Shown: positions 1 to 64,000, counted from the first letter of the stretch. The stretch is DNA of 64,000 nt from Bacteroidota bacterium (GCA_020048915.1 JAIFLU010000017.1:484-64483), one strand, 5' to 3'. The notes: generated by a model not told the origin, from the sequence alone. Numbers and translations are program-made.

Positions 1-234
1 TAGACCATATAGACAGAAAGGAATTTACAAAATGTCCAGTAAATAATCACCAAGTGCAATGTATCAGAAATAACTGCAAGGCGAGACCTAAGTTTACTTG
101 AAACAAAAGGGTTGCTAGTAAGAACTCATGGAGGTGCTGTGAAAGCTGAAAATATTATCGGATTGTTTGATTTTAATAATAAAGCAAGCAATCACTTTGA
201 ACAAAAGCTCGAAAACTGCAAACTAGCTGCACGA
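1..234 (+). pseudogene. DeoR/GlpR-family transcriptional regulator remnant (HTH region), 5'-truncated by the window edge
   Basis: Frame 1 from 43 reads IITKCNVSEITARRDLSLLETKGLLVRTHGGAV...FNNKASNHFEQKLENCKLAA, matching the DeoR HTH pattern VSxxTxRRDLxxLExxGxxxRxHGGA. It is disrupted by TAA at 40-42 and an apparent +1 frameshift near 30 (frame 3 DHIDRKEFT). The sugar-binding domain is absent. Confidence 0.8.
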
Positions 235-1848
235 GGAAGCACCTCATCGCGCGATACATTTAACCTTAATCATGAAATACTGGTATGGCATAAAATTAAG
301 ACAGATAAGCTTGGTAATATTGCCCCATGGTATTCCGACAACGTGGGATATTCATTTGATTTTGCAATTGATAGAGTATTTGATTTTTGGTATACCATGC
401 GTACCGACCTCAACGGCTTACCCTATTACATGAATCACATGATTTGGGCAGAGAATTATACAAACGAACGTGGCCTTGGGGGCGACCAATTGAATATGGC
501 CTTATCATCGTGGCGGCTTTATTATGGATACACAGGCGATAAACGCGTTTTCGAAAACATGAAATTTATAGCTGATTATTACCTCACGCATTCGTTATCA
601 TTACCTACAGATGAGTGGTCTAATATTCCTTACCCATATAACACGCTCATCTATTCGGGTGTTTATGATGGCGATATGATTCTAGGGAAAGGATTTACAC
701 AGCCCGACAAAGCAGGGGCATTTGGATTTGAACTATTACAGATGTACAAGATGACAGAAAACTCCCTGTATCTTGACGCAGCCGTTAACATTGCTAATAC
801 ACTAGCTAAACACACTAAAACGGGCAACAATGAGTATTCACCTCTTCCGTTTAAGGTAAATGCCAGAACTTGAGAATCAGGCATGCTTTTCAATCATGAA
901 ACAGGAGAAAAAGAAGGAGAGTCGGGCTATTCAACCAATTGGACTTATACCCTTGACCTTTTTGAAGAATTAATACAACTCCAAAAGGGCGACACCCTAG
1001 CATACCAAAAGTCATTTGATTTGATCGTGAAATGGTTTACAGCATATCCGCTAAAAACAAACAAATGGGGACCCATGTACGAAGATGTAACAGGTTGGTC
1101 GGATACCCAAAGCACAGCTGTAACTTTTGCATGGTATATGCTTAAGCACACCACTTATTTTCCAAACTGGAAAAAGGATGTTACTGGTATTTTCGATTGG
1201 GTGTATAAGGAATTAGGAAATGATATGTGGAAATCATATGGCGTGACAGTGGTGAACGAGCAAACAGCCTTCCGTTATGAAGGAAACAGCCACACATCGC
1301 GACAGGCATCAGTTGAGTTGTTATATGACAAGTTAAGAGGAGAACATTCGCATTACAACAATGCAGTGCGTCAACTTATTTGGGCTACCTACATGGTAAA
1401 TGAGCGTGGAGAAAACCAATATCCGGTTAACGAAATATGGTTAAGTGACAGTTATGGCGACTACATTAGGCATTATATTAGGGCAATGGCAGTATGTCCA
1501 GAACTTGCCCCTGACAATGAGAATCACCTTCTTGAATCCACATCCGTAATTCAAGATATTGAATATTTTCCGCACTTTAAATTCAATCCATGGGCTATTG
1601 CCGAAAGTGAACAACAACTAATAGCAGGAAAAAATCACTTTACCAGAATATGGTATAAAAGCTATGATAAAAATTCAACAGAGTTATTCCGACTTACAAA
1701 AAAGCCAGTAAGCATTTTGGTAGACACAATTGAAATAGCTGAAAAACAAATACTCGATTCCCAATCATGGACATGGTTACCACTCGAATCTGGCGGCATA
1801 TTGCGCATTAGTCATAATAGCGGTAAAATTATTAGAATTAATTATTAG
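235..1848 (+). pseudogene. Uncharacterised glycosidase-like (probable alpha/alpha barrel) gene 'family X', split by an in-frame TGA and lacking its own 5' end
   Basis: ORFs 112..873 and 883..1848 are in the same frame, separated by one TGA (871-873: AGA ACT TGA GAA TCA GGC ATG). The C-terminal half aligns with 63490..64000 (SHTSRxAS, IWxSDxYxDYIRH, NHLLxSTSxxQxIxY, GGxL). Confidence 0.75.
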
Positions 1849-1874
1849 AATATAATTAATTGGACGCAAAATAA

Positions 1875-1904
1875 AATACCTCGCAGCAGTGCTGACGAGG
1901 TATT
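1875..1904. terminator. Inverted repeat between convergent genes (probable bidirectional terminator or REP-like hairpin)
   Basis: AATACCTCG-CAGCA-G-TGCTG-A-CGAGGTATT forms a long stem with a 1-nt bulge, between the stops at 1848 (+) and 1917 (-). Confidence 0.6.
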
Positions 1905-1916
1905 ACTGAAAATATT

Positions 1917-2285
1917 TTATATTGAATTTAATTCAAAATTTGAACTTGATATTTCAGATTCATTTATTACATATTTATAAAATGTTTTTCCATTAACGGC
2001 ATGCAGGTTAATAGTTGAAGACATTTCCTTTTCCGAATCATTTAAAATAAAGATAGAAATATTATTATTTTCAGGACTCATATAAGCAGCTGTAAATACG
2101 CGTTTGTATTCATCAATTTCGCCGCCTTCAACAGTTAATTTATAGCATATTTGGGTACAAAACGCGAAAGCATTCCCCACATGTAAAAAGGCACATTTTG
2201 AGGGTTTATATTCTCGGTGGGTAAAAACGTATTTTTCTTCATATCCCAGGTATTTACGAACTGCCATTGGCCAATTCCCACGATA
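1917..2285 (-). pseudogene. Frameshifted C-terminal fragment of a GH30-like glycoside hydrolase
   Basis: An alternative frame reads GQWQFVNTWD...PFYMWGMLSRFVPKYA (resembles the GH30 barrel-end motif YxxGxxSRF), then shifts to YKLTVEGG...VFTAAYMSPENNNISIFILND (beta-sandwich). There is no N-terminus or signal peptide. Confidence 0.5.
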
Positions 2286-2291
2286 AAAAAA

Positions 2292-3431
2292 TTACAATTT
2301 AAAAGAAGTAAACAACAAATAAATAATTGCTAATAACAAAACAGCAAAACCAAAAGTTTGATTAGAAGCGTCAGATATAAGTGCCATAATCATTGGCATT
2401 AATGCCCCACCAGCAATACCCATCACCATTAAACCTGAAACTTCGTTGGCACGTTCGGGCAATCTTTTTAGAGCAACTGAAAATATAATTGAAAACACAT
2501 TTGCTATTAATAAACCAACAATGAATATTAAAGCAAATAACATCCACAATTGCGAAACAAAAAGCATAATTATAAAAAGAGGTATGAGAGCAACCATGCT
2601 ATACATAAAGAATTTTTTTGCAGATAATTTTACCAATAACAACGCCCCAACAAATGATCCAACAGTACGTGCAATAAAATACAAACTAATACCCCAACTC
2701 GCATCTTCAAGCGAAATAGAACATTTCTCCATTAAAAATTTAGGGATACTGGTATTTAGGCCAACATCAATACCAACCACAAAAACAATTCCGATAAAAA
2801 GTAAAAGAATTAATTTATCTTGTAACAGTTTAAAACAACCAGCAAATGAAGTTGTAGATTGTGATACCTTTTCTTTTTCAATGGGAGTAAGAAAAAGCCA
2901 AAGCGCAGATAAAATAGTAACTATGGCATAAACGGGAAAAATTAATTTCCATGAACCATAATGCAAAGAGGCATAAGCAGCAATAATAGGACCTAAGAAA
3001 GCTGCAATTGCTTTTACAAATTGACCAAATGTAATACTACTTGCTAATCTATCGCCACTTACAACATTAGATAATAATGGATTTAAAGCAACCTGAATAA
3101 TAGTATTACCAATGCCCAATAAAGAGAAAGCAACAAGAATAGCTACAAAAGAATACGAAATAAATGGTAACAACATAGCGAGTAAAGAAACGAACATACT
3201 TAATAGAACAGTATTTTTACGACCCATTTTATTCATTAGCAAACCCGTTGGCACAGAAAGAATTGCAAACCATAAAAAGAGCATCATGGGCAACAAATTT
3301 GAAATACTGTCGGTAAGTGAAAAATCTTTCTTCACATAATTGGTGGCAATGCCAACCAAATCGACAAAACCCATGATGAAAAACCCAAATAAAACTGGAA
3401 GTAAAGCTACATTGCTCGTTTTCTTTTGCAT
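2292..3431 (-). CDS. MFS sugar:H+ symporter, FucP/GluP-like
   Basis: 379 aa with about 12 hydrophobic segments; motifs MNKMGRK, GNTIIQVALNPL, SGLMVMGIAGGA. Confidence 0.88.
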   Translation of the reverse strand: MQKKTSNVALLPVLFGFFIMGFVDLVGIATNYVKKDFSLTDSISNLLPMMLFLWFAILSVPTGLLMNKMGRKNTVLLSMFVSLLAMLLPFISYSFVAILVAFSLLGIGNTIIQVALNPLLSNVVSGDRLASSITFGQFVKAIAAFLGPIIAAYASLHYGSWKLIFPVYAIVTILSALWLFLTPIEKEKVSQSTTSFAGCFKLLQDKLILLLFIGIVFVVGIDVGLNTSIPKFLMEKCSISLEDASWGISLYFIARTVGSFVGALLLVKLSAKKFFMYSMVALIPLFIIMLFVSQLWMLFALIFIVGLLIANVFSIIFSVALKRLPERANEVSGLMVMGIAGGALMPMIMALISDASNQTFGFAVLLLAIIYLLFTSFKL

Positions 3432-3458
3432 ATTATATTTTTATTAATTATTCTATTG

Positions 3459-3587
3459 TTAATTCGATTGATGCTGACTTTAGGTTTTTAACTGTAACCA
3501 AAGTTTTTCCTTTATTAGAAGCAACCTGTATGGTTGCCAAAAGCTTCCCATTAAAAGCATTCCTGAAATTTGTTTTATACCTGTCAT
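3459..3587 (-). pseudogene. Possible internally deleted gene scar
   Basis: An ATG 3 nt after the upstream stop opens the signal-like MTGIKQISGMLLMGS, joined out of frame to ATIQVASNKGKTLVTVKNLSQHQSN*. Confidence 0.4.
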
Positions 3588-3589
3588 GA

Positions 3590-4891
3590 TTATTTTGATA
3601 ATTTCAGTTTTAAGGTAAACGACTGTGTCATAAAACCGTAATACTCGGGTTTTCGGTTTGTATAATCTCCGGCGAAAAGAATTGTTCCTGAAAGTCCGTC
3701 GGCGCTGAACCATTTAGAAGGCATTTGTCCCAGGTAAGCGGTATGGTTGGCTCCACCCCACGGCATTTCAGTATGAACCACATACCATGGGCCCCACGGG
3801 TTCGGGCTTTCGTAAATCTGCAATTCCGACTGGTAATTCCATTTTTTGAATTCTTCAGGAGAAGCATTTTCATGGTGAGGAACGACATCGCTGTAATTAA
3901 GTAGAAAATATCGTTTTAGTACTTTGTTGTAGCTTATTGTTGGATGTCCGGTATGGTCTATGTCGGTAAAAACAGGTTTTGCTTTTTTTAATTCAGAAGA
4001 CCAAGAAGGCTGGTTATTCTGGCCTGCATCGGCAAAAAACTGCCATGCATTCCGCTGCAGAATGCTGTCGCGGTGAACACGGCCAAGTCTGATGTTATCG
4101 CCTGTAGCCCAACTTCCATCGTTCGAAATGGCATAAACGTATGGATCTAAAGCCTCTGGTGTTTCGGTGTTTCCCTTGCCAAAGGTTAAAAAGGCAGGTG
4201 CGCCAAATTCAGGTTCAAAAAAGCGTGGTGTAGTTTCGTTAGGAATGTTAGTCCAGGTTTTACCAAAATCAACAGATTTAATTATTCCTGCTACGCCGCC
4301 AAGTTTCGAATAGCCATCAATAAAACCCATATTGTAGCCCAAGGTTGAATCTAAGTTGTACCATGAATCGAATAATTTTATGCGGTGATAAAGGGTATCG
4401 TAATTCAATGGTTTTGAAGGAATATCCCAGTCATAGTCATAAATACTTACATATAATACGGAGTCAATAGCCACAGGACCGCATACATAACGCCGTAACA
4501 ATTTATTTGGGATGTGAGCCCTGAAATCGATGGTGTCGAAGTCAGTAGCCGTTTCAACAGTATGGTTTGGCGGAATTCCTGTAACCCGCAATACGTGTGC
4601 GTACCAACCCTTTCCACCAAAATTGGCGCCATCGTCTTCAACGGTATAAATAGCATCATCAATTCCCCATGTCCACCAGTGCATGTCTGAGCCCGAGCCC
4701 GGATAACGGTAGGGTTCCGAAGTCCATTCCAATTTTTCGATGAATTCACTTTGCGGATAGGGCAACTGCCTGTAAAACCCTACTTTTTTCTCCATACAAG
4801 AAGTCAATAGCAATGAGCAAAAAACAAAGTAAATCAAAATATTACTTGTGTTTAATCTAAATATCATGTGATTTTTTTTTCTGTATTCCAT
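3590..4891 (-). CDS. DUF4185-like secreted lipoprotein (putative beta-propeller glycosidase); start may be at 4867
   Basis: Lipobox LLLTSC; YPQS..LEW..EP, GSDMHWWTWGIDD, ISYNKVLKRY, ESPNPWGPW, PSKW. Close paralogue of 62176..63450. Confidence 0.65.
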   Translation of the reverse strand: MEYRKKNHMIFRLNTSNILIYFVFCSLLLTSCMEKKVGFYRQLPYPQSEFIEKLEWTSEPYRYPGSGSDMHWWTWGIDDAIYTVEDDGANFGGKGWYAHVLRVTGIPPNHTVETATDFDTIDFRAHIPNKLLRRYVCGPVAIDSVLYVSIYDYDWDIPSKPLNYDTLYHRIKLFDSWYNLDSTLGYNMGFIDGYSKLGGVAGIIKSVDFGKTWTNIPNETTPRFFEPEFGAPAFLTFGKGNTETPEALDPYVYAISNDGSWATGDNIRLGRVHRDSILQRNAWQFFADAGQNNQPSWSSELKKAKPVFTDIDHTGHPTISYNKVLKRYFLLNYSDVVPHHENASPEEFKKWNYQSELQIYESPNPWGPWYVVHTEMPWGGANHTAYLGQMPSKWFSADGLSGTILFAGDYTNRKPEYYGFMTQSFTLKLKLSK

Positions 4892-4906
4892 ACTGTTTAT
4901 GTTGCT

Positions 4907-5095
4907 TTAATAAATCACTATTTTATCTACTCTAATATTTGTTAGGTTGCAGCCAAAAAGGGATTTTTATATTGCCTTTTTATAGATATTTTTTATAAAT
5001 ATCTGATGAAACTACAAACTGTCAACTATTTGGTCTGTTCACAGGGTATTTATTGTAATGCCATTGCCTTTTAGGTTTTTCAGCAATGGGAAATG
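4907..5095 (-). pseudogene. Possible decayed C-terminal fragment of a beta-helix (GH28-like) gene
   Basis: One frame reads LKNLKGNGITINTL*TDQIVDSL*FHQIFIKNI...TNIRVDKIVIY* with three internal stops. The I/V-x-I-x-N rhythm is typical of beta-helix coils. Confidence 0.3.
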
Positions 5096-5126
5096 GTATC
5101 ATAATAAATATACTATAAATAAAATT

Positions 5127-8100
5127 TTACTTTACCCAATACGTTGATATTTTAACTGGTCCAATTAAACCTGCCTCCCAAAGTTGGTCCTCCGAAGAAT
5201 ATTTTTCCCGCTCGCTATCAGCTTGATAACCTTTTACAGGATATATTGTATATCGGGGCTTGTCGGGGTGCAGATCATCACCAATTATCCGGTTATCCCA
5301 AGTATTAGTGACTTTTATTTCAATGGTATTTTTTCCAGTCTTTAATGCACCGCTAATGTCACAAGAATATGGTGGGAAAATTCTGGTTGCAATTAATTTA
5401 CCGTTGACATGTATTTCAGCAATGTCCTTAACTTTTCCTAAATCAAGAATATACTTCATGTTATTTTCGATATATTTTGAAGGTAGTTCTATAACTTTTG
5501 AATAGCTGGCAGTGCCGGAATAAAATCTGATATTATCAATTTTACTTTTTGTCCAGGAATATAACGTATCGAAAATTACAGTAGAAGGTACAACACCCAT
5601 AGAATCAGAAAAAGTCACATTCCATCGGTCTTTCAAAAGGATATCGGGTTTACTACCCTTAGCTTTAAAACGTGTAACATCACCTCGTGAATCTGTAATT
5701 ACGTAATCTGAATTACGATTGGTTGATATGGAGATTGACTGCTTGGAATTATATACAATTTCAGGATACTCTGTTTGTGTCTGAGCAAAAGGGAACAATA
5801 CCTTATTGTTTTCAAGTATTCTGGTGCAGTAAGTTTGTTTAGGTGCAGACCGAAATACGAACATAACAGATTGGTATGGTTTTAGATTTACAGGAATGCG
5901 TGTTTGTTTGTCTTGGAAACTGAATACGGGAAGAATTGAAATTTCACCTGTTTCGGTATTCCACATTTCAGGCTGCAAACCTTGCATTCTGAAGATTAAT
6001 TCAGCTTGCAAACCCTCATTTTTTTGGTTCGAAACAAAATAGACATGCGATCCTTCAATTTCTTTGTGAATATACAGCAATTCGGGGTTTTGTACCGATG
6101 TAGTATACGTAAAATCGGGTAAGATTTTTTCTTTCGATAATACCTCACCTATTTCCATTCCACTATAAACACGTCCTTTTCCATAAGTATTTAAAGCTGG
6201 AAAATTTTTATTATGATTTTCCCAGATCCTGTCTGCAATTACTTGTAATTGCTTTTCATTCTCACCTAAATCGGTTAAACTATAACATGATTCGGGTTTC
6301 TGACCTATAATAATTCCACCGTTTAATAAAAACTCCTCGATTTTTAGTAATACATTAAGCGACATCTTGTTTGCTTTTGGGAGCACTAACACTTTATATT
6401 TTATCCCATTAGGCAAATTAAAAATTCCATCTTTACAAGTAATTGCGTTTAACATTGTATTTTTATCAAGCATATCACATGTATATCCATGAGGCATAAT
6501 ATGATAGGGAGAGGTTGCGTGGTATGCAAATTCAAAGTCGGTGGGGATATTTTCTCCGGTATAAAAAAGAACATCTGCAATTGTTTGTCCTTTTTGCATA
6601 ACCGACTGTATTTTAGTGAAATAATTATTTAATTCTCCGGCATATTTCCACCATGTAAGTTTTCTACCATAGAATATACCAAAAAGATGCTGCAATCCTG
6701 GATATGATTCATCGGGTTGATGGATGTATTTATGCAATTCTAACTGGTTGATACCTATCGTGAAAGCTTTATCGGCAATAGGTTTTAAAATGGCCGGAGT
6801 AACGCTGAAATCGTTGAATAACGCAGTAAATGCTTCGGTTGGAATAACAGGGTGGTTATTTTGCCGCGAAACGGATATCACATCGTATAACGAGCTAAAA
6901 CCCTTGAAACTAAAATTGCGTTTATCATCTCTGTCAACCCAAATCTCCATAGCTGGAACATCAACCTGTTGACCATATAGCATGGGGTTTGTCTGCATTT
7001 GTTGTTCACCTCCCACCTGGGCTACAAACTTTATCCCATGTTCATTACAAAGAGTATTCAATTTTTTGTAATAATTATCTGCAAGCATCTCTGAGAGTGT
7101 TAATCGCAGATCAAACAAAAATCTTTCACTAACATCAATGTTGTCAACAACTTCGCCTGATAAAACAACAAACCAATCCATCATATTATATCCTCTGCGT
7201 TTTTGAAATTCAGAAGGTAATGATTCAGTCCAGTTTTGCGACAATGCCTCAAAACTATCGTGGAATAATCGGGTTAGAGCAGTGTCACCTGTATTTTTTA
7301 TAGTATCAATCCATTTACCGGCATACCCGTTAAAGAACAATTCTATAGCCTCACTACTTAATTTGTCGCATTCAAGCCCGGTACCTTCTTTGGTTGCAGG
7401 TCCATTTTCTCTTCCCGTAAGTGTATATCCCATTCGTACTATGGTCCAGTTACCGGCAGGTGCATTCCATTGCAGCAAACCGTTTTTATCCATATATTGA
7501 GTTATATCCAATATCTTTTCACGAGGGATACAGTTTTTAACGGGAACATCAAGTGATTCCATACAGCCACGCCTCCGATGCCATACAGCAGCTTTCACTT
7601 CAAAGTCGTTAATTTTTGGCAAATCAGACACATTGGTGGGTGAAAGCATTTCAATTTCAGAAATAAATGCCCAACTGCCATTTCCACTTGCAGGGGTAAA
7701 TTTATTAATCTTTATCCTGTAATATTTAGCTTCTATGGGCCGAAAAGAAAAACTACCCATAATATCGTTTAATTTAAACCTTCCAATGGTAGTATAATTA
7801 ATGCTGTCATTTGAAAATTGAAGTTCACATTCCTGTATTCCGACAGGCGATTCTTTACTTGTATGATAAATATTGATTTGGCTTATTGGGGTTGTCTTTT
7901 TAAATTCAAAATTTATCAATCGTTTTGTATCATCAGTTTTGTATCCAAACATGGTTTCAGAATACCGATCTCCATCAATCAGATGCTGAGGATTAACATT
8001 CCAGCCACCAAAAGTTACCTTAATATTAGCTTTGTTGAATAAATGTAACGAATTATCTATTTGCGGAAAGGCATATACCTTTATATCCTTATAAAAATTC

Positions 8101-8579
8101 AATTTAGTATGTGGTTGTGGAAGACTTGCAACTATTTTTTTTCCTCCAGCAATGTTTATTTTTGATGAACTTAAAAATTTCATAGCATTTTCAGGCAAAA
8201 CCCACGGCCCCCCGCTGGCACCCCAGCCATCGCAAAGCTGAAAACTAAAATCGAGCCCTAACCGATTGCACTCACTCACTGTAAACAAAAATAAGCTATC
8301 CCATTCAGGTGTCCCAAAAGTTATCTCTCCCTTTGGGTAAAATGCACCGAGATTAAAGAATGTAATTCCATTTATACCTTTAGCTGAAATTTCTTCTAAA
8401 TCTTTTGTAATCCCTTCCTTAGAAACATTTCCTCCAATCCACCTCCACCAAACTCTGGGTTGATATTGCTTTGAAGGTTTTTGAAAATCGCTTTGTAATA
8501 GCACTTGAGACTTAGCTATAAATCCGAATACTAATAGCATTAGTATGAGTAGGTTCTTTTTTAAATTAATTGATTGCAT
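5127..8579 (-). CDS. GH106 alpha-L-rhamnosidase-like protein with an inserted F5/8-type C (discoidin/CBM32-like) domain
   Basis: WWRWIGGNVSKEGITKDLE, GWGASGGPW, GLECDKLS, HDSFEA, TEAFT, LDLGKVKDIAE, VTNTWDNRIIGD; insert HLIDGD...AKYYRI...ISEIE. The ATG at 8579 is preferred over the TTG at 8585. Confidence 0.85.
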   Translation of the reverse strand: MQSINLKKNLLILMLLVFGFIAKSQVLLQSDFQKPSKQYQPRVWWRWIGGNVSKEGITKDLEEISAKGINGITFFNLGAFYPKGEITFGTPEWDSLFLFTVSECNRLGLDFSFQLCDGWGASGGPWVLPENAMKFLSSSKINIAGGKKIVASLPQPHTKLNFYKDIKVYAFPQIDNSLHLFNKANIKVTFGGWNVNPQHLIDGDRYSETMFGYKTDDTKRLINFEFKKTTPISQINIYHTSKESPVGIQECELQFSNDSINYTTIGRFKLNDIMGSFSFRPIEAKYYRIKINKFTPASGNGSWAFISEIEMLSPTNVSDLPKINDFEVKAAVWHRRRGCMESLDVPVKNCIPREKILDITQYMDKNGLLQWNAPAGNWTIVRMGYTLTGRENGPATKEGTGLECDKLSSEAIELFFNGYAGKWIDTIKNTGDTALTRLFHDSFEALSQNWTESLPSEFQKRRGYNMMDWFVVLSGEVVDNIDVSERFLFDLRLTLSEMLADNYYKKLNTLCNEHGIKFVAQVGGEQQMQTNPMLYGQQVDVPAMEIWVDRDDKRNFSFKGFSSLYDVISVSRQNNHPVIPTEAFTALFNDFSVTPAILKPIADKAFTIGINQLELHKYIHQPDESYPGLQHLFGIFYGRKLTWWKYAGELNNYFTKIQSVMQKGQTIADVLFYTGENIPTDFEFAYHATSPYHIMPHGYTCDMLDKNTMLNAITCKDGIFNLPNGIKYKVLVLPKANKMSLNVLLKIEEFLLNGGIIIGQKPESCYSLTDLGENEKQLQVIADRIWENHNKNFPALNTYGKGRVYSGMEIGEVLSKEKILPDFTYTTSVQNPELLYIHKEIEGSHVYFVSNQKNEGLQAELIFRMQGLQPEMWNTETGEISILPVFSFQDKQTRIPVNLKPYQSVMFVFRSAPKQTYCTRILENNKVLFPFAQTQTEYPEIVYNSKQSISISTNRNSDYVITDSRGDVTRFKAKGSKPDILLKDRWNVTFSDSMGVVPSTVIFDTLYSWTKSKIDNIRFYSGTASYSKVIELPSKYIENNMKYILDLGKVKDIAEIHVNGKLIATRIFPPYSCDISGALKTGKNTIEIKVTNTWDNRIIGDDLHPDKPRYTIYPVKGYQADSEREKYSSEDQLWEAGLIGPVKISTYWVK

Positions 8580-8589
8580 GTTCAAATAT

Positions 8590-8673
8590 TATAACTTGTT
8601 CTTTTATCGGTCAGATGGAACCGCCAACAACCATCCACCAGAGTGCGAAAGGTTTACTAATGGCTCGTTTCAT
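8590..8673 (-). repeat. About 84-bp diverged direct repeat, copy 1 (contains the 63-nt mini-ORF MKRAISKPFALWWMVVGGSI*)
   Basis: Shares TATAAnTTGTTCTTT, GTCAGATGGAAC, GCCAAC and TCGTTTCAT, in the same order and nearly the same spacing, with 10999..11081. Confidence 0.8.
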
Positions 8674-8686
8674 GTAATTCGTTTTT

Positions 8687-10993
8687 CTATTTTTCATACA
8701 ACTTAATGGTGCGGTAACTGCGCACTACTTTATCTTTTCTACCGTGCAATTCAGCTATTATTTCGTAAGTGCCGGGTGTATTTGGCAATTCAATTTTTAC
8801 ATATCTCCGGCTCACTTCATAAGGCAAAACTTCATAGCTGTATCTTTTGGTTTGAATAATAGAATCTCCTTTGGCTATAATAATGTTGAAATTATCATTA
8901 AAAGTTGTTCCCAAATCATTAATAACGGCAACAGAAAATTCTGCCTGTGTGCCCGACCACTGTACAATTTCAAAATCGGTTTTCCAGAGTTCGGCACAAA
9001 TAGCAAGAGCCGAAAAAGCATCAGGAACATATTTTTTGTAATATTTGTCGAACTCCAGTTTGGCGACATCAATAAAATTGTCGTTGGTTGCGCCATTGGG
9101 TATAGAAGCGGCAAGTCCAAAAGGATAAAGGATTCCAAAGCATGAACGTGTTGCCCGCCAATATTCGGTAACGGCAGCAAGATTGCGTGCATATAACTCC
9201 CTGCATTGGTCGGCATTAGCTTTGGATCCAAGCACTGCATCGTAATATGGTTTGGTTAGAGAGGTTGGCGTACCATCCCTGTTAAGCCATAAGTAAGAAT
9301 ATTCGTTAATAACACATGGTTGGTCCCAGTGCCAGTTTGGAGAAAGCCCATAGGTATATTGGTATGGTAAGTAAAATGTAGACGGTAGCTTTTCTGCCGT
9401 TGCCATGTATTCCATAGAAAAAGGTTTGTCCTTATGTCCATCAGGCTTTATCATTTCCGATCCCGCTGTCCAACTTTCGAAATACGGATGTGCTTCACGA
9501 ATATCTCCAGCACTTACAGGGGGCGACCAACCATTGTCCCAAACGCGGTTGGATAAATCAAGTTTACTAACTTCTTTAATTGCTTCTCCGGTTTCTTTCG
9601 ACCACGATTCGTTTTGGGCATCCCATACTATTACGCTTGGGTGGTTCCAACGCTCCCGCATCCAATCAGTATATTCTATAATCAACTGTTTTGATTTCAA
9701 GTTTTTTGGCCAAATGCCCCATTTTTTAAAAGGATCTGCTGCTTGTTCTTCCACACTTCCTATATCAGGTTGATAGGCATACCAGATGGCATATTCATCG
9801 AAAATCATCATTCCTTCTTCGTCGGCTATATCATACCACATTTCAGGCGCGGGGCCAATTGCAAAACGCACACCATTCATCCCCATTTTTGTAAAACTCC
9901 TGAATAATTGTCGTACCCATACCGAATCCCATGGGAGCTGTTTAGAGAGAGTATCTTCAAAAAACCGATGAATGCCAAAATTTGTACCGCGTATAAAGCA
10001 GGGTTCATTGTTCAAAAGGGCTTTATTGGAATAAGAACTGTCAACTGCAAAAGAGCGCATTCCAAAACGGGTTTGATAGGAATAATTGCTGTTTGAAAGT
10101 CGCAAAACATACAGGTTCGGTTCTTCCGGTGTCCACAGCTTGCAATCCTTTATTGGAATGTTAACCGCCTTTATCGTCTCTGTCCCTGATTCAATATCAC
10201 CACTTTTTATGATGGTATGGCCAACCTTTTTACCCGATATTAATTCATAAACATTTGCATTAAGTTCGAGTGATTGCCCAGCCTTTTGGTGGGTAGCAAA
10301 ATAGACAACCGCTTTTATACTTTCGGCTTCAATATCGGGAACAATTTGTGTACGGGTCACGATTGGATCTCCTGAAAAAAGCAATTGCACATGGTCATAA
10401 ATGCCTGATGGATAACGATGCCTCTCCGGATCACCGCCCGAAACTACAGAATCAGGCACCGAAGAAATAAATGCTCCAACCCTTATAATTATTTCATTTT
10501 CAATATTATTGCCTTTTAAAAATGGTGTAACTGAAAAATACAGAGGGGTGAAATTCTTTGGGCTTTCCCCAACTTCTTTCCCATTTATAAAAACCTTGGT
10601 ACCAAACATAGATTTGAAAATTTTTAAACGTACCAATTCGGGTATGTTACCAGCAATGGTAAACTTTCTGCGGTACCAGTAAGCCGAATTTTCAGGTTTT
10701 TCTTCGCCCGCGTTTTTAAAAGCTGGAGTGGCCGAAGTAATCAAACCCGGAACTGGAACGGTTGCTGAAAACTGAGATGGAATTTGTAACTTGTTGCCTT
10801 CAGCCACTTCCCACTGGCCATCCAGAGATATTATTCTTCCCCATTCCCGGTTTTGAGGAGTATAGGATTGGTTTTGGCTAATTGTTTTATGATACACTTG
10901 AGCAAAAAGCTGATTCAAAGCAAATTGAAATAAAAGAAGAGAAGTTATAAAAAGTAGTAACGGTAACTTCTTGATTTTGTATATTTTATTCAT
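8687..10993 (-). CDS. GH2-family glycoside hydrolase (divergent)
   Basis: Signal peptide, ISLDGQW, WYRRKF, LWTPEEPNLY, RFGMRSF, IRGTN, NHPSVIVWDAQNE (acid/base), VINEY (nucleophile). Confidence 0.85.
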   Translation of the reverse strand: MNKIYKIKKLPLLLFITSLLLFQFALNQLFAQVYHKTISQNQSYTPQNREWGRIISLDGQWEVAEGNKLQIPSQFSATVPVPGLITSATPAFKNAGEEKPENSAYWYRRKFTIAGNIPELVRLKIFKSMFGTKVFINGKEVGESPKNFTPLYFSVTPFLKGNNIENEIIIRVGAFISSVPDSVVSGGDPERHRYPSGIYDHVQLLFSGDPIVTRTQIVPDIEAESIKAVVYFATHQKAGQSLELNANVYELISGKKVGHTIIKSGDIESGTETIKAVNIPIKDCKLWTPEEPNLYVLRLSNSNYSYQTRFGMRSFAVDSSYSNKALLNNEPCFIRGTNFGIHRFFEDTLSKQLPWDSVWVRQLFRSFTKMGMNGVRFAIGPAPEMWYDIADEEGMMIFDEYAIWYAYQPDIGSVEEQAADPFKKWGIWPKNLKSKQLIIEYTDWMRERWNHPSVIVWDAQNESWSKETGEAIKEVSKLDLSNRVWDNGWSPPVSAGDIREAHPYFESWTAGSEMIKPDGHKDKPFSMEYMATAEKLPSTFYLPYQYTYGLSPNWHWDQPCVINEYSYLWLNRDGTPTSLTKPYYDAVLGSKANADQCRELYARNLAAVTEYWRATRSCFGILYPFGLAASIPNGATNDNFIDVAKLEFDKYYKKYVPDAFSALAICAELWKTDFEIVQWSGTQAEFSVAVINDLGTTFNDNFNIIIAKGDSIIQTKRYSYEVLPYEVSRRYVKIELPNTPGTYEIIAELHGRKDKVVRSYRTIKLYEK

Positions 10994-10998
10994 GCGTA

Positions 10999-11081
10999 TA
11001 TAATTTGTTCTTTAATTGTCAGATGGAACTTGCCAACGATAATCATGTGTGTGTGAGATTATCTCTCACGGTTCGTTTCAT
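10999..11081 (-). repeat. About 83-bp diverged direct repeat, copy 2
   Basis: Same blocks as 8590..8673. The ATG(11081)..TGA(11019) spacing is also 63 nt, but there is an internal TGA. Confidence 0.8.
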
Positions 11082-11090
11082 TATTTGATT

Positions 11091-11236
11091 TTATAAATTA
11101 ATGCTTACATCTTGCCCATTGGAGTATTTCAATTTCAAAACTCCGCCATTGTCAAGTACACACATATAATGGCATTTTTTTTCTCTGCACAAAAAATAGC
11201 AACTAAAAATAATGCGCAATAAAATAAATATTTCAT
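11091..11236 (-). pseudogene. Deletion scar: signal-peptide start joined to the last ~22 codons of a 'family X' gene
   Basis: MKYLFYCALFLVAIFCAEKK is joined out of frame to VLDNGGVLKLKYSNGQDVSINL*, which has 14/21 identities with the C-terminus of 63490..64000 (LEKGGVLKLKYSTGNDVVITF*). Confidence 0.8.
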
Positions 11237-11264
11237 TATGATTTTGTTATTGAACAAATTCTAT

Positions 11265-12689
11265 TTATTTAGACAAATTAGTCACTTTGATCATCTTAGC
11301 ATATTTAAAATCCATATTTTTAGGGAGTTTAATTTCAATTCCATTGACTACACTTGAAAATGAAAGTGATTCTTGTGTTTTTCCAAATAGCAAAATTTTT
11401 GATGATTGACTTATTTTGCAATTAGGTATGAATATAGAATTGTTTTTTGGTGCAGAAAGCAAGAATATGTATAAATCCTCGTTCTTTTGAGTAAATCTTA
11501 CTTGGGTTTCATCATTTAATACTGCCGAAGGAATAACATATGGATGCGTATCGTAAATTCCTTCACTGTTTATTTTCATCCATTCGCCTAAGTCGGTCAG
11601 TCGTTTCAACTGATTTTCAGGAATTGTACCATCGGCTTTGGGGCCTACGTTTAACAGTAAATTCCCGTTTTTGCTTACTATATCAATGAACAAATGAATT
11701 AATTCTTCGGAAGACAGTAAATGTTCATCACCTTCCACCTGATTGTTCCCAAACGAATATCCGATCCCTCGATAGGTTTCCCACTTTTTAGCAACAATAG
11801 AGTCCATCACCTGATATTCGGGGGTGGTAAAATTGTACATTTCAGGATATTGATTCCAACGATCGTTGGTGACAGCCTGCGGATTTAAATTAAATAATTC
11901 GGAGAATATGCCTAAAAAATCCCCATTTTTTGGATAATTCACATCATTCCATAAAATATCGGGTTTATAACGATGTATCAGTTCGTGAACCTGGCAATCG
12001 GCATAAGCAGTATAAGCTAATGACTTTGGCATGCTTTCAAATAAATCGGGCCAGAGATTTGTTATCGGGCTTTGGTTAAAGGTCAAGTCGAGGCCACCAC
12101 AATAATAAACTCCAAACTTCATCCCTTTAGCCCGTACCGACTGGCACAATTCGCCAGTAAAATCAAGGGGACTGTTTATTTTTTCCTTTTCCATGAAAGG
12201 ATTTGTAATTCTGGAAGGGTACATGGTAAAGCCATCCATGTGTTTTGTGGTAAAAACAACATAGCGGGCTCCAATATTTGAAAATATGGTTGACCAAGAA
12301 TCAGCATTCCATTGCTTTGCTTGATTGATTAAGGTGTCACTGAAATTGTAATAATCGTAATCCTTTCCATATACTTTTTCATGGTGCGTCTGAGTTGGCG
12401 AACCGTTTATCCGAAGTGAATTCAAATACCATTCTGCATAAGGATTGCTTTTGTAAAAAGCTCTCCAATCGGTAACTTTATCGGGTGTGGTTGTAGGAGT
12501 TGCCCATGCAGGAACAGAATACAAACCCCAATGAATAAAAATACCAAGTTTAGCATCATTATACCATTGGGGAGCTTTCCTTGTTGAAAGCGATTCTTTT
12601 GTTGAAAGATAAACTTTTTCAGAAGTTTCCTGGGCAAATGTGATTCTTGCTATTGCCAGAATAGCCATTATTAAAATCATTTTTCTCAT
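11265..12689 (-). CDS. GH29 alpha-L-fucosidase
   Basis: WYNDAKLGIFIHWGLYSVP, YAEWY, ILWND (nucleophile), TPEY, IVSKNGNLLLNVGP. Confidence 0.92.
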   Translation of the reverse strand: MRKMILIMAILAIARITFAQETSEKVYLSTKESLSTRKAPQWYNDAKLGIFIHWGLYSVPAWATPTTTPDKVTDWRAFYKSNPYAEWYLNSLRINGSPTQTHHEKVYGKDYDYYNFSDTLINQAKQWNADSWSTIFSNIGARYVVFTTKHMDGFTMYPSRITNPFMEKEKINSPLDFTGELCQSVRAKGMKFGVYYCGGLDLTFNQSPITNLWPDLFESMPKSLAYTAYADCQVHELIHRYKPDILWNDVNYPKNGDFLGIFSELFNLNPQAVTNDRWNQYPEMYNFTTPEYQVMDSIVAKKWETYRGIGYSFGNNQVEGDEHLLSSEELIHLFIDIVSKNGNLLLNVGPKADGTIPENQLKRLTDLGEWMKINSEGIYDTHPYVIPSAVLNDETQVRFTQKNEDLYIFLLSAPKNNSIFIPNCKISQSSKILLFGKTQESLSFSSVVNGIEIKLPKNMDFKYAKMIKVTNLSK

Positions 12690-12725
12690 ACCTTAAAACC
12701 ATTTTTAATTGCTACTTGTACATTT

Positions 12726-14681
12726 TTAATTGGTTATTGATCCTCCTAATGTCATATTATCTGGTGATTTACCATCAATAGACATATATATCAATTTACT
12801 TTCATGAGGATTTAATTCGATATGAATAACTGTTTTAACACCTAAATTAATTGCACCATTTACACTCCAATCAAAACAGGTAGTTGATTTATTTCCAATA
12901 AGTTTTTCAATTGTAAAATTGGCGCTTTCCTTTTCATCACTTCTATTCACAAAAAGAGTTGCATAGCTATTTTTAGAAGGATACTCACGCACCATGACTT
13001 CAAATTTCTCAGGTTTATCGATAAAAGGCAATGTAGAATTCAGTTTTGTTGTAGAGGGTTCTAAAAATCTAAAAAGATCAGTCCTAAATTTTGGAATATC
13101 ATGAAATAAATCTGAAGTATTAATTACACCTCCAAGCATACCCATCCAAAGAATCATAGATTGAGCTTCGTCATTATTCATGTGGTTATATTTCTCACGT
13201 AAAATCATCGCATCGGGATCATTTTGCCACCAAACATTATTAATGTGTTGCGCACCTATTGACTCATCAAACATATTTTTGCCACCCTCCCACATAGGTC
13301 GAATATCCGCTGAAATACGCATTCCATCGACATAACTAATCATAGGCGCAAAAGGAGCAATACAACCTAACCAATAGGATTCTGGACCAATTTCCTGACG
13401 AATCATTTCGAATAATTCATGTTGATATTCAAATGATGTTTTACCGGGAGTAAATCTTTTCACATTAGCAGAAGATTCGGAACCATACAACATAAAATCT
13501 GTTTTAAAGAACGTAATACCCATCTTTCTAAATGCTCTAAATACTTGACGTAAATATTCCATCACTTCAGGATTACTGGTATCTAAAGTATAAATTTCTT
13601 CATCCATCTGGCCCCACAAACGTTCCTCACCATAAAAGGTCATGTTAATAATTGGTGTTTCATCTTTCTTATATAAAATCCAATTGGGATGTTCTTTATA
13701 CAATTTACTTTTATTTCCAATCATGTAGGGACCAATCCATATACCCGCTTTGTAACCATTATCAATAATTTCTTTTACTGATTTATCGAGACCTTTTGGA
13801 AATTTATAAAATGGTTCTAACCAATCGCCAGCATGCGGAAAATAACCCGCATCTATTTGTATGGTTTGAATGGGAACATTGGGTGTAACAGTTTTGAAAC
13901 CTTTTAAGTATTCTGAAAGCATCTCATCGGTTAAGTGATAATAAGCATAATACCATGAACACCAATGATACGACTGAGGTTTGTCATTTTTTACATTTTT
14001 GGTTTTAGCAACTTCTGATGCTTCATTTTTCATAGCTTCAAAAGCTGATACATTCTCTGTAATATAAAAAGTGGGCAATTTATCAGTTCGAACCATTTCA
14101 GTTGATATACATACATCAATCATTTTTTTGCCACCATACCTGGCTGTGGGGTAAAAATTGGTATAGGATTGATATTTTGAATAATCGCGTGTTGAAATTA
14201 CCATTGTTGACCCACTATCAGGAAGCATTCCTGAAATTAATGAAGAGCTGCTAAAATCTAATTTATCAATAGGCCATTCTTTTATACCCCCCGCTCCCAT
14301 AATTGCTGACGGAGTTCGGTAAATACGGTTAGCGTTTACAACTATTGCATCATGAATAGGAGAAATAAATGCAGTTTTAATATTATTTATTAAGATATTA
14401 GTATTTACCGTTATCGCACTGCCTTCATTGGCCAATATAATTTCAAATTTCCCGTCAGTCAGAAAATATTGAATAGTTTTTTGATTGTTTTTGGCAATAA
14501 TTTTAACACTTGTTGGCTTAAGCATTATATTATCGATGGCAGGATAACAATTCAAAATTTTAACACTTGTTCCTATGATATCAAATGTTCCATCATTTCT
14601 TACACTAAATTGAATGTTTTGTGAAAAAACATCCGCTATTCCTATAAAAAAGGAAATACTAATTGCTAAAATAATCTTCAT
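12726..14681 (-). CDS. GH36 (clan D) alpha-galactosidase-like protein
   Basis: WCSWY, IQIDAGY, KFPKG, AGIWIGP, LDTSNPEV, FKTDF, MRISAD, WQNDPD. Confidence 0.82.
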   Translation of the reverse strand: MKIILAISISFFIGIADVFSQNIQFSVRNDGTFDIIGTSVKILNCYPAIDNIMLKPTSVKIIAKNNQKTIQYFLTDGKFEIILANEGSAITVNTNILINNIKTAFISPIHDAIVVNANRIYRTPSAIMGAGGIKEWPIDKLDFSSSSLISGMLPDSGSTMVISTRDYSKYQSYTNFYPTARYGGKKMIDVCISTEMVRTDKLPTFYITENVSAFEAMKNEASEVAKTKNVKNDKPQSYHWCSWYYAYYHLTDEMLSEYLKGFKTVTPNVPIQTIQIDAGYFPHAGDWLEPFYKFPKGLDKSVKEIIDNGYKAGIWIGPYMIGNKSKLYKEHPNWILYKKDETPIINMTFYGEERLWGQMDEEIYTLDTSNPEVMEYLRQVFRAFRKMGITFFKTDFMLYGSESSANVKRFTPGKTSFEYQHELFEMIRQEIGPESYWLGCIAPFAPMISYVDGMRISADIRPMWEGGKNMFDESIGAQHINNVWWQNDPDAMILREKYNHMNNDEAQSMILWMGMLGGVINTSDLFHDIPKFRTDLFRFLEPSTTKLNSTLPFIDKPEKFEVMVREYPSKNSYATLFVNRSDEKESANFTIEKLIGNKSTTCFDWSVNGAINLGVKTVIHIELNPHESKLIYMSIDGKSPDNMTLGGSITN

Positions 14682-14715
14682 GTTTTAGTTTATTAGTAAG
14701 TTATGTTTAACCCAA

Positions 14716-16626
14716 TTAATTTCCAGAAATATAAATAGCAAAACCTCCATTTTTTGCCATGGTAATAGAAAGAGGTTTAGTAGTTGAAACAACAACATCT
14801 TTTACCTCACAGCTATTAAAAGCGTCGTTACCATCGCAGTATAGTTTAACCGTTTGGTCATTCTTTAAAAAGTCAGTTTTAATTTCTACTGTTCGTTCAT
14901 CACCAGCATTAATTCCGGCAATAAACCAATCGCTATTATTACGGCGGGCGATACAAAAATATTGACCGGGATATCCATCTAAAAATTTAGTTTCATCCCA
15001 GGTAGAAACTAATTTCGATAACAATTCTTTTGCCGGAGAATTCAAATACATTTCGGGTTTATCGCACATAACCAGCCATCCCGATTCAACTACAACCGAC
15101 AAGGCTAATTCATGTGCATACGACGTAGTTCTATTTGGAGTAGAAAAAGCAACTGGCGTATAATCCATAGAACCAATTACGTTACGAGTAAATGCAACAG
15201 CACAATTATGCTCAGGTGTTGGAGGTTGCCAATTAAAAATGTAATATTCCGAACCTTTAATGCCTTCTTGTGTCATTAGATTTGGATATGTTCTTCGTTC
15301 GCCACGTGGAGGATAATCGCCATGAAAACTAACCAACAAATGATATTTTAGGGCATCACTTAAACAGGCTTCGCGAAAAGCCATGGCTTCCTGATTGGTA
15401 CTATTAATAAAATCTATTTTAATACCTTTTATACCTAAATCGCGATAGCGACCAAAAATATCGGCTCGTTTTTCGGGCGTATTCAAATTTCTTCGTTCAT
15501 CCCAACCATATACTGATACGCCTTTTGATGCAGCATAATCCACAATGCGTTTTACCCAGGGTGTTGTTTTCCATTTATCTATTGCATAAGAAGGAGAGCC
15601 AATTAATGAAACATCAAATTCAACAAATGTCCAATTCATAGCCGATGCCAAATCAATATATTCTTTTAATGCCACAGTATCGCCATTGGCTAAGTTATTT
15701 CCCCACCATGGAAACACAGAAACGCCGGGCTTAATCCAAGAAACATCAGACTGTGTGGGAGCAGGACATAAGGCTTCAATTAACGTTGATTCAACTATTG
15801 GCTTCAACGTTTCACCAACCATAATAACCCGCCATGGAGAAGAAAAATTAGGTGATGCAATAATATCTGTTCGTTCATTTTCGAGAACTAATTCATACGT
15901 TTCTTTATAATTAACATTAGTGTGTTTAAATTTAGGATAACGAATATTGATGTTGAAAATATTATCGCCTGAATTTCCACTCAGACTGCTTGCGCAATAC
16001 TTGCTCATTACATCGGCTTCATGAATAAGTATAAATTTATTAGAAGGCGTTTGAACTAAGAAAGGCATCACATAAATGGCGGCTTTCATGGTATCAATTT
16101 TCTGCTTTGGATAAAAACCTTCATTGTCAATTCGGCTTTCCATAGCCCATGCCAATGAGCCAGTAGGGATTTTAAAACCGCTAATTTCGTCTTCAACAAT
16201 TTCATTTTTATTATTCGACAACTTATAACGATAGGCAATTCCATCATTATAAGCCCTAAAAACGACATTCATTTTTTCGCCATTATTATTTACTACCTGC
16301 AATATAAGTTCATTACAAGAGTTATAACTTTTCTTTTGTTTACCTGAAAACAACATAAGCGTATCGCGTAAAGAAGCTACATCACTTTGTGTAATTTTTA
16401 AGTTAGACGTAAAATCAAATGCCTCATTTTCAAATTTAATACCCAAAGGAGATTGCTCAATAATAAGCGTGTCGTTAATAGAAACCGAATAAAACAGTTG
16501 ATTGTTAATTTCCACTATTTCGGCTTTCAACCTTCCATCAGGAGATGTAATATTTTTTTGAATATTATTGCAAGCAAAACTTACAATTAATAAAAAAAGT
16601 GCTGTAATTTTTATAGATATCTTCAT
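14716..16626 (-). CDS. GH97 glycoside hydrolase (lipoprotein; probably the retaining subgroup)
   Basis: Lipobox VSFAC, SPDG, RAYNDGIAYRY, SPWR, WIKPG, YIDLA, GIKIDF, FHG, MDYTP, WDETKFLDGYPG. Confidence 0.9.
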   Translation of the reverse strand: MKISIKITALFLLIVSFACNNIQKNITSPDGRLKAEIVEINNQLFYSVSINDTLIIEQSPLGIKFENEAFDFTSNLKITQSDVASLRDTLMLFSGKQKKSYNSCNELILQVVNNNGEKMNVVFRAYNDGIAYRYKLSNNKNEIVEDEISGFKIPTGSLAWAMESRIDNEGFYPKQKIDTMKAAIYVMPFLVQTPSNKFILIHEADVMSKYCASSLSGNSGDNIFNINIRYPKFKHTNVNYKETYELVLENERTDIIASPNFSSPWRVIMVGETLKPIVESTLIEALCPAPTQSDVSWIKPGVSVFPWWGNNLANGDTVALKEYIDLASAMNWTFVEFDVSLIGSPSYAIDKWKTTPWVKRIVDYAASKGVSVYGWDERRNLNTPEKRADIFGRYRDLGIKGIKIDFINSTNQEAMAFREACLSDALKYHLLVSFHGDYPPRGERRTYPNLMTQEGIKGSEYYIFNWQPPTPEHNCAVAFTRNVIGSMDYTPVAFSTPNRTTSYAHELALSVVVESGWLVMCDKPEMYLNSPAKELLSKLVSTWDETKFLDGYPGQYFCIARRNNSDWFIAGINAGDERTVEIKTDFLKNDQTVKLYCDGNDAFNSCEVKDVVVSTTKPLSITMAKNGGFAIYISGN

Positions 16627-16722
16627 GTTAAAATATTTGTTAATAGTTTATTGCAAACAGTTTAGAACAATTCTGATTTTAACTTATAAAATCGAAAACG
16701 CAACAACCATAATTCTTATAAA

Positions 16723-19284
16723 TTATTTGTTAAAGACATAAGAAAGTATGTTAACTTGATATGGAAGAAGCTTACAATTAACATAAACCGACTTGCCCAC
16801 AGTTTTAAGTTGATAAGGAATTGTTACTCCATTTAAGCTTACGCTCGCAACACCTGTAAATCCAGAAGGTATAAGCATTTGAATAATTGAAGTACTTCCG
16901 CTAGATGTAAAATGTAACTGAATAGAATTTCTTTCCTTATCCATTTTGTAATTATATGCAGCATAAGCGCCCGAAGCTTCAAGGCAAGCCACTACACCCA
17001 CACTATCGACACCTGCGGTTGACCAACGCGGAGATACAATCACGCTGTCGTAGGCCAAGCCGGCATTTTTAACACCCGCCAAGCCTTCAATTAGCGCACT
17101 CATTCCATTGGCTGCCGCCCAGTTGTCGGGTCCCCCGTACGATTCGCCCTTTGGCGCAATGTAATGGGGCTGGTTGGAGAGTGAAATGCCCATTACAGCA
17201 TAGATACCTCCTTCCAAAGGCGCTAAGAATCTGAGTTTGCTTATGCTTTTTTCGGGCTTTGGATTATCGATGGCAGCCCAGCATACACCAACCTTTGTAC
17301 TTTTTAAATTTGGGCCCGACCAGGCAACTCCTGCACTTTCGGTATCTAAATCGGGAAACCACCAGTTTGTGACTTCTTTATGTTTAAACAGATATTGCGA
17401 GGACTCACTACCGTCGGAATACACAAAAGTGATGGCACCAGCCACATTGCCTGGAACATTATCGGATGATGAATGCAGCAAATAGATAGCACCCGCTGTT
17501 TTGTTTACAGGCACTTCCACCTCTCGGGGTAATCCGGCCTTAACCGAAACAGCAATAGCCGATTTTCGATTATTTAATTCAGGATCAATAACATTAAAGT
17601 CAATACCTCTAAAAATCTGTTTTCCTGTAGGCAATCCGCGCATATCGTTACCCGAAGCTTTTTCAGTTCCCATCCAGTTCAAGGCACTTATAGATCCGGT
17701 ATCCCATAAGTCCATATTTGCCTGTTTTCTGATGTCGATTGGCTGGAAGACTGGCTCTGGAGGAGGAGGAGCAATAATGCCGGTATAAGAAAAATATATT
17801 TTATCATTATATTTTTTCCCCAATTGATAAAAACGATCCATAATATCGGAAGCATAGTTCTCATAACCGTTTTCGTAGGCTCCCTTGGCAAGTTCGCCAA
17901 TTGCATGACCGGCAATACCTCCGTTCATATATTGCCACTTCTCGTTGTGATCACCAAAACCCCTTTCAAAAGGAGGATAAATAGAATACCATTCACCCGG
18001 TGAACCAGCAGGCAGATTATTCCTAAAGTCTAGATAGTTTTGAATAATCGCCTTATTGATATCGGCAGGCAAACCTCTGTTAATAGAATACATATTACCT
18101 TGAGCAATTTGAGACTTTTCATCTACTCCCAAATTTCTTTTTACTAAAGAATTCTCATCAATAAAATGAGTAAAAAACTTCCCATTCCATGACAATTTCA
18201 ATAAATTTTTAAGTATTAAATCGGCTCTATCTTTATACTTCTTCGCCAATTCAACATTCCCAATAAAAGCGTACATTTCTGCCACCTGATTGCAAGCTTC
18301 AAAATAGCCGGTATTATCGCCAAAGAAAACTCCATACTTTGTTTTTCCTGGAACCAAAACCATAGTATGACTTATAGGCGCAGTAGGCGTGTATTCATCA
18401 TCTACCTGAAAATCCCATGAATCGATACAATATGGCCGTTTGATCAATTGGAAACGATTCGACCAGCGAACTGAATCGGTATAGCAATAATCGAGCGCTT
18501 TGGCTGCTGATTCAATCGTTATTTTCATCCATTCGTTATCGGCTGAAGCTTTCCAATGTTTATAAAACTGATTTACGAAATTATAATCGGAATGATTATC
18601 CACCGGTTGACGAACCGCCCAAATACCATCGTACTGACGATAATAATCGGCTGCACCATAGGCTGTTTTATAATAATCATCACCTTCTCCATTGCGCACA
18701 AAACTCCAAATCAAACCATCCTCACGTTGAACTAAGCGAAGTAAATCGGTGTTTTCGCCGCCATAAGGCAGAAAATACTGCATACCATTAAGTACATTAT
18801 TATTATCTAAATCCCATGGAACATAGAATTTATATGTTTTCCCCTGATAAAAATGCTCACCATATCCTGTTTTTCCATGCCAAAACATACCATCTTTCAG
18901 GATGTTGAAAAAATCGGCGTATTTGCCGCCATCGTCAACTTTTGTTTTGGCTTTAAGCGTAAAAGATGTTTCAGCAATATTTTTACCTTTTTTGTTAAGA
19001 AGAGTTATTTTTTGGATTCCAGCTGCACCTCCGGCTTTAAATGCAATATGCCCATCGGCATACGATTGAAAATATTCATTACCCTCAGCATCAGTAACGA
19101 TAATTTTCCCCTCACCATGACACATCACGACGACTTCTTCGAAAGGACTTACCAAAGTTGCCGATTTTAGTGCTAAAATATGATTTGTATTTTGCGCAAC
19201 CAGATAATCTGATAATAGTAAAAAACAAAATATCAGGATTTGGTTATGATTCAATCGATTCACTGTAATTAGTATTGTTTTCAT
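16723..19284 (-). CDS. Unclassified six-hairpin glycosidase-like protein 'family Y' with an inserted beta-sandwich domain
   Basis: Signal peptide. Shares KRPYxIDxWDF, GDNxGxFxA, WNGKxxxHF, NxYSINRG, YMNG, GELAK, PDxW, SALxEGLAGV and SPRW with 38264..39916. Confidence 0.6.
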   Translation of the reverse strand: MKTILITVNRLNHNQILIFCFLLLSDYLVAQNTNHILALKSATLVSPFEEVVVMCHGEGKIIVTDAEGNEYFQSYADGHIAFKAGGAAGIQKITLLNKKGKNIAETSFTLKAKTKVDDGGKYADFFNILKDGMFWHGKTGYGEHFYQGKTYKFYVPWDLDNNNVLNGMQYFLPYGGENTDLLRLVQREDGLIWSFVRNGEGDDYYKTAYGAADYYRQYDGIWAVRQPVDNHSDYNFVNQFYKHWKASADNEWMKITIESAAKALDYCYTDSVRWSNRFQLIKRPYCIDSWDFQVDDEYTPTAPISHTMVLVPGKTKYGVFFGDNTGYFEACNQVAEMYAFIGNVELAKKYKDRADLILKNLLKLSWNGKFFTHFIDENSLVKRNLGVDEKSQIAQGNMYSINRGLPADINKAIIQNYLDFRNNLPAGSPGEWYSIYPPFERGFGDHNEKWQYMNGGIAGHAIGELAKGAYENGYENYASDIMDRFYQLGKKYNDKIYFSYTGIIAPPPPEPVFQPIDIRKQANMDLWDTGSISALNWMGTEKASGNDMRGLPTGKQIFRGIDFNVIDPELNNRKSAIAVSVKAGLPREVEVPVNKTAGAIYLLHSSSDNVPGNVAGAITFVYSDGSESSQYLFKHKEVTNWWFPDLDTESAGVAWSGPNLKSTKVGVCWAAIDNPKPEKSISKLRFLAPLEGGIYAVMGISLSNQPHYIAPKGESYGGPDNWAAANGMSALIEGLAGVKNAGLAYDSVIVSPRWSTAGVDSVGVVACLEASGAYAAYNYKMDKERNSIQLHFTSSGSTSIIQMLIPSGFTGVASVSLNGVTIPYQLKTVGKSVYVNCKLLPYQVNILSYVFNK

Positions 19285-19305
19285 TTGTATCTCATTTATG
19301 AGTTA

Positions 19306-21615
19306 TCAATTATTTATTGTTTTGAATGAATATTTGCCGTCAGTAACCTTAAACATTAATCGGTCTTTATCATACCCAACAAAACTAACCAGTTCATTTT
19401 GTATAAACTGCCCGTTTTTATATATACTCTGGCCATTCAAAAGGATTTCATTTCCCTTTAAAATGTTCACAATGGCTGATGATTGAATTGGCACAATAAC
19501 TTCAATAAGGTTTTCTGATGCGTTCAATGCCAGAATTCCTTCCTTAACTGGAAATTCAGCATTAATGCTTGCTAAAACTGATAAATCGGGACTTATTCGA
19601 TAAGTATTGGGCAGCTTTTCATCGGGAACAATTCCAGCAAAGTATTTACTGAGTAATATGAGTGGCCCGCCAGCCCACCCATGGTTATAGCCGCTATTGC
19701 CATGTTCTGCACCTTCACTTTCATCATAAGTCCAAAGTTCCCATAAAGTAGAATATTTGCTGTTAACCATGGGTTGAAATCTTGTCTTCATTCGTTGCAG
19801 CGCTAATGCAGGCTCGCCCATTATGAGGAGGCTTTCGAGAACATATTTTTCCATATAAGGGCTGGCATGAAACTGCGTGGAGAAAACCTTTTTAAGTTTT
19901 TCCCATTTCAAAGTATCTGCAACACCAGTATATACCATAAGCGCATTGGCACGATCGTCTGTTTGTCCTTTGTAGGAACTAAAGCGATATGATTCTCCGT
20001 TCCAGCAGTCAGGACTATTCAAAAAAGCAACCATTTTTTCAGATCTCTCATTATAGATGGCCGCTTCGTTGGATTTTTCTAATATGGTTGCAATTTTCTC
20101 CAGTGTTTGCATGCATTTTAAATACCAACCATGCTGAACTAATACTAAATCGACATTCTCACCCCAGTCTCCCCAGTCCCATCCACCCGGTCGGTAAACT
20201 AATTGACCGTTGTCTTTTAATGTCCAAAGGGAAATATACTTTTTAAAAGGTTCATATATTTCTTTTAATAATGAGGTATCGCGCGTGAATTTGAAATACT
20301 CCCAACTTTCGGCCAAAGGCATTAAACCGTGTGCGGGCAACTCATTTTTCCAGTCTTTCTCTGGAACAGGATTATAAATGACCCCGTCGGGTTTTTGCCA
20401 GTTTATAAGGTCTGTATATATTTTACGCCCCAGCGCCCATGACTTTGAATCGAGGCAATAAAATGATTGTTCCATATCAATAGTAGCATCGCCAGCCCAT
20501 TGAGCCCGCTCACGATCGGGACAGTCGGTATAGGTATCGCCCATATTCAAATACAAAGTACGCACTATTTTTAACCAGAGTTTATTGTAAAAAGTGTCGT
20601 TGCAGGTAAAACTTCCGGAAAATTCAGTATCATATCCAGTTTCGCGATATTTTAAACTGATAATTTCAACATCGTCAGGAATGGTATATTTAATTACATG
20701 GCCGGTAACCCAATTGTAACTTTCAAACTCCTGAATACCATTTTTGGTAATATAATCGGAGCATAAGGTATATAATGAATCTGTAGTACTCAGTCCGCCC
20801 AAATAATAAGTATCAGAGCGTATAAATATTTTCTTGCCCGCTTTCGCCTTTACTTTAAGGTATGGAGAGGCATGGCAGTTATAAGGCAATTGGCAGTATA
20901 CTATGTCGCCATCTCTTTTCACCGAAACGTAGTCTTTGAGTCCCAAATCGCGAAAGAGTGGTATTGGTCTTTTGACCAGTTTATTCCATGGTTTTGAAGG
21001 GTTAGCGCCTACTTCACAAGCTGTGTTCCATTTAGAATCGTTATATGCAATCATTTTCCAGCCCGCGATGTCCTTTTGCGCATCGAAAAACAGGTTTGGC
21101 TCCGACAATCGAAAATTAGGCTTTGGCCTATTGCTTGGAGCATAAGCAGGATGTTGCAATGTTTTCCAGGTTTTATCGCTCACTAATTTTTGAGTGCCCA
21201 AAGTACCATTGAACCACAAACCGCAACGACCGCTGCTATTGTGCGAAAATCCTTTACCTCCCCAATACCAAACTAAAACAGAGATGTTATTGTTTCCTTT
21301 TTTCAAAAAGCGGGAGAAGTTTACTTCATCAAAGTAGGTGTCTTTAGGATTTGGGCCACGTTTTAAACCTCCTTCCAAAACTACAAGCGAATCATTCACC
21401 CAAAGGTAATAACGGGTGTCAACAGCTATTTGCGCAATGGCTTGTGTTGGTAATTCTTTCAAATTGAAGTTTTTCCTGAAACAATACCAGGTATTGGCCT
21501 GGGTTATTGAATCTTGGGTTAAAGTTATCCATAAAGCTTTTTGGGATTGCGCATTGGCAAAACTTATTGAAGCTAATGCACACGATATTAAAAGAGTAAG
21601 TATTTTTTTCTTCAT
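19306..21615 (-). CDS. GH78 alpha-L-rhamnosidase family protein
   Basis: FRKNF, AVDTRYYLWVN, TDCPDRERAQWAGD, WDWGDW, TLWELW, NHGW. Confidence 0.88.
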   Translation of the reverse strand: MKKKILTLLISCALASISFANAQSQKALWITLTQDSITQANTWYCFRKNFNLKELPTQAIAQIAVDTRYYLWVNDSLVVLEGGLKRGPNPKDTYFDEVNFSRFLKKGNNNISVLVWYWGGKGFSHNSSGRCGLWFNGTLGTQKLVSDKTWKTLQHPAYAPSNRPKPNFRLSEPNLFFDAQKDIAGWKMIAYNDSKWNTACEVGANPSKPWNKLVKRPIPLFRDLGLKDYVSVKRDGDIVYCQLPYNCHASPYLKVKAKAGKKIFIRSDTYYLGGLSTTDSLYTLCSDYITKNGIQEFESYNWVTGHVIKYTIPDDVEIISLKYRETGYDTEFSGSFTCNDTFYNKLWLKIVRTLYLNMGDTYTDCPDRERAQWAGDATIDMEQSFYCLDSKSWALGRKIYTDLINWQKPDGVIYNPVPEKDWKNELPAHGLMPLAESWEYFKFTRDTSLLKEIYEPFKKYISLWTLKDNGQLVYRPGGWDWGDWGENVDLVLVQHGWYLKCMQTLEKIATILEKSNEAAIYNERSEKMVAFLNSPDCWNGESYRFSSYKGQTDDRANALMVYTGVADTLKWEKLKKVFSTQFHASPYMEKYVLESLLIMGEPALALQRMKTRFQPMVNSKYSTLWELWTYDESEGAEHGNSGYNHGWAGGPLILLSKYFAGIVPDEKLPNTYRISPDLSVLASINAEFPVKEGILALNASENLIEVIVPIQSSAIVNILKGNEILLNGQSIYKNGQFIQNELVSFVGYDKDRLMFKVTDGKYSFKTINN

Positions 21616-21702
21616 GCTATTTTTTTTAATATAATATTGTGTATTGGCGCTTTGTAATTTATAGTTTGTTGCATCGGATAATCTATACTAAGAAATCAAT
21701 CT

Positions 21703-23439
21703 TCAATCATTAATAACTTTTACTTTTATTCCTTTGGGAGCTTTGCAGGTTGTTTTGATCTCATTGTTTTTCAATCTTTCATGTTTGATGTGAATTACCC
21801 CAAATGGTGTTGGGAAAGTTCCCATCGCCCATTTTAAATCGCCTAAATGCGGTTTAATCGTTATTTCTTTGCAACCGGGTTTTACAACATTAATTCCTAA
21901 AACATGTTGAGTAAGCCATGGAGTAGGTCCTGAAGCCCAACCATGACAAAGGCTATTCCTATATTTTATATAGCAAAAATCACCGTAAGTACCATGCAAA
22001 TCAATCTTGCCAGCTTCTGGCATCTGACTAATTTTATTGGCGTTTAGTGCCCAATTCAGCTCAAATTGCTCCCAAAAAGTAGTGGCCCCCAACTCAATCA
22101 TTTTTCCCCAATATTGTTTTATAAATTCCATGGCATGATTATAATCGCCGACTTTTGCCATGGCCTCTAACATGAAATAGCCAAAAAATGTCGAGAAATT
22201 TTGCGTACTATCTTTTTTTATGATTTCGTTCATTAATATAGGATCTGCCAGACCCGATAATGAAAGAATTGCTGCTTCCTGTTTTTGGTTATGAATTTCA
22301 GGCTTCTTTTTCCTCATTAATTCAACAGTTTCAAAACACTTTGCCGCTAATGCATCTTCATTTAAAACTGACAATAAATAAGCTCCTTTTTCAATGGTGT
22401 TTAATAATAAGGCATTTGTTGCACTTAAAGCAGCCGGATTATTTTTTGTTGATGGCCAGTCAATAAAACCCCACTCAAACGTGGAGTATCCGGTTTCACC
22501 AACTTTCGTAAGGAGTATTTTTAATAGCCCGGTTAGATATAACCGTTGTTTTTCCAGGTAGTTATGATCTGCGTGGTAAGAATACCAAAGATATTGGTTC
22601 TGCACCCACCACATACTTGAAGTAGATAAACCGTGCATCCATTCTGGCAGGGGAGTTTGATCCCGGATTAAGTCTAAGCTTGACGGGACAATATCATTAT
22701 AACCAAAAACCGTATTGACTGTTAAATTCTCAACATAGAGGTCTCCACTCCAAACTAATCTGTCGCGTTTAATACCATCCCACAAATAGTCCTGCATATT
22801 CAGATGAACGGTATAGGCGCCAATATCCCATATTTTATTGAGTAAAGTATCACTGCACGCAAAAGTACCTTTATACTCAATGTCCCTAATTTTCAGGTTA
22901 GCCCTAATTGATAGGATTTCACAGAAACTATTCTTGTCGAGAAAGTCTAATCGTACAAATCGGAAACCGGTATTGCCTATTTCAATTTTTCCTTTCCATG
23001 GGAGTAAAAATTGATAATCCCTGATGGCGTGATCATTTGTAGCATTATGAATAGTATCAATTTCGGCCATTGCTTCACCCACTGATTCACCAAATCGAAT
23101 CCGAAAACGGGCAGGCAAATTATTTTTTATGTTATTGCTGATAATAGAAACAGATCCATTCAATTCCTTTCCAAAATCTAATAATATACTCAATTCTTTT
23201 TCATTGGAAACCATTTTAAAACATTCTGCATTTACAGCAGTCGCCTGGTCGATTTTTGAGCGAAGAATAAAATGTGAATTAGATATGCTATCAGACTGCC
23301 ATAATATTTTTAACGGATTGAATTGGTAAGTTTTATGTTGAAAACTACTTTCAACCGCATTTAAACCAGCAGTAATACTTTGCGCATTTAATTTTATGGT
23401 GCAAATGCCAATACAAAAGAAAATCCAAATTTTTCTCAT
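21703..23439 (-). CDS. GH78 alpha-L-rhamnosidase family protein (short form)
   Basis: LLDFGKE, GFRFV, WDGIKRDRLVWSGD, FIDW, GATTFWE, SLCHGWASGP. Confidence 0.9.
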   Translation of the reverse strand: MRKIWIFFCIGICTIKLNAQSITAGLNAVESSFQHKTYQFNPLKILWQSDSISNSHFILRSKIDQATAVNAECFKMVSNEKELSILLDFGKELNGSVSIISNNIKNNLPARFRIRFGESVGEAMAEIDTIHNATNDHAIRDYQFLLPWKGKIEIGNTGFRFVRLDFLDKNSFCEILSIRANLKIRDIEYKGTFACSDTLLNKIWDIGAYTVHLNMQDYLWDGIKRDRLVWSGDLYVENLTVNTVFGYNDIVPSSLDLIRDQTPLPEWMHGLSTSSMWWVQNQYLWYSYHADHNYLEKQRLYLTGLLKILLTKVGETGYSTFEWGFIDWPSTKNNPAALSATNALLLNTIEKGAYLLSVLNEDALAAKCFETVELMRKKKPEIHNQKQEAAILSLSGLADPILMNEIIKKDSTQNFSTFFGYFMLEAMAKVGDYNHAMEFIKQYWGKMIELGATTFWEQFELNWALNANKISQMPEAGKIDLHGTYGDFCYIKYRNSLCHGWASGPTPWLTQHVLGINVVKPGCKEITIKPHLGDLKWAMGTFPTPFGVIHIKHERLKNNEIKTTCKAPKGIKVKVIND

Positions 23440-23618
23440 AATTATGATTGATTTAAACAGTTACTTTGAAATCGAGAATAATCTTGGCCCATGTCGGTTT
23501 CTGGCATGGCGTGGATGTTTTATTGCATGAAATACAAACGATATGAAAACCATACATTTTTTCCGCTTTATATTGTGCCACGGTTGAGTGAGGTAAGTCT
23601 TTTTTCATAATTGAAGTT

Positions 23619-25130
23619 TTATTTTCTGTAAGATGAATTTTGAATTTTAATCTTTTTACTTCCTGGTGCATTAGGGTTAGATTTACCAACGAAATCGGTT
23701 ATTAACAAACTTTTAACTTCGAAACATTCAATTCCATTTGTAAAAAAATCAGGTAAGTCGTTGTTCCATTTCAGGTTAAAACTCCGAATGGACAAATTAT
23801 TGATATATTGCGCATAGATGCCTGGAATATCGTGCTCAAAAATTTGCATGTCTTTTGGAGAAGCGGGTCGTAAATCGAAATTTCCACCATAAGCCAATGT
23901 TTCTTTCCCTTTACGCATCCGCAACTGCAAGTTGTTGAATTGAATGTTTTCCATGGGACTCTCTTTTTGGCCAAACACCAAAATTCCCTGCTCCCCGGTA
24001 GCATTTATATTGTTGAACTGAACATTTTTAATCTGTCCGGCTTTTCTACCGGGAAACCGCGAAATACACGAAAGGTGAATGGGTTCGCCATGTCCCCACC
24101 ACTGACCGTTCAACAATTTGGTTTCGATAATGATATCGGTGAAAATCAGGTCTTCGATATTGCTGTCGTCGTGGGCAAAAATGCCGATGCCGCGGTGCGA
24201 ATCGTGTATGATAATGTTGCTGAAAACACACCGCCGGATGGGGTGCTGACCGTATCCAATCCTTATCCCTGCCGAACTCGATTTGAGGATGCAGTTGGTC
24301 ACCGTCATGTTTTCGGCATAGATGGTTTTATTTCCATAGGTATGCTTATCCTGCTCTTCGGAAGTAAATACGGGAGTTTCTTCATCTTTCGGAAAACCGG
24401 TTAAAACGATGGCATCGTCGCCAGCCACAATATGGCAGTTGGAGATGCGGATATTCCGTGAAGCGGTGCAATGGATCCCGTCGCTGTTGGGAATGAGAAT
24501 GTTGTTTTGAATGGTAATGCCGTCGATTACAAGATCGTCGCAATACCCGAAGCGGGTAGCCCACACAGGAGTGTCGAGAATGGTGATACCTGTTATGGAT
24601 ACTTTTGTGCAATGAAAGAAAACAATCGTCATTCCGGGACTTCCTTTTCTTTTGAGCGGGCCGTCGGTGAAGAAGGTACCTTCGGGCATATAGTTCTGCT
24701 TCTGCCGGGTACGGTTCTTGACAAACTCTTCGTAGACATGGTTTTTATCTGTCTCATAAAATTTTATTCCATTGGCCTGAATGGCTCCTTTCCCCGAAAT
24801 GGAAACATTGTAAGCATCTTCACAAAAGATAATCCCTCTTGATTTGCTGTATTCGCCGAGGATTTCACTACCCGAAAGCACGGCACCCGCTTCGAGATGC
24901 AGGTTCACATTGCTTTTCAGGACGATAGTTCCGGTAACGAATGTGCCGGCAGGCACCAACACTGTTCCTCCACCGTTTTCAAAGCATTTGTTCACAGCGT
25001 CGTTAATGGCTTTCGTGTTTAGGTTGATGCCATCGGCCTTGGCGCCAAAATCGAGGATATTATATTCTCCGGCATTGAGTTGAAGGCTGAGAAAGAGTAA
25101 GCTTGTCAGGTAAATTATTTTTATTTTCAT
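23619..25130 (-). CDS. GH28 polygalacturonase/rhamnogalacturonase-type glycoside hydrolase
   Basis: DFGAKADG, NTKAINDA, GTIVLKSNV, PNSDGIH, GDDAI, AGIRIG. Confidence 0.9.
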   Translation of the reverse strand: MKIKIIYLTSLLFLSLQLNAGEYNILDFGAKADGINLNTKAINDAVNKCFENGGGTVLVPAGTFVTGTIVLKSNVNLHLEAGAVLSGSEILGEYSKSRGIIFCEDAYNVSISGKGAIQANGIKFYETDKNHVYEEFVKNRTRQKQNYMPEGTFFTDGPLKRKGSPGMTIVFFHCTKVSITGITILDTPVWATRFGYCDDLVIDGITIQNNILIPNSDGIHCTASRNIRISNCHIVAGDDAIVLTGFPKDEETPVFTSEEQDKHTYGNKTIYAENMTVTNCILKSSSAGIRIGYGQHPIRRCVFSNIIIHDSHRGIGIFAHDDSNIEDLIFTDIIIETKLLNGQWWGHGEPIHLSCISRFPGRKAGQIKNVQFNNINATGEQGILVFGQKESPMENIQFNNLQLRMRKGKETLAYGGNFDLRPASPKDMQIFEHDIPGIYAQYINNLSIRSFNLKWNNDLPDFFTNGIECFEVKSLLITDFVGKSNPNAPGSKKIKIQNSSYRK

Positions 25131-25160
25131 TTTGTGAAGTTTTGTTTAAAGTATTATAAA

Positions 25161-27248
25161 TTACGGCAATTTATTGAAACCCTCAACCACAACATTCCAC
25201 TTGCCATTTTTTGGAAAGCCGGGAGCATTGGTATCCGGGCAACCGTCCCAACCGCCTGCCATCATTGCCACTGCTATGAGTAAACCTCCATTTCCGGGAA
25301 AATATACCCAGGAATTGTAACCCATTACATCGAAAGAAAACTGTTCATTAGGATACAAGAGCATGTCAACTGCTTTTTCCGGCATGTTCAATCTTGCGGC
25401 TGTCATAGCAACAACCGGGAAATCCCATCCCCAGGTTCGGTCGAAATTCCATGTTTTAAGTACTTCGTTAAAAGTACTTCTCAGGATTGCAGTATCTACG
25501 CCATCGCCAGGCAACATGCCATAGGTTGCAATTAAGCCGGGATGTTCAAAGTTGTATTTTGTCCACATGTCTTTAATTCCCTCATAGGTAACATACTTGC
25601 TGTCTTCAATAGGCAAGGGTGCTAATTTTTTGAGCACCGAATTCCAGGACTTTGATTCAGGAAGTTGCAACCTTTTGCGCCATTCCATGGCCGTACGTAA
25701 ACCAAATCGCCAATACGATAGTTCGAAGGCCGGATTTTTAGTTGTGTTGTGATCGGTATTTTCCGACATGATAAACAAAGGCGGATTCAGGTTGTAATAT
25801 CCTGAAATACTGTCTAAAACAGGGTAGGATGCCAGAAAATCGGCTGTTGCAAAAACTACATCTTTCCATTTATCTAAGGTTTGTGGGGTTGGGTGTAAGC
25901 GATAATCCAATTCGGCAAAATAGATAGGATGAGGTTGTTGCCAAATAAGAAAGGCATGAATAACATGAGGCCATTCCCTGTCAATATTTCCGGTTGCTTT
26001 TGGCCAACGTGCGCCTGAATATCCTTGTTTTTTTGCTCTTTCGATGGATGTGGGTAAGAATTTCTGATAGACATTCAGCATTTTGTCCAATTCATTCCAC
26101 CGGTTCCAAAAAGCAAAATGCGCACCATGCCACCAAATCATTTCAAAATGAAATTTGCCATGCCAATTATTTTTCAGAAATCCCGATTCCGGCGGAGGCA
26201 GCGAACCTGAATTATTAACTTTCATATGGTATTGCGAAAGCACAACTCTTCGTTCCAGTTCAAAAGCTCTGGAATCAGTACATTGAGAGAAATCTATTGC
26301 AGCACCCGACAACCAGTACTCTTTCCAACCCTGAGCACTTGCAGTAAAAACACTTTTGAATACTTGGGTATTATCCGGTTCCTTCGAGAAAGTAAAGGTG
26401 AATTGGGCTTGGTTGCTTTCAGGCTTAATGAGAAATTTATGCGGATTTTTTGTAGCGTCGATATATTCATATTCAATTGAATTTGGGGAAGCAATGCTCA
26501 CGAAATAGTTAAAATCATCCATCTTTCGTTCAACGAGCAGATTTTGTCCATTTCCCTTAATTACGGTTGAATGTTTTTGAATACCGTTATAATCTCCAAT
26601 AAAATCAGCACCTTCCCGGTCATCGGCATATGGGAATTCAACTAAAATTTTTAATTGTTTTTTTGAAATAAGTGGAGAATTAATTTCAATGCCGAGTTCA
26701 TTATTTTTTGGATGACTGGCTGTTTTTACCGTTACATTGTAATTGTCGAATACGAACGAACTTGTTATTATTCCTGTCCATAAATCCAACGTTTGAGTGG
26801 TATTTTTTAATTCTGAAATATCAGCCAAAGAGCCATCGGCATGGGTAAGGTGTAGCCCAATCCGGCCTACATTTACAGGTTGTGGATTTGCTGCCAGCCA
26901 CTTAGATAATTCTGGTTGTTGGGGATTGTCAATATCGAATGCAACAGGTCGGCCATTCACTGTATAAACCGGACCTTTAAAATCCTCAACTTTAACACCC
27001 TCGGGCAAAGGCATTGAATGCCACGCCCAACGAGCCATTGTATTATGAGCACTAAAAGTCTGCATGCCGGTAATGTCAACATTATAAGCGAATTCTCCAT
27101 TCCCAACCTGCATAGGTTTTTTTGGATTATTTTCTTGAATCGTAAGGTTGTGTCTTTGAACAAGCGCTTTCCGGTCAATTTTTCCTGCAAAACAAGCTAA
27201 ATGGAGGGCAAAAAATACAATTAAAAGGTATGTTGACTTTGTCATCAT
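25161..27248 (-). CDS. Six-hairpin glycosidase, GH65/GH95-like (family uncertain)
   Basis: Signal peptide, VGNGEFAY, ELERRVVLSQY, WHGKFHFEM, GARWPK, LIWQQPHP, WGWDFP, PGNGG. Confidence 0.65.
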   Translation of the reverse strand: MMTKSTYLLIVFFALHLACFAGKIDRKALVQRHNLTIQENNPKKPMQVGNGEFAYNVDITGMQTFSAHNTMARWAWHSMPLPEGVKVEDFKGPVYTVNGRPVAFDIDNPQQPELSKWLAANPQPVNVGRIGLHLTHADGSLADISELKNTTQTLDLWTGIITSSFVFDNYNVTVKTASHPKNNELGIEINSPLISKKQLKILVEFPYADDREGADFIGDYNGIQKHSTVIKGNGQNLLVERKMDDFNYFVSIASPNSIEYEYIDATKNPHKFLIKPESNQAQFTFTFSKEPDNTQVFKSVFTASAQGWKEYWLSGAAIDFSQCTDSRAFELERRVVLSQYHMKVNNSGSLPPPESGFLKNNWHGKFHFEMIWWHGAHFAFWNRWNELDKMLNVYQKFLPTSIERAKKQGYSGARWPKATGNIDREWPHVIHAFLIWQQPHPIYFAELDYRLHPTPQTLDKWKDVVFATADFLASYPVLDSISGYYNLNPPLFIMSENTDHNTTKNPAFELSYWRFGLRTAMEWRKRLQLPESKSWNSVLKKLAPLPIEDSKYVTYEGIKDMWTKYNFEHPGLIATYGMLPGDGVDTAILRSTFNEVLKTWNFDRTWGWDFPVVAMTAARLNMPEKAVDMLLYPNEQFSFDVMGYNSWVYFPGNGGLLIAVAMMAGGWDGCPDTNAPGFPKNGKWNVVVEGFNKLP

Positions 27249-27320
27249 TTCATTACTATTTAATGTCAGTTCGATGTGTTATTTAAAGTTAATCAATATA
27301 TTACCCAATAAGATTAATAG

Positions 27321-27474
27321 AATCAAGTGTCAAGAACCAAGTATCAAGATAAAAATACAGTTTTGCCTTGGTTCTTAAGAAACACCTCACCCCCAACCCC
27401 TCTCCTTAAAGAGAGGAAACCCTGTATTTGAAGTCAAGGAGAAGTCCCGAAAGCTTTCGGGATTAGGATGAGGT
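27321..27474. repeat. Composite REP-like intergenic element: heptamer tandem repeats plus nested palindromes
   Basis: CAAGTGT-CAAGAAC-CAAGTAT-CAAGAT with inverted partner CTTGGTTCTT (27367-27376); outer arms ACCTCACCCCCAACCCC...GGGATTAGGATGAGGT; inner hairpin CCTCTC..GAGAGG; perfect 18-bp palindrome TCCCGAAAGCTTTCGGGA (27445-27462). Confidence 0.7.
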
Positions 27475-27589
27475 AAATAAAATTGGTTCTCAATTTTGAA
27501 TAGGTAACAGAACTTCATTTTTATTTTCTTAAATAGAACTCACGTTAATTAGTTTCACTTTTCGATTGAGATTATCGTTTACCCTAAGG

Positions 27590-29041
27590 TTATTGATTCA
27601 TCAGAACAACCCGCCGGTAGCTGAACAGAGCCGGAATTCCCGAATCTTTTACCTCAAGAATGATATGCAGTTTCTGATCTTTTTTGAGTTCCGGCATTTG
27701 AAAAGATATCTCTTCGGAAGTGCTGTTGCTGAGTTCCGTTGAACCGTTGAAAGCTCCTGCTTCACGATAGATAAACCAACGGCAATTCACCTTATGACCG
27801 TCAGAATCGCTGCTGCCTTTGGCTGAAAGCACCACTTTTTCTCCTGCTTGAACCGTAGCTTTGGCAATGCTTTTTCCGGAGTTGCCATTGAGAACAACAA
27901 CAGGGTTATGGTTGGCATTTTTAAAATCGGTGATGTTCCAGTCCATGCGGACGGCGAAATCGTGCTGGTAAGCTTCGCGCCAACGCCAGATGGTAGCCTG
28001 GTTGGAAGCTTCTTTTCTACCATCGGGCAGAATAATTTCATCCTGAGTGTTTACCGAGCTGGTCCATATTTTCCCTTTTTCGGCATAGGAGCGGTAAAGC
28101 TCGTAGCGGCCGCCCCATCCTCCATAAGCAGGACTGATATACCAACCCAGACCGTTGTTGATTAAACCCAGGAACGAAGGAGTGTCTCCCTCCATGATGT
28201 AATCGAATTTAAGGTAATGCGCTCCCAGCGGACCGTGGTTTTCCCTTATGTTGGCAGCCAGCCACGCATTGGTCACCAGCTCGTTGTGCATACCCGGGCC
28301 GTTCTTGTAGTACAGGTCGCCCGAAATGCCGGTCCATGTTGCCTTGTAATATTCGAACCACGAATCGCCAGCGGAGGGGTCGACAATGTAGAAAATATCG
28401 GGAAAGGTATTGCGGATCCACTGACCGGCAAAATCCTGGTCGGAAATGGAATACACCTTAATTTTTGAAACAAACTTTTTAACAGCAGCTTCATCTCTTG
28501 TTTTCTGAACCTTCAACAATGCCTGGGCAAGGCAGTTAGCTCCACCCCATGCGGTAACCCACAATGGACGATCGTCGGCTTTTTCAACAGCTTTGATCAG
28601 CAGTTCCGAGCCGGGCGAATCTTTTCCTGCGCCTACACCATCCATGCTGTAAAGAGGCAAATGTTCCGAGGTAATGCTTAACAAGTAATCCATGGTTGGG
28701 TATCCGCGAGCATGTTTGTCCAGACTGGGTTTCACCTTTCCATAATCGTTCACCAGAGCTACAATTTTGTCTTTCCGCACCAGCGATCTCAGGTGGGTAG
28801 AGGTTGTTGCTACCATGCCTTCAAGGTCATACTCATTCGAATAAACCAGCAAGCGAACCAGCGATTCCTGATCGTCGGGCTCGTTGGCGATATCCGTTAA
28901 AACAAAGAGTCTTTGCTTCACAGGCTGTTCGTACTGAAGGTTGGTTTGGGCATTTATCCCTGCAGAAAGCAGGATAATTGCAACAATTAACAGCCATTTG
29001 GTTGACGAAGGGTGCATTCTATTTAAGTTTAACCGTTTCAA
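27590..29041 (-). CDS. DUF1593 / nucleoside-hydrolase-like (Sde182-type) secreted protein
   Basis: LTDIANEPDDQESLVRLLVYSNEYD, WGGAN, MEGDTPSFL, GGWGGRY, RMDW, ANHNP, C-terminal Ig-like domain. Confidence 0.85.
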   Translation of the reverse strand: MKRLNLNRMHPSSTKWLLIVAIILLSAGINAQTNLQYEQPVKQRLFVLTDIANEPDDQESLVRLLVYSNEYDLEGMVATTSTHLRSLVRKDKIVALVNDYGKVKPSLDKHARGYPTMDYLLSITSEHLPLYSMDGVGAGKDSPGSELLIKAVEKADDRPLWVTAWGGANCLAQALLKVQKTRDEAAVKKFVSKIKVYSISDQDFAGQWIRNTFPDIFYIVDPSAGDSWFEYYKATWTGISGDLYYKNGPGMHNELVTNAWLAANIRENHGPLGAHYLKFDYIMEGDTPSFLGLINNGLGWYISPAYGGWGGRYELYRSYAEKGKIWTSSVNTQDEIILPDGRKEASNQATIWRWREAYQHDFAVRMDWNITDFKNANHNPVVVLNGNSGKSIAKATVQAGEKVVLSAKGSSDSDGHKVNCRWFIYREAGAFNGSTELSNSTSEEISFQMPELKKDQKLHIILEVKDSGIPALFSYRRVVLMNQ

Positions 29042-29489
29042 TAATTCCTATAAGCTTTCCGTTTCCTTCGCCGGAATATCCTTTCTCCTGGTACAAAACT
29101 TTACCGTGACTATCGATTATTACAACCTGTGGATATCCCTGAGTGAACTCTTCGGGTAAACCAAATTTCTTTTTCAATTCCTGGTTGTGCTTTAACTGTT
29201 CTTCGCTGATTTTTTTCTTCCTTGGAAAATCGACATCGAGGAAAATAAGCCTTGAGGTGCTATAGTTTACAAAGGTATCATTGCCAAAAACTTCCCGTTG
29301 CATCCTTATGCAAGGCGGACACCAGTCGGAGCCATGAAAAAACAACAGGATGGGTTTATTTTCCTTTTTTGCCAAATTGGTAGCGGAATCATACGAAGTC
29401 AGCCATTGAATCCCTTCCTGAGCGTTAACCTTTTGAATTCCCATGATCAACAACAGGCTCACTGTTAATTTTAAAAGAGTAGTCTTCAT
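29019..29489 (-). CDS. Secreted thioredoxin-fold thiol-disulfide oxidoreductase
   Basis: Signal peptide, FHGSDWCPPC, VDFPR, GYP. Confidence 0.88.
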   Translation of the reverse strand: MKTTLLKLTVSLLLIMGIQKVNAQEGIQWLTSYDSATNLAKKENKPILLFFHGSDWCPPCIRMQREVFGNDTFVNYSTSRLIFLDVDFPRKKKISEEQLKHNQELKKKFGLPEEFTQGYPQVVIIDSHGKVLYQEKGYSGEGNGKLIGIIETVKLK

Positions 29490-29533
29490 TTTATTATAAG
29501 TTTTTCAGTGTTCTGCTGAAGAATTTTTGCGTC
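29486..29533 (-). pseudogene. Orphan 3' end of an allele or paralogue of the GH28-like gene 30936..32372
   Basis: DAKILQQNTEKLIIK* versus EAKIRQQNTEKLIIK*; 38/45 nt identical. The stop overlaps the thioredoxin start (ATGA). Confidence 0.85.
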
Positions 29534-29617
29534 ACCAGCCACCATCGCTTTGGTTTAAAGTTTTATGTTTAAGACTGTTATTTTACCAGTTTCCTTCGTA
29601 TTGTTTAATAGCCTTTG

Positions 29618-30934
29618 TTATAAACTGAACAGTTTCCCTGACTCAGAAAATATCCCTTTCGTATTTTTAATCTTTGCACTAAAAATATACATCCCCGAAC
29701 TTCCGGCTTCGCCTGCTTTTTTTGGGTCCCAGGTTAGTTTCACCCGCCCTGGGACCAGGGTTCTTTGAATTAATACATGTGCATCTTTACCTCTGGTGTC
29801 CACAATTTTAATTTCTACCTCCGATTGCTCGGTTAGGGTCAAATCAAAAAATATTTCCCTATTCGAAGGATTCGGGTAAACCACTAACGAGTGAGAACCC
29901 GATGAAATATTCTCATTACCTGTTTGGAGATTTGAAGGACGAACCGATGTAGTCTTTATACTGTAAGGGTGGCTTACAGCAATTTTCTCGCCCCATGTGG
30001 AATTAGCCCATGTTCCGTATTTGCCGCTCGAATTCGATACAACTGAATGACAATCGCTCCATTTCCAAACCCAGGCAAGATAGCCTATGTCATTTTTATA
30101 AGCTTTTTCAATCAGGTATTCCCAATTGATCGCAGATGTCGGGCACTTATCGCAATTTTCGCAGGGTCCAAATTCACCCACTATGAAACATATGTTTTTT
30201 TCAACTGCTTTATTGATAATTCGTTCGATTTCAGAAATGGTGCCCGTTCCCCAGGTTTTGGGATCCCAAAGGTGCCATGAGAATATCAGGTTGTGGTCGG
30301 GATCCTGATCCAGGAGATATTGCCCGTTATCCAGCACTGCGTCGGCATTTCGGCCATATTGGTCGGCATCAATTATCAAAGGAGTATGGATATTAGCGGT
30401 TCGCATCTGTTTAACAATGTCAGCATATTTTTCTTTGAAAATTGCATCGCCCATGGCTTTGTCACCAGGTTCATTGGCAATATTTACCAAAAGATTTTTC
30501 TCGTACTTTTTCAGAATAGCCGAAATAACTGGCGAACACCAATAATCAACACAAGTCGGTAATTGGTCCCATTTTCCGGTAGCATCCCAAAGGCAAATAA
30601 TAGGAATCATTTTGTATTTGATGCAGTTGGATAACACCAGGTCTAAATCCGCTGGCTGAGGGGTTGGATAGGCCAGGTTCCAGAAAATACGGCAAGTGTT
30701 GGCTCCTGTCTTTTCCATTTCAGGAAAATTAACATTTCCATGAATGTCCCAATACACTATCATTGCATTAAAGCCTTTCAGGATAACCCTTTCCCCGGAA
30801 TTGGTATACAAATATCGGCCATCTACATACATTCCTGGCTTCTGGGCATATGTTTGACCATTAAAAAGCAAAACGGCTATGCTTACCATGATATGGAACA
30901 AGTGTTTGCGTTTTTCAAAACAATTGGGTTTCAT
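29618..30934 (-). CDS. GH5 (subfamily 8-like, beta-mannanase) with a T9SS C-terminal sorting domain
   Basis: GANTCRI, DATG, NIANEP (acid/base), IIDADQYG, VGEFG (nucleophile), GYLAW; C-terminal VYPNP...SGMYI...K. Confidence 0.85.
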   Translation of the reverse strand: MKPNCFEKRKHLFHIMVSIAVLLFNGQTYAQKPGMYVDGRYLYTNSGERVILKGFNAMIVYWDIHGNVNFPEMEKTGANTCRIFWNLAYPTPQPADLDLVLSNCIKYKMIPIICLWDATGKWDQLPTCVDYWCSPVISAILKKYEKNLLVNIANEPGDKAMGDAIFKEKYADIVKQMRTANIHTPLIIDADQYGRNADAVLDNGQYLLDQDPDHNLIFSWHLWDPKTWGTGTISEIERIINKAVEKNICFIVGEFGPCENCDKCPTSAINWEYLIEKAYKNDIGYLAWVWKWSDCHSVVSNSSGKYGTWANSTWGEKIAVSHPYSIKTTSVRPSNLQTGNENISSGSHSLVVYPNPSNREIFFDLTLTEQSEVEIKIVDTRGKDAHVLIQRTLVPGRVKLTWDPKKAGEAGSSGMYIFSAKIKNTKGIFSESGKLFSL

Positions 30935-30935
30935 A

Positions 30936-32372
30936 CTACTTGATTATTAGTTTTTCAGTATTCTGCTGACGTATTTTTGCCTCTTCGGTGGTAGTAAGCC
31001 TTTTACCCATGTAGGTTAAATTTTCTATGGTAACACCTGATACGTTTTTCTGCTTGTCGAACCCGTGGAAAACCGAAAAGGGCATTAATCCTCCCACCAC
31101 ATGAATATCTTTGAACACAATGTTGCTTACCTTTCCACGGAAGGTGCTGTGATACGCTTCTTTTCCGGCAGGGGGTTTCTGAACGCCATCCCAGGCTCCA
31201 TGCAGGTAGTTCTTTTTAATGAACTCGGGATCGCGGATTCCGTCTGGTCCCCATTGGGAATAGAATATGGCCACATCGAAAAGCTTCTGGCGGGAATCTT
31301 CCACCCGGATATTTTCGAAAACCACATTATGAACATGCGCCTGCCCGGCATTATGTATGCTTATGGTGGCGCCGTCTTCCACATGGATAATATCAATGTT
31401 TTCGAATCGGATATTTTTTACCTCGTTGGAATAGAGTTCGAAGCCTATTTCGATGGCATTTCCCCAAATGGAATTCCAGAACACACAGTTTTTAACTAAA
31501 ATGTTATCGGTTGGATGATCGGCAGGGTAGTTGCCACCCGATTTTATGGCGACGCAATCGTCCTTGGTGTGGGCAAATACTCCATCAACCACCACATTGG
31601 TGCACCGGAAGATATCCAGGCCGTCGTCGTTGGCACTTTCGCTCACAATCCGGATTCCGTTTATTTCGGCCTTGTTGCAGTGAAAAAGGGCGACCTGCCA
31701 GGTGGTGCCATTATGAAGAACGATGTCGTTGATGGCGATATTCTCACAATTTTCGAGGTGAATAAAGCGGTTTTTGTTACCTTCTGTGGTTTTGTTGAAC
31801 GATCCGTCCAGAATTCCGCGACCAAGAATTTTGATGTTTTTCTTTCCTTCAGCAAAAATGTAACCCTGAACCACGGCACCGCCCTCAATGTAAACCGTTT
31901 GATTGTCCTTCAACTCCAGCTTCACATCTTTATAGAGCTTGCCGCCTTCGAACCAGACTACATTTTTATCTGATTTCGATGGCTTCTCCTTTTCAGGATT
32001 TCCGGAGAAGATAAACAAAGGCTGCTGACGAATACGCCCGTTCAGCTCCAGGCTGATGTTTTCGGGCCTATTCATGGTAAATTTGAAAGAATTATCGTCA
32101 GTATACTCAGGCTTCAGTGCCGATTTCAGGGGACGGATGTCGACCCAGCGAACATCGTACATGGTGTTCACTTCTAAGGTTACTTGCCCGGTAAAGTCGA
32201 AAACTGCATAAGAGGCGATGGGTGTGTCGTAAACCGGAACTTTCACACCATTAACCTTTACTGAGTAGTATTTATTGGATGCAAACCCTTCGGGTCCCTG
32301 CCAGGTGGTAACCTGAGCGGTTACATTGATAGCATAAAAAAGGATTGAAATAAATAAAAGTTTTTTCATCAT
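30936..32372 (-). CDS. GH28-like right-handed beta-helix glycoside hydrolase with an N-terminal beta domain
   Basis: YIEGGAVV, GRGILDG, NDDGLD, KDDCVAIKSG, WGNAIEIGFE. Paralogue of 41517..42857. Confidence 0.75.
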   Translation of the reverse strand: MMKKLLFISILFYAINVTAQVTTWQGPEGFASNKYYSVKVNGVKVPVYDTPIASYAVFDFTGQVTLEVNTMYDVRWVDIRPLKSALKPEYTDDNSFKFTMNRPENISLELNGRIRQQPLFIFSGNPEKEKPSKSDKNVVWFEGGKLYKDVKLELKDNQTVYIEGGAVVQGYIFAEGKKNIKILGRGILDGSFNKTTEGNKNRFIHLENCENIAINDIVLHNGTTWQVALFHCNKAEINGIRIVSESANDDGLDIFRCTNVVVDGVFAHTKDDCVAIKSGGNYPADHPTDNILVKNCVFWNSIWGNAIEIGFELYSNEVKNIRFENIDIIHVEDGATISIHNAGQAHVHNVVFENIRVEDSRQKLFDVAIFYSQWGPDGIRDPEFIKKNYLHGAWDGVQKPPAGKEAYHSTFRGKVSNIVFKDIHVVGGLMPFSVFHGFDKQKNVSGVTIENLTYMGKRLTTTEEAKIRQQNTEKLIIK

Positions 32373-32464
32373 AGCTGCTTTATTTAATTATTATTTGCAA
32401 ATATTACTACCCTCAATATTAAAGGTAATGAAATACTAATTTGACAATGCGTGGTTCAAAACTG

Positions 32465-33610
32465 TTAAATATTCTTTAACCCACACACTTCGTTTATTAC
32501 TATTGCTGCTCCTCTTTCAGCCAATCTGAAAAACACCTCATCGGAAGTAAAAAAATTTCCGTTCTCATCTTTTGCTTTGAAGGAAAGGGATGCCAGAATG
32601 GCTTCCTTAATCAGGGTGTAAGGCATTCCAAGCCTCTGTGCAGCGTGTATAGGAGCGACTAAACGATCGTTGGGGCCAAGTTTTCGGAAGAGATCGCAGC
32701 CGACGCGGAAAATGGTATCGCCCAACGCGCGGTTTTGAAAACGGATAAGCAGATCGTCGATATGACTGGTTAACTGCTCTTGGGTAAATTCCCCGGGATA
32801 AAGAGCCATGAGTATTTCGGCCGATTGCAGCATGGTATTCCGGGTTTGGGTGTACACCTCTGTGTGTGCTAATACCTCGTACAGGTAAACTGCCTGCGGA
32901 TATTTCCTGAAACCAATATACGCTGCAGTGGCGTGTCCTAAATTGTGGATAAACAATTTCCGGTCGACCCAGGCTTTCATATTTTCCCTGGGTGCCAGGC
33001 CTTCCACTTGGGGAATTGGGTTTTTAAACCCTTTTTTATCGAGGATGAGCGTATTGTATGGTTCGGCATAAACCACCAATGGGTCGCTGGCCGAAACCGC
33101 TCCCGCCATAATAGGAACCATTTTACCAATGCTGGTTTCCACCAACCCCACCATTTGGGTTAAAGGAAACTCTGCGGGCAGAAGTTTTGATAATTCACCA
33201 GCAATGTATTCCCGGGCATTGCGCATGTTTTCAGCAATAATTATGTCGAGCGGCCACAAACCTTGATTTTTGAACCGTATTTGCAGCGCACCGGAAATTA
33301 ATGGCAGAACAGAAGGTAATCCCTGTTGCCCAACCGAAACGGAAGCAATGGAAGCCGTGGCCAGTTCTTTTATCACCTCCTGCTCATTTTGAAGCAAAAT
33401 ACCACGCACATTCTCTATTTCCAGAACATCATCGCCTGCTTCACTCTTAATCACTACCATATATTTCCTGGTTTTGTTGAGCTGATTAACGATAGAAGCA
33501 CTTATATCGACAAAAACCACCTCGTAACCTCCACGGCTGAAAAGCTGACCAATAAAAGAACGTCCTATTTTTCCGGCACCAAAAAGTACCATTTTTTTTA
33601 AAGAAGTCAT
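32465..33610 (-). CDS. mtlD: Mannitol-1-phosphate 5-dehydrogenase
   Basis: FGAGKIGRSFIG, AEN, RKLFIHNLGHA, RFQNRALGD, RKLGPNDRLV. Confidence 0.85.
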   Translation of the reverse strand: MTSLKKMVLFGAGKIGRSFIGQLFSRGGYEVVFVDISASIVNQLNKTRKYMVVIKSEAGDDVLEIENVRGILLQNEQEVIKELATASIASVSVGQQGLPSVLPLISGALQIRFKNQGLWPLDIIIAENMRNAREYIAGELSKLLPAEFPLTQMVGLVETSIGKMVPIMAGAVSASDPLVVYAEPYNTLILDKKGFKNPIPQVEGLAPRENMKAWVDRKLFIHNLGHATAAYIGFRKYPQAVYLYEVLAHTEVYTQTRNTMLQSAEILMALYPGEFTQEQLTSHIDDLLIRFQNRALGDTIFRVGCDLFRKLGPNDRLVAPIHAAQRLGMPYTLIKEAILASLSFKAKDENGNFFTSDEVFFRLAERGAAIVINEVCGLKNI

Positions 33611-34806
33611 AGCCCTATTTGTTTGAGGTATTGTTGGCGGTATGGTTCAATAAGCGCTTTTTTTTCGCCGGCAGTTTTTTCAAACCATGTACCCCCCAGA
33701 TAAAAGCATGTAAATCCACCCGAGGCAACGCCCCAGGATATGGCATCGACCATATCAAATTCTCCCTCTGTACGCGAATTAAACTCACTTGCAACCGATG
33801 CTATAATTCCGCCTGTAAAATTATCGCCACACCCAGTTGTATCGCCTTTTCCGGAAGGGTTGATCCGCAATTGCTGCATCACCTCGCACGAAACCGGAAA
33901 GCTGCGAATATTCATAGGCTTGAAAAACGAACCGTTCGAATATGCTACCAGGTTTTGACTTCCGTTGGTAATGATGAATGAAGAAACACCACTCAATTCG
34001 AAATAAGCAGCCGCATCGTTTATGGTTGAAGTGCCACTGATTTTAAGTGCTTCTTCGCAATCCATCGTGAGTATATCAATTAACCGATAGCTTTGGACAT
34101 TGTTTACCAAAGGCCACTTTTGGTTAGGGCGTTCCTTCTCATTCCTGAAATCGAACACTGTATTAACCATCGTAAAGGCGTTGGCAGCTTTGGCTTTTTT
34201 GAGCAACATGGCTAAGTTATCGTGGATTTGCGGCACCAATGCTGTTCCACCAAAACAAACCAGATCGGCTTGAAAAAAAGAGGGTGGCAACATATCGGGA
34301 TGATAGTTCCACGATGCTCCAATATTATTTATAAAAGTGCGTTCGCCATATCCACCATCAAAATCAGGATCGGACAGCACATGGGTGAAGGCAGTATTGC
34401 GGCCGGGCAAGGCAACATAATTATCGAAATTAAGCGGGGTTTTTGCAACCTTTTCACGGATTACCGCCGAAGTATTGTCGTTTCCGGTACAACCGTAAAA
34501 GTTTACCTGGTATTGCTGCTGCGGCAGCATTTGGGCAGCATGAATAAGTGATACAAGTGAAGGCCCGCCCAAATTAACGCTGTCGAAATTTTTATTACCA
34601 ACCAGTTCGCTGAGCAAATCGAAATAAGGCTTTTGTGCAAATGTTTCCAATTCGCTGGTAAATACGAGTTTTCCGGGACTTAAGCCACCGTCGCCTGTTT
34701 TTAAGGAGAGGTATTTCCGAAAACCCGGTGCATTAAAATCGACTCTGGAATAGAGAAAATCGGCTAACGCACAACCTGTTCCTGCAATGTTTATTTTACG
34801 GCTCAT
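33607..34806 (-). CDS. PfkB-family carbohydrate kinase
   Basis: GGP N-terminal motif, GND, ERTF, ITNG, DTTGCGDNF signature. Confidence 0.88.
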   Translation of the reverse strand: MSRKINIAGTGCALADFLYSRVDFNAPGFRKYLSLKTGDGGLSPGKLVFTSELETFAQKPYFDLLSELVGNKNFDSVNLGGPSLVSLIHAAQMLPQQQYQVNFYGCTGNDNTSAVIREKVAKTPLNFDNYVALPGRNTAFTHVLSDPDFDGGYGERTFINNIGASWNYHPDMLPPSFFQADLVCFGGTALVPQIHDNLAMLLKKAKAANAFTMVNTVFDFRNEKERPNQKWPLVNNVQSYRLIDILTMDCEEALKISGTSTINDAAAYFELSGVSSFIITNGSQNLVAYSNGSFFKPMNIRSFPVSCEVMQQLRINPSGKGDTTGCGDNFTGGIIASVASEFNSRTEGEFDMVDAISWGVASGGFTCFYLGGTWFEKTAGEKKALIEPYRQQYLKQIGL

Positions 34807-34812
34807 GCTGAG

Positions 34813-35487
34813 TTATAAATATTTTATGTAATCGGAAACCAGCAAATGAACAGGAGGTTCGTCTTCGGTAATTTCAGGGAAGCGTCCTATAGGTTCGTAG
34901 AAACAGTTATCGGAGGTATCGTCGTTAACGGCACTTACTTCTCCAACAAACACTTTCCCTTTCCCGGCCTCGCCAAAAAACCTGTGAAAAACTCCCTGTT
35001 CCAGGCAAATACTTTCGCCTGGGGTAAGAACCACCTTACCGCCAGGTTGAACGGAACGGAGTATGCCATCAGTTCGCAATGTAACAGGTTTGTCAGAAAA
35101 GCGGTCGTTGCCTGCTGAATTGTAGAGCTCTATTACAAGGTTGCCGCCACCCCGGTTGATAATGTCTTCCATTTTGTTCCAATGAAAGTGCATGGGAGTT
35201 TCCTGCATCTCCTCAACAATCATAGCCTTTTCGGCATATGGCTTTTTGTTGTGGCCAAACTTACCATTGCGAATGGTAAACAGGATGAGCCCACGTTCGT
35301 GAAACCGTCCACTTCCAAAATCGGTAAGGTCCCAACCCAGCATGTTATCAGCTATTTCACCGCAGATTCCACCCTTACCTTTCCAGTCTTCGGGTTTCCA
35401 AAAAGCCCAGGGTGGAAGTTTAAAATTCATAGAATCGAAAAAGGCAATTGATTCGGCAATTAATTGATTTATTTGACTTCTTTTCAT
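34813..35487 (-). CDS. D-lyxose/D-mannose family sugar isomerase (cupin)
   Basis: MKRSQIN, GWDLTDFG, KPYAEK, PMHFHWNKMEDIINRGGG, GEVSAVNDD. Confidence 0.92.
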   Translation of the reverse strand: MKRSQINQLIAESIAFFDSMNFKLPPWAFWKPEDWKGKGGICGEIADNMLGWDLTDFGSGRFHERGLILFTIRNGKFGHNKKPYAEKAMIVEEMQETPMHFHWNKMEDIINRGGGNLVIELYNSAGNDRFSDKPVTLRTDGILRSVQPGGKVVLTPGESICLEQGVFHRFFGEAGKGKVFVGEVSAVNDDTSDNCFYEPIGRFPEITEDEPPVHLLVSDYIKYL

Positions 35488-35511
35488 AATTTGTTAATTA
35501 TAACAACCTTA

Positions 35512-38064
35512 CTAGTAACTATCTATTAATGTTATTGCCTTAATTTCGCCTTCCAGCTCGCCCGCATAGCTGATGGTGTAAGTTTTACCTGGCAGCATAT
35601 CGAAAAAATTATTGCTGAAACGGCCTTCGGAAGTTGAGCTTAAGGCTACATTCTTAACCAGTGTGTTTGAAACTAGTGTGATTTTAAATTCTTTGCTGCC
35701 TGTTTTTTCAACAGTTTTAACAATTTCAGGCTTTTCCAACGATAAAGCTTTGATTTCACGGAAATAAAAAAGGTTTTCGGCCACTACATTCTGGCCTTTT
35801 TTAACCTTCACTTCCAGTACCATTTTGGTTGGGTTTCCTTTGGCTGCAAGTTCTTTTTCGGGAACCGACAAGTAAACCTGACTGGTATTTGCGGCCAAAA
35901 CGATTTTTTTGTTTTGTTGCCAAAGTTTTTTTCCGCTGAAATCGTATAGAGTGGCTTCCAGTTGATGTTCTTCGGCTTCCAGTTTATCGTTGGCGATGGC
36001 TATTTTAATATCTGCGCCATCCCTGAAAATAACGGGCAGTACTGGTTTAAAAGCTTCGCGTACAAAGTAATGCAATGCCTTCCACCGGCCCAAATAATCA
36101 ACACTGGACCACGACATGGTAGGCCAGCAATCGTTTATCTGCCAGTAGAGCGAACCCATGCAATGTGGCATTTGCCGGCGGTGTGCTTCGATGGCAAACT
36201 TTACACCCTCCGCTTGCATTACCTGGCTCAGGTAAACAAACGATTCAAAATCTCTGGCAGGTTTATAGTAGCGTTTTATATAGGTGTTTATCATTTCGTT
36301 ACCGTTAAAGCCCGGAGCAATCCAAGGCATAAGGCTGCGCTGGCGGTGTTCCATAATAGGAGAACGGTATGCCTTATCGCTGTCGCTGGCAAAGGCATTT
36401 ATGGTTTTCATTTCGGGGAACGATTGCAGCCCGTATTCGCTGATGAAGCGCGCTGTATTTTCTGCATAGGTTGAAAAAGGCACATCGCCAAACCAAATGC
36501 GCCAGTCGTGCTCATCGCCCGATGAAGGGTTTGAAAGCGTGTTGTTTTCGCCTTGTGGCGACGAAGGCCAGTAGGTTATTTCGGGATGATTTTCTTTAAC
36601 CACCTCGGGCAGGATGGTGTAAAATATTTTTTTATAAACATTCCAGAGCGTGTCGGCCTGACCGGGTTTAACCTTAGCCGGCCATCCCCAGTCGTTCCAG
36701 GCTCGTAAATTTTCGTTGTTGCCACACCAGAGGGCTATGGAAGCGTGATTGCGCAACCGTTTTACGTTGTATTCGGCTTCTTTGCGGATATTTTCGAGAT
36801 GCAAAGAGTCGTCGGGCTGCATATTACAGGCAAACATAAAATCGTTCCAGGCAAGTATGCCTTTTTCGTCGAACAAGTCGTACAGCTCATTACCTTCGTA
36901 GATAGCACCACCCCAAACACGGATCATGTTCATATTGGCATCCACGGCATCCTGTACCACGCATTTATAGTTATCGAGGGTGTTGCGTGTTGTAAAAATA
37001 TCGGATGGGATGTAATTGGCCCCTTTCATAAATACAGGTACGCCGTTAACCTTAAAGGTGAATGAAGTACCGGTGGAATCTTTTCCACGGGACAGTTCCA
37101 GTGTACGAACCCCAAGGCGGTGCGACAGGGTTTGCAGGGTTTTATTGCCTTTTACGAGCCGTAGCTCCAACTGATATAGTTTTTGGCTGCCAAGTCCGTT
37201 TGGCCACCACAGTTCAGGTTTGTCCATGGTAAATTCGATACCGGAGTTGTGGATTCCCGGTTGAAGCTCTATTTTTTGAGAGGCCATTTTTTTGTTATCC
37301 ACCCACACTTCAAGACCTGCATCGAGGTTACCGGTGGCCTCAACTGCAGCAGAAACCCGGTATGTGGCCTTTTCGGAAGAAACATTCAGCGGTTTTATGT
37401 AGAGGTCGTTCATTTTAGCTTCATTCCAGGCCACTATCTTCGCAGGTTTCCAAACCCCGCAGGTTACCAGTCTCGGACCCCAGTCCCAGCCATAATGAAA
37501 CGGTGCTTTGCGGGTAAACACGTTGGTACGCTCGTTTTCCGGGGCTATTTCATTGGCGGCCATAATCAGGTAAGGCACCTTCTTAAGTTTTTCCATGCCC
37601 ACTTTTACAGCAGAGTGGAAATAAATGCGCAAGGTGTTTTCGCCTTTCTTCATGAATTTTTTAGCTTCGACGTTCCACCCCAGAAACATGTTATCGGCTT
37701 TTAATACCAGCGAATCGTTCAGATAAACATCAGCGTAGGTATCGAGGCCATCAAACACAAGATCGATGTTAGGATAAGAAGCTATTTCGCCGGAGAGATT
37801 AAACCGGGTAGAATATTCCCAGTCGGCATTCTCGATCCATTTTACTGCTTGTTCATTTTTCCGGTAAAACGGGTCGGGGATTTTTTTGCTGGCGAGCAAA
37901 TCGGTATGCACGCAACCGGGAACTTTAGCCGGCAGCCAGGCTGTATCACCGGCTTTGCGGAACTGCCAGGGCGAGTTTATTACTTCCGTAAATACCTGTT
38001 GTTTGGAAGCGCAACTACACAAAATAATTAAAGTGATGCATATCAGGAGGATGTGTTTTTTCAT
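35512..38064 (-). CDS. GH2 beta-mannosidase
   Basis: RKAPFHYGWDWGP, KGANYIP, NMIRVWGG, WCGNNE, RFISEYG, YWQINDCWP; lipobox LCSC. Confidence 0.93.
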   Translation of the reverse strand: MKKHILLICITLIILCSCASKQQVFTEVINSPWQFRKAGDTAWLPAKVPGCVHTDLLASKKIPDPFYRKNEQAVKWIENADWEYSTRFNLSGEIASYPNIDLVFDGLDTYADVYLNDSLVLKADNMFLGWNVEAKKFMKKGENTLRIYFHSAVKVGMEKLKKVPYLIMAANEIAPENERTNVFTRKAPFHYGWDWGPRLVTCGVWKPAKIVAWNEAKMNDLYIKPLNVSSEKATYRVSAAVEATGNLDAGLEVWVDNKKMASQKIELQPGIHNSGIEFTMDKPELWWPNGLGSQKLYQLELRLVKGNKTLQTLSHRLGVRTLELSRGKDSTGTSFTFKVNGVPVFMKGANYIPSDIFTTRNTLDNYKCVVQDAVDANMNMIRVWGGAIYEGNELYDLFDEKGILAWNDFMFACNMQPDDSLHLENIRKEAEYNVKRLRNHASIALWCGNNENLRAWNDWGWPAKVKPGQADTLWNVYKKIFYTILPEVVKENHPEITYWPSSPQGENNTLSNPSSGDEHDWRIWFGDVPFSTYAENTARFISEYGLQSFPEMKTINAFASDSDKAYRSPIMEHRQRSLMPWIAPGFNGNEMINTYIKRYYKPARDFESFVYLSQVMQAEGVKFAIEAHRRQMPHCMGSLYWQINDCWPTMSWSSVDYLGRWKALHYFVREAFKPVLPVIFRDGADIKIAIANDKLEAEEHQLEATLYDFSGKKLWQQNKKIVLAANTSQVYLSVPEKELAAKGNPTKMVLEVKVKKGQNVVAENLFYFREIKALSLEKPEIVKTVEKTGSKEFKITLVSNTLVKNVALSSTSEGRFSNNFFDMLPGKTYTISYAGELEGEIKAITLIDSY

Positions 38065-38263
38065 TTTTTCGGTGATTAATAGTTATCCAATAGTTTCGTT
38101 TATAATTCTTTCAGTTGCAATTCATGAGTTTACCATCAGTGCATAATTTGCCAGGTTTTTTTCAAAACCCCTTTTCAGACATTCAAATGTATTTTTATCG
38201 TGCATCACTGACAATATACATTTTGGTGTTTCCTTTATACATTCTGATCATGTCCTTTAATTT

Positions 38264-39916
38264 CTAATTGAAATTCACCAGGATTGTGTTGGAGTTTCCG
38301 TTTCCGCTGAAAACAGCGTACTTCGACTGGTTTACCTGGTCGACCGACACCTTAACATTTTTGCCGTTGATGGTAGCAGAAGCCGATTTCGCTTTATCAG
38401 GGAAAGGTACCCGCATGGTAAAGCGCTCGAATTTGCCACTGGTCTTAATCTCAACCCTGTTGTTCCGGAACGCATACTCGTAGCTCACCTGGTTGCCGTC
38501 GCTGCCGTAGCCCACATCTACCTTGGTTTTTTCAACTCCTGCAAAATACCACCGCGGTGATATTTCCACTTCTTTGAACAGATTGCTTTTATCCACCACT
38601 CCGGCAAGTCCTTCCACCAAGGCACTTACAAAAGCTGCCTGACCCCATTCGTCGGGAATAGCTTCTTCCTGGGCGGTGCCATCGGCGTTTACACAGCCCG
38701 GCACTTTGCGGTTGTTCTTTTTCATTATCTCTTCCAGTAGCCTGAACTGTTCAATCCCAAAGCGTTCAAAACCATTCTGAAGGGCAGCCTTGGCCAGCTC
38801 TCCGCCCACTAACGGCAAAATAGCGCCATTCATGTATTCTCCAACTTTGTAGTTTCCAAAATGGGGCGGGATGAATGGGTAAATTCCGTACCAGGGCGCT
38901 AGCGATTCGCTTTTTGTTTTTTCGCCGATCTCCTGGTAGGTTTTGATGATGGAAGCGGCCATTTCGCGGGTAGGTGCTCCACGATTGATGGAGTAGGTAT
39001 TGGATAAGCCAATTGACTGAATAGGATCAGTTTGAATATGAGAGGGAACAGGTTCTTCAGGAATAAAATGTGCGTAATGTTTTCCGTTCCAGCACAATGT
39101 ATTTAGCCGGTGGCGGAATAAATCGCCTTGTATATCCCATTCTTTGGCAGCATTAGCTTCTCCAATTGCACTATATAATTCGGATAGTATTTTACTGGCC
39201 ATAAACATACCGCTGTTATCGCCATGCATAATGCCCTTTGGCGTTTTATCGGTGTTGTCGATATGCCCTAAAAGCCGGTCAACGCCAGTGAGACTGTCGT
39301 GCTGCGATGTGAAATCCCAGGTATCGATGGTATAAGGACGTTTTACCAGCAGGTTTTTGCCCGACCACCGCAGGGGATCATTCATCAGGTACTTCATCCC
39401 TTTTACCAGCGTTGGCAACCATTTTTTCACATATTCAGCATCGCCGGTAGCCTGCCAGTTGGTATACACCCCTTCAACCAACAGGTATTCGAGATCGGCT
39501 TCCATAGGCATGCGGAAGAAAAAATTTTGCTGGTTTACATCCACAAAATAAAACTGGCGGTCGAAGCAGTTGGTAAAGAACATCTGGCCCACGTTCTTAT
39601 CTTTGTACGATTCCCAATAATCGAAATACATTCCCTTATCGGTCTGGTGTTCCATAAAAAAAGCAATGTAGCTCGCAAGGTCTTTTTCCCAGTATTTGTA
39701 AGCTTTTGTGGTATGAATATGATCGCGCACCCAGGTTACAAACATCAGCCGTTCTTTACCGTCGAGGGTTACTTTTTGTACACGGTTACTGGCATAAAGA
39801 TTCTTTTTAAGATCGTTTAGCAGCGAGGCATAGAGGCCAGCCTCGGCAGAGAATTCGGTCTGGGCTGAAATTCTTATAAAGAGAAAGAGCAGGACTATGG
39901 TAATTCTGGTTTTCAT
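38264..39916 (-). CDS. Unclassified six-hairpin glycosidase-like protein 'family Y' (compact form)
   Basis: Signal peptide, WVRD, EADLEY, KRPYTIDTWDF, HGDNSG, YMNG, PDEWG, EGLAGV. Confidence 0.6.
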   Translation of the reverse strand: MKTRITIVLLFLFIRISAQTEFSAEAGLYASLLNDLKKNLYASNRVQKVTLDGKERLMFVTWVRDHIHTTKAYKYWEKDLASYIAFFMEHQTDKGMYFDYWESYKDKNVGQMFFTNCFDRQFYFVDVNQQNFFFRMPMEADLEYLLVEGVYTNWQATGDAEYVKKWLPTLVKGMKYLMNDPLRWSGKNLLVKRPYTIDTWDFTSQHDSLTGVDRLLGHIDNTDKTPKGIMHGDNSGMFMASKILSELYSAIGEANAAKEWDIQGDLFRHRLNTLCWNGKHYAHFIPEEPVPSHIQTDPIQSIGLSNTYSINRGAPTREMAASIIKTYQEIGEKTKSESLAPWYGIYPFIPPHFGNYKVGEYMNGAILPLVGGELAKAALQNGFERFGIEQFRLLEEIMKKNNRKVPGCVNADGTAQEEAIPDEWGQAAFVSALVEGLAGVVDKSNLFKEVEISPRWYFAGVEKTKVDVGYGSDGNQVSYEYAFRNNRVEIKTSGKFERFTMRVPFPDKAKSASATINGKNVKVSVDQVNQSKYAVFSGNGNSNTILVNFN

Positions 39917-39953
39917 GGATGTTTTATTAATGATGTAAAAGGATTAGGACAGT

Positions 39954-40008
39954 TAAACACGAAAACACTTAGAATAATTAACATCAGTGTCTTCGTGACT
40001 TCGTGTTA
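39954..40008. repeat. Short CACGAA-based inverted/tandem repeat hairpin
   Basis: ACACGAAAACACT...AGTGTCTTCGTG-ACTTCGTGTT. A related GCACGAAG occurs at 42881. Confidence 0.55.
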
Positions 40009-40023
40009 ATCATTTCTTCTTTA

Positions 40024-41499
40024 TTAAGCTGGTAACGACCAACCTTGACGATAATTGTGCTTTGTGAATTCATCAGCTGTTTGCTTTGCGTTGAAGCTGG
40101 CATATTGTGTATCGAATTTCGGATCGCCATCTATCACGGTAAACTTGTTTGAAGTGATTACTCCAATCTTATCTGTATCTGAGATGTTTGTAAAACGCAT
40201 GTTTTCGCCATCCCACAGGAGTTTACGTTTGAGATCCTGAAGGCGGACTGCCAGAACACCCATCACCACCATTTCGTTAAACGGACCGGCATAGCCAAAA
40301 TGAGAACTGGCTTCAACCCGGTTTTTTGGTGATTCTTTACAAGCTCTTACCCAATCAGTCTGATGATTTAACCCGCTTGCCATTCGTGGAAGAACAACGG
40401 GAGCTTTGGGAATTCTACCTGAAACCAGCCGTGGACGCGCTGAATAACAATCGGTTACCAGAATATCTTTTGAACCAACGAACATTACACCACCATTCCA
40501 GTCGCCCATTGGAAAGTTATCGGGCATTTTATCGGGGCGTTTCGGTAACAAGCCACCATCATACCAGGTAACTTTCACTTCAGGCATATTAACCAGTTTT
40601 TCATTTGGTCGCGCCGGAAATTCAAAATTTACCATTTGCGCATTGGGGGCGCATTCGGTATTCACAGGAGTTGAACTTCCCTGGATTGCAGCAGGATATT
40701 TCAGTTTTAAGGAACGGAAAACAGGATCGAGAATGTGGCAAGCCATATCGCCGAGTGCTCCTGTTCCAAAATCCCACCAACCACGCCAGTTCCAGGGGGT
40801 ATAAATTTCGTGGTAGGGGCGCATGGGTGCCGGACCAACAAATAAATCCCAATTTAATGTTTCGGGAACTTTCATTTCACTTTCAGGACGCTGTAACCCT
40901 TGTGGCCAGATGGGACGGTTGGTCCATGCGTGAACTTCGCGTACTTCGCCTATTTCTCCATTCCATATCCATTCGCAAACCAGGCGGATATCTTCCGAAG
41001 AGCTTCCCTGATTACCCATTTGGGTAGCAACTTTATATTTTTCGGTAAGTTTGGTAAGAAGACGCGATTCGTGCACCGAGTGAGTAAGCGGCTTTTCGCA
41101 ATATACATGTTTTCCCAGGGTAATGGCCGACGCAGAAATGATGGCGTGCGACTGGTCGGAAGTTGCAACCATCACGGCATCAATATCTTTATTCATTTCG
41201 TCGAACATCTTTCTCCAGTCCCAATACTTTTTAGCATTAGGATAATCGAGAAAAGTTTTATTGGCATATTTCCAGTCGACATCGCAAAGAGCCACAACAT
41301 TAATAGCATCTTTCATTCCGCGGAGGTCGCCACGTCCCTGGCCACCAACGCCAATACCAGCCACATTCAGCGTATCGCTGGGAGCACGGTGACCAAGTCC
41401 CGAAACCACATGGCTGGGAACCAATGTAAAAGCAGTTGCAGCGGCAGTAGTTCCAAGAAACCTGCGCCGAGTTATTGATGTAGTCTTATTTGTGTTCAT
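40024..41499 (-). CDS. Tat-exported Gfo/Idh/MocA-family NAD-dependent oxidoreductase
   Basis: TRRRFL Tat motif, GIGVGGQG, HVYCEKPL, TQMGNQG, WRGWWDFGTGALGDMACH. Confidence 0.92.
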   Translation of the reverse strand: MNTNKTTSITRRRFLGTTAAATAFTLVPSHVVSGLGHRAPSDTLNVAGIGVGGQGRGDLRGMKDAINVVALCDVDWKYANKTFLDYPNAKKYWDWRKMFDEMNKDIDAVMVATSDQSHAIISASAITLGKHVYCEKPLTHSVHESRLLTKLTEKYKVATQMGNQGSSSEDIRLVCEWIWNGEIGEVREVHAWTNRPIWPQGLQRPESEMKVPETLNWDLFVGPAPMRPYHEIYTPWNWRGWWDFGTGALGDMACHILDPVFRSLKLKYPAAIQGSSTPVNTECAPNAQMVNFEFPARPNEKLVNMPEVKVTWYDGGLLPKRPDKMPDNFPMGDWNGGVMFVGSKDILVTDCYSARPRLVSGRIPKAPVVLPRMASGLNHQTDWVRACKESPKNRVEASSHFGYAGPFNEMVVMGVLAVRLQDLKRKLLWDGENMRFTNISDTDKIGVITSNKFTVIDGDPKFDTQYASFNAKQTADEFTKHNYRQGWSLPA

Positions 41500-41516
41500 T
41501 TGAATATTAATTAGGT

Positions 41517-42857
41517 TTATTTAAATACAATATCATCTGCATGAATGGTAGTGATCATTCCGTTGTAAGTGCTATTGATTTTGGTTCCGTGAATCACAAA
41601 ATTCTCGATTACCACGCCCGTAATCCGATGGTTTTCGTCAAATCCAATCAGCTGCGAATAAGGGGAAATATCTCCTTCCACGGTAATGTTTCTGAACCGC
41701 ACATCTTCAATTTTACCACGAACCTTATCTTTGGAATAGCTTGAATTGAGAATTTTAAAGTCGATAAGCCAACCCCGGCTGTCTTCCACGCGGATATCCT
41801 CATACAAAACATTCTTCACCACAGCCCTGTCGCCGTTATGGATTGTGAATGTGCCTTCCGGACCCTCCACATGAATGAGGTCGCAATTTCGGAAAATGAT
41901 GTTTTTAATGGTATCGGCACGGGTTTCGAAGCCTATTTCGATTCCGTTACCCCATACGCCGTTCCACAACACCGAATTTTGTACCACCACATTGTCAACA
42001 TTAGAGCTGCTGTTGAATTTTGTGAAGTAATTCACACCCGCCTTGATGGCGATGCAATCGTCCTTGGTTTGAATAAAGCAGTTATTCACGAGTACGTGCT
42101 GCGACGCGACAATGTCGATGCCATCGTCCCAATCGTTGGAAGAGACAATTTTTAGGTTATCGTAGGTAACATTTTTAGAGGCATGCGAGGCACAACTCCA
42201 GTGACGACTTTCGGTGAGAATGATGCCTTCGATGCGTACGTCTTCGCTTTGGTTGATCTCAATAGGCCGATGCTGCCCTTTGTTATAGTGGCTATTGTCG
42301 AGAATGCCCCTGCCGGCAATCCGGATATTTCGCACCTTATCGGTCATGAAATGCCCCCGCACAATAGCACCACCTTCAATATAAACGGTCTGGTTGCTTT
42401 GGATCATCACCTCGCCGGGATAGTGGATTTTCCCTGCTTCAAAGAAAATTACATTCTTATCAGCTTTATTGGGAACTTCTTTTTCGAGCGGATTGGCAAA
42501 AATAAAAAGTGGTCGTTTCAGGTTTTTGTTAATTTCCACACTCAAATGTTCGGGTTTGTCAATCGAAAACCTGACCTGGTTCCGGTAGAGTTCACCGGCA
42601 ATGTTGCGGCTTTTAGGACGAATATCGAAGTCGTACACTTTGGCCAGGAATGTGACTTTCACTTCCACTTTGCCTTCGAACGAAAAATAAGCTACCGCGG
42701 CATTCCGGGTATTATAAACAAAAACCGGACGGCCATTAACTTCAAGTTCAAACTCGGGAGCAGCCTCGGCACCTTCCGGAGCATTGTAGGTGACCAGTTT
42801 CTGGGCCTGAAGAGAAAAGCTTGTAAACAGAAGAACTGAAATTAAGTATTTTTTCAT
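41517..42857 (-). CDS. GH28-like beta-helix glycoside hydrolase
   Basis: YIEGGAIV, GRGILD, WDDGID, KDDCIAIKAG, WGNGIEIGFE. Confidence 0.75.
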   Translation of the reverse strand: MKKYLISVLLFTSFSLQAQKLVTYNAPEGAEAAPEFELEVNGRPVFVYNTRNAAVAYFSFEGKVEVKVTFLAKVYDFDIRPKSRNIAGELYRNQVRFSIDKPEHLSVEINKNLKRPLFIFANPLEKEVPNKADKNVIFFEAGKIHYPGEVMIQSNQTVYIEGGAIVRGHFMTDKVRNIRIAGRGILDNSHYNKGQHRPIEINQSEDVRIEGIILTESRHWSCASHASKNVTYDNLKIVSSNDWDDGIDIVASQHVLVNNCFIQTKDDCIAIKAGVNYFTKFNSSSNVDNVVVQNSVLWNGVWGNGIEIGFETRADTIKNIIFRNCDLIHVEGPEGTFTIHNGDRAVVKNVLYEDIRVEDSRGWLIDFKILNSSYSKDKVRGKIEDVRFRNITVEGDISPYSQLIGFDENHRITGVVIENFVIHGTKINSTYNGMITTIHADDIVFK

Positions 42858-42954
42858 TTGTATTGATTTAAGCCATTAAAGCACGAAGAAGTTATCTTTT
42901 TCATATCTATCAGGGAAACGGGAAGTGGCTGTTTGTCTAATTACTGATTACTAT

Positions 42955-43896
42955 TTACTTAGTACTTTTATCTTTATTCAGCCAATTAAGCCACAACTGT
43001 AAATTTTTGGTCCACGATGCAATATGGTTGTTATTGACACCCAACCCGAAACCATGACCGCCTTCGGAAAGGATGTGCAGCTCGGCAGGAATCTTCTTTT
43101 TCCGCATGGCAGCATACATCTGCAGCGAGTTTTCGACCGGCACTCCCTTGTCATCGTCGGCATGTACAAAGAAAGCAGGAGGCGTGTCGTCCTTCACCTG
43201 GAGCTCGTTGGAGTAATATTCAGCAAGTTTGGGATCGGCGTTTTTGCCCAGGAGAGCTTCTCTGGAGCCAGGATGCATCAACGGAGACGTGAACGAGATT
43301 ACCGGGTACATCAGCACCATAAAATCGGGTCGGCAGCTGAAGCGCTCCACAGTATCGCTGGCCGATTTATTGCCGTAATCGAAATGCGTCCCGAGGGTAG
43401 AAGCCAGGTGACCACCTGCCGAGAATCCCATGACTCCGATTTTGGCGGTATCAATGTTCCATTTGGCAGCATTTGTGCGCACCAGACGCATGGCACGCTG
43501 GGCATCCATGAGCGGAGCTTTATGCGGTTCGACGGTATTGCCCGCCGTTGGCAGGCGATATTTCAGCACAATGCCAGTCACACCAATGGAATTCAGGTAT
43601 CGGGCAATGTCGGTACCTTCCAGGTCGTAAGCCAAAATCCAATATCCGCCGCCCGGACAAATCACCACAGCCTGTCCGGTGGAAAAGCGTTTCGAAGGTA
43701 AATACACAGCAATATTGGGTTCCTGAACATTGGATACAATAATGATATCTTTCTTTTCTACCTTTTCGGGGGTGTCCGTTTTTTTGGAATTGGGAATTTC
43801 GCCACTGTAAAGCGGAAGCACAAAATCCTGACCGCTTACCACCAGGGTCAACCCGGTGAAGAAGACATAGAGAGTGAGGATGCGTTTGATATACAT
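42955..43896 (-). CDS. Alpha/beta-hydrolase, probable carbohydrate (acetyl) esterase
   Basis: CPGGGY, LKYRLP, GFSAGGHLA (Ser), HADDDKGV (Asp), GGHGFG (His). Confidence 0.88.
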   Translation of the reverse strand: MYIKRILTLYVFFTGLTLVVSGQDFVLPLYSGEIPNSKKTDTPEKVEKKDIIIVSNVQEPNIAVYLPSKRFSTGQAVVICPGGGYWILAYDLEGTDIARYLNSIGVTGIVLKYRLPTAGNTVEPHKAPLMDAQRAMRLVRTNAAKWNIDTAKIGVMGFSAGGHLASTLGTHFDYGNKSASDTVERFSCRPDFMVLMYPVISFTSPLMHPGSREALLGKNADPKLAEYYSNELQVKDDTPPAFFVHADDDKGVPVENSLQMYAAMRKKKIPAELHILSEGGHGFGLGVNNNHIASWTKNLQLWLNWLNKDKSTK

Positions 43897-43944
43897 TTTT
43901 ATCTGGTTTATTCGTTTTTAGTTTGATATTATTTTAGATAAAGC

Positions 43945-46323
43945 TTAAAGGGTAATCACCTGTTTACCCGACTTCAATCTTATCGTTTTGCCATTCCAGA
44001 GGAATGTTCCGGCAAGCGTTCCGGGTAAATCCACTTCTGCTACCAGTTTACCACCCGTAAGCTTCATTTTCACCTGTATGTTTCCCTGCGGACAGGGTAC
44101 TTGCCCTTCGGCGAATTTGAGACCGCCCAAATGAGGTTTGATGGTAACCGATTTAAAACCCGGGCTTCCAGGTTCCACGCCAAGCACCGTTGCAAGCAAG
44201 TCGTAGTTCGGGCTGGCACTCCAGGCATGGCAATCGGAGCGGGTAGGTTCAGGTCTTTCGGCAAAGGTGGTAAGTCCCATAGATATCATGTCTCTCCAAG
44301 GTGTGAGCATTTCAATATACTTTTCACCCAGTCGGGCTTTTTTCATTGCCTGGTTCAGATAAAACCTGTAATAAACAGTACATTGAATGATATTGGTATC
44401 AGCCACCGTCCGAAGCATCAGGTTTTTTGCATCCACTTTTTGCAGTGCATCAGTAAGTACGGCCAGCACATTGGCATGCTGACTGAATTCCTTTTTGTCG
44501 GGCATGTCGGCCATCATCATTTTATTGTTATCCCAGCACATGCGGAAAGTGCTTTGCTTGAGAGACGCCGAAACCTTTTTGTATTCCGAAGCTTCCTTTT
44601 TCATTCCGAACGCATCGAATATCTCAATTACCTTGTCAATAGCATAAGCAAACTGAAGAGTATGAATGGCGGAGTTTCCGTTGCGGGAACCTTTCGGAAG
44701 TCCGCTGTCTTCATCGTAACCTACCCAGGGCCATTCATTTGGCCAGTCGACAAAGTTCCAATAAGGAAGCGCTCCGAGCATTCCAGTTTTTGAGTCGATT
44801 TTACTTTTATGCCATTCGAGCACATCCAGCATGCCTTTCAGGTATTGACTTACAAAAGCATTGTCCTGCCGATACATCCAGTAATCGTGCACCATTACGG
44901 TCCAGAAAAGCGAGAACGGGGGAATAATCTGTTTGAATATATTAGGATACCGGCTCTGGGTGATTCCCTCTGGAATGCGGGAATCATCAAATTGCGAGAT
45001 GGCATTTCGCATCAGGCGGTCGTCGCCAGAAACGTACAGCGAAATAAGCGCCTGAATGCGGGTGTCGCCCACATATTGCAATTGCTCGTAGTAAGGACAA
45101 TCCATATAGGTATCGAAAGCACATAACCGGGCTGTTCGCCATCCGGTTTCCCATATTTTGGCCAGACTGACATCGTCGCTTTTGAAAAAAGCATTCTCTT
45201 TAAAGGGATATCCCGTAAAATTTGAGCTGAAATCGTGAATGACTAATGGATCGATATAATTCTGAATTTTCAGTTCCACATACCTGAAAGTCCGGTAGAA
45301 AAGCGGACGGAAAACAATGTTGGAATCGCCGTTTGGATAGATAACGTCATAAATGCCTTCAATTTTCTTCCCTTCCACTTCGTTCCGGTTGCCTTTATTG
45401 TCATTATGTTCGCTGAAAAGCGCTTCAGAATACGTTATGGTTATTTTGGCACCTTTGCCGCCACTGAAGCGAAGTTCGGGATAAGCAGTAGTAAGATGTT
45501 GCTGATCGAGTAAAATGGTAGTCTCCCCCCAGGGCTGAATCTCTAAATGCTCTTTACCTTTGATAAAATCATCGGAGAATGGAAGATTTTCCATCTTACG
45601 TACCGCTCCAAACCGTTGTGGAGTTTCCTCAGGCAGAGGTATATTCCGTTGAACCAACCTGCGGGAAGAAGACCCCTGTGCACCGGAAGGAATCGCTTCT
45701 TCGGAGAAAACAGCCGACATAAAAAACTTTTCATCGGCTTCAGGTTTTTCCCAACCGAAGGGATAGCGTGCTGCTAAAAAGCTCTCGCGAGCCCCCACAA
45801 ACTTGTGGATTTCGAAAAGCGGAGAATATGTGGTATTTTCCATTACTTTCCAGCTTTCATTGGTATTTACTACTGACTCAATGGCTGAATTCCCCTGCAC
45901 TACCAGTCCGGTTCCGCCGGTAACCTGCCATGCCGCCCGGTAATCGCCCTGGTTGTATACTGTAACGGCAAGAACATTTTTCCCTTTTTGGAGATAGGGA
46001 GCAATATCCAGGCTTTCGAAACGCCAGTGTGCCATGTCGCCTTTGGCCGGACCAGTGCAAATGCGTTTCCCGTTTACAAATAGCCAATAGCGGTTATCGG
46101 CCGAGATATGAATGATAAATTTGGCAGGAACATCGCTTAACTCAAACGATTTACGGAAATGATACACTCCATATTGCTCATTTGTCGCCGGATGTTTGAT
46201 CCATTGTGCCGGCCATATTTTATTCGTTAAATCGGGATGAATCTCACCGGTAAGCTGGGCCTTTACGGAAATACTTACGATCAATAACCCAAAAATCACT
46301 GCTATTCTGAATGCTTTTCCCAT
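43945..46323 (-). CDS. GH78 alpha-L-rhamnosidase family protein
   Basis: FRKSF, SADNRY, RTFRY, DCPYYEQLQYVGD, WNFVDW, TTFAE, RSDCHAWS. Confidence 0.9.
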   Translation of the reverse strand: MGKAFRIAVIFGLLIVSISVKAQLTGEIHPDLTNKIWPAQWIKHPATNEQYGVYHFRKSFELSDVPAKFIIHISADNRYWLFVNGKRICTGPAKGDMAHWRFESLDIAPYLQKGKNVLAVTVYNQGDYRAAWQVTGGTGLVVQGNSAIESVVNTNESWKVMENTTYSPLFEIHKFVGARESFLAARYPFGWEKPEADEKFFMSAVFSEEAIPSGAQGSSSRRLVQRNIPLPEETPQRFGAVRKMENLPFSDDFIKGKEHLEIQPWGETTILLDQQHLTTAYPELRFSGGKGAKITITYSEALFSEHNDNKGNRNEVEGKKIEGIYDVIYPNGDSNIVFRPLFYRTFRYVELKIQNYIDPLVIHDFSSNFTGYPFKENAFFKSDDVSLAKIWETGWRTARLCAFDTYMDCPYYEQLQYVGDTRIQALISLYVSGDDRLMRNAISQFDDSRIPEGITQSRYPNIFKQIIPPFSLFWTVMVHDYWMYRQDNAFVSQYLKGMLDVLEWHKSKIDSKTGMLGALPYWNFVDWPNEWPWVGYDEDSGLPKGSRNGNSAIHTLQFAYAIDKVIEIFDAFGMKKEASEYKKVSASLKQSTFRMCWDNNKMMMADMPDKKEFSQHANVLAVLTDALQKVDAKNLMLRTVADTNIIQCTVYYRFYLNQAMKKARLGEKYIEMLTPWRDMISMGLTTFAERPEPTRSDCHAWSASPNYDLLATVLGVEPGSPGFKSVTIKPHLGGLKFAEGQVPCPQGNIQVKMKLTGGKLVAEVDLPGTLAGTFLWNGKTIRLKSGKQVITL

Positions 46324-46328
46324 GTTTG

Positions 46329-48734
46329 TTATATTTCTGCGATTACTTTAAAAATTCCGGTGGAAGTACCTTCAATTAAGGTAAGATTATTATTGTTCAT
46401 GCTGCTTTTAATCGTTTCTTCATTTTGGCCTTTCGGGTCGAGAATGATAACTGATTTTGATTTCCCAAAATTCTCGAAAGTCAACTGCCATGGAATGGTA
46501 CTCCTAAAAGTGTATTCCACTTTTGATCCGCTTTCGCTGATGTTTAATAGTTGCGCTGTTGAGGAAAACAACCGGAAACGCGGGTTATTCACGGACCTTA
46601 TCACCTGAATACTGTTCTGACCTGGTAGAAGTTTGTTATCAGGTACCTGAAGCGAATACCGCAATGTGTCGCCATTGAGAATAAAATAATCCACCGCATC
46701 GCCTTTGCCGGTCGCCTCTCCATTTAAGGAAGACAGCCGGTACCGGAAATTTGTGACACTGTCCACTTTATTACTTGCACGTATAGCAATTCCCTCAGGC
46801 AAACTGGTAATCATCTGCGCGCCCATGCTGAAGAAAAGACTTCCTGCTGAAAATGGTAATGCACGCCAGCTTTCAATTTGCCGGTTATATTCGGTTAACC
46901 CGCCCGGCATGGGGTACTTCACTGTGAGGGTCAGGGCATCTTTCATCTGTGCTGCCAGCATGCTTTCATATTCAACTGAAGACATGCCGTATTCTGTCAA
47001 TACTTTCGACAAGGTATTCCAGGGACAATAGCCATAACCCTGTTTGGTAATTTTTGGCCAGGTGTTATAAATAAACCGTGCTGTTTTTAACTGCAGATCG
47101 GGTACCGGAAAATACGGTCCAATGGCATTGGCCCATGATCCTTCCCATGGATTGTCGTCGTTGCTGAAGGAGAGGTTACCTTCGGTGCCATCGGTATAAT
47201 ACTCTATGCTGCTGAACAGGCAATCGTTGGCTTTGTCGTAGTATTTTGTTTTCAGGGATTGTTGAATATCGCTGGCAATGCTCAGGTAATGTTCTTTTCT
47301 TCCCTTATCAAGGTTTGGGTTTTGCGACAGAAGCTCCGAAACCATCATCATAATATTGTAAGTGTTCACCTGGTTGTATAAACTGGCATTCAGACTCATC
47401 TCCTTTCCCTGACTCTTGTGAAAGCTGTTGTTCTCGTAATTTCCGTTTACAACATCATATCCAAAGTAAGGATCGCTTTTTAGCGGAGTTTCACCTATGG
47501 TATTGCTTATGATCAGCTTTTTCTCACTGTTCCAGGTTTTTTCAAGATAGCGGTCGATAGCCTTCAGAAGCACTGAAAACTCCTGTCCCTGCAAAAGATC
47601 GTCCTGTCCGGTAGTTTTAAAGTAGCTGAATAGTGAAAGTGCAGAGTAAAAAACACCGTCGTCTTCGCTGCGGGTCCAACGGGAGCCTACAATTTGAAGA
47701 AATTCGGCAACCTGGGTGCTGTCGTCTTTTTGGATAATGGAAGGATTGTTCAGTAGAAATTTAGTCCAGATGCGAATGAGCTCCGGATTACCGGCACGTG
47801 CCATAAGTGAGGAAGTCATAGACCCATCGCGAACCCAAATCAGGTAATAAATACGGTTCAATGCTCCAAAACAAGCACCGCCCTCATCGATTCCCGAATA
47901 AACAATGCGATGGTTAATATCCAGCACTTTCTGGTACTCGCGATTGGAGAAATGCACCACACCCTGGTTCATTTTAGGTGCCAGCAGGGATTCATTCCGG
48001 GTGATAAGCTGCCCGATTGTTCTGTTTTTAAGGTTTTCCAGTGTTCGCTGCATCTGGTATTCATTCTCCTCACCGCCAAAGAAAACAGTTTCATTTTCGA
48101 AAATCTGAATCACATAAGTTCCATCGCTAAGCACCCTGAAGCGGTTTGTTGAAAAATTGCTAAAGGCAACAAAGGAGACAATGTTCTCACCACGGTCGGT
48201 AAACTGCTCCATGAGCAATCCGTTTCGCACTTCAAAACCCTTATGCGGTTTTATTGCAATCAGGAGAGGAGCTTTCGCGGCTATGGCAAATGCATTTTCG
48301 TTGGCTATGTTGAGAAAGGAAATTTCATTCTTTGCTTCCCACTGGTTTTTTACCGATATTTTTGTCAAGAAAGGATCGTAATCAAAACCAACGACATTGC
48401 TGGCATCAATCATGGGAAGCACCACTTCCTTAAACAAAATCGTGAAATTGTCGCGATTCGAAAAATTGCGGGCTTCAATTTCCTTCCGCCGAAAGGCATT
48501 GGGTTTATAAGTGAATTCGAGGTTAGAGTGTTTATCGTGAAGCAGCACGGTAAGCCGGTTTCCGCAACGGTTCTGAAGAATAATATTTCGTTTGCCCTCC
48601 TCCACCATGGGAGAAGCAAAAATGGACGGCATTGCACCGTTTATCTGAGTCTGTGTTAACACTTTATCGGGCAAAACCAAAATAAAAAGGAAGATGATGA
48701 ATCGGGACATAATATGCAGGTTTAACTTTTTCAT
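46329..48734 (-). CDS. Uncharacterised secreted six-hairpin glycosidase-like protein (GH15/GH63-like W-x-R-D motif)
   Basis: 801 aa with a signal peptide; YYLIWVRDG, RSEDDG, YFKTTG, LTEY, LPFSAG. Confidence 0.5.
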   Translation of the reverse strand: MKKLNLHIMSRFIIFLFILVLPDKVLTQTQINGAMPSIFASPMVEEGKRNIILQNRCGNRLTVLLHDKHSNLEFTYKPNAFRRKEIEARNFSNRDNFTILFKEVVLPMIDASNVVGFDYDPFLTKISVKNQWEAKNEISFLNIANENAFAIAAKAPLLIAIKPHKGFEVRNGLLMEQFTDRGENIVSFVAFSNFSTNRFRVLSDGTYVIQIFENETVFFGGEENEYQMQRTLENLKNRTIGQLITRNESLLAPKMNQGVVHFSNREYQKVLDINHRIVYSGIDEGGACFGALNRIYYLIWVRDGSMTSSLMARAGNPELIRIWTKFLLNNPSIIQKDDSTQVAEFLQIVGSRWTRSEDDGVFYSALSLFSYFKTTGQDDLLQGQEFSVLLKAIDRYLEKTWNSEKKLIISNTIGETPLKSDPYFGYDVVNGNYENNSFHKSQGKEMSLNASLYNQVNTYNIMMMVSELLSQNPNLDKGRKEHYLSIASDIQQSLKTKYYDKANDCLFSSIEYYTDGTEGNLSFSNDDNPWEGSWANAIGPYFPVPDLQLKTARFIYNTWPKITKQGYGYCPWNTLSKVLTEYGMSSVEYESMLAAQMKDALTLTVKYPMPGGLTEYNRQIESWRALPFSAGSLFFSMGAQMITSLPEGIAIRASNKVDSVTNFRYRLSSLNGEATGKGDAVDYFILNGDTLRYSLQVPDNKLLPGQNSIQVIRSVNNPRFRLFSSTAQLLNISESGSKVEYTFRSTIPWQLTFENFGKSKSVIILDPKGQNEETIKSSMNNNNLTLIEGTSTGIFKVIAEI

Positions 48735-48744
48735 TTTATGAAGT

Positions 48745-49044
48745 TTAAAGTTCTAAAGGTTGAAAAGCACCATACCAGGGTGATGGCTCATATTTCCACT
48801 TTCGACCGGATAATTTTACGGCTGGAATTTTCTCAGGTACAAAATCAAAGTTCAGTTCGTCGCGGTACTCACCCGGCATTGCCATTTCCGATGCTTTGAA
48901 TATACTTGCGAAAGGTGAATCTTTGGCTCCTGTATTACTGTCGTTTCCATCCAAACCAACAAAATATTCTTTACCAGAAATTGAAATGGATAACATAACT
49001 AAAATTCCAAATAATTCAAGTTTTCGTAAAATCCTTTTTTTCAT
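48745..49044 (-). pseudogene. Internally deleted right-handed beta-helix protein (N- and C-termini fused in frame)
   Basis: Signal peptide plus EYFVGLDGNDSNTGAKDSPFASIFKASEMAMPG (start motif of DUF1565/GH120/PL9-type helices), followed directly by EYRDELNFDFVP...*; only about 99 aa. Confidence 0.7.
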
Positions 49045-49069
49045 ATATCCTGTTTTCTCCATAAATAAT

Positions 49070-51574
49070 TCATTTGCTTTCAGTAGCCTGCAATAACCAG
49101 GTCGCTGATTTCAAACCTGTAGAACTTAACTCTACCTTTATCGGCCCGGCATTATTTGTTGCCTGAAGTATAACCAAAAGCCTTCCCTCGTAAGCTTTTC
49201 GTTTGTTTGACTTAAAAGCAGTTACATCCGATTGGTTTCCGTTATCCAGGCCAATCAGCTTTGCCGGTCCGGACACTTCGACCTTAATTTCCTGATTTGC
49301 ATCGGGAACTACAATTCCATTCTTATCCACAATGGACACGTCGAGGGTTACCACATCTTCGTTGTTTGCTTTCAGACTTTTTTTGCTTGCTTCTATTTTG
49401 ATTTCCGAAGCGTTTTCAGCCGTTCTGAGGGTGTGGTCGGTAACTTTTTTATTGTTTTTATAACCGATGGCCTTTACTTTCCCGGGTTTATAGGGAACTT
49501 CCCAACGGGCATAGTAAAGATTTTTATCTACTGGTTTTCTCCCGATTAAAGAATCGTTGATATACAGTTCTACTTCATCACAATTCGAATACATGTAAAC
49601 AGGCAATAAAAAATTACCAACCCATTTGTGGTTCCAATGCGAAACGGCTTTGCGCGGGTGCCACTCACTTTCGGGGGTAGCTGAGGTTTCGATGGCAATT
49701 TGCACAACCGGCTGGCTCGACCAGTAGCTTTTGCGAAGATAAAATTCAGGGTAGGGCACTCCGGCCATATCGATGAGTCCTGCATCCCAGCCACGTTTTG
49801 GCCATTTGCCAGCTTCTCCCAGGTAATCAAAAGCCACCCATACAAACTCGCCAATCACATTTTCGTTATCTCTTACTGCCAGCCAGTACCGTGGCCCATA
49901 AAATGTTTCTGTTCCTAATAAAAGCCGCTTTGGTTTTTTTACCATTTCAGGGGCATACATGGCTTCGCCATTGTAGCGGTCAACATAGTTATAACCGGCA
50001 ATATCTAAAGCGGAAAGGAAACCATTGGCATTCGCGTCTTCCACAAAATCGACGGCTGAAGTTACCAAACGCGTGGGGTCTTCGCTGTGACAAATATCCT
50101 GAAGTCTTTTGGCGATTGATACTCCATCGGGAGTGCGTTGGTTGGGTATCTCGTTACCAATGCTGTACATGATTACCGAAGGATGATTGCGGTCGCGGCG
50201 GATAATTGCACGCAAATCGGTTTCAGCCCATTGGTTAAAATACAAATGATAGCTGTATGGCATTTTTCCATAGGTATTTTCGGTGCTGCCCCAGGGATAG
50301 CCTTTGTTCCATTCGTCAAAGGCTTCGTCCATCACATAAAAACCCATGGAGTCGCACAAATCGTAAAATTCGGGCGCAAAAGGATGATGGCTTGGACGGA
50401 TGGCATTGCAGCCCATTTCCTTAAGCTTCTTTAACCTTTCGTGCCAAACTCCAATGGGTACGGCAACACCCAGCGAACCTGCATCCTGGTGTAAACAAAC
50501 GCCTTTCAGCTTTTCCTGATTTCCGTTTACCAACATTCCTCTTTCGGGCGTAAACTCAACTTTGCGAATTCCTATCGTGGTGGAATAGTCGTCCATTACT
50601 TTCCCATCGTATTCCAGAGTTGTTTTCACCGTGTAGAGTTCAGGGTTTCCGGCACTCCAAAGCTTTGGGTTTTTCACCGGAATTGTCTGTGAAAAAGTAT
50701 GTTCATGAAAATCACCAATATTTTCTTTTACAGTTCCCTGAGCAACCACTTTTCCTTTGGTATCGAGAATTGTACTGGTAATAATAGCTTCCCTTGTTAT
50801 GCGCTTATTGGCATGAAGATTTCGACGCCACCAAAAGAATTCTGATTCAGGAAAAGCATTGGCAACAACTTTGTATTGCACTCTCACCTCAGCATTTTCT
50901 TTGTTTACAGAAGGATAACTTACATAAACGCCTGAATAATTATCGAAGTGAACCTGGTTGGTTGTGATAAGCCAAACATTCCGGTATATACCCGAACCGG
51001 CGTACCAGCGCGAGGCAGGTTGCAGTGAATTGTCCACTCTTATTGCAATAATGTTTGGTTTACCAAACTGAATATGTTCTGTAAGATCGTATTGAAATGT
51101 TGAATATCCATAAGGGTATTGACCTAGAAAATAACCGTTGATATAAACCCGGGAATTCATGTAAACGCCATCGAACTGTATCACAATTCGTTTAGCGTTC
51201 AAGGAGTCGGGGAGTGTAAACGTTTTCCGGTACCAGGCTACACCACATGGTAAAAAAGCGCCATTTCCTTTTGCCGGATTGTCATCATCAAATTTACCTT
51301 CAACACTCCAGTCGTGAGGTAGGTTTAGCAATTGCCAATTACTGTCGTCGTAGGCTGATGATTCGAACCCAGCTTTATCTTCTAAAGTAAACTTCCAATC
51401 GAGGTTGAATTTGGTTTTTACCCGAACACTGGTTTCAGACTGAGCAAATAAAAGAGGCGGGAAAATCAAAGCCAAAAATAGGAGTTTAAAAAATTTTGAA
51501 TACTTCCCTGTTATAGCTTTAGTAAGGTTTCTAAAGAAATTCTGTTTGTTTAAAAATGTGTTTAGTTCTATCAT
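49070..51574 (-). CDS. GH2 beta-galactosidase-like protein
   Basis: LPHDWS, FDGVY, SRWYAGSGIYR, KGVCLHQD, NAIRPSH, RNHPSVIMYSIGNE, FVWVAFDYLGE, YSNCDEVEL. Confidence 0.92.
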   Translation of the reverse strand: MIELNTFLNKQNFFRNLTKAITGKYSKFFKLLFLALIFPPLLFAQSETSVRVKTKFNLDWKFTLEDKAGFESSAYDDSNWQLLNLPHDWSVEGKFDDDNPAKGNGAFLPCGVAWYRKTFTLPDSLNAKRIVIQFDGVYMNSRVYINGYFLGQYPYGYSTFQYDLTEHIQFGKPNIIAIRVDNSLQPASRWYAGSGIYRNVWLITTNQVHFDNYSGVYVSYPSVNKENAEVRVQYKVVANAFPESEFFWWRRNLHANKRITREAIITSTILDTKGKVVAQGTVKENIGDFHEHTFSQTIPVKNPKLWSAGNPELYTVKTTLEYDGKVMDDYSTTIGIRKVEFTPERGMLVNGNQEKLKGVCLHQDAGSLGVAVPIGVWHERLKKLKEMGCNAIRPSHHPFAPEFYDLCDSMGFYVMDEAFDEWNKGYPWGSTENTYGKMPYSYHLYFNQWAETDLRAIIRRDRNHPSVIMYSIGNEIPNQRTPDGVSIAKRLQDICHSEDPTRLVTSAVDFVEDANANGFLSALDIAGYNYVDRYNGEAMYAPEMVKKPKRLLLGTETFYGPRYWLAVRDNENVIGEFVWVAFDYLGEAGKWPKRGWDAGLIDMAGVPYPEFYLRKSYWSSQPVVQIAIETSATPESEWHPRKAVSHWNHKWVGNFLLPVYMYSNCDEVELYINDSLIGRKPVDKNLYYARWEVPYKPGKVKAIGYKNNKKVTDHTLRTAENASEIKIEASKKSLKANNEDVVTLDVSIVDKNGIVVPDANQEIKVEVSGPAKLIGLDNGNQSDVTAFKSNKRKAYEGRLLVILQATNNAGPIKVELSSTGLKSATWLLQATESK

Positions 51575-51624
51575 TAATGTTATTTCGTATGATTTGTATT
51601 CAATTGTGCTATTAGTATTGAATT

Positions 51625-53277
51625 TTAAGGTTTTATTTCTTTATAATCAAACCAATCATAAAGAGCGAAGCTATCTGAAACTTTTTGTGACTCTGCATAT
51701 AATCCGATGAATGTACCCATGTACCCTCCTGATTTTTCTACAGAGAATAGACTACCATCAAAATCCATAACGGCTTCTTTCCAGTCACACTGGTTCTCTT
51801 TGTAGAAAAAAGAGAATTGAGATTCTTTCTGGATAATTTTTAATGATAAGGCTTCTTTGGAAAGGACTTTTGCATTGAATAGTTCCGTTTCAACTGAGTC
51901 AGTTCTATTTATCACCTTTAACTCCGATTTGCTGTTTAATACAAATTTTAACAATGCTTTTTCTGATTTATAAATCAGCAATCCGGCCATTTCGCCGGTA
52001 TATTTTGTATTAAATAAAACGGATGTTGAAATTTCCGCATCACGATATTTTAACCGTTGTCCAATAAAAGCAGGCTCGGGAGGAGCATTGGATATAGCAT
52101 TTAAAGGTTTTATTTTTAGGAATCCTGGTTTTTCTGTTAATGAATAAAAATTCGATTTTGGAGTTCTGATAAAAGTCCAGATGTGAGCCAATTGGGTGGA
52201 ATTAAATTCGTCTCTGCTGGAAATAGGAGGAACGGAGTGAACAGGCAAATTAGGGAAATTTTCGTTAACAGGTACCTGTCCGTATCCGGGACTAATAATA
52301 GGCCATTGATCCTTATCCCATTGCACCGGCACCAGAAAAGTCTCGCGCCCAAGAATACTGTTTTTTCGATTCAGCGGACGCGATCCCAGGCAAACCATCC
52401 ACCATTCACCGGTTTGGGTTTGTACCAAATCGGCATGGCCAATGTTTATAAAAGGAGTGGTGTAACCCATTGACCTGTGAGAGAGAATAGGGTTTCCTTC
52501 ATAATTCTCATATGGACCCGTAATATTTTTACTTCGCGATATGGTTATTGCATGAAAAAGCCCGGTACCTCCTTCTGCAATAAGCAAATAATAATATCCA
52601 TCCTTTTTAAACATTTTAGGGCCTTCCGGGTATTTGGAATCTATCATAGCCCCTCGTCCAATATAGGATGGAGAACCGATAAGCTTCAGTGAAGTTAAAT
52701 CAATTTCCTGCAGCATAACAGATGCCGCACCCGGATGGCTAAAGCCTACGGGAGGGTGGTTCATCAGCCAGTAGCATTTGCCATCATCATCAAAAAACAA
52801 AGAAGGGTCAATTCCCCAAATGGTGTCGGTAATAACATAAGGTGATGACCAAGGGCCTGAGGGATTATCGGCTGTAAGTATAACATTTTTAAATCCTACC
52901 TTCATTCGCCAGTCCACCCAGGTGAGAGGCAAATAAAACGTTCCTTTATTGTAGCGGATGGTTCCTGCCCAGGCTCCTGCCGAAGAAGCAAGGCCGTCAA
53001 AATTAAACTGTTCCGGCCGATGTATCCCAAAGCCGGCATGTGACCAATTAACAAGATCTTTGCTATGCCAAATGGGTACACCGGGAAAGTATTCGAAACT
53101 GGAATTGGATAAATAATAATCTTCACCCACCCTGCAAATGCTTGGATCGGGATAAGCTCCCGAAATAATTGGGTTTGTATATGTTGATGTTTGTGAATAT
53201 ATTCTGCTCCAATTCGTAAATGACAGAATTAATAAAAACAATATTGAAAGTCTATAATTTATCTCCTTCATAATCAT
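51625..53277 (-). CDS. GH43 beta-xylosidase/alpha-L-arabinofuranosidase with a C-terminal beta-sandwich
   Basis: NPIISGAYPDPSICR, SSFEYFPG, GIDPSLF, PEGP, AEGGT, GHADL, LGRETFL. Confidence 0.92.
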   Translation of the reverse strand: MIMKEINYRLSILFLLILSFTNWSRIYSQTSTYTNPIISGAYPDPSICRVGEDYYLSNSSFEYFPGVPIWHSKDLVNWSHAGFGIHRPEQFNFDGLASSAGAWAGTIRYNKGTFYLPLTWVDWRMKVGFKNVILTADNPSGPWSSPYVITDTIWGIDPSLFFDDDGKCYWLMNHPPVGFSHPGAASVMLQEIDLTSLKLIGSPSYIGRGAMIDSKYPEGPKMFKKDGYYYLLIAEGGTGLFHAITISRSKNITGPYENYEGNPILSHRSMGYTTPFINIGHADLVQTQTGEWWMVCLGSRPLNRKNSILGRETFLVPVQWDKDQWPIISPGYGQVPVNENFPNLPVHSVPPISSRDEFNSTQLAHIWTFIRTPKSNFYSLTEKPGFLKIKPLNAISNAPPEPAFIGQRLKYRDAEISTSVLFNTKYTGEMAGLLIYKSEKALLKFVLNSKSELKVINRTDSVETELFNAKVLSKEALSLKIIQKESQFSFFYKENQCDWKEAVMDFDGSLFSVEKSGGYMGTFIGLYAESQKVSDSFALYDWFDYKEIKP

Positions 53278-54704
53278 TTGTTTGAAATATTCGTAAGCTT
53301 TATCATCAAGGCATGATTAAAATTAATTTTCTGCGGAAGCACTATTTCAAGACCGTCATTTGTTGGTTTGAAAGAAAGTTGTTCTGTTTTGACACCATAA
53401 AGAAAAACTTTGGATAATTGACTTGTTTTGCACGAAGGAATGATAACCGTCTTACTTTTAGGTGCTTTAAGCAGAAACACATACAAATCTTCGTTCTTTT
53501 GGGTAAACCTGATTTGGGTACCATCTTTCAATTTTTCTGATGGAATTACATAAGGATGTGTGCCATAAATTCCTTCACCATTAATTTCCAACCAATTACC
53601 CAGATCGTTCAGCCGCAGCAATTGATTTTCAGGAATGGTTCCATCCGCTTTTGGCCCGACGTTTAAGAGTAAATTTCCATTCTTACTTACAATATCAATG
53701 AGCAAATGAATCAGTTCTTCTGACGATAAAAGTTGCGCATCACCTTCCACCTGGTTATATCCGAACGAAAATCCCATTCCCCGGCAAGTTTCCCATTTCT
53801 TTGACACAATGGAGTCCATCACCTGGTATTCAGGAGTTGTAAAGTTTGTTAGTTCGGGATGCTGCTGCCAGCGGTTGTTTACAACAGCATTGGGATTGAC
53901 ATTGAACAATTCAGCAAAAATGCCAAGTATGTCGCCATTTTTTGGATAATCCACATCGTTCCACAATATGTCGGGTTTATAACGATGAATCAGTTCGTGT
54001 ACCTGACAATCGGCATACACGGTATAGGCTACTGATTTTGGCATACTTTCAAAAAGGTCGGGCCAAAGGTTGGTAATTGGGCTGTAATTGAATGTCCAGT
54101 CTAACCCGCCCGAATAATACACACCGAATTTCATTTGCTTTTGGCGAACAGCTCGGCTTAACTCGCCAACAAAATCGCGTGTACTGTTTATTTTTCCTTT
54201 CTCCATGAAAGGATTGATTATCTGGGAGGGATACATCGTAAAACCATCGTGGTGTTTGGTGGTAAAAACCACATACCGGGCACCGCTTTTGCTAAATATT
54301 TGGGCCCATCCATCAGCATTCCAGTTTTTGGTTTGCAGCAGGAGCGAATCCCTGAAACTGTAATAATCAAAGTCCTTTCCATATTTCTTTTCATGATACT
54401 CACGTGTTGGCGAACCCTCGATGCGCAACGAGTTCAAATACCATTCGGCATAAGGGTTGCTTTTATAAAAGGCTTTCCAATCTTTCACCTTATCAGGCGT
54501 AGTTGTCGGAGTGGCCCATGCCGGAACGGAATACAGTCCCCAATGAATAAATATCCCAAGTTTGGCATCATTATACCATTGCGGAGCTTTTCTTTTCTGC
54601 AACGATTCTACGGTTGAAATGTAAACATATTCTGACGGTTTCTGTGCAAAAGTGAATTTTACTCCTGCAAACAGAAAAAGTATAAGTAATAACTTAATTT
54701 TCAT
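53274..54704 (-). CDS. GH29 alpha-L-fucosidase
   Basis: IHWGLYSVP, TTKHHDGF, YYSGGLDW, LWND, KWETCRG, NLLLNVGP. The ATG at 54704 is preferred over 54725. Confidence 0.93.
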   Translation of the reverse strand: MKIKLLLILFLFAGVKFTFAQKPSEYVYISTVESLQKRKAPQWYNDAKLGIFIHWGLYSVPAWATPTTTPDKVKDWKAFYKSNPYAEWYLNSLRIEGSPTREYHEKKYGKDFDYYSFRDSLLLQTKNWNADGWAQIFSKSGARYVVFTTKHHDGFTMYPSQIINPFMEKGKINSTRDFVGELSRAVRQKQMKFGVYYSGGLDWTFNYSPITNLWPDLFESMPKSVAYTVYADCQVHELIHRYKPDILWNDVDYPKNGDILGIFAELFNVNPNAVVNNRWQQHPELTNFTTPEYQVMDSIVSKKWETCRGMGFSFGYNQVEGDAQLLSSEELIHLLIDIVSKNGNLLLNVGPKADGTIPENQLLRLNDLGNWLEINGEGIYGTHPYVIPSEKLKDGTQIRFTQKNEDLYVFLLKAPKSKTVIIPSCKTSQLSKVFLYGVKTEQLSFKPTNDGLEIVLPQKINFNHALMIKLTNISNK

Positions 54705-54714
54705 GTTCTTCGAT

Positions 54715-57321
54715 TTAATTCTCAACTACTTCAAACACTTTATTTAACCTGATATCTTCAGATGAACTTCCAATTTGTATTTCGAATTTGCCGGGCTCAA
54801 CTACCCACTTCATATTCTTGTTAAGAATGGAAAGATCTTCGGGAGAAATGGTGAATCGAATAGTTTTCGTTTGTCCCGGATTTAGTTTTACCCTTTCAAA
54901 ATCACGCAACATCTTTCGCAGCGGTGTCACACTCCCTACTAAGTCAACTACATATAATTGCGGTACTTCATCGCCGGGAACTGTTCCGGTGTTTTTCAGC
55001 TCGAACTCTATTTCAAAACTATCCTGAGAGTTTATTTTTTGTTTGGATATCATCAGGTTCGAAAACTGAAAGGTTGTATAACTTAAGCCATAACCAAATG
55101 GAAACTGCGGCTCGTTCCCAAACTCCAGAAAGCTAGTGCCTGTTCCGGGGCGCATGAAATAATAGGCAGGAACCTGCCCGACAGTTTTAGGAAATGTTAT
55201 GGGTAACTTTCCACCAGGATTGTAATCACCAAAAAGCACCTCGGCTACTGCTGTGCCACCTTCCTCGCCCGAATACCATGATTCGAGAATTGCGGGTGCT
55301 TCATCAATCCAATTGTTCATGGTAATAACATTTCCTGTTGCCAGCACCACCACAAATGGTTTACCTGTTTGAGCCACCCTATGAATGAGCTCTTCCTGAT
55401 TTTTCGAAAGGTTCAGATCTGCACGGTCCTTTCCTTCTCCATCAAGTGCACCGCAAACAATTACACAAGCGTCAGAGCTGTCAACCACTGCAACAGCTTC
55501 CTGAATTCCAAGGTCGTTAATTGCATCCCAACCAAGTTTACAAACAGCATCATGCGTGGAATCAAAATATTCAAGAGTAATGCGTACTTCTTTTCCTTGC
55601 TGAAAGTAATATGATACCGTTGAAGAACGCTTTGCTCCTTTCGACCAGTTATCAAGAACCAATTCTGAATTTAGAAAGAGACGGGCGCCATCGTCGCAGG
55701 TAATACCAATATTGAAAGTACCAGACTTTGGCGCAACAAGAAAACCTGTCCATCGTACCGAAAAATTATCTTGATTGATAAATGGGTGTGCTACACCTTC
55801 GCCCCAATCAAAATCTATTGATTCGTCAACCCTATTAAGAGCAGGAGAGCCTTCCATAAGATTATTGTTAAAATATTCGGCTTTTAATCCTGCTAGCTTT
55901 GTCCCATTCGAGTTGTGGTGAAGGTATTCCTTTGAAATTTTTGGTAAGAAATCCCGGTTTAATTCAACACCTTTAGCATAGTTTATTTTTGCAGAGTTAC
56001 CTATTTTGTTGCGAATACCTTCCAGAATATTTACTTTTTTCATTCCCCAAGGCGCATAATTTCCAAGCAATTGTTCATTTGCCAGCGGGCCAATAACTGC
56101 AACCGATTTTATATTTTTAGGGAAAGGTAAAATTTTATTGTTTTTAAGCAGTACGATAGCTTCTTTTGCTGCTTCAAGAGCCAAAGCCCTGTGATTTGCA
56201 TGATCACAAATAGTATCAGCTGCTTCGGGGTTGGCAAACGGATTTTCAAATAAACCAATCCGTATTTTGGCTGACAGTGCGTTGCGAACAGCATTATCGA
56301 GGATAGCCATACTTAGTTTTCCTGAATTTACAGCTTCTATCAGGGAACTGCCAAAAATTACAGTTTCGGGCATTTCCACATCCATTCCGTTTGTAAGCGC
56401 AATAACTGCAGCATCTACTTTGCTTTCGGCAAGGTTGTGCAGGTTCCAGATTTGTGCCACGGCACCGTAATCGGAACCAACGAAGCCTTTAAATCCCCAT
56501 TCCTTGCGCAATACATCGTGCAGAAGCCATTTATTGGAAGAACACGGAATTCCATCGATGGTATTGTAAGCAGGCATAATAGAGCCACATCCGGCATCAA
56601 CAGCCATTTTGAAGGGTGGAAATTCAACTTCGCGTAAAAACCGCTCGCTGTACATAATTGCACCTCCAAACATGCCATTGTGTCCAATATTTGCAACAAA
56701 ATGCTTTGGTGTGGTAATAATCCCGATTTCGAGCATCGGCTTAATATACGAAACGCCCATTAAGCCAACCAGATATGGATCTTCTCCATAGGTTTCGTGA
56801 GTCCGTCCCCAACGCGGATCGTAAGCCACATTAACGGTAGGGCTTAAAACCTGTCGGTGTCCCCACGAATAGGTTTCCTTTGCTATTGCCTCGGCAATTT
56901 TGGTATGAAGCGGAATATTAAATGTTGCTGCTTGCCCCAGCGGCTGGGGAAAACAAGTGGTGCCGGTAGCCATCAACCCAAATACAGCTTCCCCATGATA
57001 AAGTACCGGAATACCTAATCGGGTATTTTCAATAAATGCTTTTTGAAGTGCATTAAATTTGGTGGCAGCTTCTCTGGGTTCTAACGCCAGAAAAACTTCA
57101 GTGAGACAACCCATCCCAGTAGCGGGTACTTTCGATGCATCGGTAATTGAAAGGCTTGTTTGCAATTGGGCTACTTTTTCTTCTAAAGTCATTTTGGACA
57201 TTAGATCGGCAACTCTTTTTTCAACAGATAAACCAGGGTTTTTATAATCAGCTTTTTGAGCAAATATGCTAAAAGTACAGAGAAAGAGTAAGTAGAATAA
57301 ACCTAATAGTTTGAATTTCAT
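54715..57321 (-). CDS. GH3 beta-glycosidase with a PA14 insert and a Fn3-like domain
   Basis: RLGIP, DPRWGRTHETYGEDP, KHF, GSDY (nucleophile), GLKAEYFNN...FSVRWTG...DDG (PA14), FPFGYGLSYT. Confidence 0.93.
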   Translation of the reverse strand: MKFKLLGLFYLLFLCTFSIFAQKADYKNPGLSVEKRVADLMSKMTLEEKVAQLQTSLSITDASKVPATGMGCLTEVFLALEPREAATKFNALQKAFIENTRLGIPVLYHGEAVFGLMATGTTCFPQPLGQAATFNIPLHTKIAEAIAKETYSWGHRQVLSPTVNVAYDPRWGRTHETYGEDPYLVGLMGVSYIKPMLEIGIITTPKHFVANIGHNGMFGGAIMYSERFLREVEFPPFKMAVDAGCGSIMPAYNTIDGIPCSSNKWLLHDVLRKEWGFKGFVGSDYGAVAQIWNLHNLAESKVDAAVIALTNGMDVEMPETVIFGSSLIEAVNSGKLSMAILDNAVRNALSAKIRIGLFENPFANPEAADTICDHANHRALALEAAKEAIVLLKNNKILPFPKNIKSVAVIGPLANEQLLGNYAPWGMKKVNILEGIRNKIGNSAKINYAKGVELNRDFLPKISKEYLHHNSNGTKLAGLKAEYFNNNLMEGSPALNRVDESIDFDWGEGVAHPFINQDNFSVRWTGFLVAPKSGTFNIGITCDDGARLFLNSELVLDNWSKGAKRSSTVSYYFQQGKEVRITLEYFDSTHDAVCKLGWDAINDLGIQEAVAVVDSSDACVIVCGALDGEGKDRADLNLSKNQEELIHRVAQTGKPFVVVLATGNVITMNNWIDEAPAILESWYSGEEGGTAVAEVLFGDYNPGGKLPITFPKTVGQVPAYYFMRPGTGTSFLEFGNEPQFPFGYGLSYTTFQFSNLMISKQKINSQDSFEIEFELKNTGTVPGDEVPQLYVVDLVGSVTPLRKMLRDFERVKLNPGQTKTIRFTISPEDLSILNKNMKWVVEPGKFEIQIGSSSEDIRLNKVFEVVEN

Positions 57322-57361
57322 ATAGATATTGATTTAGTAATTAGTTGTTTTTGAATTATCA

Positions 57362-59632
57362 TTACTCTGACAGCGAAAATGGAAAATCTTGTTTTAATAC
57401 ACCTCTATTCATCTCTGGAGTATTAGACATATCAACGTTTATCACACCGCCTTTCAATAAATCAAAATGATCAAAATAGTTTTTCGTGTAGCGTTTTTTA
57501 TTGAAAACGATATTTTTTATATAAACATTTTTAACCGAATTATTTGCGGAATTAATAACTAAAGTCTTTCCATTTTCAAAATTCAAAGTTGCTTTTTTAA
57601 ATAACGGCGAACCAATTACATACTGATTAGAGCCAGGGCAGACAGGATAAAAACCCAGGGCAGAAAACACATACCAGGCGGAAGTCTGACCATTATCTTC
57701 ATCGCCGCACAAACCATCGGGCTGGTCAGTATATAAACGGTTCATTATATTGCGCACATTAAATTGTGTTTTCCAAGGCTCTCCGGCATAGTTATACAAA
57801 TAGGGCATGTGCTGAACAGGTTGATTTCCATGAGCATATTGCCCCATATCCATCACCTGCATCTCAACCATTTCGTGAATAAGAAAACCATAAGCTGAAT
57901 ATTCAACCGTAGGCGCTGTGGTAAAAACAGAATCAAGTTTCTGGACAAAATCCCTTTTGCCTCCCATTAAATTAATCAAACCATCTATATCGTGAAACAC
58001 ACACCAGGTCCAATGCCATGAACAACCTTCAGAGAAGGAATGCCCCCATGCATCGGGACGAAAAGGAGTTTGAAATTCACCATTTTTAGTCTTACCTCTC
58101 ATAAAATTGATAGTGGTATCAAAAACATTCTTATAATAAAATGCCCTCTTTTTAAAAGTATCAATTTCCGAAGCAGGTCTTTTAAGTTCAGTGGCCAGTC
58201 TATATATGGTAAAATCGGCATAGCTGTATTCAATAGATCGGGATGTGTTTTCGTAGCCGTGAATATCGAGTGGCACAAAACCCAGAGTGTTATAATAATC
58301 AGCACCTAACCTGCCCACTGAAGCAATAGGACCTTCGTTTTCAGTATTCTTCAGTATGGCTTCATATAGCGTGTTAATGTCATATCCACGAATTCCTTTC
58401 AAATAAGAATCGGCAATAATTGCAGCGGAATTTGAACCTACCATGCAATTCTTATGTCCTGGGCTAGCCCATTCAGGTAGCCATCCGCTCTCTTTGTAAG
58501 TATTTACAAGCCCCTCCATAATATGACTGTTCAATTCAGGAAACATGAGGGTAAAGAATGGAAAAACGGCTCTAAAAGTATCCCAAAAACCATTATCGGT
58601 AAACATATATCCATCGCATATTTTACCGTTATAGGGACTGTAATGAACAATTTTATTATTGGCGTCAATTTCATAAAATTTACGTGGAAATAACATGGTT
58701 CTGTAAAGAGCAGTATAGAATGTGCGATTCTCCTGTAATGAACCACCTTCAACCTTTATGCGCGACATAAGAGTGTTCCATTCAGCTTTTCCTTTTTGAC
58801 AAATCTCATCAAAGCTTGAACCGCCTATCTCTCGTTTCAAATTTAACTCGGCTTGTTCTAAACTTATGAAAGAGGAAGCCACTTTCAAATTAATTATTTC
58901 TTTGTTTCGGGTTTTAAATTGTAAAATAGCACCAACATGTTTACCCTTTGCTTCATTTTTATTTTGAAATAATATGCTGTCAATTGATAAGGTTAAATCT
59001 GTAAAATCTTTATCATAATAAATAACAAAATAATTCTTGAAATTATCAGGCACTCCCCCGGTGTTAAACGTATTGTAACCAATAATTTTTCTTTCTTCTG
59101 GAATAACTTTTATGTATGAGTTTTTATCAAACGCGTCCACTATAATGCAAGCCTTATTAGTAGCAGGAAACGTGAACCTGAAACATGCAGCGCGCTCTGT
59201 AGGGGCAATCTCTACAGTGGTATTATAATTTGCTAAATAATTTTTATAATAATAAGGTTTAGCAATTTCAGCTTTATGCGAAAACCACGACTCTCTTTTA
59301 TTCTCATCAAAAACAACTGTATCGGTAGTTGCAAATAAAGAAAAACATCCATAGTCATTAATCCATGGTGAAGGCTGGTGCGTTTGTTTAAATCCTCTGA
59401 TCTTATTTTTTGAATATTGATATTGCCATCCATCTCCCATTTTACCAGTCTGTGGTGTCCAAAAATTCATCCCCCAAGGCATAGCAATTGCCGGATAGGT
59501 ATTCCCATTTGAAAAATCGAATCTGGAATCGGAACCTACCAAAGGATTCACATAATCTACTAAACTTTGAGCGTTTAAATGAAGTGCTATTTGAAATAGA
59601 ACTACTAAAACGAATACTGTTGTTTTTCTCAT
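57362..59632 (-). CDS. GH92 alpha-mannosidase (alpha-1,2-type)
   Basis: GNTYP, PWGMNFWTPQT, HQPSPW, GFWDTFR, PEWASPG, HEMVEM, HGNQP, GDEDNGQTSAW. Confidence 0.95.
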   Translation of the reverse strand: MRKTTVFVLVVLFQIALHLNAQSLVDYVNPLVGSDSRFDFSNGNTYPAIAMPWGMNFWTPQTGKMGDGWQYQYSKNKIRGFKQTHQPSPWINDYGCFSLFATTDTVVFDENKRESWFSHKAEIAKPYYYKNYLANYNTTVEIAPTERAACFRFTFPATNKACIIVDAFDKNSYIKVIPEERKIIGYNTFNTGGVPDNFKNYFVIYYDKDFTDLTLSIDSILFQNKNEAKGKHVGAILQFKTRNKEIINLKVASSFISLEQAELNLKREIGGSSFDEICQKGKAEWNTLMSRIKVEGGSLQENRTFYTALYRTMLFPRKFYEIDANNKIVHYSPYNGKICDGYMFTDNGFWDTFRAVFPFFTLMFPELNSHIMEGLVNTYKESGWLPEWASPGHKNCMVGSNSAAIIADSYLKGIRGYDINTLYEAILKNTENEGPIASVGRLGADYYNTLGFVPLDIHGYENTSRSIEYSYADFTIYRLATELKRPASEIDTFKKRAFYYKNVFDTTINFMRGKTKNGEFQTPFRPDAWGHSFSEGCSWHWTWCVFHDIDGLINLMGGKRDFVQKLDSVFTTAPTVEYSAYGFLIHEMVEMQVMDMGQYAHGNQPVQHMPYLYNYAGEPWKTQFNVRNIMNRLYTDQPDGLCGDEDNGQTSAWYVFSALGFYPVCPGSNQYVIGSPLFKKATLNFENGKTLVINSANNSVKNVYIKNIVFNKKRYTKNYFDHFDLLKGGVINVDMSNTPEMNRGVLKQDFPFSLSE

Positions 59633-59656
59633 TTGATTAAATTTATAGTATTTAAA

Positions 59657-61894
59657 CTATCGGTTTTTTATTATTCCCCAATCAGTTTCAGTTGCTGACA
59701 TTTCAAAAGTCAAAGCCCCACCTTTCATTATCTCCTGGTGTGTAATGCTCGTGCTATTAAATATTTTCCCGTTTAAATAAACCTTTTTAACGTACTTATT
59801 TTTTGCGTCAAAGTTTTTTGTATTCACAATAAATTTGTTTCCATTATCAAGTTTAATCTCTATTGATTTATACTTTGGAGAAGTTAATAAATAATAGTTT
59901 TGACCAGCATTCGGATACAAACCCATCGCATGAAATGCAAACCAAGACGACATGGCACCAGAATCGTCATTTCCGGGAATTCCATCTTTTTGATGCGTAA
60001 ATTTAGAATTAAGTATTTGATCAATTATTAAATTAGATTTATTGGGTTTTCCGATAAAATGGTACAAAACGGGCGTAAAAAAACAAGGCTCATTTGTAAC
60101 ATCGTAATATTTTTTTGCAAAAAAAGTATCCAATCGGTTTTCGAAAGACAAAGCGCCACCACATTTCTCAATCAGTGCAGGTACATCGTGCATAATGTGT
60201 AATGAATATTGATTTGAATTGCCCTCATAAAAAACATCATCCCATCCCCAACCAAATGAATTGGGCGTAAAAATCCTTTTTTCTTTTTCAAATTTATATG
60301 TAACATCAGACCAATATGTTTGATAAGTGCTATCAACCCATTTACCATCAATAGTTTTGGGCCAAATGAATCCTTTTGCATTATTAATAACCGTATCGCG
60401 CCAAATATTTTTCCAATTAGAACTGCGCTGTAAGTATTTGTCAGCAATACTATTTTTACCTAGCCCCTTTGCAACCTTATAAATTGAATAATCGCACAAA
60501 GCATACTCAACCGTACGCGTGCAATGGCGTTCGTGATTATATGAAACATATCCATTATTGTTGTATTCATTCACACCACCACGACCTAGAAAACGGTGAA
60601 AATAACCTGGATCATTTTCAGAACCATCCATCATTGCTTTTAAAGCAAGATTATAATCAATACCCTTTATATCTTTTATAAAAGCATCGGCAATTACCAC
60701 ATCGGCATTAGTGCCACCTTGCGTTAAACCGATACAATTTCCACTACTGGCATCAGGCAAAAATCCATATATTTTATAGCTATCCAGTAACGAATTTATC
60801 ATGCCCGTAACCCTTATTGGCGTAATAATAGTGAGCAAAGGAAACACAGTACGATAGGTATCCCAAATAGCATAAAAATCGTCGTAATAAGCATTATGGG
60901 ATTCAAAAACTGGATTCTCGCCTGTTCTGTCAGACGGTATCAAACAAGAATGATACAGCGTAGTATAGAAAATTTTACGCTTATTTAAATCGCTTTCGTC
61001 AATCTCAATACGACCAAGCAAATCAGACCATTTTTTACGCGCATCCAAAACAACTTGCCCAAAATTCCATTCTGGCAATTCACGCACAAGATTCTGCTTG
61101 GCTTTTGCTGAACTGTTATACGAAATGGCAACTTTTAATTTAACTTCGGCGTTATTCTTAAAACCAAAAGCCGCAATCCCATCTACAACAGTATTTTTAG
61201 AAGAATTATAATCGAACTTAAGCGTAGTACTGCCATTATAAACAGAATCGAATGGAACATCAAAAACAGCATAGAAAAAAACGGTATATGTTTCGCCTTG
61301 ATTCCAGCCTCCTCGCACACGAGTATATCCGCACAATTCCGTTTGCGATAAAATTTCAAGTTCACTACCTACTAAATATTGAGACTCATTACTATTTTCT
61401 TTCCCCAAATGATGATTTAAATCGAAACGAACAAAGGATTTCTCAGAATTCTTGAATTTGTATTTATGAAAAGCTACACTATTCGTAGCAGTAAGTTCGA
61501 GTAATATATTTTTATTTTCAAGCTCGGTGCTATAATAACCAACGCTTACAGCTTCGTTTTGGCGATAAATCTTATAATTAGATGACAGATTGGAACTTAA
61601 TTGAGGACAAACAAGTATGTTTCCATATTTGGGCCCTCCACCGGTACCACTAACATGGGTATGACTAATACCAAACATGCTACTATCTTTCGAGGGGGCA
61701 ACATATCCACTATTAGAATTTAATGAACAATCGGGTCCGGGCTTAACCATTCCGAAAGGAAGTGTTGGGCCTATAAATATATTTCCCTCACCCATACTGC
61801 CAATGAGAGGATCCACATCATTACTGAAATCGTGCTGCGAATATGTTTTTTGAAAACATAGAAAAGATAAAAGCACTAAAACAATATGTCTCAT
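59657..61894 (-). CDS. GH92 alpha-mannosidase
   Basis: PFGMVKPGPD, HVSGTGG, WDTYRT, TQGG, YEG, NEP, PGNDDSGAMSSW. Confidence 0.93.
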   Translation of the reverse strand: MRHIVLVLLSFLCFQKTYSQHDFSNDVDPLIGSMGEGNIFIGPTLPFGMVKPGPDCSLNSNSGYVAPSKDSSMFGISHTHVSGTGGGPKYGNILVCPQLSSNLSSNYKIYRQNEAVSVGYYSTELENKNILLELTATNSVAFHKYKFKNSEKSFVRFDLNHHLGKENSNESQYLVGSELEILSQTELCGYTRVRGGWNQGETYTVFFYAVFDVPFDSVYNGSTTLKFDYNSSKNTVVDGIAAFGFKNNAEVKLKVAISYNSSAKAKQNLVRELPEWNFGQVVLDARKKWSDLLGRIEIDESDLNKRKIFYTTLYHSCLIPSDRTGENPVFESHNAYYDDFYAIWDTYRTVFPLLTIITPIRVTGMINSLLDSYKIYGFLPDASSGNCIGLTQGGTNADVVIADAFIKDIKGIDYNLALKAMMDGSENDPGYFHRFLGRGGVNEYNNNGYVSYNHERHCTRTVEYALCDYSIYKVAKGLGKNSIADKYLQRSSNWKNIWRDTVINNAKGFIWPKTIDGKWVDSTYQTYWSDVTYKFEKEKRIFTPNSFGWGWDDVFYEGNSNQYSLHIMHDVPALIEKCGGALSFENRLDTFFAKKYYDVTNEPCFFTPVLYHFIGKPNKSNLIIDQILNSKFTHQKDGIPGNDDSGAMSSWFAFHAMGLYPNAGQNYYLLTSPKYKSIEIKLDNGNKFIVNTKNFDAKNKYVKKVYLNGKIFNSTSITHQEIMKGGALTFEMSATETDWGIIKNR

Positions 61895-62152
61895 TTTTTA
61901 TATAAGGCTATTAGATTATCTATTAGAATTGACTCTGGTAGGGGTTGCCCATGCAGGAACCGAATAAAGTCCCAAATGGATAAAAATTCCAAATTTGGCA
62001 TCGTTAAACCACTGAGGAGTGGGTCGTTTGAGTAATGATTCCTTTGTTGAAATATAAACATTTGATGGTTGCTGAGAAAATGTTTCATTACACATCAGAA
62101 AAATTATTAGCGTACTCAACCCAATCCTACAATAATTTATAAAAGGCTTCAT
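61891..62152 (-). pseudogene. Truncated third GH29 fucosidase (first ~72 codons) joined to a short tail
   Basis: Signal peptide plus VYISTKESL..PQWFNDAKFGIFIHLGLYSVPAWATPT, then the similarity ends abruptly. An out-of-frame tail ILIDNLIALYKK* overlaps the GH92 start (ATGA). Confidence 0.88.
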
Positions 62153-62175
62153 GTATTTTTCTGTTATTTAGTTAA

Positions 62176-63450
62176 TTACTTCAATTTAAGAATAAACGAC
62201 TGCGTCATCAATGCATAATATTCATTATTGTTACCCACATAATCGCCGGCGAACATGATTGTGCCGGATAATCCGTTGTTGCTCCAACATTTATTGGGAA
62301 TTTGAGGCAAATAACACGTATGCTTGTCGCCACCCCAAGGCTTTTCGTTATAAAATATTTTCCATGGTCCCCAAGGGAACTTACTTTCGTACAACTGCAT
62401 TTCCGATGCCTTGTCCCAGGAACTCCACTCCTGGGGAGTCGGGAATTCTTTATGTGGAACAACATCGCTGTAAATCCCGAGGATATACCGTTTAAGCCCT
62501 TTGTTATATGAAATGGTTGGATGCCCAACATGGCCGGGATCTTTAAATACCGGAAAGCTTTCGTCTTCCTGTTTTGACCATGCAGGAATATTCTTATCGG
62601 AAATAGCGGACAGGAATTGCCATGCGTCCCGATTTAAAATGCTGTCCTTATGGACACGGGCCATAAATACATGATCGCCGGTTTCCCAGCTGCCATCGTT
62701 CGACATGGCATAAACGTAAGGAAACAGCTCATCGGGCACATCGCTGTATCCCGGGCCAAAATTGACGAATGTAAGCCCGGCAAAATTCGGCCCCAGGAAA
62801 CGGGGAGACTGTGCATTAGGAATATTGGTCCACGTTTTACCAAAATCGCTCGATTTAATGATGCCTGCTATGCCATAATTTCTTGAATAACTGCCTGCGA
62901 ACCACATAGCTCTAAGCATTGCAGAATCTTTAACACCGGCATAACAATCATAAAGATCCATCCTGGGTCTGATCGAATCAAAATAAGGCAGGGTCTGTTT
63001 CAAATTCCAATCGTAATCATAAATGGAAACATAAAGTTGCGAGTCCACTGCAATAATACCATCGACATACCTGCTAAGCAATTTGTTGGCGGGCATCATT
63101 TTACGAAATGGGATTTCCATAAAATCGGTAACCGTTTCTACTTTATGTTCGGGGGGAATTCCGGTAACTTTAAGCACATGAGCATAATTTATGGGGCCGC
63201 CAAAGTTTTTACCATCATCATCCAATACATAAATTGCATCATCAATTCCCCATGTCCACCAATGCATGTCCGATCCGGTTCCCGGATATTTGTAAGGTTC
63301 TGACGTCCATTCAAAAGAAGCTATCAGATCGCTCTCGGGATAAGGCATCTTGCGATGGTATTTGCTTTTGTCATTATTCGTTTGAACACAAGCAGTTATA
63401 AGCATGATTGGAATTAGCAAAAACAATGAGTATTTAGTGCTGTTTTTCAT
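62176..63450 (-). CDS. DUF4185-like secreted lipoprotein
   Basis: Lipobox LITAC; GSDMHWWTWGIDD, SNDGSW, GHPTISYN, PWGPW. Paralogue of 3590..4891. Confidence 0.65.
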   Translation of the reverse strand: MKNSTKYSLFLLIPIMLITACVQTNNDKSKYHRKMPYPESDLIASFEWTSEPYKYPGTGSDMHWWTWGIDDAIYVLDDDGKNFGGPINYAHVLKVTGIPPEHKVETVTDFMEIPFRKMMPANKLLSRYVDGIIAVDSQLYVSIYDYDWNLKQTLPYFDSIRPRMDLYDCYAGVKDSAMLRAMWFAGSYSRNYGIAGIIKSSDFGKTWTNIPNAQSPRFLGPNFAGLTFVNFGPGYSDVPDELFPYVYAMSNDGSWETGDHVFMARVHKDSILNRDAWQFLSAISDKNIPAWSKQEDESFPVFKDPGHVGHPTISYNKGLKRYILGIYSDVVPHKEFPTPQEWSSWDKASEMQLYESKFPWGPWKIFYNEKPWGGDKHTCYLPQIPNKCWSNNGLSGTIMFAGDYVGNNNEYYALMTQSFILKLK

Positions 63451-63489
63451 AAAAATCCGCTGTTAATTATAAGAGTTAGTTTAAACCAA

Positions 63490-64000
63490 TTAAAAAGTAA
63501 TTACCACGTCGTTTCCCGTTGAATACTTCAGCTTTAAAACTCCTCCTTTTTCAAGTGCTTTCCATACGTAACCGTCGCTTGAGAGCATGGTAACCGGATT
63601 TAATTTTTTATTAGAAACAAAAACAGACTCAGGTTTCGAAGCAAGACGCAATACTACTTCCGACTGTTTGTCGTATGTTCGGAAAGATATTTTACCAGGC
63701 TCGTATTTTATCTTTTGAACTGTGGAGGTCGATTTAAGAAGATGGTTTCCAACAGGAACCCATTCCGGAACGGCAGCTAAACCTTCCATAAAATGACGGA
63801 TGTAGTCGGTATAACCATCAGAAAACCATATTTCGGCTCCCCAGTTATGCCCTGTCTGAACAACGCCATCAGGCTCAGCCATGTAAGTAGCATGGTTAAA
63901 ATGCCTGTAAGCCTCTTCCTTAAACCAGGGGTCACCCGAATATTCGTACCACATAGCACAAATAGAAGCATACCGCGAAGTATGACTTCCCATGGGCAGA
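63490..64000 (-). CDS. C-terminal part of an uncharacterised 'family X' protein (continues beyond the window)
   Basis: Open frame to the window edge; SHTSRYAS, ATYM, IWFSDGYTDYIRHF and NHLLKSTS match 883..1848. Confidence 0.75.
   Translation of the reverse strand, partial: LPMGSHTSRYASICAMWYEYSGDPWFKEEAYRHFNHATYMAEPDGVVQTGHNWGAEIWFSDGYTDYIRHFMEGLAAVPEWVPVGNHLLKSTSTVQKIKYEPGKISFRTYDKQSEVVLRLASKPESVFVSNKKLNPVTMLSSDGYVWKALEKGGVLKLKYSTGNDVVITF

Follow-up and report, generated by a model that had tools for sequence, protein, structure and literature searches.

The systems closest to the locus described here are the polysaccharide utilization loci (PULs) of Bacteroidota, in which secreted CAZymes are encoded in long co-oriented runs together with a SusD/SusC pair. 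PMC6499787 reports that the order of CAZyme genes in PULs is less and less conserved as taxonomic distance grows. Integron cassette arrays also consist of co-oriented genes of unrelated families whose content varies between relatives, and they are built on an IntI-type integrase and a repeated attC site. In regards to the T6SS effector-immunity loci of V. cholerae, homology-facilitated illegitimate recombination is described in PMC8189183, and the displaced end of a conserved gene is left beside newly placed genes. Deletional decay of unused bacterial genes leaves heads, tails, and internally deleted ORFs between intact genes. To our knowledge, deletional bias is a general rule in bacteria. 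We take the orphan arrays of CDI and Rhs loci, in which orphan modules arise via displacement, to be a further parallel.

We analyzed a 64,000-nt stretch of DNA (the window) from an uncultured Bacteroidota bacterium of microbial mats. The window is nearly the entire single contig C12 of a metagenome-assembled genome (317 contigs, 3.3% estimated contamination), and relatives retrieved with one window gene were labelled Prolixibacteraceae or Bacteroidales. Its main feature is as follows.

1917–63999, minus strand: co-oriented array of 36 ORFs (ORF list and Pfam)

All 36 ORFs lie on the minus strand, and most are CAZyme genes, 20 being recognisable by Pfam (GH106, three GH2, two GH29, one melibiase-like, GH97, three GH78, three GH28, GH5, GH43, GH3, two GH92, and a BD-FAE esterase). 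The array also contains two DUF4185 genes, Sde182, thioredoxin, a GFO oxidoreductase, an MFS transporter, a lyxose isomerase/PfkB/mannitol-dehydrogenase block, and several ORFs without a family; a Pfam family was assigned to 28 of the 38 window ORFs. Set against 2821 long ORFs of the genome, the GC3 values of the genes covered percentiles 1 to 100, in agreement with the gene-to-gene change in GC content noticed in the sequence-only reading that preceded this analysis.

No susC-like or susD-like gene was found by Pfam among the 38 window ORFs. The last 88 nt of the contig are identical to the ends of both C94 and C105, and joining C94 or C105 gives one continuous ORF of 556 or 563 aa. C94 carries GH30, GH78, CE, GH97, GH43, GH9, SusD, and SusC on the strand of the array, with SusD (PF07980, 2.6e-31) and the TonB-dependent receptor at 17–20 kb. 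The window probably continues into this SusD/SusC contig, which is one of two possible joins, and is probably the distal part of a very large PUL. The array differs from other PULs in its unusual length (36 window ORFs, with about 10 further ones upstream should C94 be the true neighbour) and in that no regulator was recognised in the window: Pfam families of HTCS, ECF/anti-sigma, and SusR were absent from the 38 window ORFs and 10 C94 ORFs.

We consider ordinary birth-and-death evolution of a giant PUL, and not a new cassette system, to be the best reading of this locus, with a probability of roughly 0.7. The sequence-only reading had proposed an integrase-free cassette array. Integrase and transposase Pfam families were found in none of the 38 window ORFs, and the window contig was free of matches in six-frame genome searches with PF00589, PF13359, PF01609, and PF00665; the 11 genome matches of PF00589 all lie outside C12 and the paralogous contig C226. 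The repeat search gave no repeat family recurring in spacers as an attC-like site would, and a flank-to-flank test gave a score above the null for one of 34 genes, whose repeat is a gene tail. Like the earlier reading, this analysis recognised no attC-like repeat, and without such a repeated site the integron analogy is only a metaphor. The locus differs from integron arrays further in that its genes bring their own signal peptides and spacers and in that it contains at least two internal regulatory-looking elements. Ordinary gene turnover is preferred over the cassette model.

Seven spacer segments had been named as gene remnants, four as clear and three as weaker. The corresponding features are listed below with the original coordinates in parentheses.

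3448–3588, minus strand: GH2 C-terminal tail, 46 codons plus stop, by blastx (3459–3587)
4892–5126, no strand: spacer earlier called a weak remnant, no match (4907–5095)
11091–11159, minus strand: tail of the 63490/883 family, last 22 codons plus stop, by blastx (11091–11236)
29486–29608, minus strand: relic of a GH28 C-terminal tail, about 40 codons, by blastx, E 5e-4 among 38 window proteins (29486–29533)
42858–42954, no strand: spacer earlier called a weak remnant, no match (42854–42904)
48745–49062, minus strand: remnant of the beta-helix/DUF1565 gene X, 105-codon ORF, by comparison with full-length copies (48745–49044)
61916–62152, minus strand: GH29 gene head, intact 78-codon ORF, by blastx and repeat search (61891–62152)

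Homology support was obtained for five of the seven. All four clear remnants held up, 11091–11236 only over 11091–11159; among the weaker ones, 3459–3587 stood as a GH2 tail, and 4907–5095 and 42854–42904 matched nothing among the window proteins, own-genome ORFs, and related-locus ORFs. Each relic is individually significant, corresponds to the right end of its protein, and is co-oriented with the array (5 of 5). These results indicate that five of the named segments hold scars of lost genes, as had been claimed. Four of the remnant families (GH29, GH28, GH2, and 63490/883) have intact members in the window, one more than the three counted earlier.

The GH29 head codes for a signal peptide and the ~70 N-terminal residues of a GH29 fucosidase, with 78% identity over 50 aa (E 3.5e-22) to the intact GH29 at 53274–54725; the homology stops after WATPT, 42 nt before the GH92 start codon. 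The dN/dS value against GH29b was 0.06 (pS 0.70, 41 codons), and the head, its frame unbroken, is distinct from both resident GH29 genes, with synonymous sites saturated. On this substitution pattern, we regard the head as a third, old paralogue that was recently cut, and not as a copy of a resident gene. The GH28 relic, which aligns with the GH28 tails of four relatives, contains one in-frame stop and ends in a stop codon that shares bases with the thioredoxin ATG (ATGA). Over its last 44 nt it matches the terminal part of the intact GH28 at 30936–32372 with 86% identity (repeat family D9, 29490–29533 against 30940–30983, 86%). The X remnant shows an exact in-frame internal deletion of 1119 bp relative to two full-length copies (G000:C226, 68–1504; G011:C64, 10085–11563), and its junction at 48868|48869 has about 3–4 nt of possible microhomology. 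The segment at 11091–11159 is 64% identical over 22 aa to the C-terminus of the 63490–63999 ORF (E 4.5e-5, 38 proteins), with a weaker match also to the end of the 883–1848 ORF. Over 42 aa, the GH2 tail shows 45% identity (E 3e-5, 2365 ORFs) to the end of the orthologue in G011 of the window's own GH2b, the GH2 at 49070–51574; the tail ends 16 nt before the MFS start codon. Three relic tails retain a stop codon, with a distance to the next start codon of ≤16 nt for two and 97 nt for one.

The 317-contig bin with its 3.3% estimated contamination, the two named remnants of seven that found no match, and two long spacers that hold regulatory-looking or repeat elements and no gene pieces would fit a reading in which assembly chimeras produced the junctions or the remnants reflect chance similarity in AT-rich spacers. 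However, the tested junctions were reproduced with 0 differences in short-read contigs of other sequencing runs: X2 contigs bridge 29200–31611, 38849–43327, and 46380–49150, X3 bridges 46061–46941, and X5 bridges 29474–29862. The X remnant is bridged unchanged by a 6507-nt X2 contig, and the spacer 42858–42954 likewise by an X2 contig. Moreover, the relics correspond to the appropriate terminus of the appropriate protein, run along the array's strand, and have their stops in register. The artefact reading, very improbable on these results, is already largely refuted. The same contigs bear on the earlier description of the array as self-remodelling: no alternative joints were found in X2, X3, and X5, four runs gave no structural variant, and self-remodelling was thus not seen on the population scale.

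We examined how common such relics are by applying one test uniformly (own-genome paralogue fragment, E<1e-5). It scored 85 of 2075 spacers genome-wide (4.1%, with crude gene calls) and one of 13 window spacers of ≥90 nt, so that relic-bearing spacers are not clearly commoner here than elsewhere in the genome. The locus resembles deletional decay in its heads, tails, and internally deleted ORF between intact genes, in the relics in ~4% of spacers genome-wide, and in that the sole junction read at the nucleotide level has ≤3–4 nt of shared sequence. It differs in that its free-living host has a large genome (6.6 Mb), not a reductive one, and in that the locus is expanding. Truncated gene copies also occur in other MAGs (L023, L035, L052, L044, and L068). 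No description of gene stubs in PUL spacers was found in the literature searched.

Gene content was compared with C226, a paralogous contig of the same assembly, and with congeneric genomes, where the window genes are ~80–90% identical. The genes that bear on this comparison are the following.

29618–30934, minus strand: GH5 gene with a Por secretion tail (Pfam and repeat test)
32465–38064, minus strand: MannDH-PfkB-LyxIso-GH2man block (locus comparison)
40024–42857, minus strand: GFO oxidoreductase and GH28c (locus comparison)
46329–48734, minus strand: u801, 801 aa (locus comparison)

C226 and the window have six proteins in common (80–90% identical). In C226, G011:C64, and G005:C9, the genes X, GH78c, esterase, u550 ... 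GH28b follow one another in this order, and the intervening genes differ. Gene content thus varies between the window, C226, and the congeners with breakpoints at gene boundaries, as the sequence-only reading expected of related loci; the breakpoints coincide with its named scars twice, at the X remnant and at the u801/GH78 junction. In 51 loci surrounding GH28b homologues, one and the same set of genes was found in varying order and almost always co-oriented, which matches the reported decay of PUL gene order.

The u801 gene has no Pfam, NCBIfam, or PDB family, and an Atlas lead only points to a six-hairpin glycosidase-like protein. Neither of the sister loci, C226 and G011:C64, contains it, and its last 106 nt (46329–46434) persist as a "spacer" of C226, where 1509–1596 still encodes the last 26 residues. 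Because these residues are homologous to the tail of the u801 homologue of G003, C226 lost u801. The relic and the start of GH78c in C226 are 94–97% identical to the window, against ~84% overall, and this could be a recent recombination tract. C226 could also derive from a co-binned relative, against which it counts that a self-comparison of the genome gave no second genome-wide copy. The MannDH-PfkB-LyxIso-GH2man block fills the u550|GH28b junction in the window, is partly present in C226, and is absent or replaced in G005:C9 and G011:C64. This junction is direct in 5 of 13 comparable loci and carries differing genes in the other 8, which argues for repeated gain. The GFO oxidoreductase and GH28c are also present in G011:C64 and absent from C226 and G005:C9, and for the DUF4185 pair, a sample of 80 other genomes of the order gave no counterpart at E≤1e-30.

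Two genes had been said to be bracketed by direct repeats; this stood for GH5 and for no second gene. GH5 is the sole gene of 34 tested with such a repeat, which consists of two GH28 tails (44 bits against a null 95th percentile of 20.3), and it is absent between GH28b and Sde182 in G005:C9. This anatomy bears on the model of the sequence-only reading, in which homology-facilitated illegitimate recombination enlarges the array: incoming DNA would find its anchor in the end of a conserved CAZyme gene (GH28, GH29) or in a relic and add new genes, and the displaced resident end would be left as a head or tail. The orders GH28b-GH5-{GH28 tail}-Trx, for which G005:C9 has GH28b directly followed by Sde182, and {GH29 head}-GH92b-GH92a-GH3-GH29b are as the model predicts. 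The GH92 genes at the 10th–16th GC3 percentile against the 77th for GH29b, the GH29 head as an old xenologue-like copy with an intact frame, the varied fillers at u550|GH28b, and the high-identity tract at the u801 relic also agree with it. Nevertheless, we regard this model as unlikely. No junction was found with a donor/recipient identity step at the anchor and an illegitimate join to foreign DNA, the u550|GH28b spacers of relatives are too diverged for breakpoint placement, both events of readable direction are deletions (X in the window and u801 in C226), a bracketing repeat occurs at a single gene, and the four runs gave no structural variant. We know of no natural competence in this group. 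The displaced ends of the V. cholerae loci have counterparts in a GH28 tail that follows GH5 and a GH29 head that precedes the GH92 genes; the pieces here differ in being unpaired catabolic enzyme stubs with no plausible retained function and in showing no donor-tract evidence.

It is similarly doubtful that large PULs in general are edited by homology-anchored displacement, with spacer heads and tails as footprints of gain and loss. PUL DNA would then recombine inside a shared GH28 or GH29 gene or a surviving tail and bring enzymes with it, and the u801 tail in C226 would be a landing pad for re-acquisition. If true, displacement would be a general recombinase-free swap of catabolic modules, parallel to the orphan-module arrays of toxin loci, and would explain modular CAZyme exchange without mobile-element genes.

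The earlier statement that no mobile machinery is in view holds for the window and its contig and fails at the sister locus, since C226 ends at a multicopy IS ~30 nt before its first gene. C226 begins with a transposase start codon and the terminal ~72–75 nt of the IS. Four other contigs terminate in the same IS end, and a further five in the opposite one. Twelve matches were found in G003, mostly at contig ends, and five of the matching contigs have an identical 137–140-nt terminal segment. The IS body was found in the metagenome contig L081, where it encodes HTH_Tnp_4 (E 1.3e-7) and DDE_Tnp_4 (E 2.2e-18) in a transposase split into two ORFs. We presume the element to be IS5-like. The repeat at C226 and nine other contig ends runs, in L081, into transposase ORFs as in IS5-like elements with a DDE_Tnp_4 transposase; its differences are its position outside the window and the split of the L081 transposase. 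Homology between C226 and the window begins right at the IS boundary. Because none of the five opposite-end contigs carries a GH2b-like gene, the IS marks a rearrangement boundary and not a simple insertion. Copies of this IS could have moved or truncated segments and produced the paralogous copy and part of the shuffling. We judge this distinctly improbable as an account of the array, since the window and its spacers contain no IS, IS end, or transposase fragment, the array-internal breakpoints have no IS scars, and the IS interior is not in the bin. Nor is the unit bounded by IS copies on both sides as a composite transposon would be: C226 has an IS end on its left only, and its right end overlaps C17, which holds more CAZyme-array genes.

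In regards to birth-and-death evolution, genes would be lost by deletion with little or no homology at the junction, and the deletions that persist would be those that leave the neighbouring genes intact. Survivors would then be a head directly behind the upstream gene or, in more cases, a tail that retains its native junction to the downstream gene. Gene blocks would be gained or swapped with paralogous or foreign CAZyme loci at gene boundaries, with no dedicated cassette machinery, and an IS marks at least one boundary of the sister locus. The relics, deletions, gene-content differences, IS end, and junction stability were observed directly, whereas selection on where deletions end, the gains, and the way they came about are inferences. 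Two arrangements speak against deletion only: GH5 flanked by two GH28 tails, and the GH29 head, which low-GC GH92 genes separate from an intact GH29 located 7 kb downstream. Both are compatible with what one-sided homology-anchored insertion would leave, and plain deletion explains them only with extra lost paralogues assumed. From these arrangements, the GC3 range, and the DUF4185 pair, we infer real gains.

The locus does not reveal a new mechanism. It is a well-resolved record of change in a giant glycan-degrading locus, with two deletions of readable direction, five co-oriented stubs, a sister locus with different genes, and one variably filled junction, and it can inform ideas on the assembly of enzyme combinations. 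PUL annotation also benefits, because short ORFs such as 48745–49062 and 61916–62152 are stubs and not small proteins. The large, conserved, family-less u853, u801, u695, and u550 are candidates for new glycosidase families.

Two spacers contain elements other than gene relics.

27332–27474, no strand: spacer content other than a gene scar (sequence comparison)
38172–38246, no strand: conserved non-coding element with a repeated AAATGTATA / TATACATTT-like motif (sequence comparison)

The first contains a 45-nt palindrome (AAGAACCAAG..CTTGGTTCTT), around which the sequence is 90% conserved upstream of an unrelated ORF in G011:C42. A hairpin-rich repeat is also present in this spacer and recurs on a small number of the genome's other contigs, among them C226, where it lies in a spacer. 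The second, probably a regulatory element, is located upstream of GH2man in the window and of GH28b in G011:C64.

Thirty-eight gene models (36 minus-strand genes and two plus-strand ones at the left edge) were kept out of 69 ORFs of at least 100 aa in the window (bases 484-64483 of contig C12, 64757 bases; the assembly has 317 contigs, 6.58 Mb and 38% GC). Pfam assigned a family to 28 of the 38. The carbohydrate-active enzymes are GH106, GH2 (three), GH29 (two), a melibiase-like protein, GH97, GH78 (three), GH28 (three), GH5 with a Por secretion tail, GH43, GH3, GH92 (two), and a BD-FAE esterase. The other families are DUF4185 (two), Sde182, thioredoxin, a lyxose isomerase/PfkB/mannitol dehydrogenase trio, a GFO oxidoreductase, and an MFS transporter. 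No RNA genes were found in the window by Rfam at the gathering threshold or by ARAGORN. The sequencing runs containing the stretch are labelled microbial mat metagenomes. The pair of proteins u253-u321 (named by length in aa) lies at the left edge (112-1848, plus), on the strand opposite to the array, and recurs as a pair inside the arrays of C17 (at the end of this other contig of the genome) and of the MAG or metagenome loci L023, L029, L050, and L052. The ORF at 63490-63999 and the C-terminal part of u321 are related to each other (34% over 190 aa).

We cut out the 34 spacers between gene models, 13 of which are internal and at least 90 nt long, and compared them by blastx with the window proteins, all ORFs of the genome, and 2365 ORFs of related loci. 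Five relics were obtained, all on the array strand.

3432-3589, minus, spacer with the tail of a GH2 gene, 46 codons and the stop
10994-11264, minus, spacer with a tail like that of the 63490-63999 ORF, the last 22 codons and the stop
29490-29617, minus, spacer with a GH28 C-terminal relic, about 40 codons with one internal stop
48745-49062, minus, remnant of the beta-helix/DUF1565 gene X, a 105-codon ORF without a paralogue in the window
61895-62175, minus, spacer with a GH29 head, an intact ORF of 78 codons at 61916-62152

The GH29 head is 78% identical to GH29b (53274-54725) over 50 residues (E 3.5e-22), and the homology stops past 'WATPT', 42 nt ahead of the GH92 start. Because its synonymous sites are saturated against both resident GH29 genes, dN/dS is 0.06, and the frame is unbroken, the source is a third GH29 that was functional until recently. 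In regards to the GH28 relic, the final 44 nt match the terminus of the intact GH28 directly upstream of GH5 at 86% identity, and its stop overlaps the ATG of the thioredoxin gene. In relatives, the match to the tails of GH28b (30936-32372) was restricted to the last 31-46 nt; no thioredoxin homologue was found in the fetched loci, and the GH5 homologues there are only 28% identical.

When spacers of 90-600 nt were screened genome-wide for a fragment of an own-genome paralogue (E<1e-5, crude whole-genome gene calls), 85 of 2075 were positive versus 1 of 13 in the window, a baseline that covers this own-genome test alone, as the remaining window relics came only from the smaller locus-specific databases. 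A spacer of a relative's contig, G011:C64 (7365-7659), contains an N-terminal fragment. Inside other MAG loci, five partial or split homologues, some of which may be assembly errors, were seen against 74 full-length ones. Searches of the literature on PUL evolution with remnants or shuffling, supplements aside, turned up no account of gene stubs in PUL spacers.

The sequence-only reading had described gene pieces in the spacers, a gene-to-gene spread in GC, and the absence of a recombinase from the window, and these observations largely held. Two of its weak remnants (4907-5095 and 42854-42904) were dropped: spacers 4892-5126 and 42858-42954 have no homologue among the window proteins, the genome's own ORFs, or the related-locus ORFs. 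A second gene bracketed by direct repeats was also not found. The next best flank repeats, 12 nt around GH2a and 11 nt around GH97, are near the 95th percentile of the null, and the GH97 repeat spans two start-codon contexts.

Chimeric assembly is a possible source of such junctions, and we compared contigs of four other sequencing runs, dated 2014-2023, with window 29200-49150. Run X2, whose sample and study differ from the possible source, bridges 29200-31611, 38849-43327, and 46380-49150 with 0 differences; X3 bridges 46061-46941 and X5 bridges 29474-29862. These short-read contigs from three runs argue against a chimera. No reliable alternative joint was seen in the four runs, in whose short-read contigs rare variants may be hidden. 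Two joints (41036-41264 and 41109-41279) were set aside as unreliable, with sides of only 22-23 nt. One X5 contig departs from the window at 46409 into sequence of the type of C226, another contig of the same assembly; therefore, the C226 form is also real DNA.

Counterparts were sought by DNA search of 30 relatives and 12 congeners. They were found for the central part of the array; the left 20 kb had any match (E<=1e-20) in just 4 of the 12 congeners. The best counterpart was C226 (15556 bases), which aligns to the window in six blocks of 80-85% DNA identity and shares six proteins at 80-90% identity. C12 and C226 form the largest paralogous pair in a self-comparison of the genome (10.1 kb); because the total of such pairs is small, the bin is not a mixture of two congeners. 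The gene orders, in the direction of transcription, are as follows.

Window, first part: GH2b (49070-51574), X remnant, u801, GH78c, esterase, GH28c, GFO, u550
Window, after u550: GH2man, lyxose isomerase, PfkB, mannitol dehydrogenase, GH28b, GH5, GH28 tail, thioredoxin, Sde182, u695, GH28a
C226: X, GH78c, esterase, u550, another GH2, GH2man, GH28b, GH28a
G011:C64: GH2b, X, GH78c, esterase, GH28c, GFO, u550, three other ORFs, GH28b
G005:C9, from another relative: esterase, u550, GH28b, Sde182

Gene content thus differs in all three other loci, as the idea of an array that gains and loses genes had anticipated; the breakpoints between u550 and GH28b could not be placed, because the spacers of the five direct junctions are too diverged to align with the window flanks. 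According to passages of PMC6499787, the order of CAZyme genes in PULs decays as taxonomic distance grows.

Two differences have a readable direction. X is full-length in C226 (68-1504) and G011:C64 (10085-11563), where it encodes approximately 480-490 aa with Beta_helix and DUF1565 domains. The window has the first and last parts of X alone: C226 265-1383 (1119 nt, exactly 373 codons) is absent at 48868|48869, with a shared sequence of no more than 3-4 nt at the junction. On this alignment, the gap in X is a deletion in the window. In the other direction, the C226 'spacer' between X and GH78c (1509-1596) aligns to window 46434-46347, within the 3' end of u801, and still codes for 'KSSMNNNNLTLIEGTSTGVFKVIAEI*'. 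This tail belongs to u801, because the u801 homologue of the relative G003 ends in a homologous peptide; C226 keeps the tail, and u801 was therefore lost from C226. The deletion of X and the loss of u801 bear out the proposal that genes of the array are hollowed out by deletion. Between the window and C226, identity is 94-97% in the u801 relic and at the start of GH78c, versus an average of approximately 84%, which may reflect constraint or a recent recombination tract.

No integrase, transposase, or other recombinase was found among the 38 window ORFs by Pfam, none of four recombinase/transposase families was detected on C12 in six-frame searches, and no trace of the IS that ends C226 was found in the window. 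C226 opens with 75 nt that four other contigs carry unchanged at their ends, the opposite IS end closes five further contigs of the genome, and at least 10 contig ends are closed in all. The IS end has 12 matches in G003, mostly at contig ends, and five G003 contigs have a common identical terminal segment of 137-140 nt. The metagenome contig L081 runs from the IS end into two ORFs with HTH_Tnp_4 and DDE_Tnp_4. This DDE_Tnp_4/HTH_Tnp_4 IS (L081 228-1201) is approximately 1 kb long, its interior is absent from the bin, and the transposase is split in two ORFs in the one assembled copy. Homology between C226 and the window starts at the IS boundary, approximately 30 nt ahead of X, and the five contigs with the opposite IS end all lack a GH2b-like gene. 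Of the 11 metagenome contigs with the IS end, six duplicate contigs of this genome exactly and none represents the C226 junction; therefore, they give no independent view of that junction. Rfam detected nothing in the loci flanking the IS end, and an rRNA or tRNA flank as the repeat closing C226 was dropped. An 'IS end' in the relative G007 matches at 70-81% and is situated in a non-coding gap ahead of a SusC-like gene, without a transposase nearby.

The absence of mobile machinery is thus correct for the window and C12; the sister locus C226 starts at an IS end. With this IS, and with the tested junctions unchanged across runs, a self-remodelling, machinery-free cassette array is unsupported as a description of the locus. 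The closest described analogue of that model, going by passages of PMC8189183, is the T6SS effector-immunity loci of V. cholerae.

In regards to gain, per-gene GC3 ranks anywhere from the 1st to the 100th percentile among long ORFs of the genome: in block 23619-48734, most genes (u695 excepted) are at the 78th-100th percentile, and GH36, GH97, MFS, and the GH92 pair are at the 2nd-16th. Of 80 other genomes sampled from the order, none matched the DUF4185 pair at E<=1e-30, and DUF4185b was set aside on this result as a route to the state of the GH29 scar in the ancestor. The pair shares 55% identity and is placed at the two ends of the array (3590-4891 and 62176-63450). Among 13 loci with both u550 and GH28b, the two are adjacent in 5 and separated by differing fillers in 8. 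Across 51 loci around GH28b homologues, one gene set (u550, esterase, X, Sde182, the u253-u321 pair, GH28c, GH78c, and the sugar-catabolism trio) recurs co-oriented in varying order. The GC3 spread, the lack of matches to the DUF4185 pair in the sampled genomes, the variable junction, the shuffled set, and the GH29 head indicate that genes were gained. Insertion by homology-facilitated illegitimate recombination, the route that had been proposed, is plausible but unproven: the anatomy of two scars is compatible with one-sided, homology-anchored insertion, and neither a donor tract at the junctions nor breakpoints were found.

Loci retrieved with GH28b carry the titles Prolixibacteraceae, Bacteroidales, Draconibacterium, and Mariniphaga. 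At 74-77% protein identity, the retrieved loci extend to Cyclobacteriaceae, Chitinophagales, and Sphingobacteriales MAGs. In loci L033, L034, L036, L038, L041, and L053, GH28b homologues are 75-77% identical; the titles of these MAGs are Cyclobacteriaceae, Ferruginibacter, Sphingobacteriales, Chryseolinea, Cytophagales, and Chitinophagales. A protein identity of 75-77% is high between Bacteroidota classes, and this cross-group identity suggests lateral spread of the GH28b gene set.

Upstream of the array, C12 terminates in 88 nt that recur unchanged at the ends of both C94 and C105, two contigs of this genome that are 77-86% identical to each other, and joining C12 to either yields one continuous ORF (556 or 563 aa). 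The assembly was interrupted here by a repeat that two similar loci have in common. C94 (1-20000) has ten co-oriented ORFs on the same strand, with GH30, DoxX-like, GH78, SASA esterase, GH97, GH43, GH9, SusD, and a TonB-dependent receptor. In G011:C64, GH43, GH97, GH78, and GH30 directly precede GH2b; therefore, our genome would have approximately 14 kb of extra genes there.

Four proteins have no useful Pfam family.

16723-19284, u853
25161-27248, u695
38264-39916, u550
46329-48734, u801

PDB sequence searches gave 0 matches for each of the four, and NCBIfam gave nothing useful for nine proteins, with one sub-threshold row for u695. u853 and u550 are paralogues (29-32% identical), and homologues of u853, u550, and u801 are present in related loci. 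The four are candidates for new GH families; the Atlas places u801 and u853 near six-hairpin glycosidases (rhamnosidase/MGH1-like), which are leads only.

Some spacers hold non-coding elements. Spacer 27249-27589 contains a 45-nt palindrome (27332-27376), in which the two arms of a perfect 10-nt inverted repeat enclose a loop of 25 nt. The surrounding stretch is 90% conserved in G011:C42, upstream of an unrelated ORF. The palindrome is followed at 27378-27474 by a hairpin-rich low-copy element also present in a few other contigs, including one C226 spacer. A possible reading of the two is an internal operator/promoter next to a REP-like element. The non-coding segment 38172-38246, with repeated AAATGTATA-like motifs, is 84% conserved with G011:C64 23528-23603 and precedes GH2man in the window and GH28b in G011; it looks like a putative regulatory module that keeps its place in front of a sub-operon whose genes vary between the loci.
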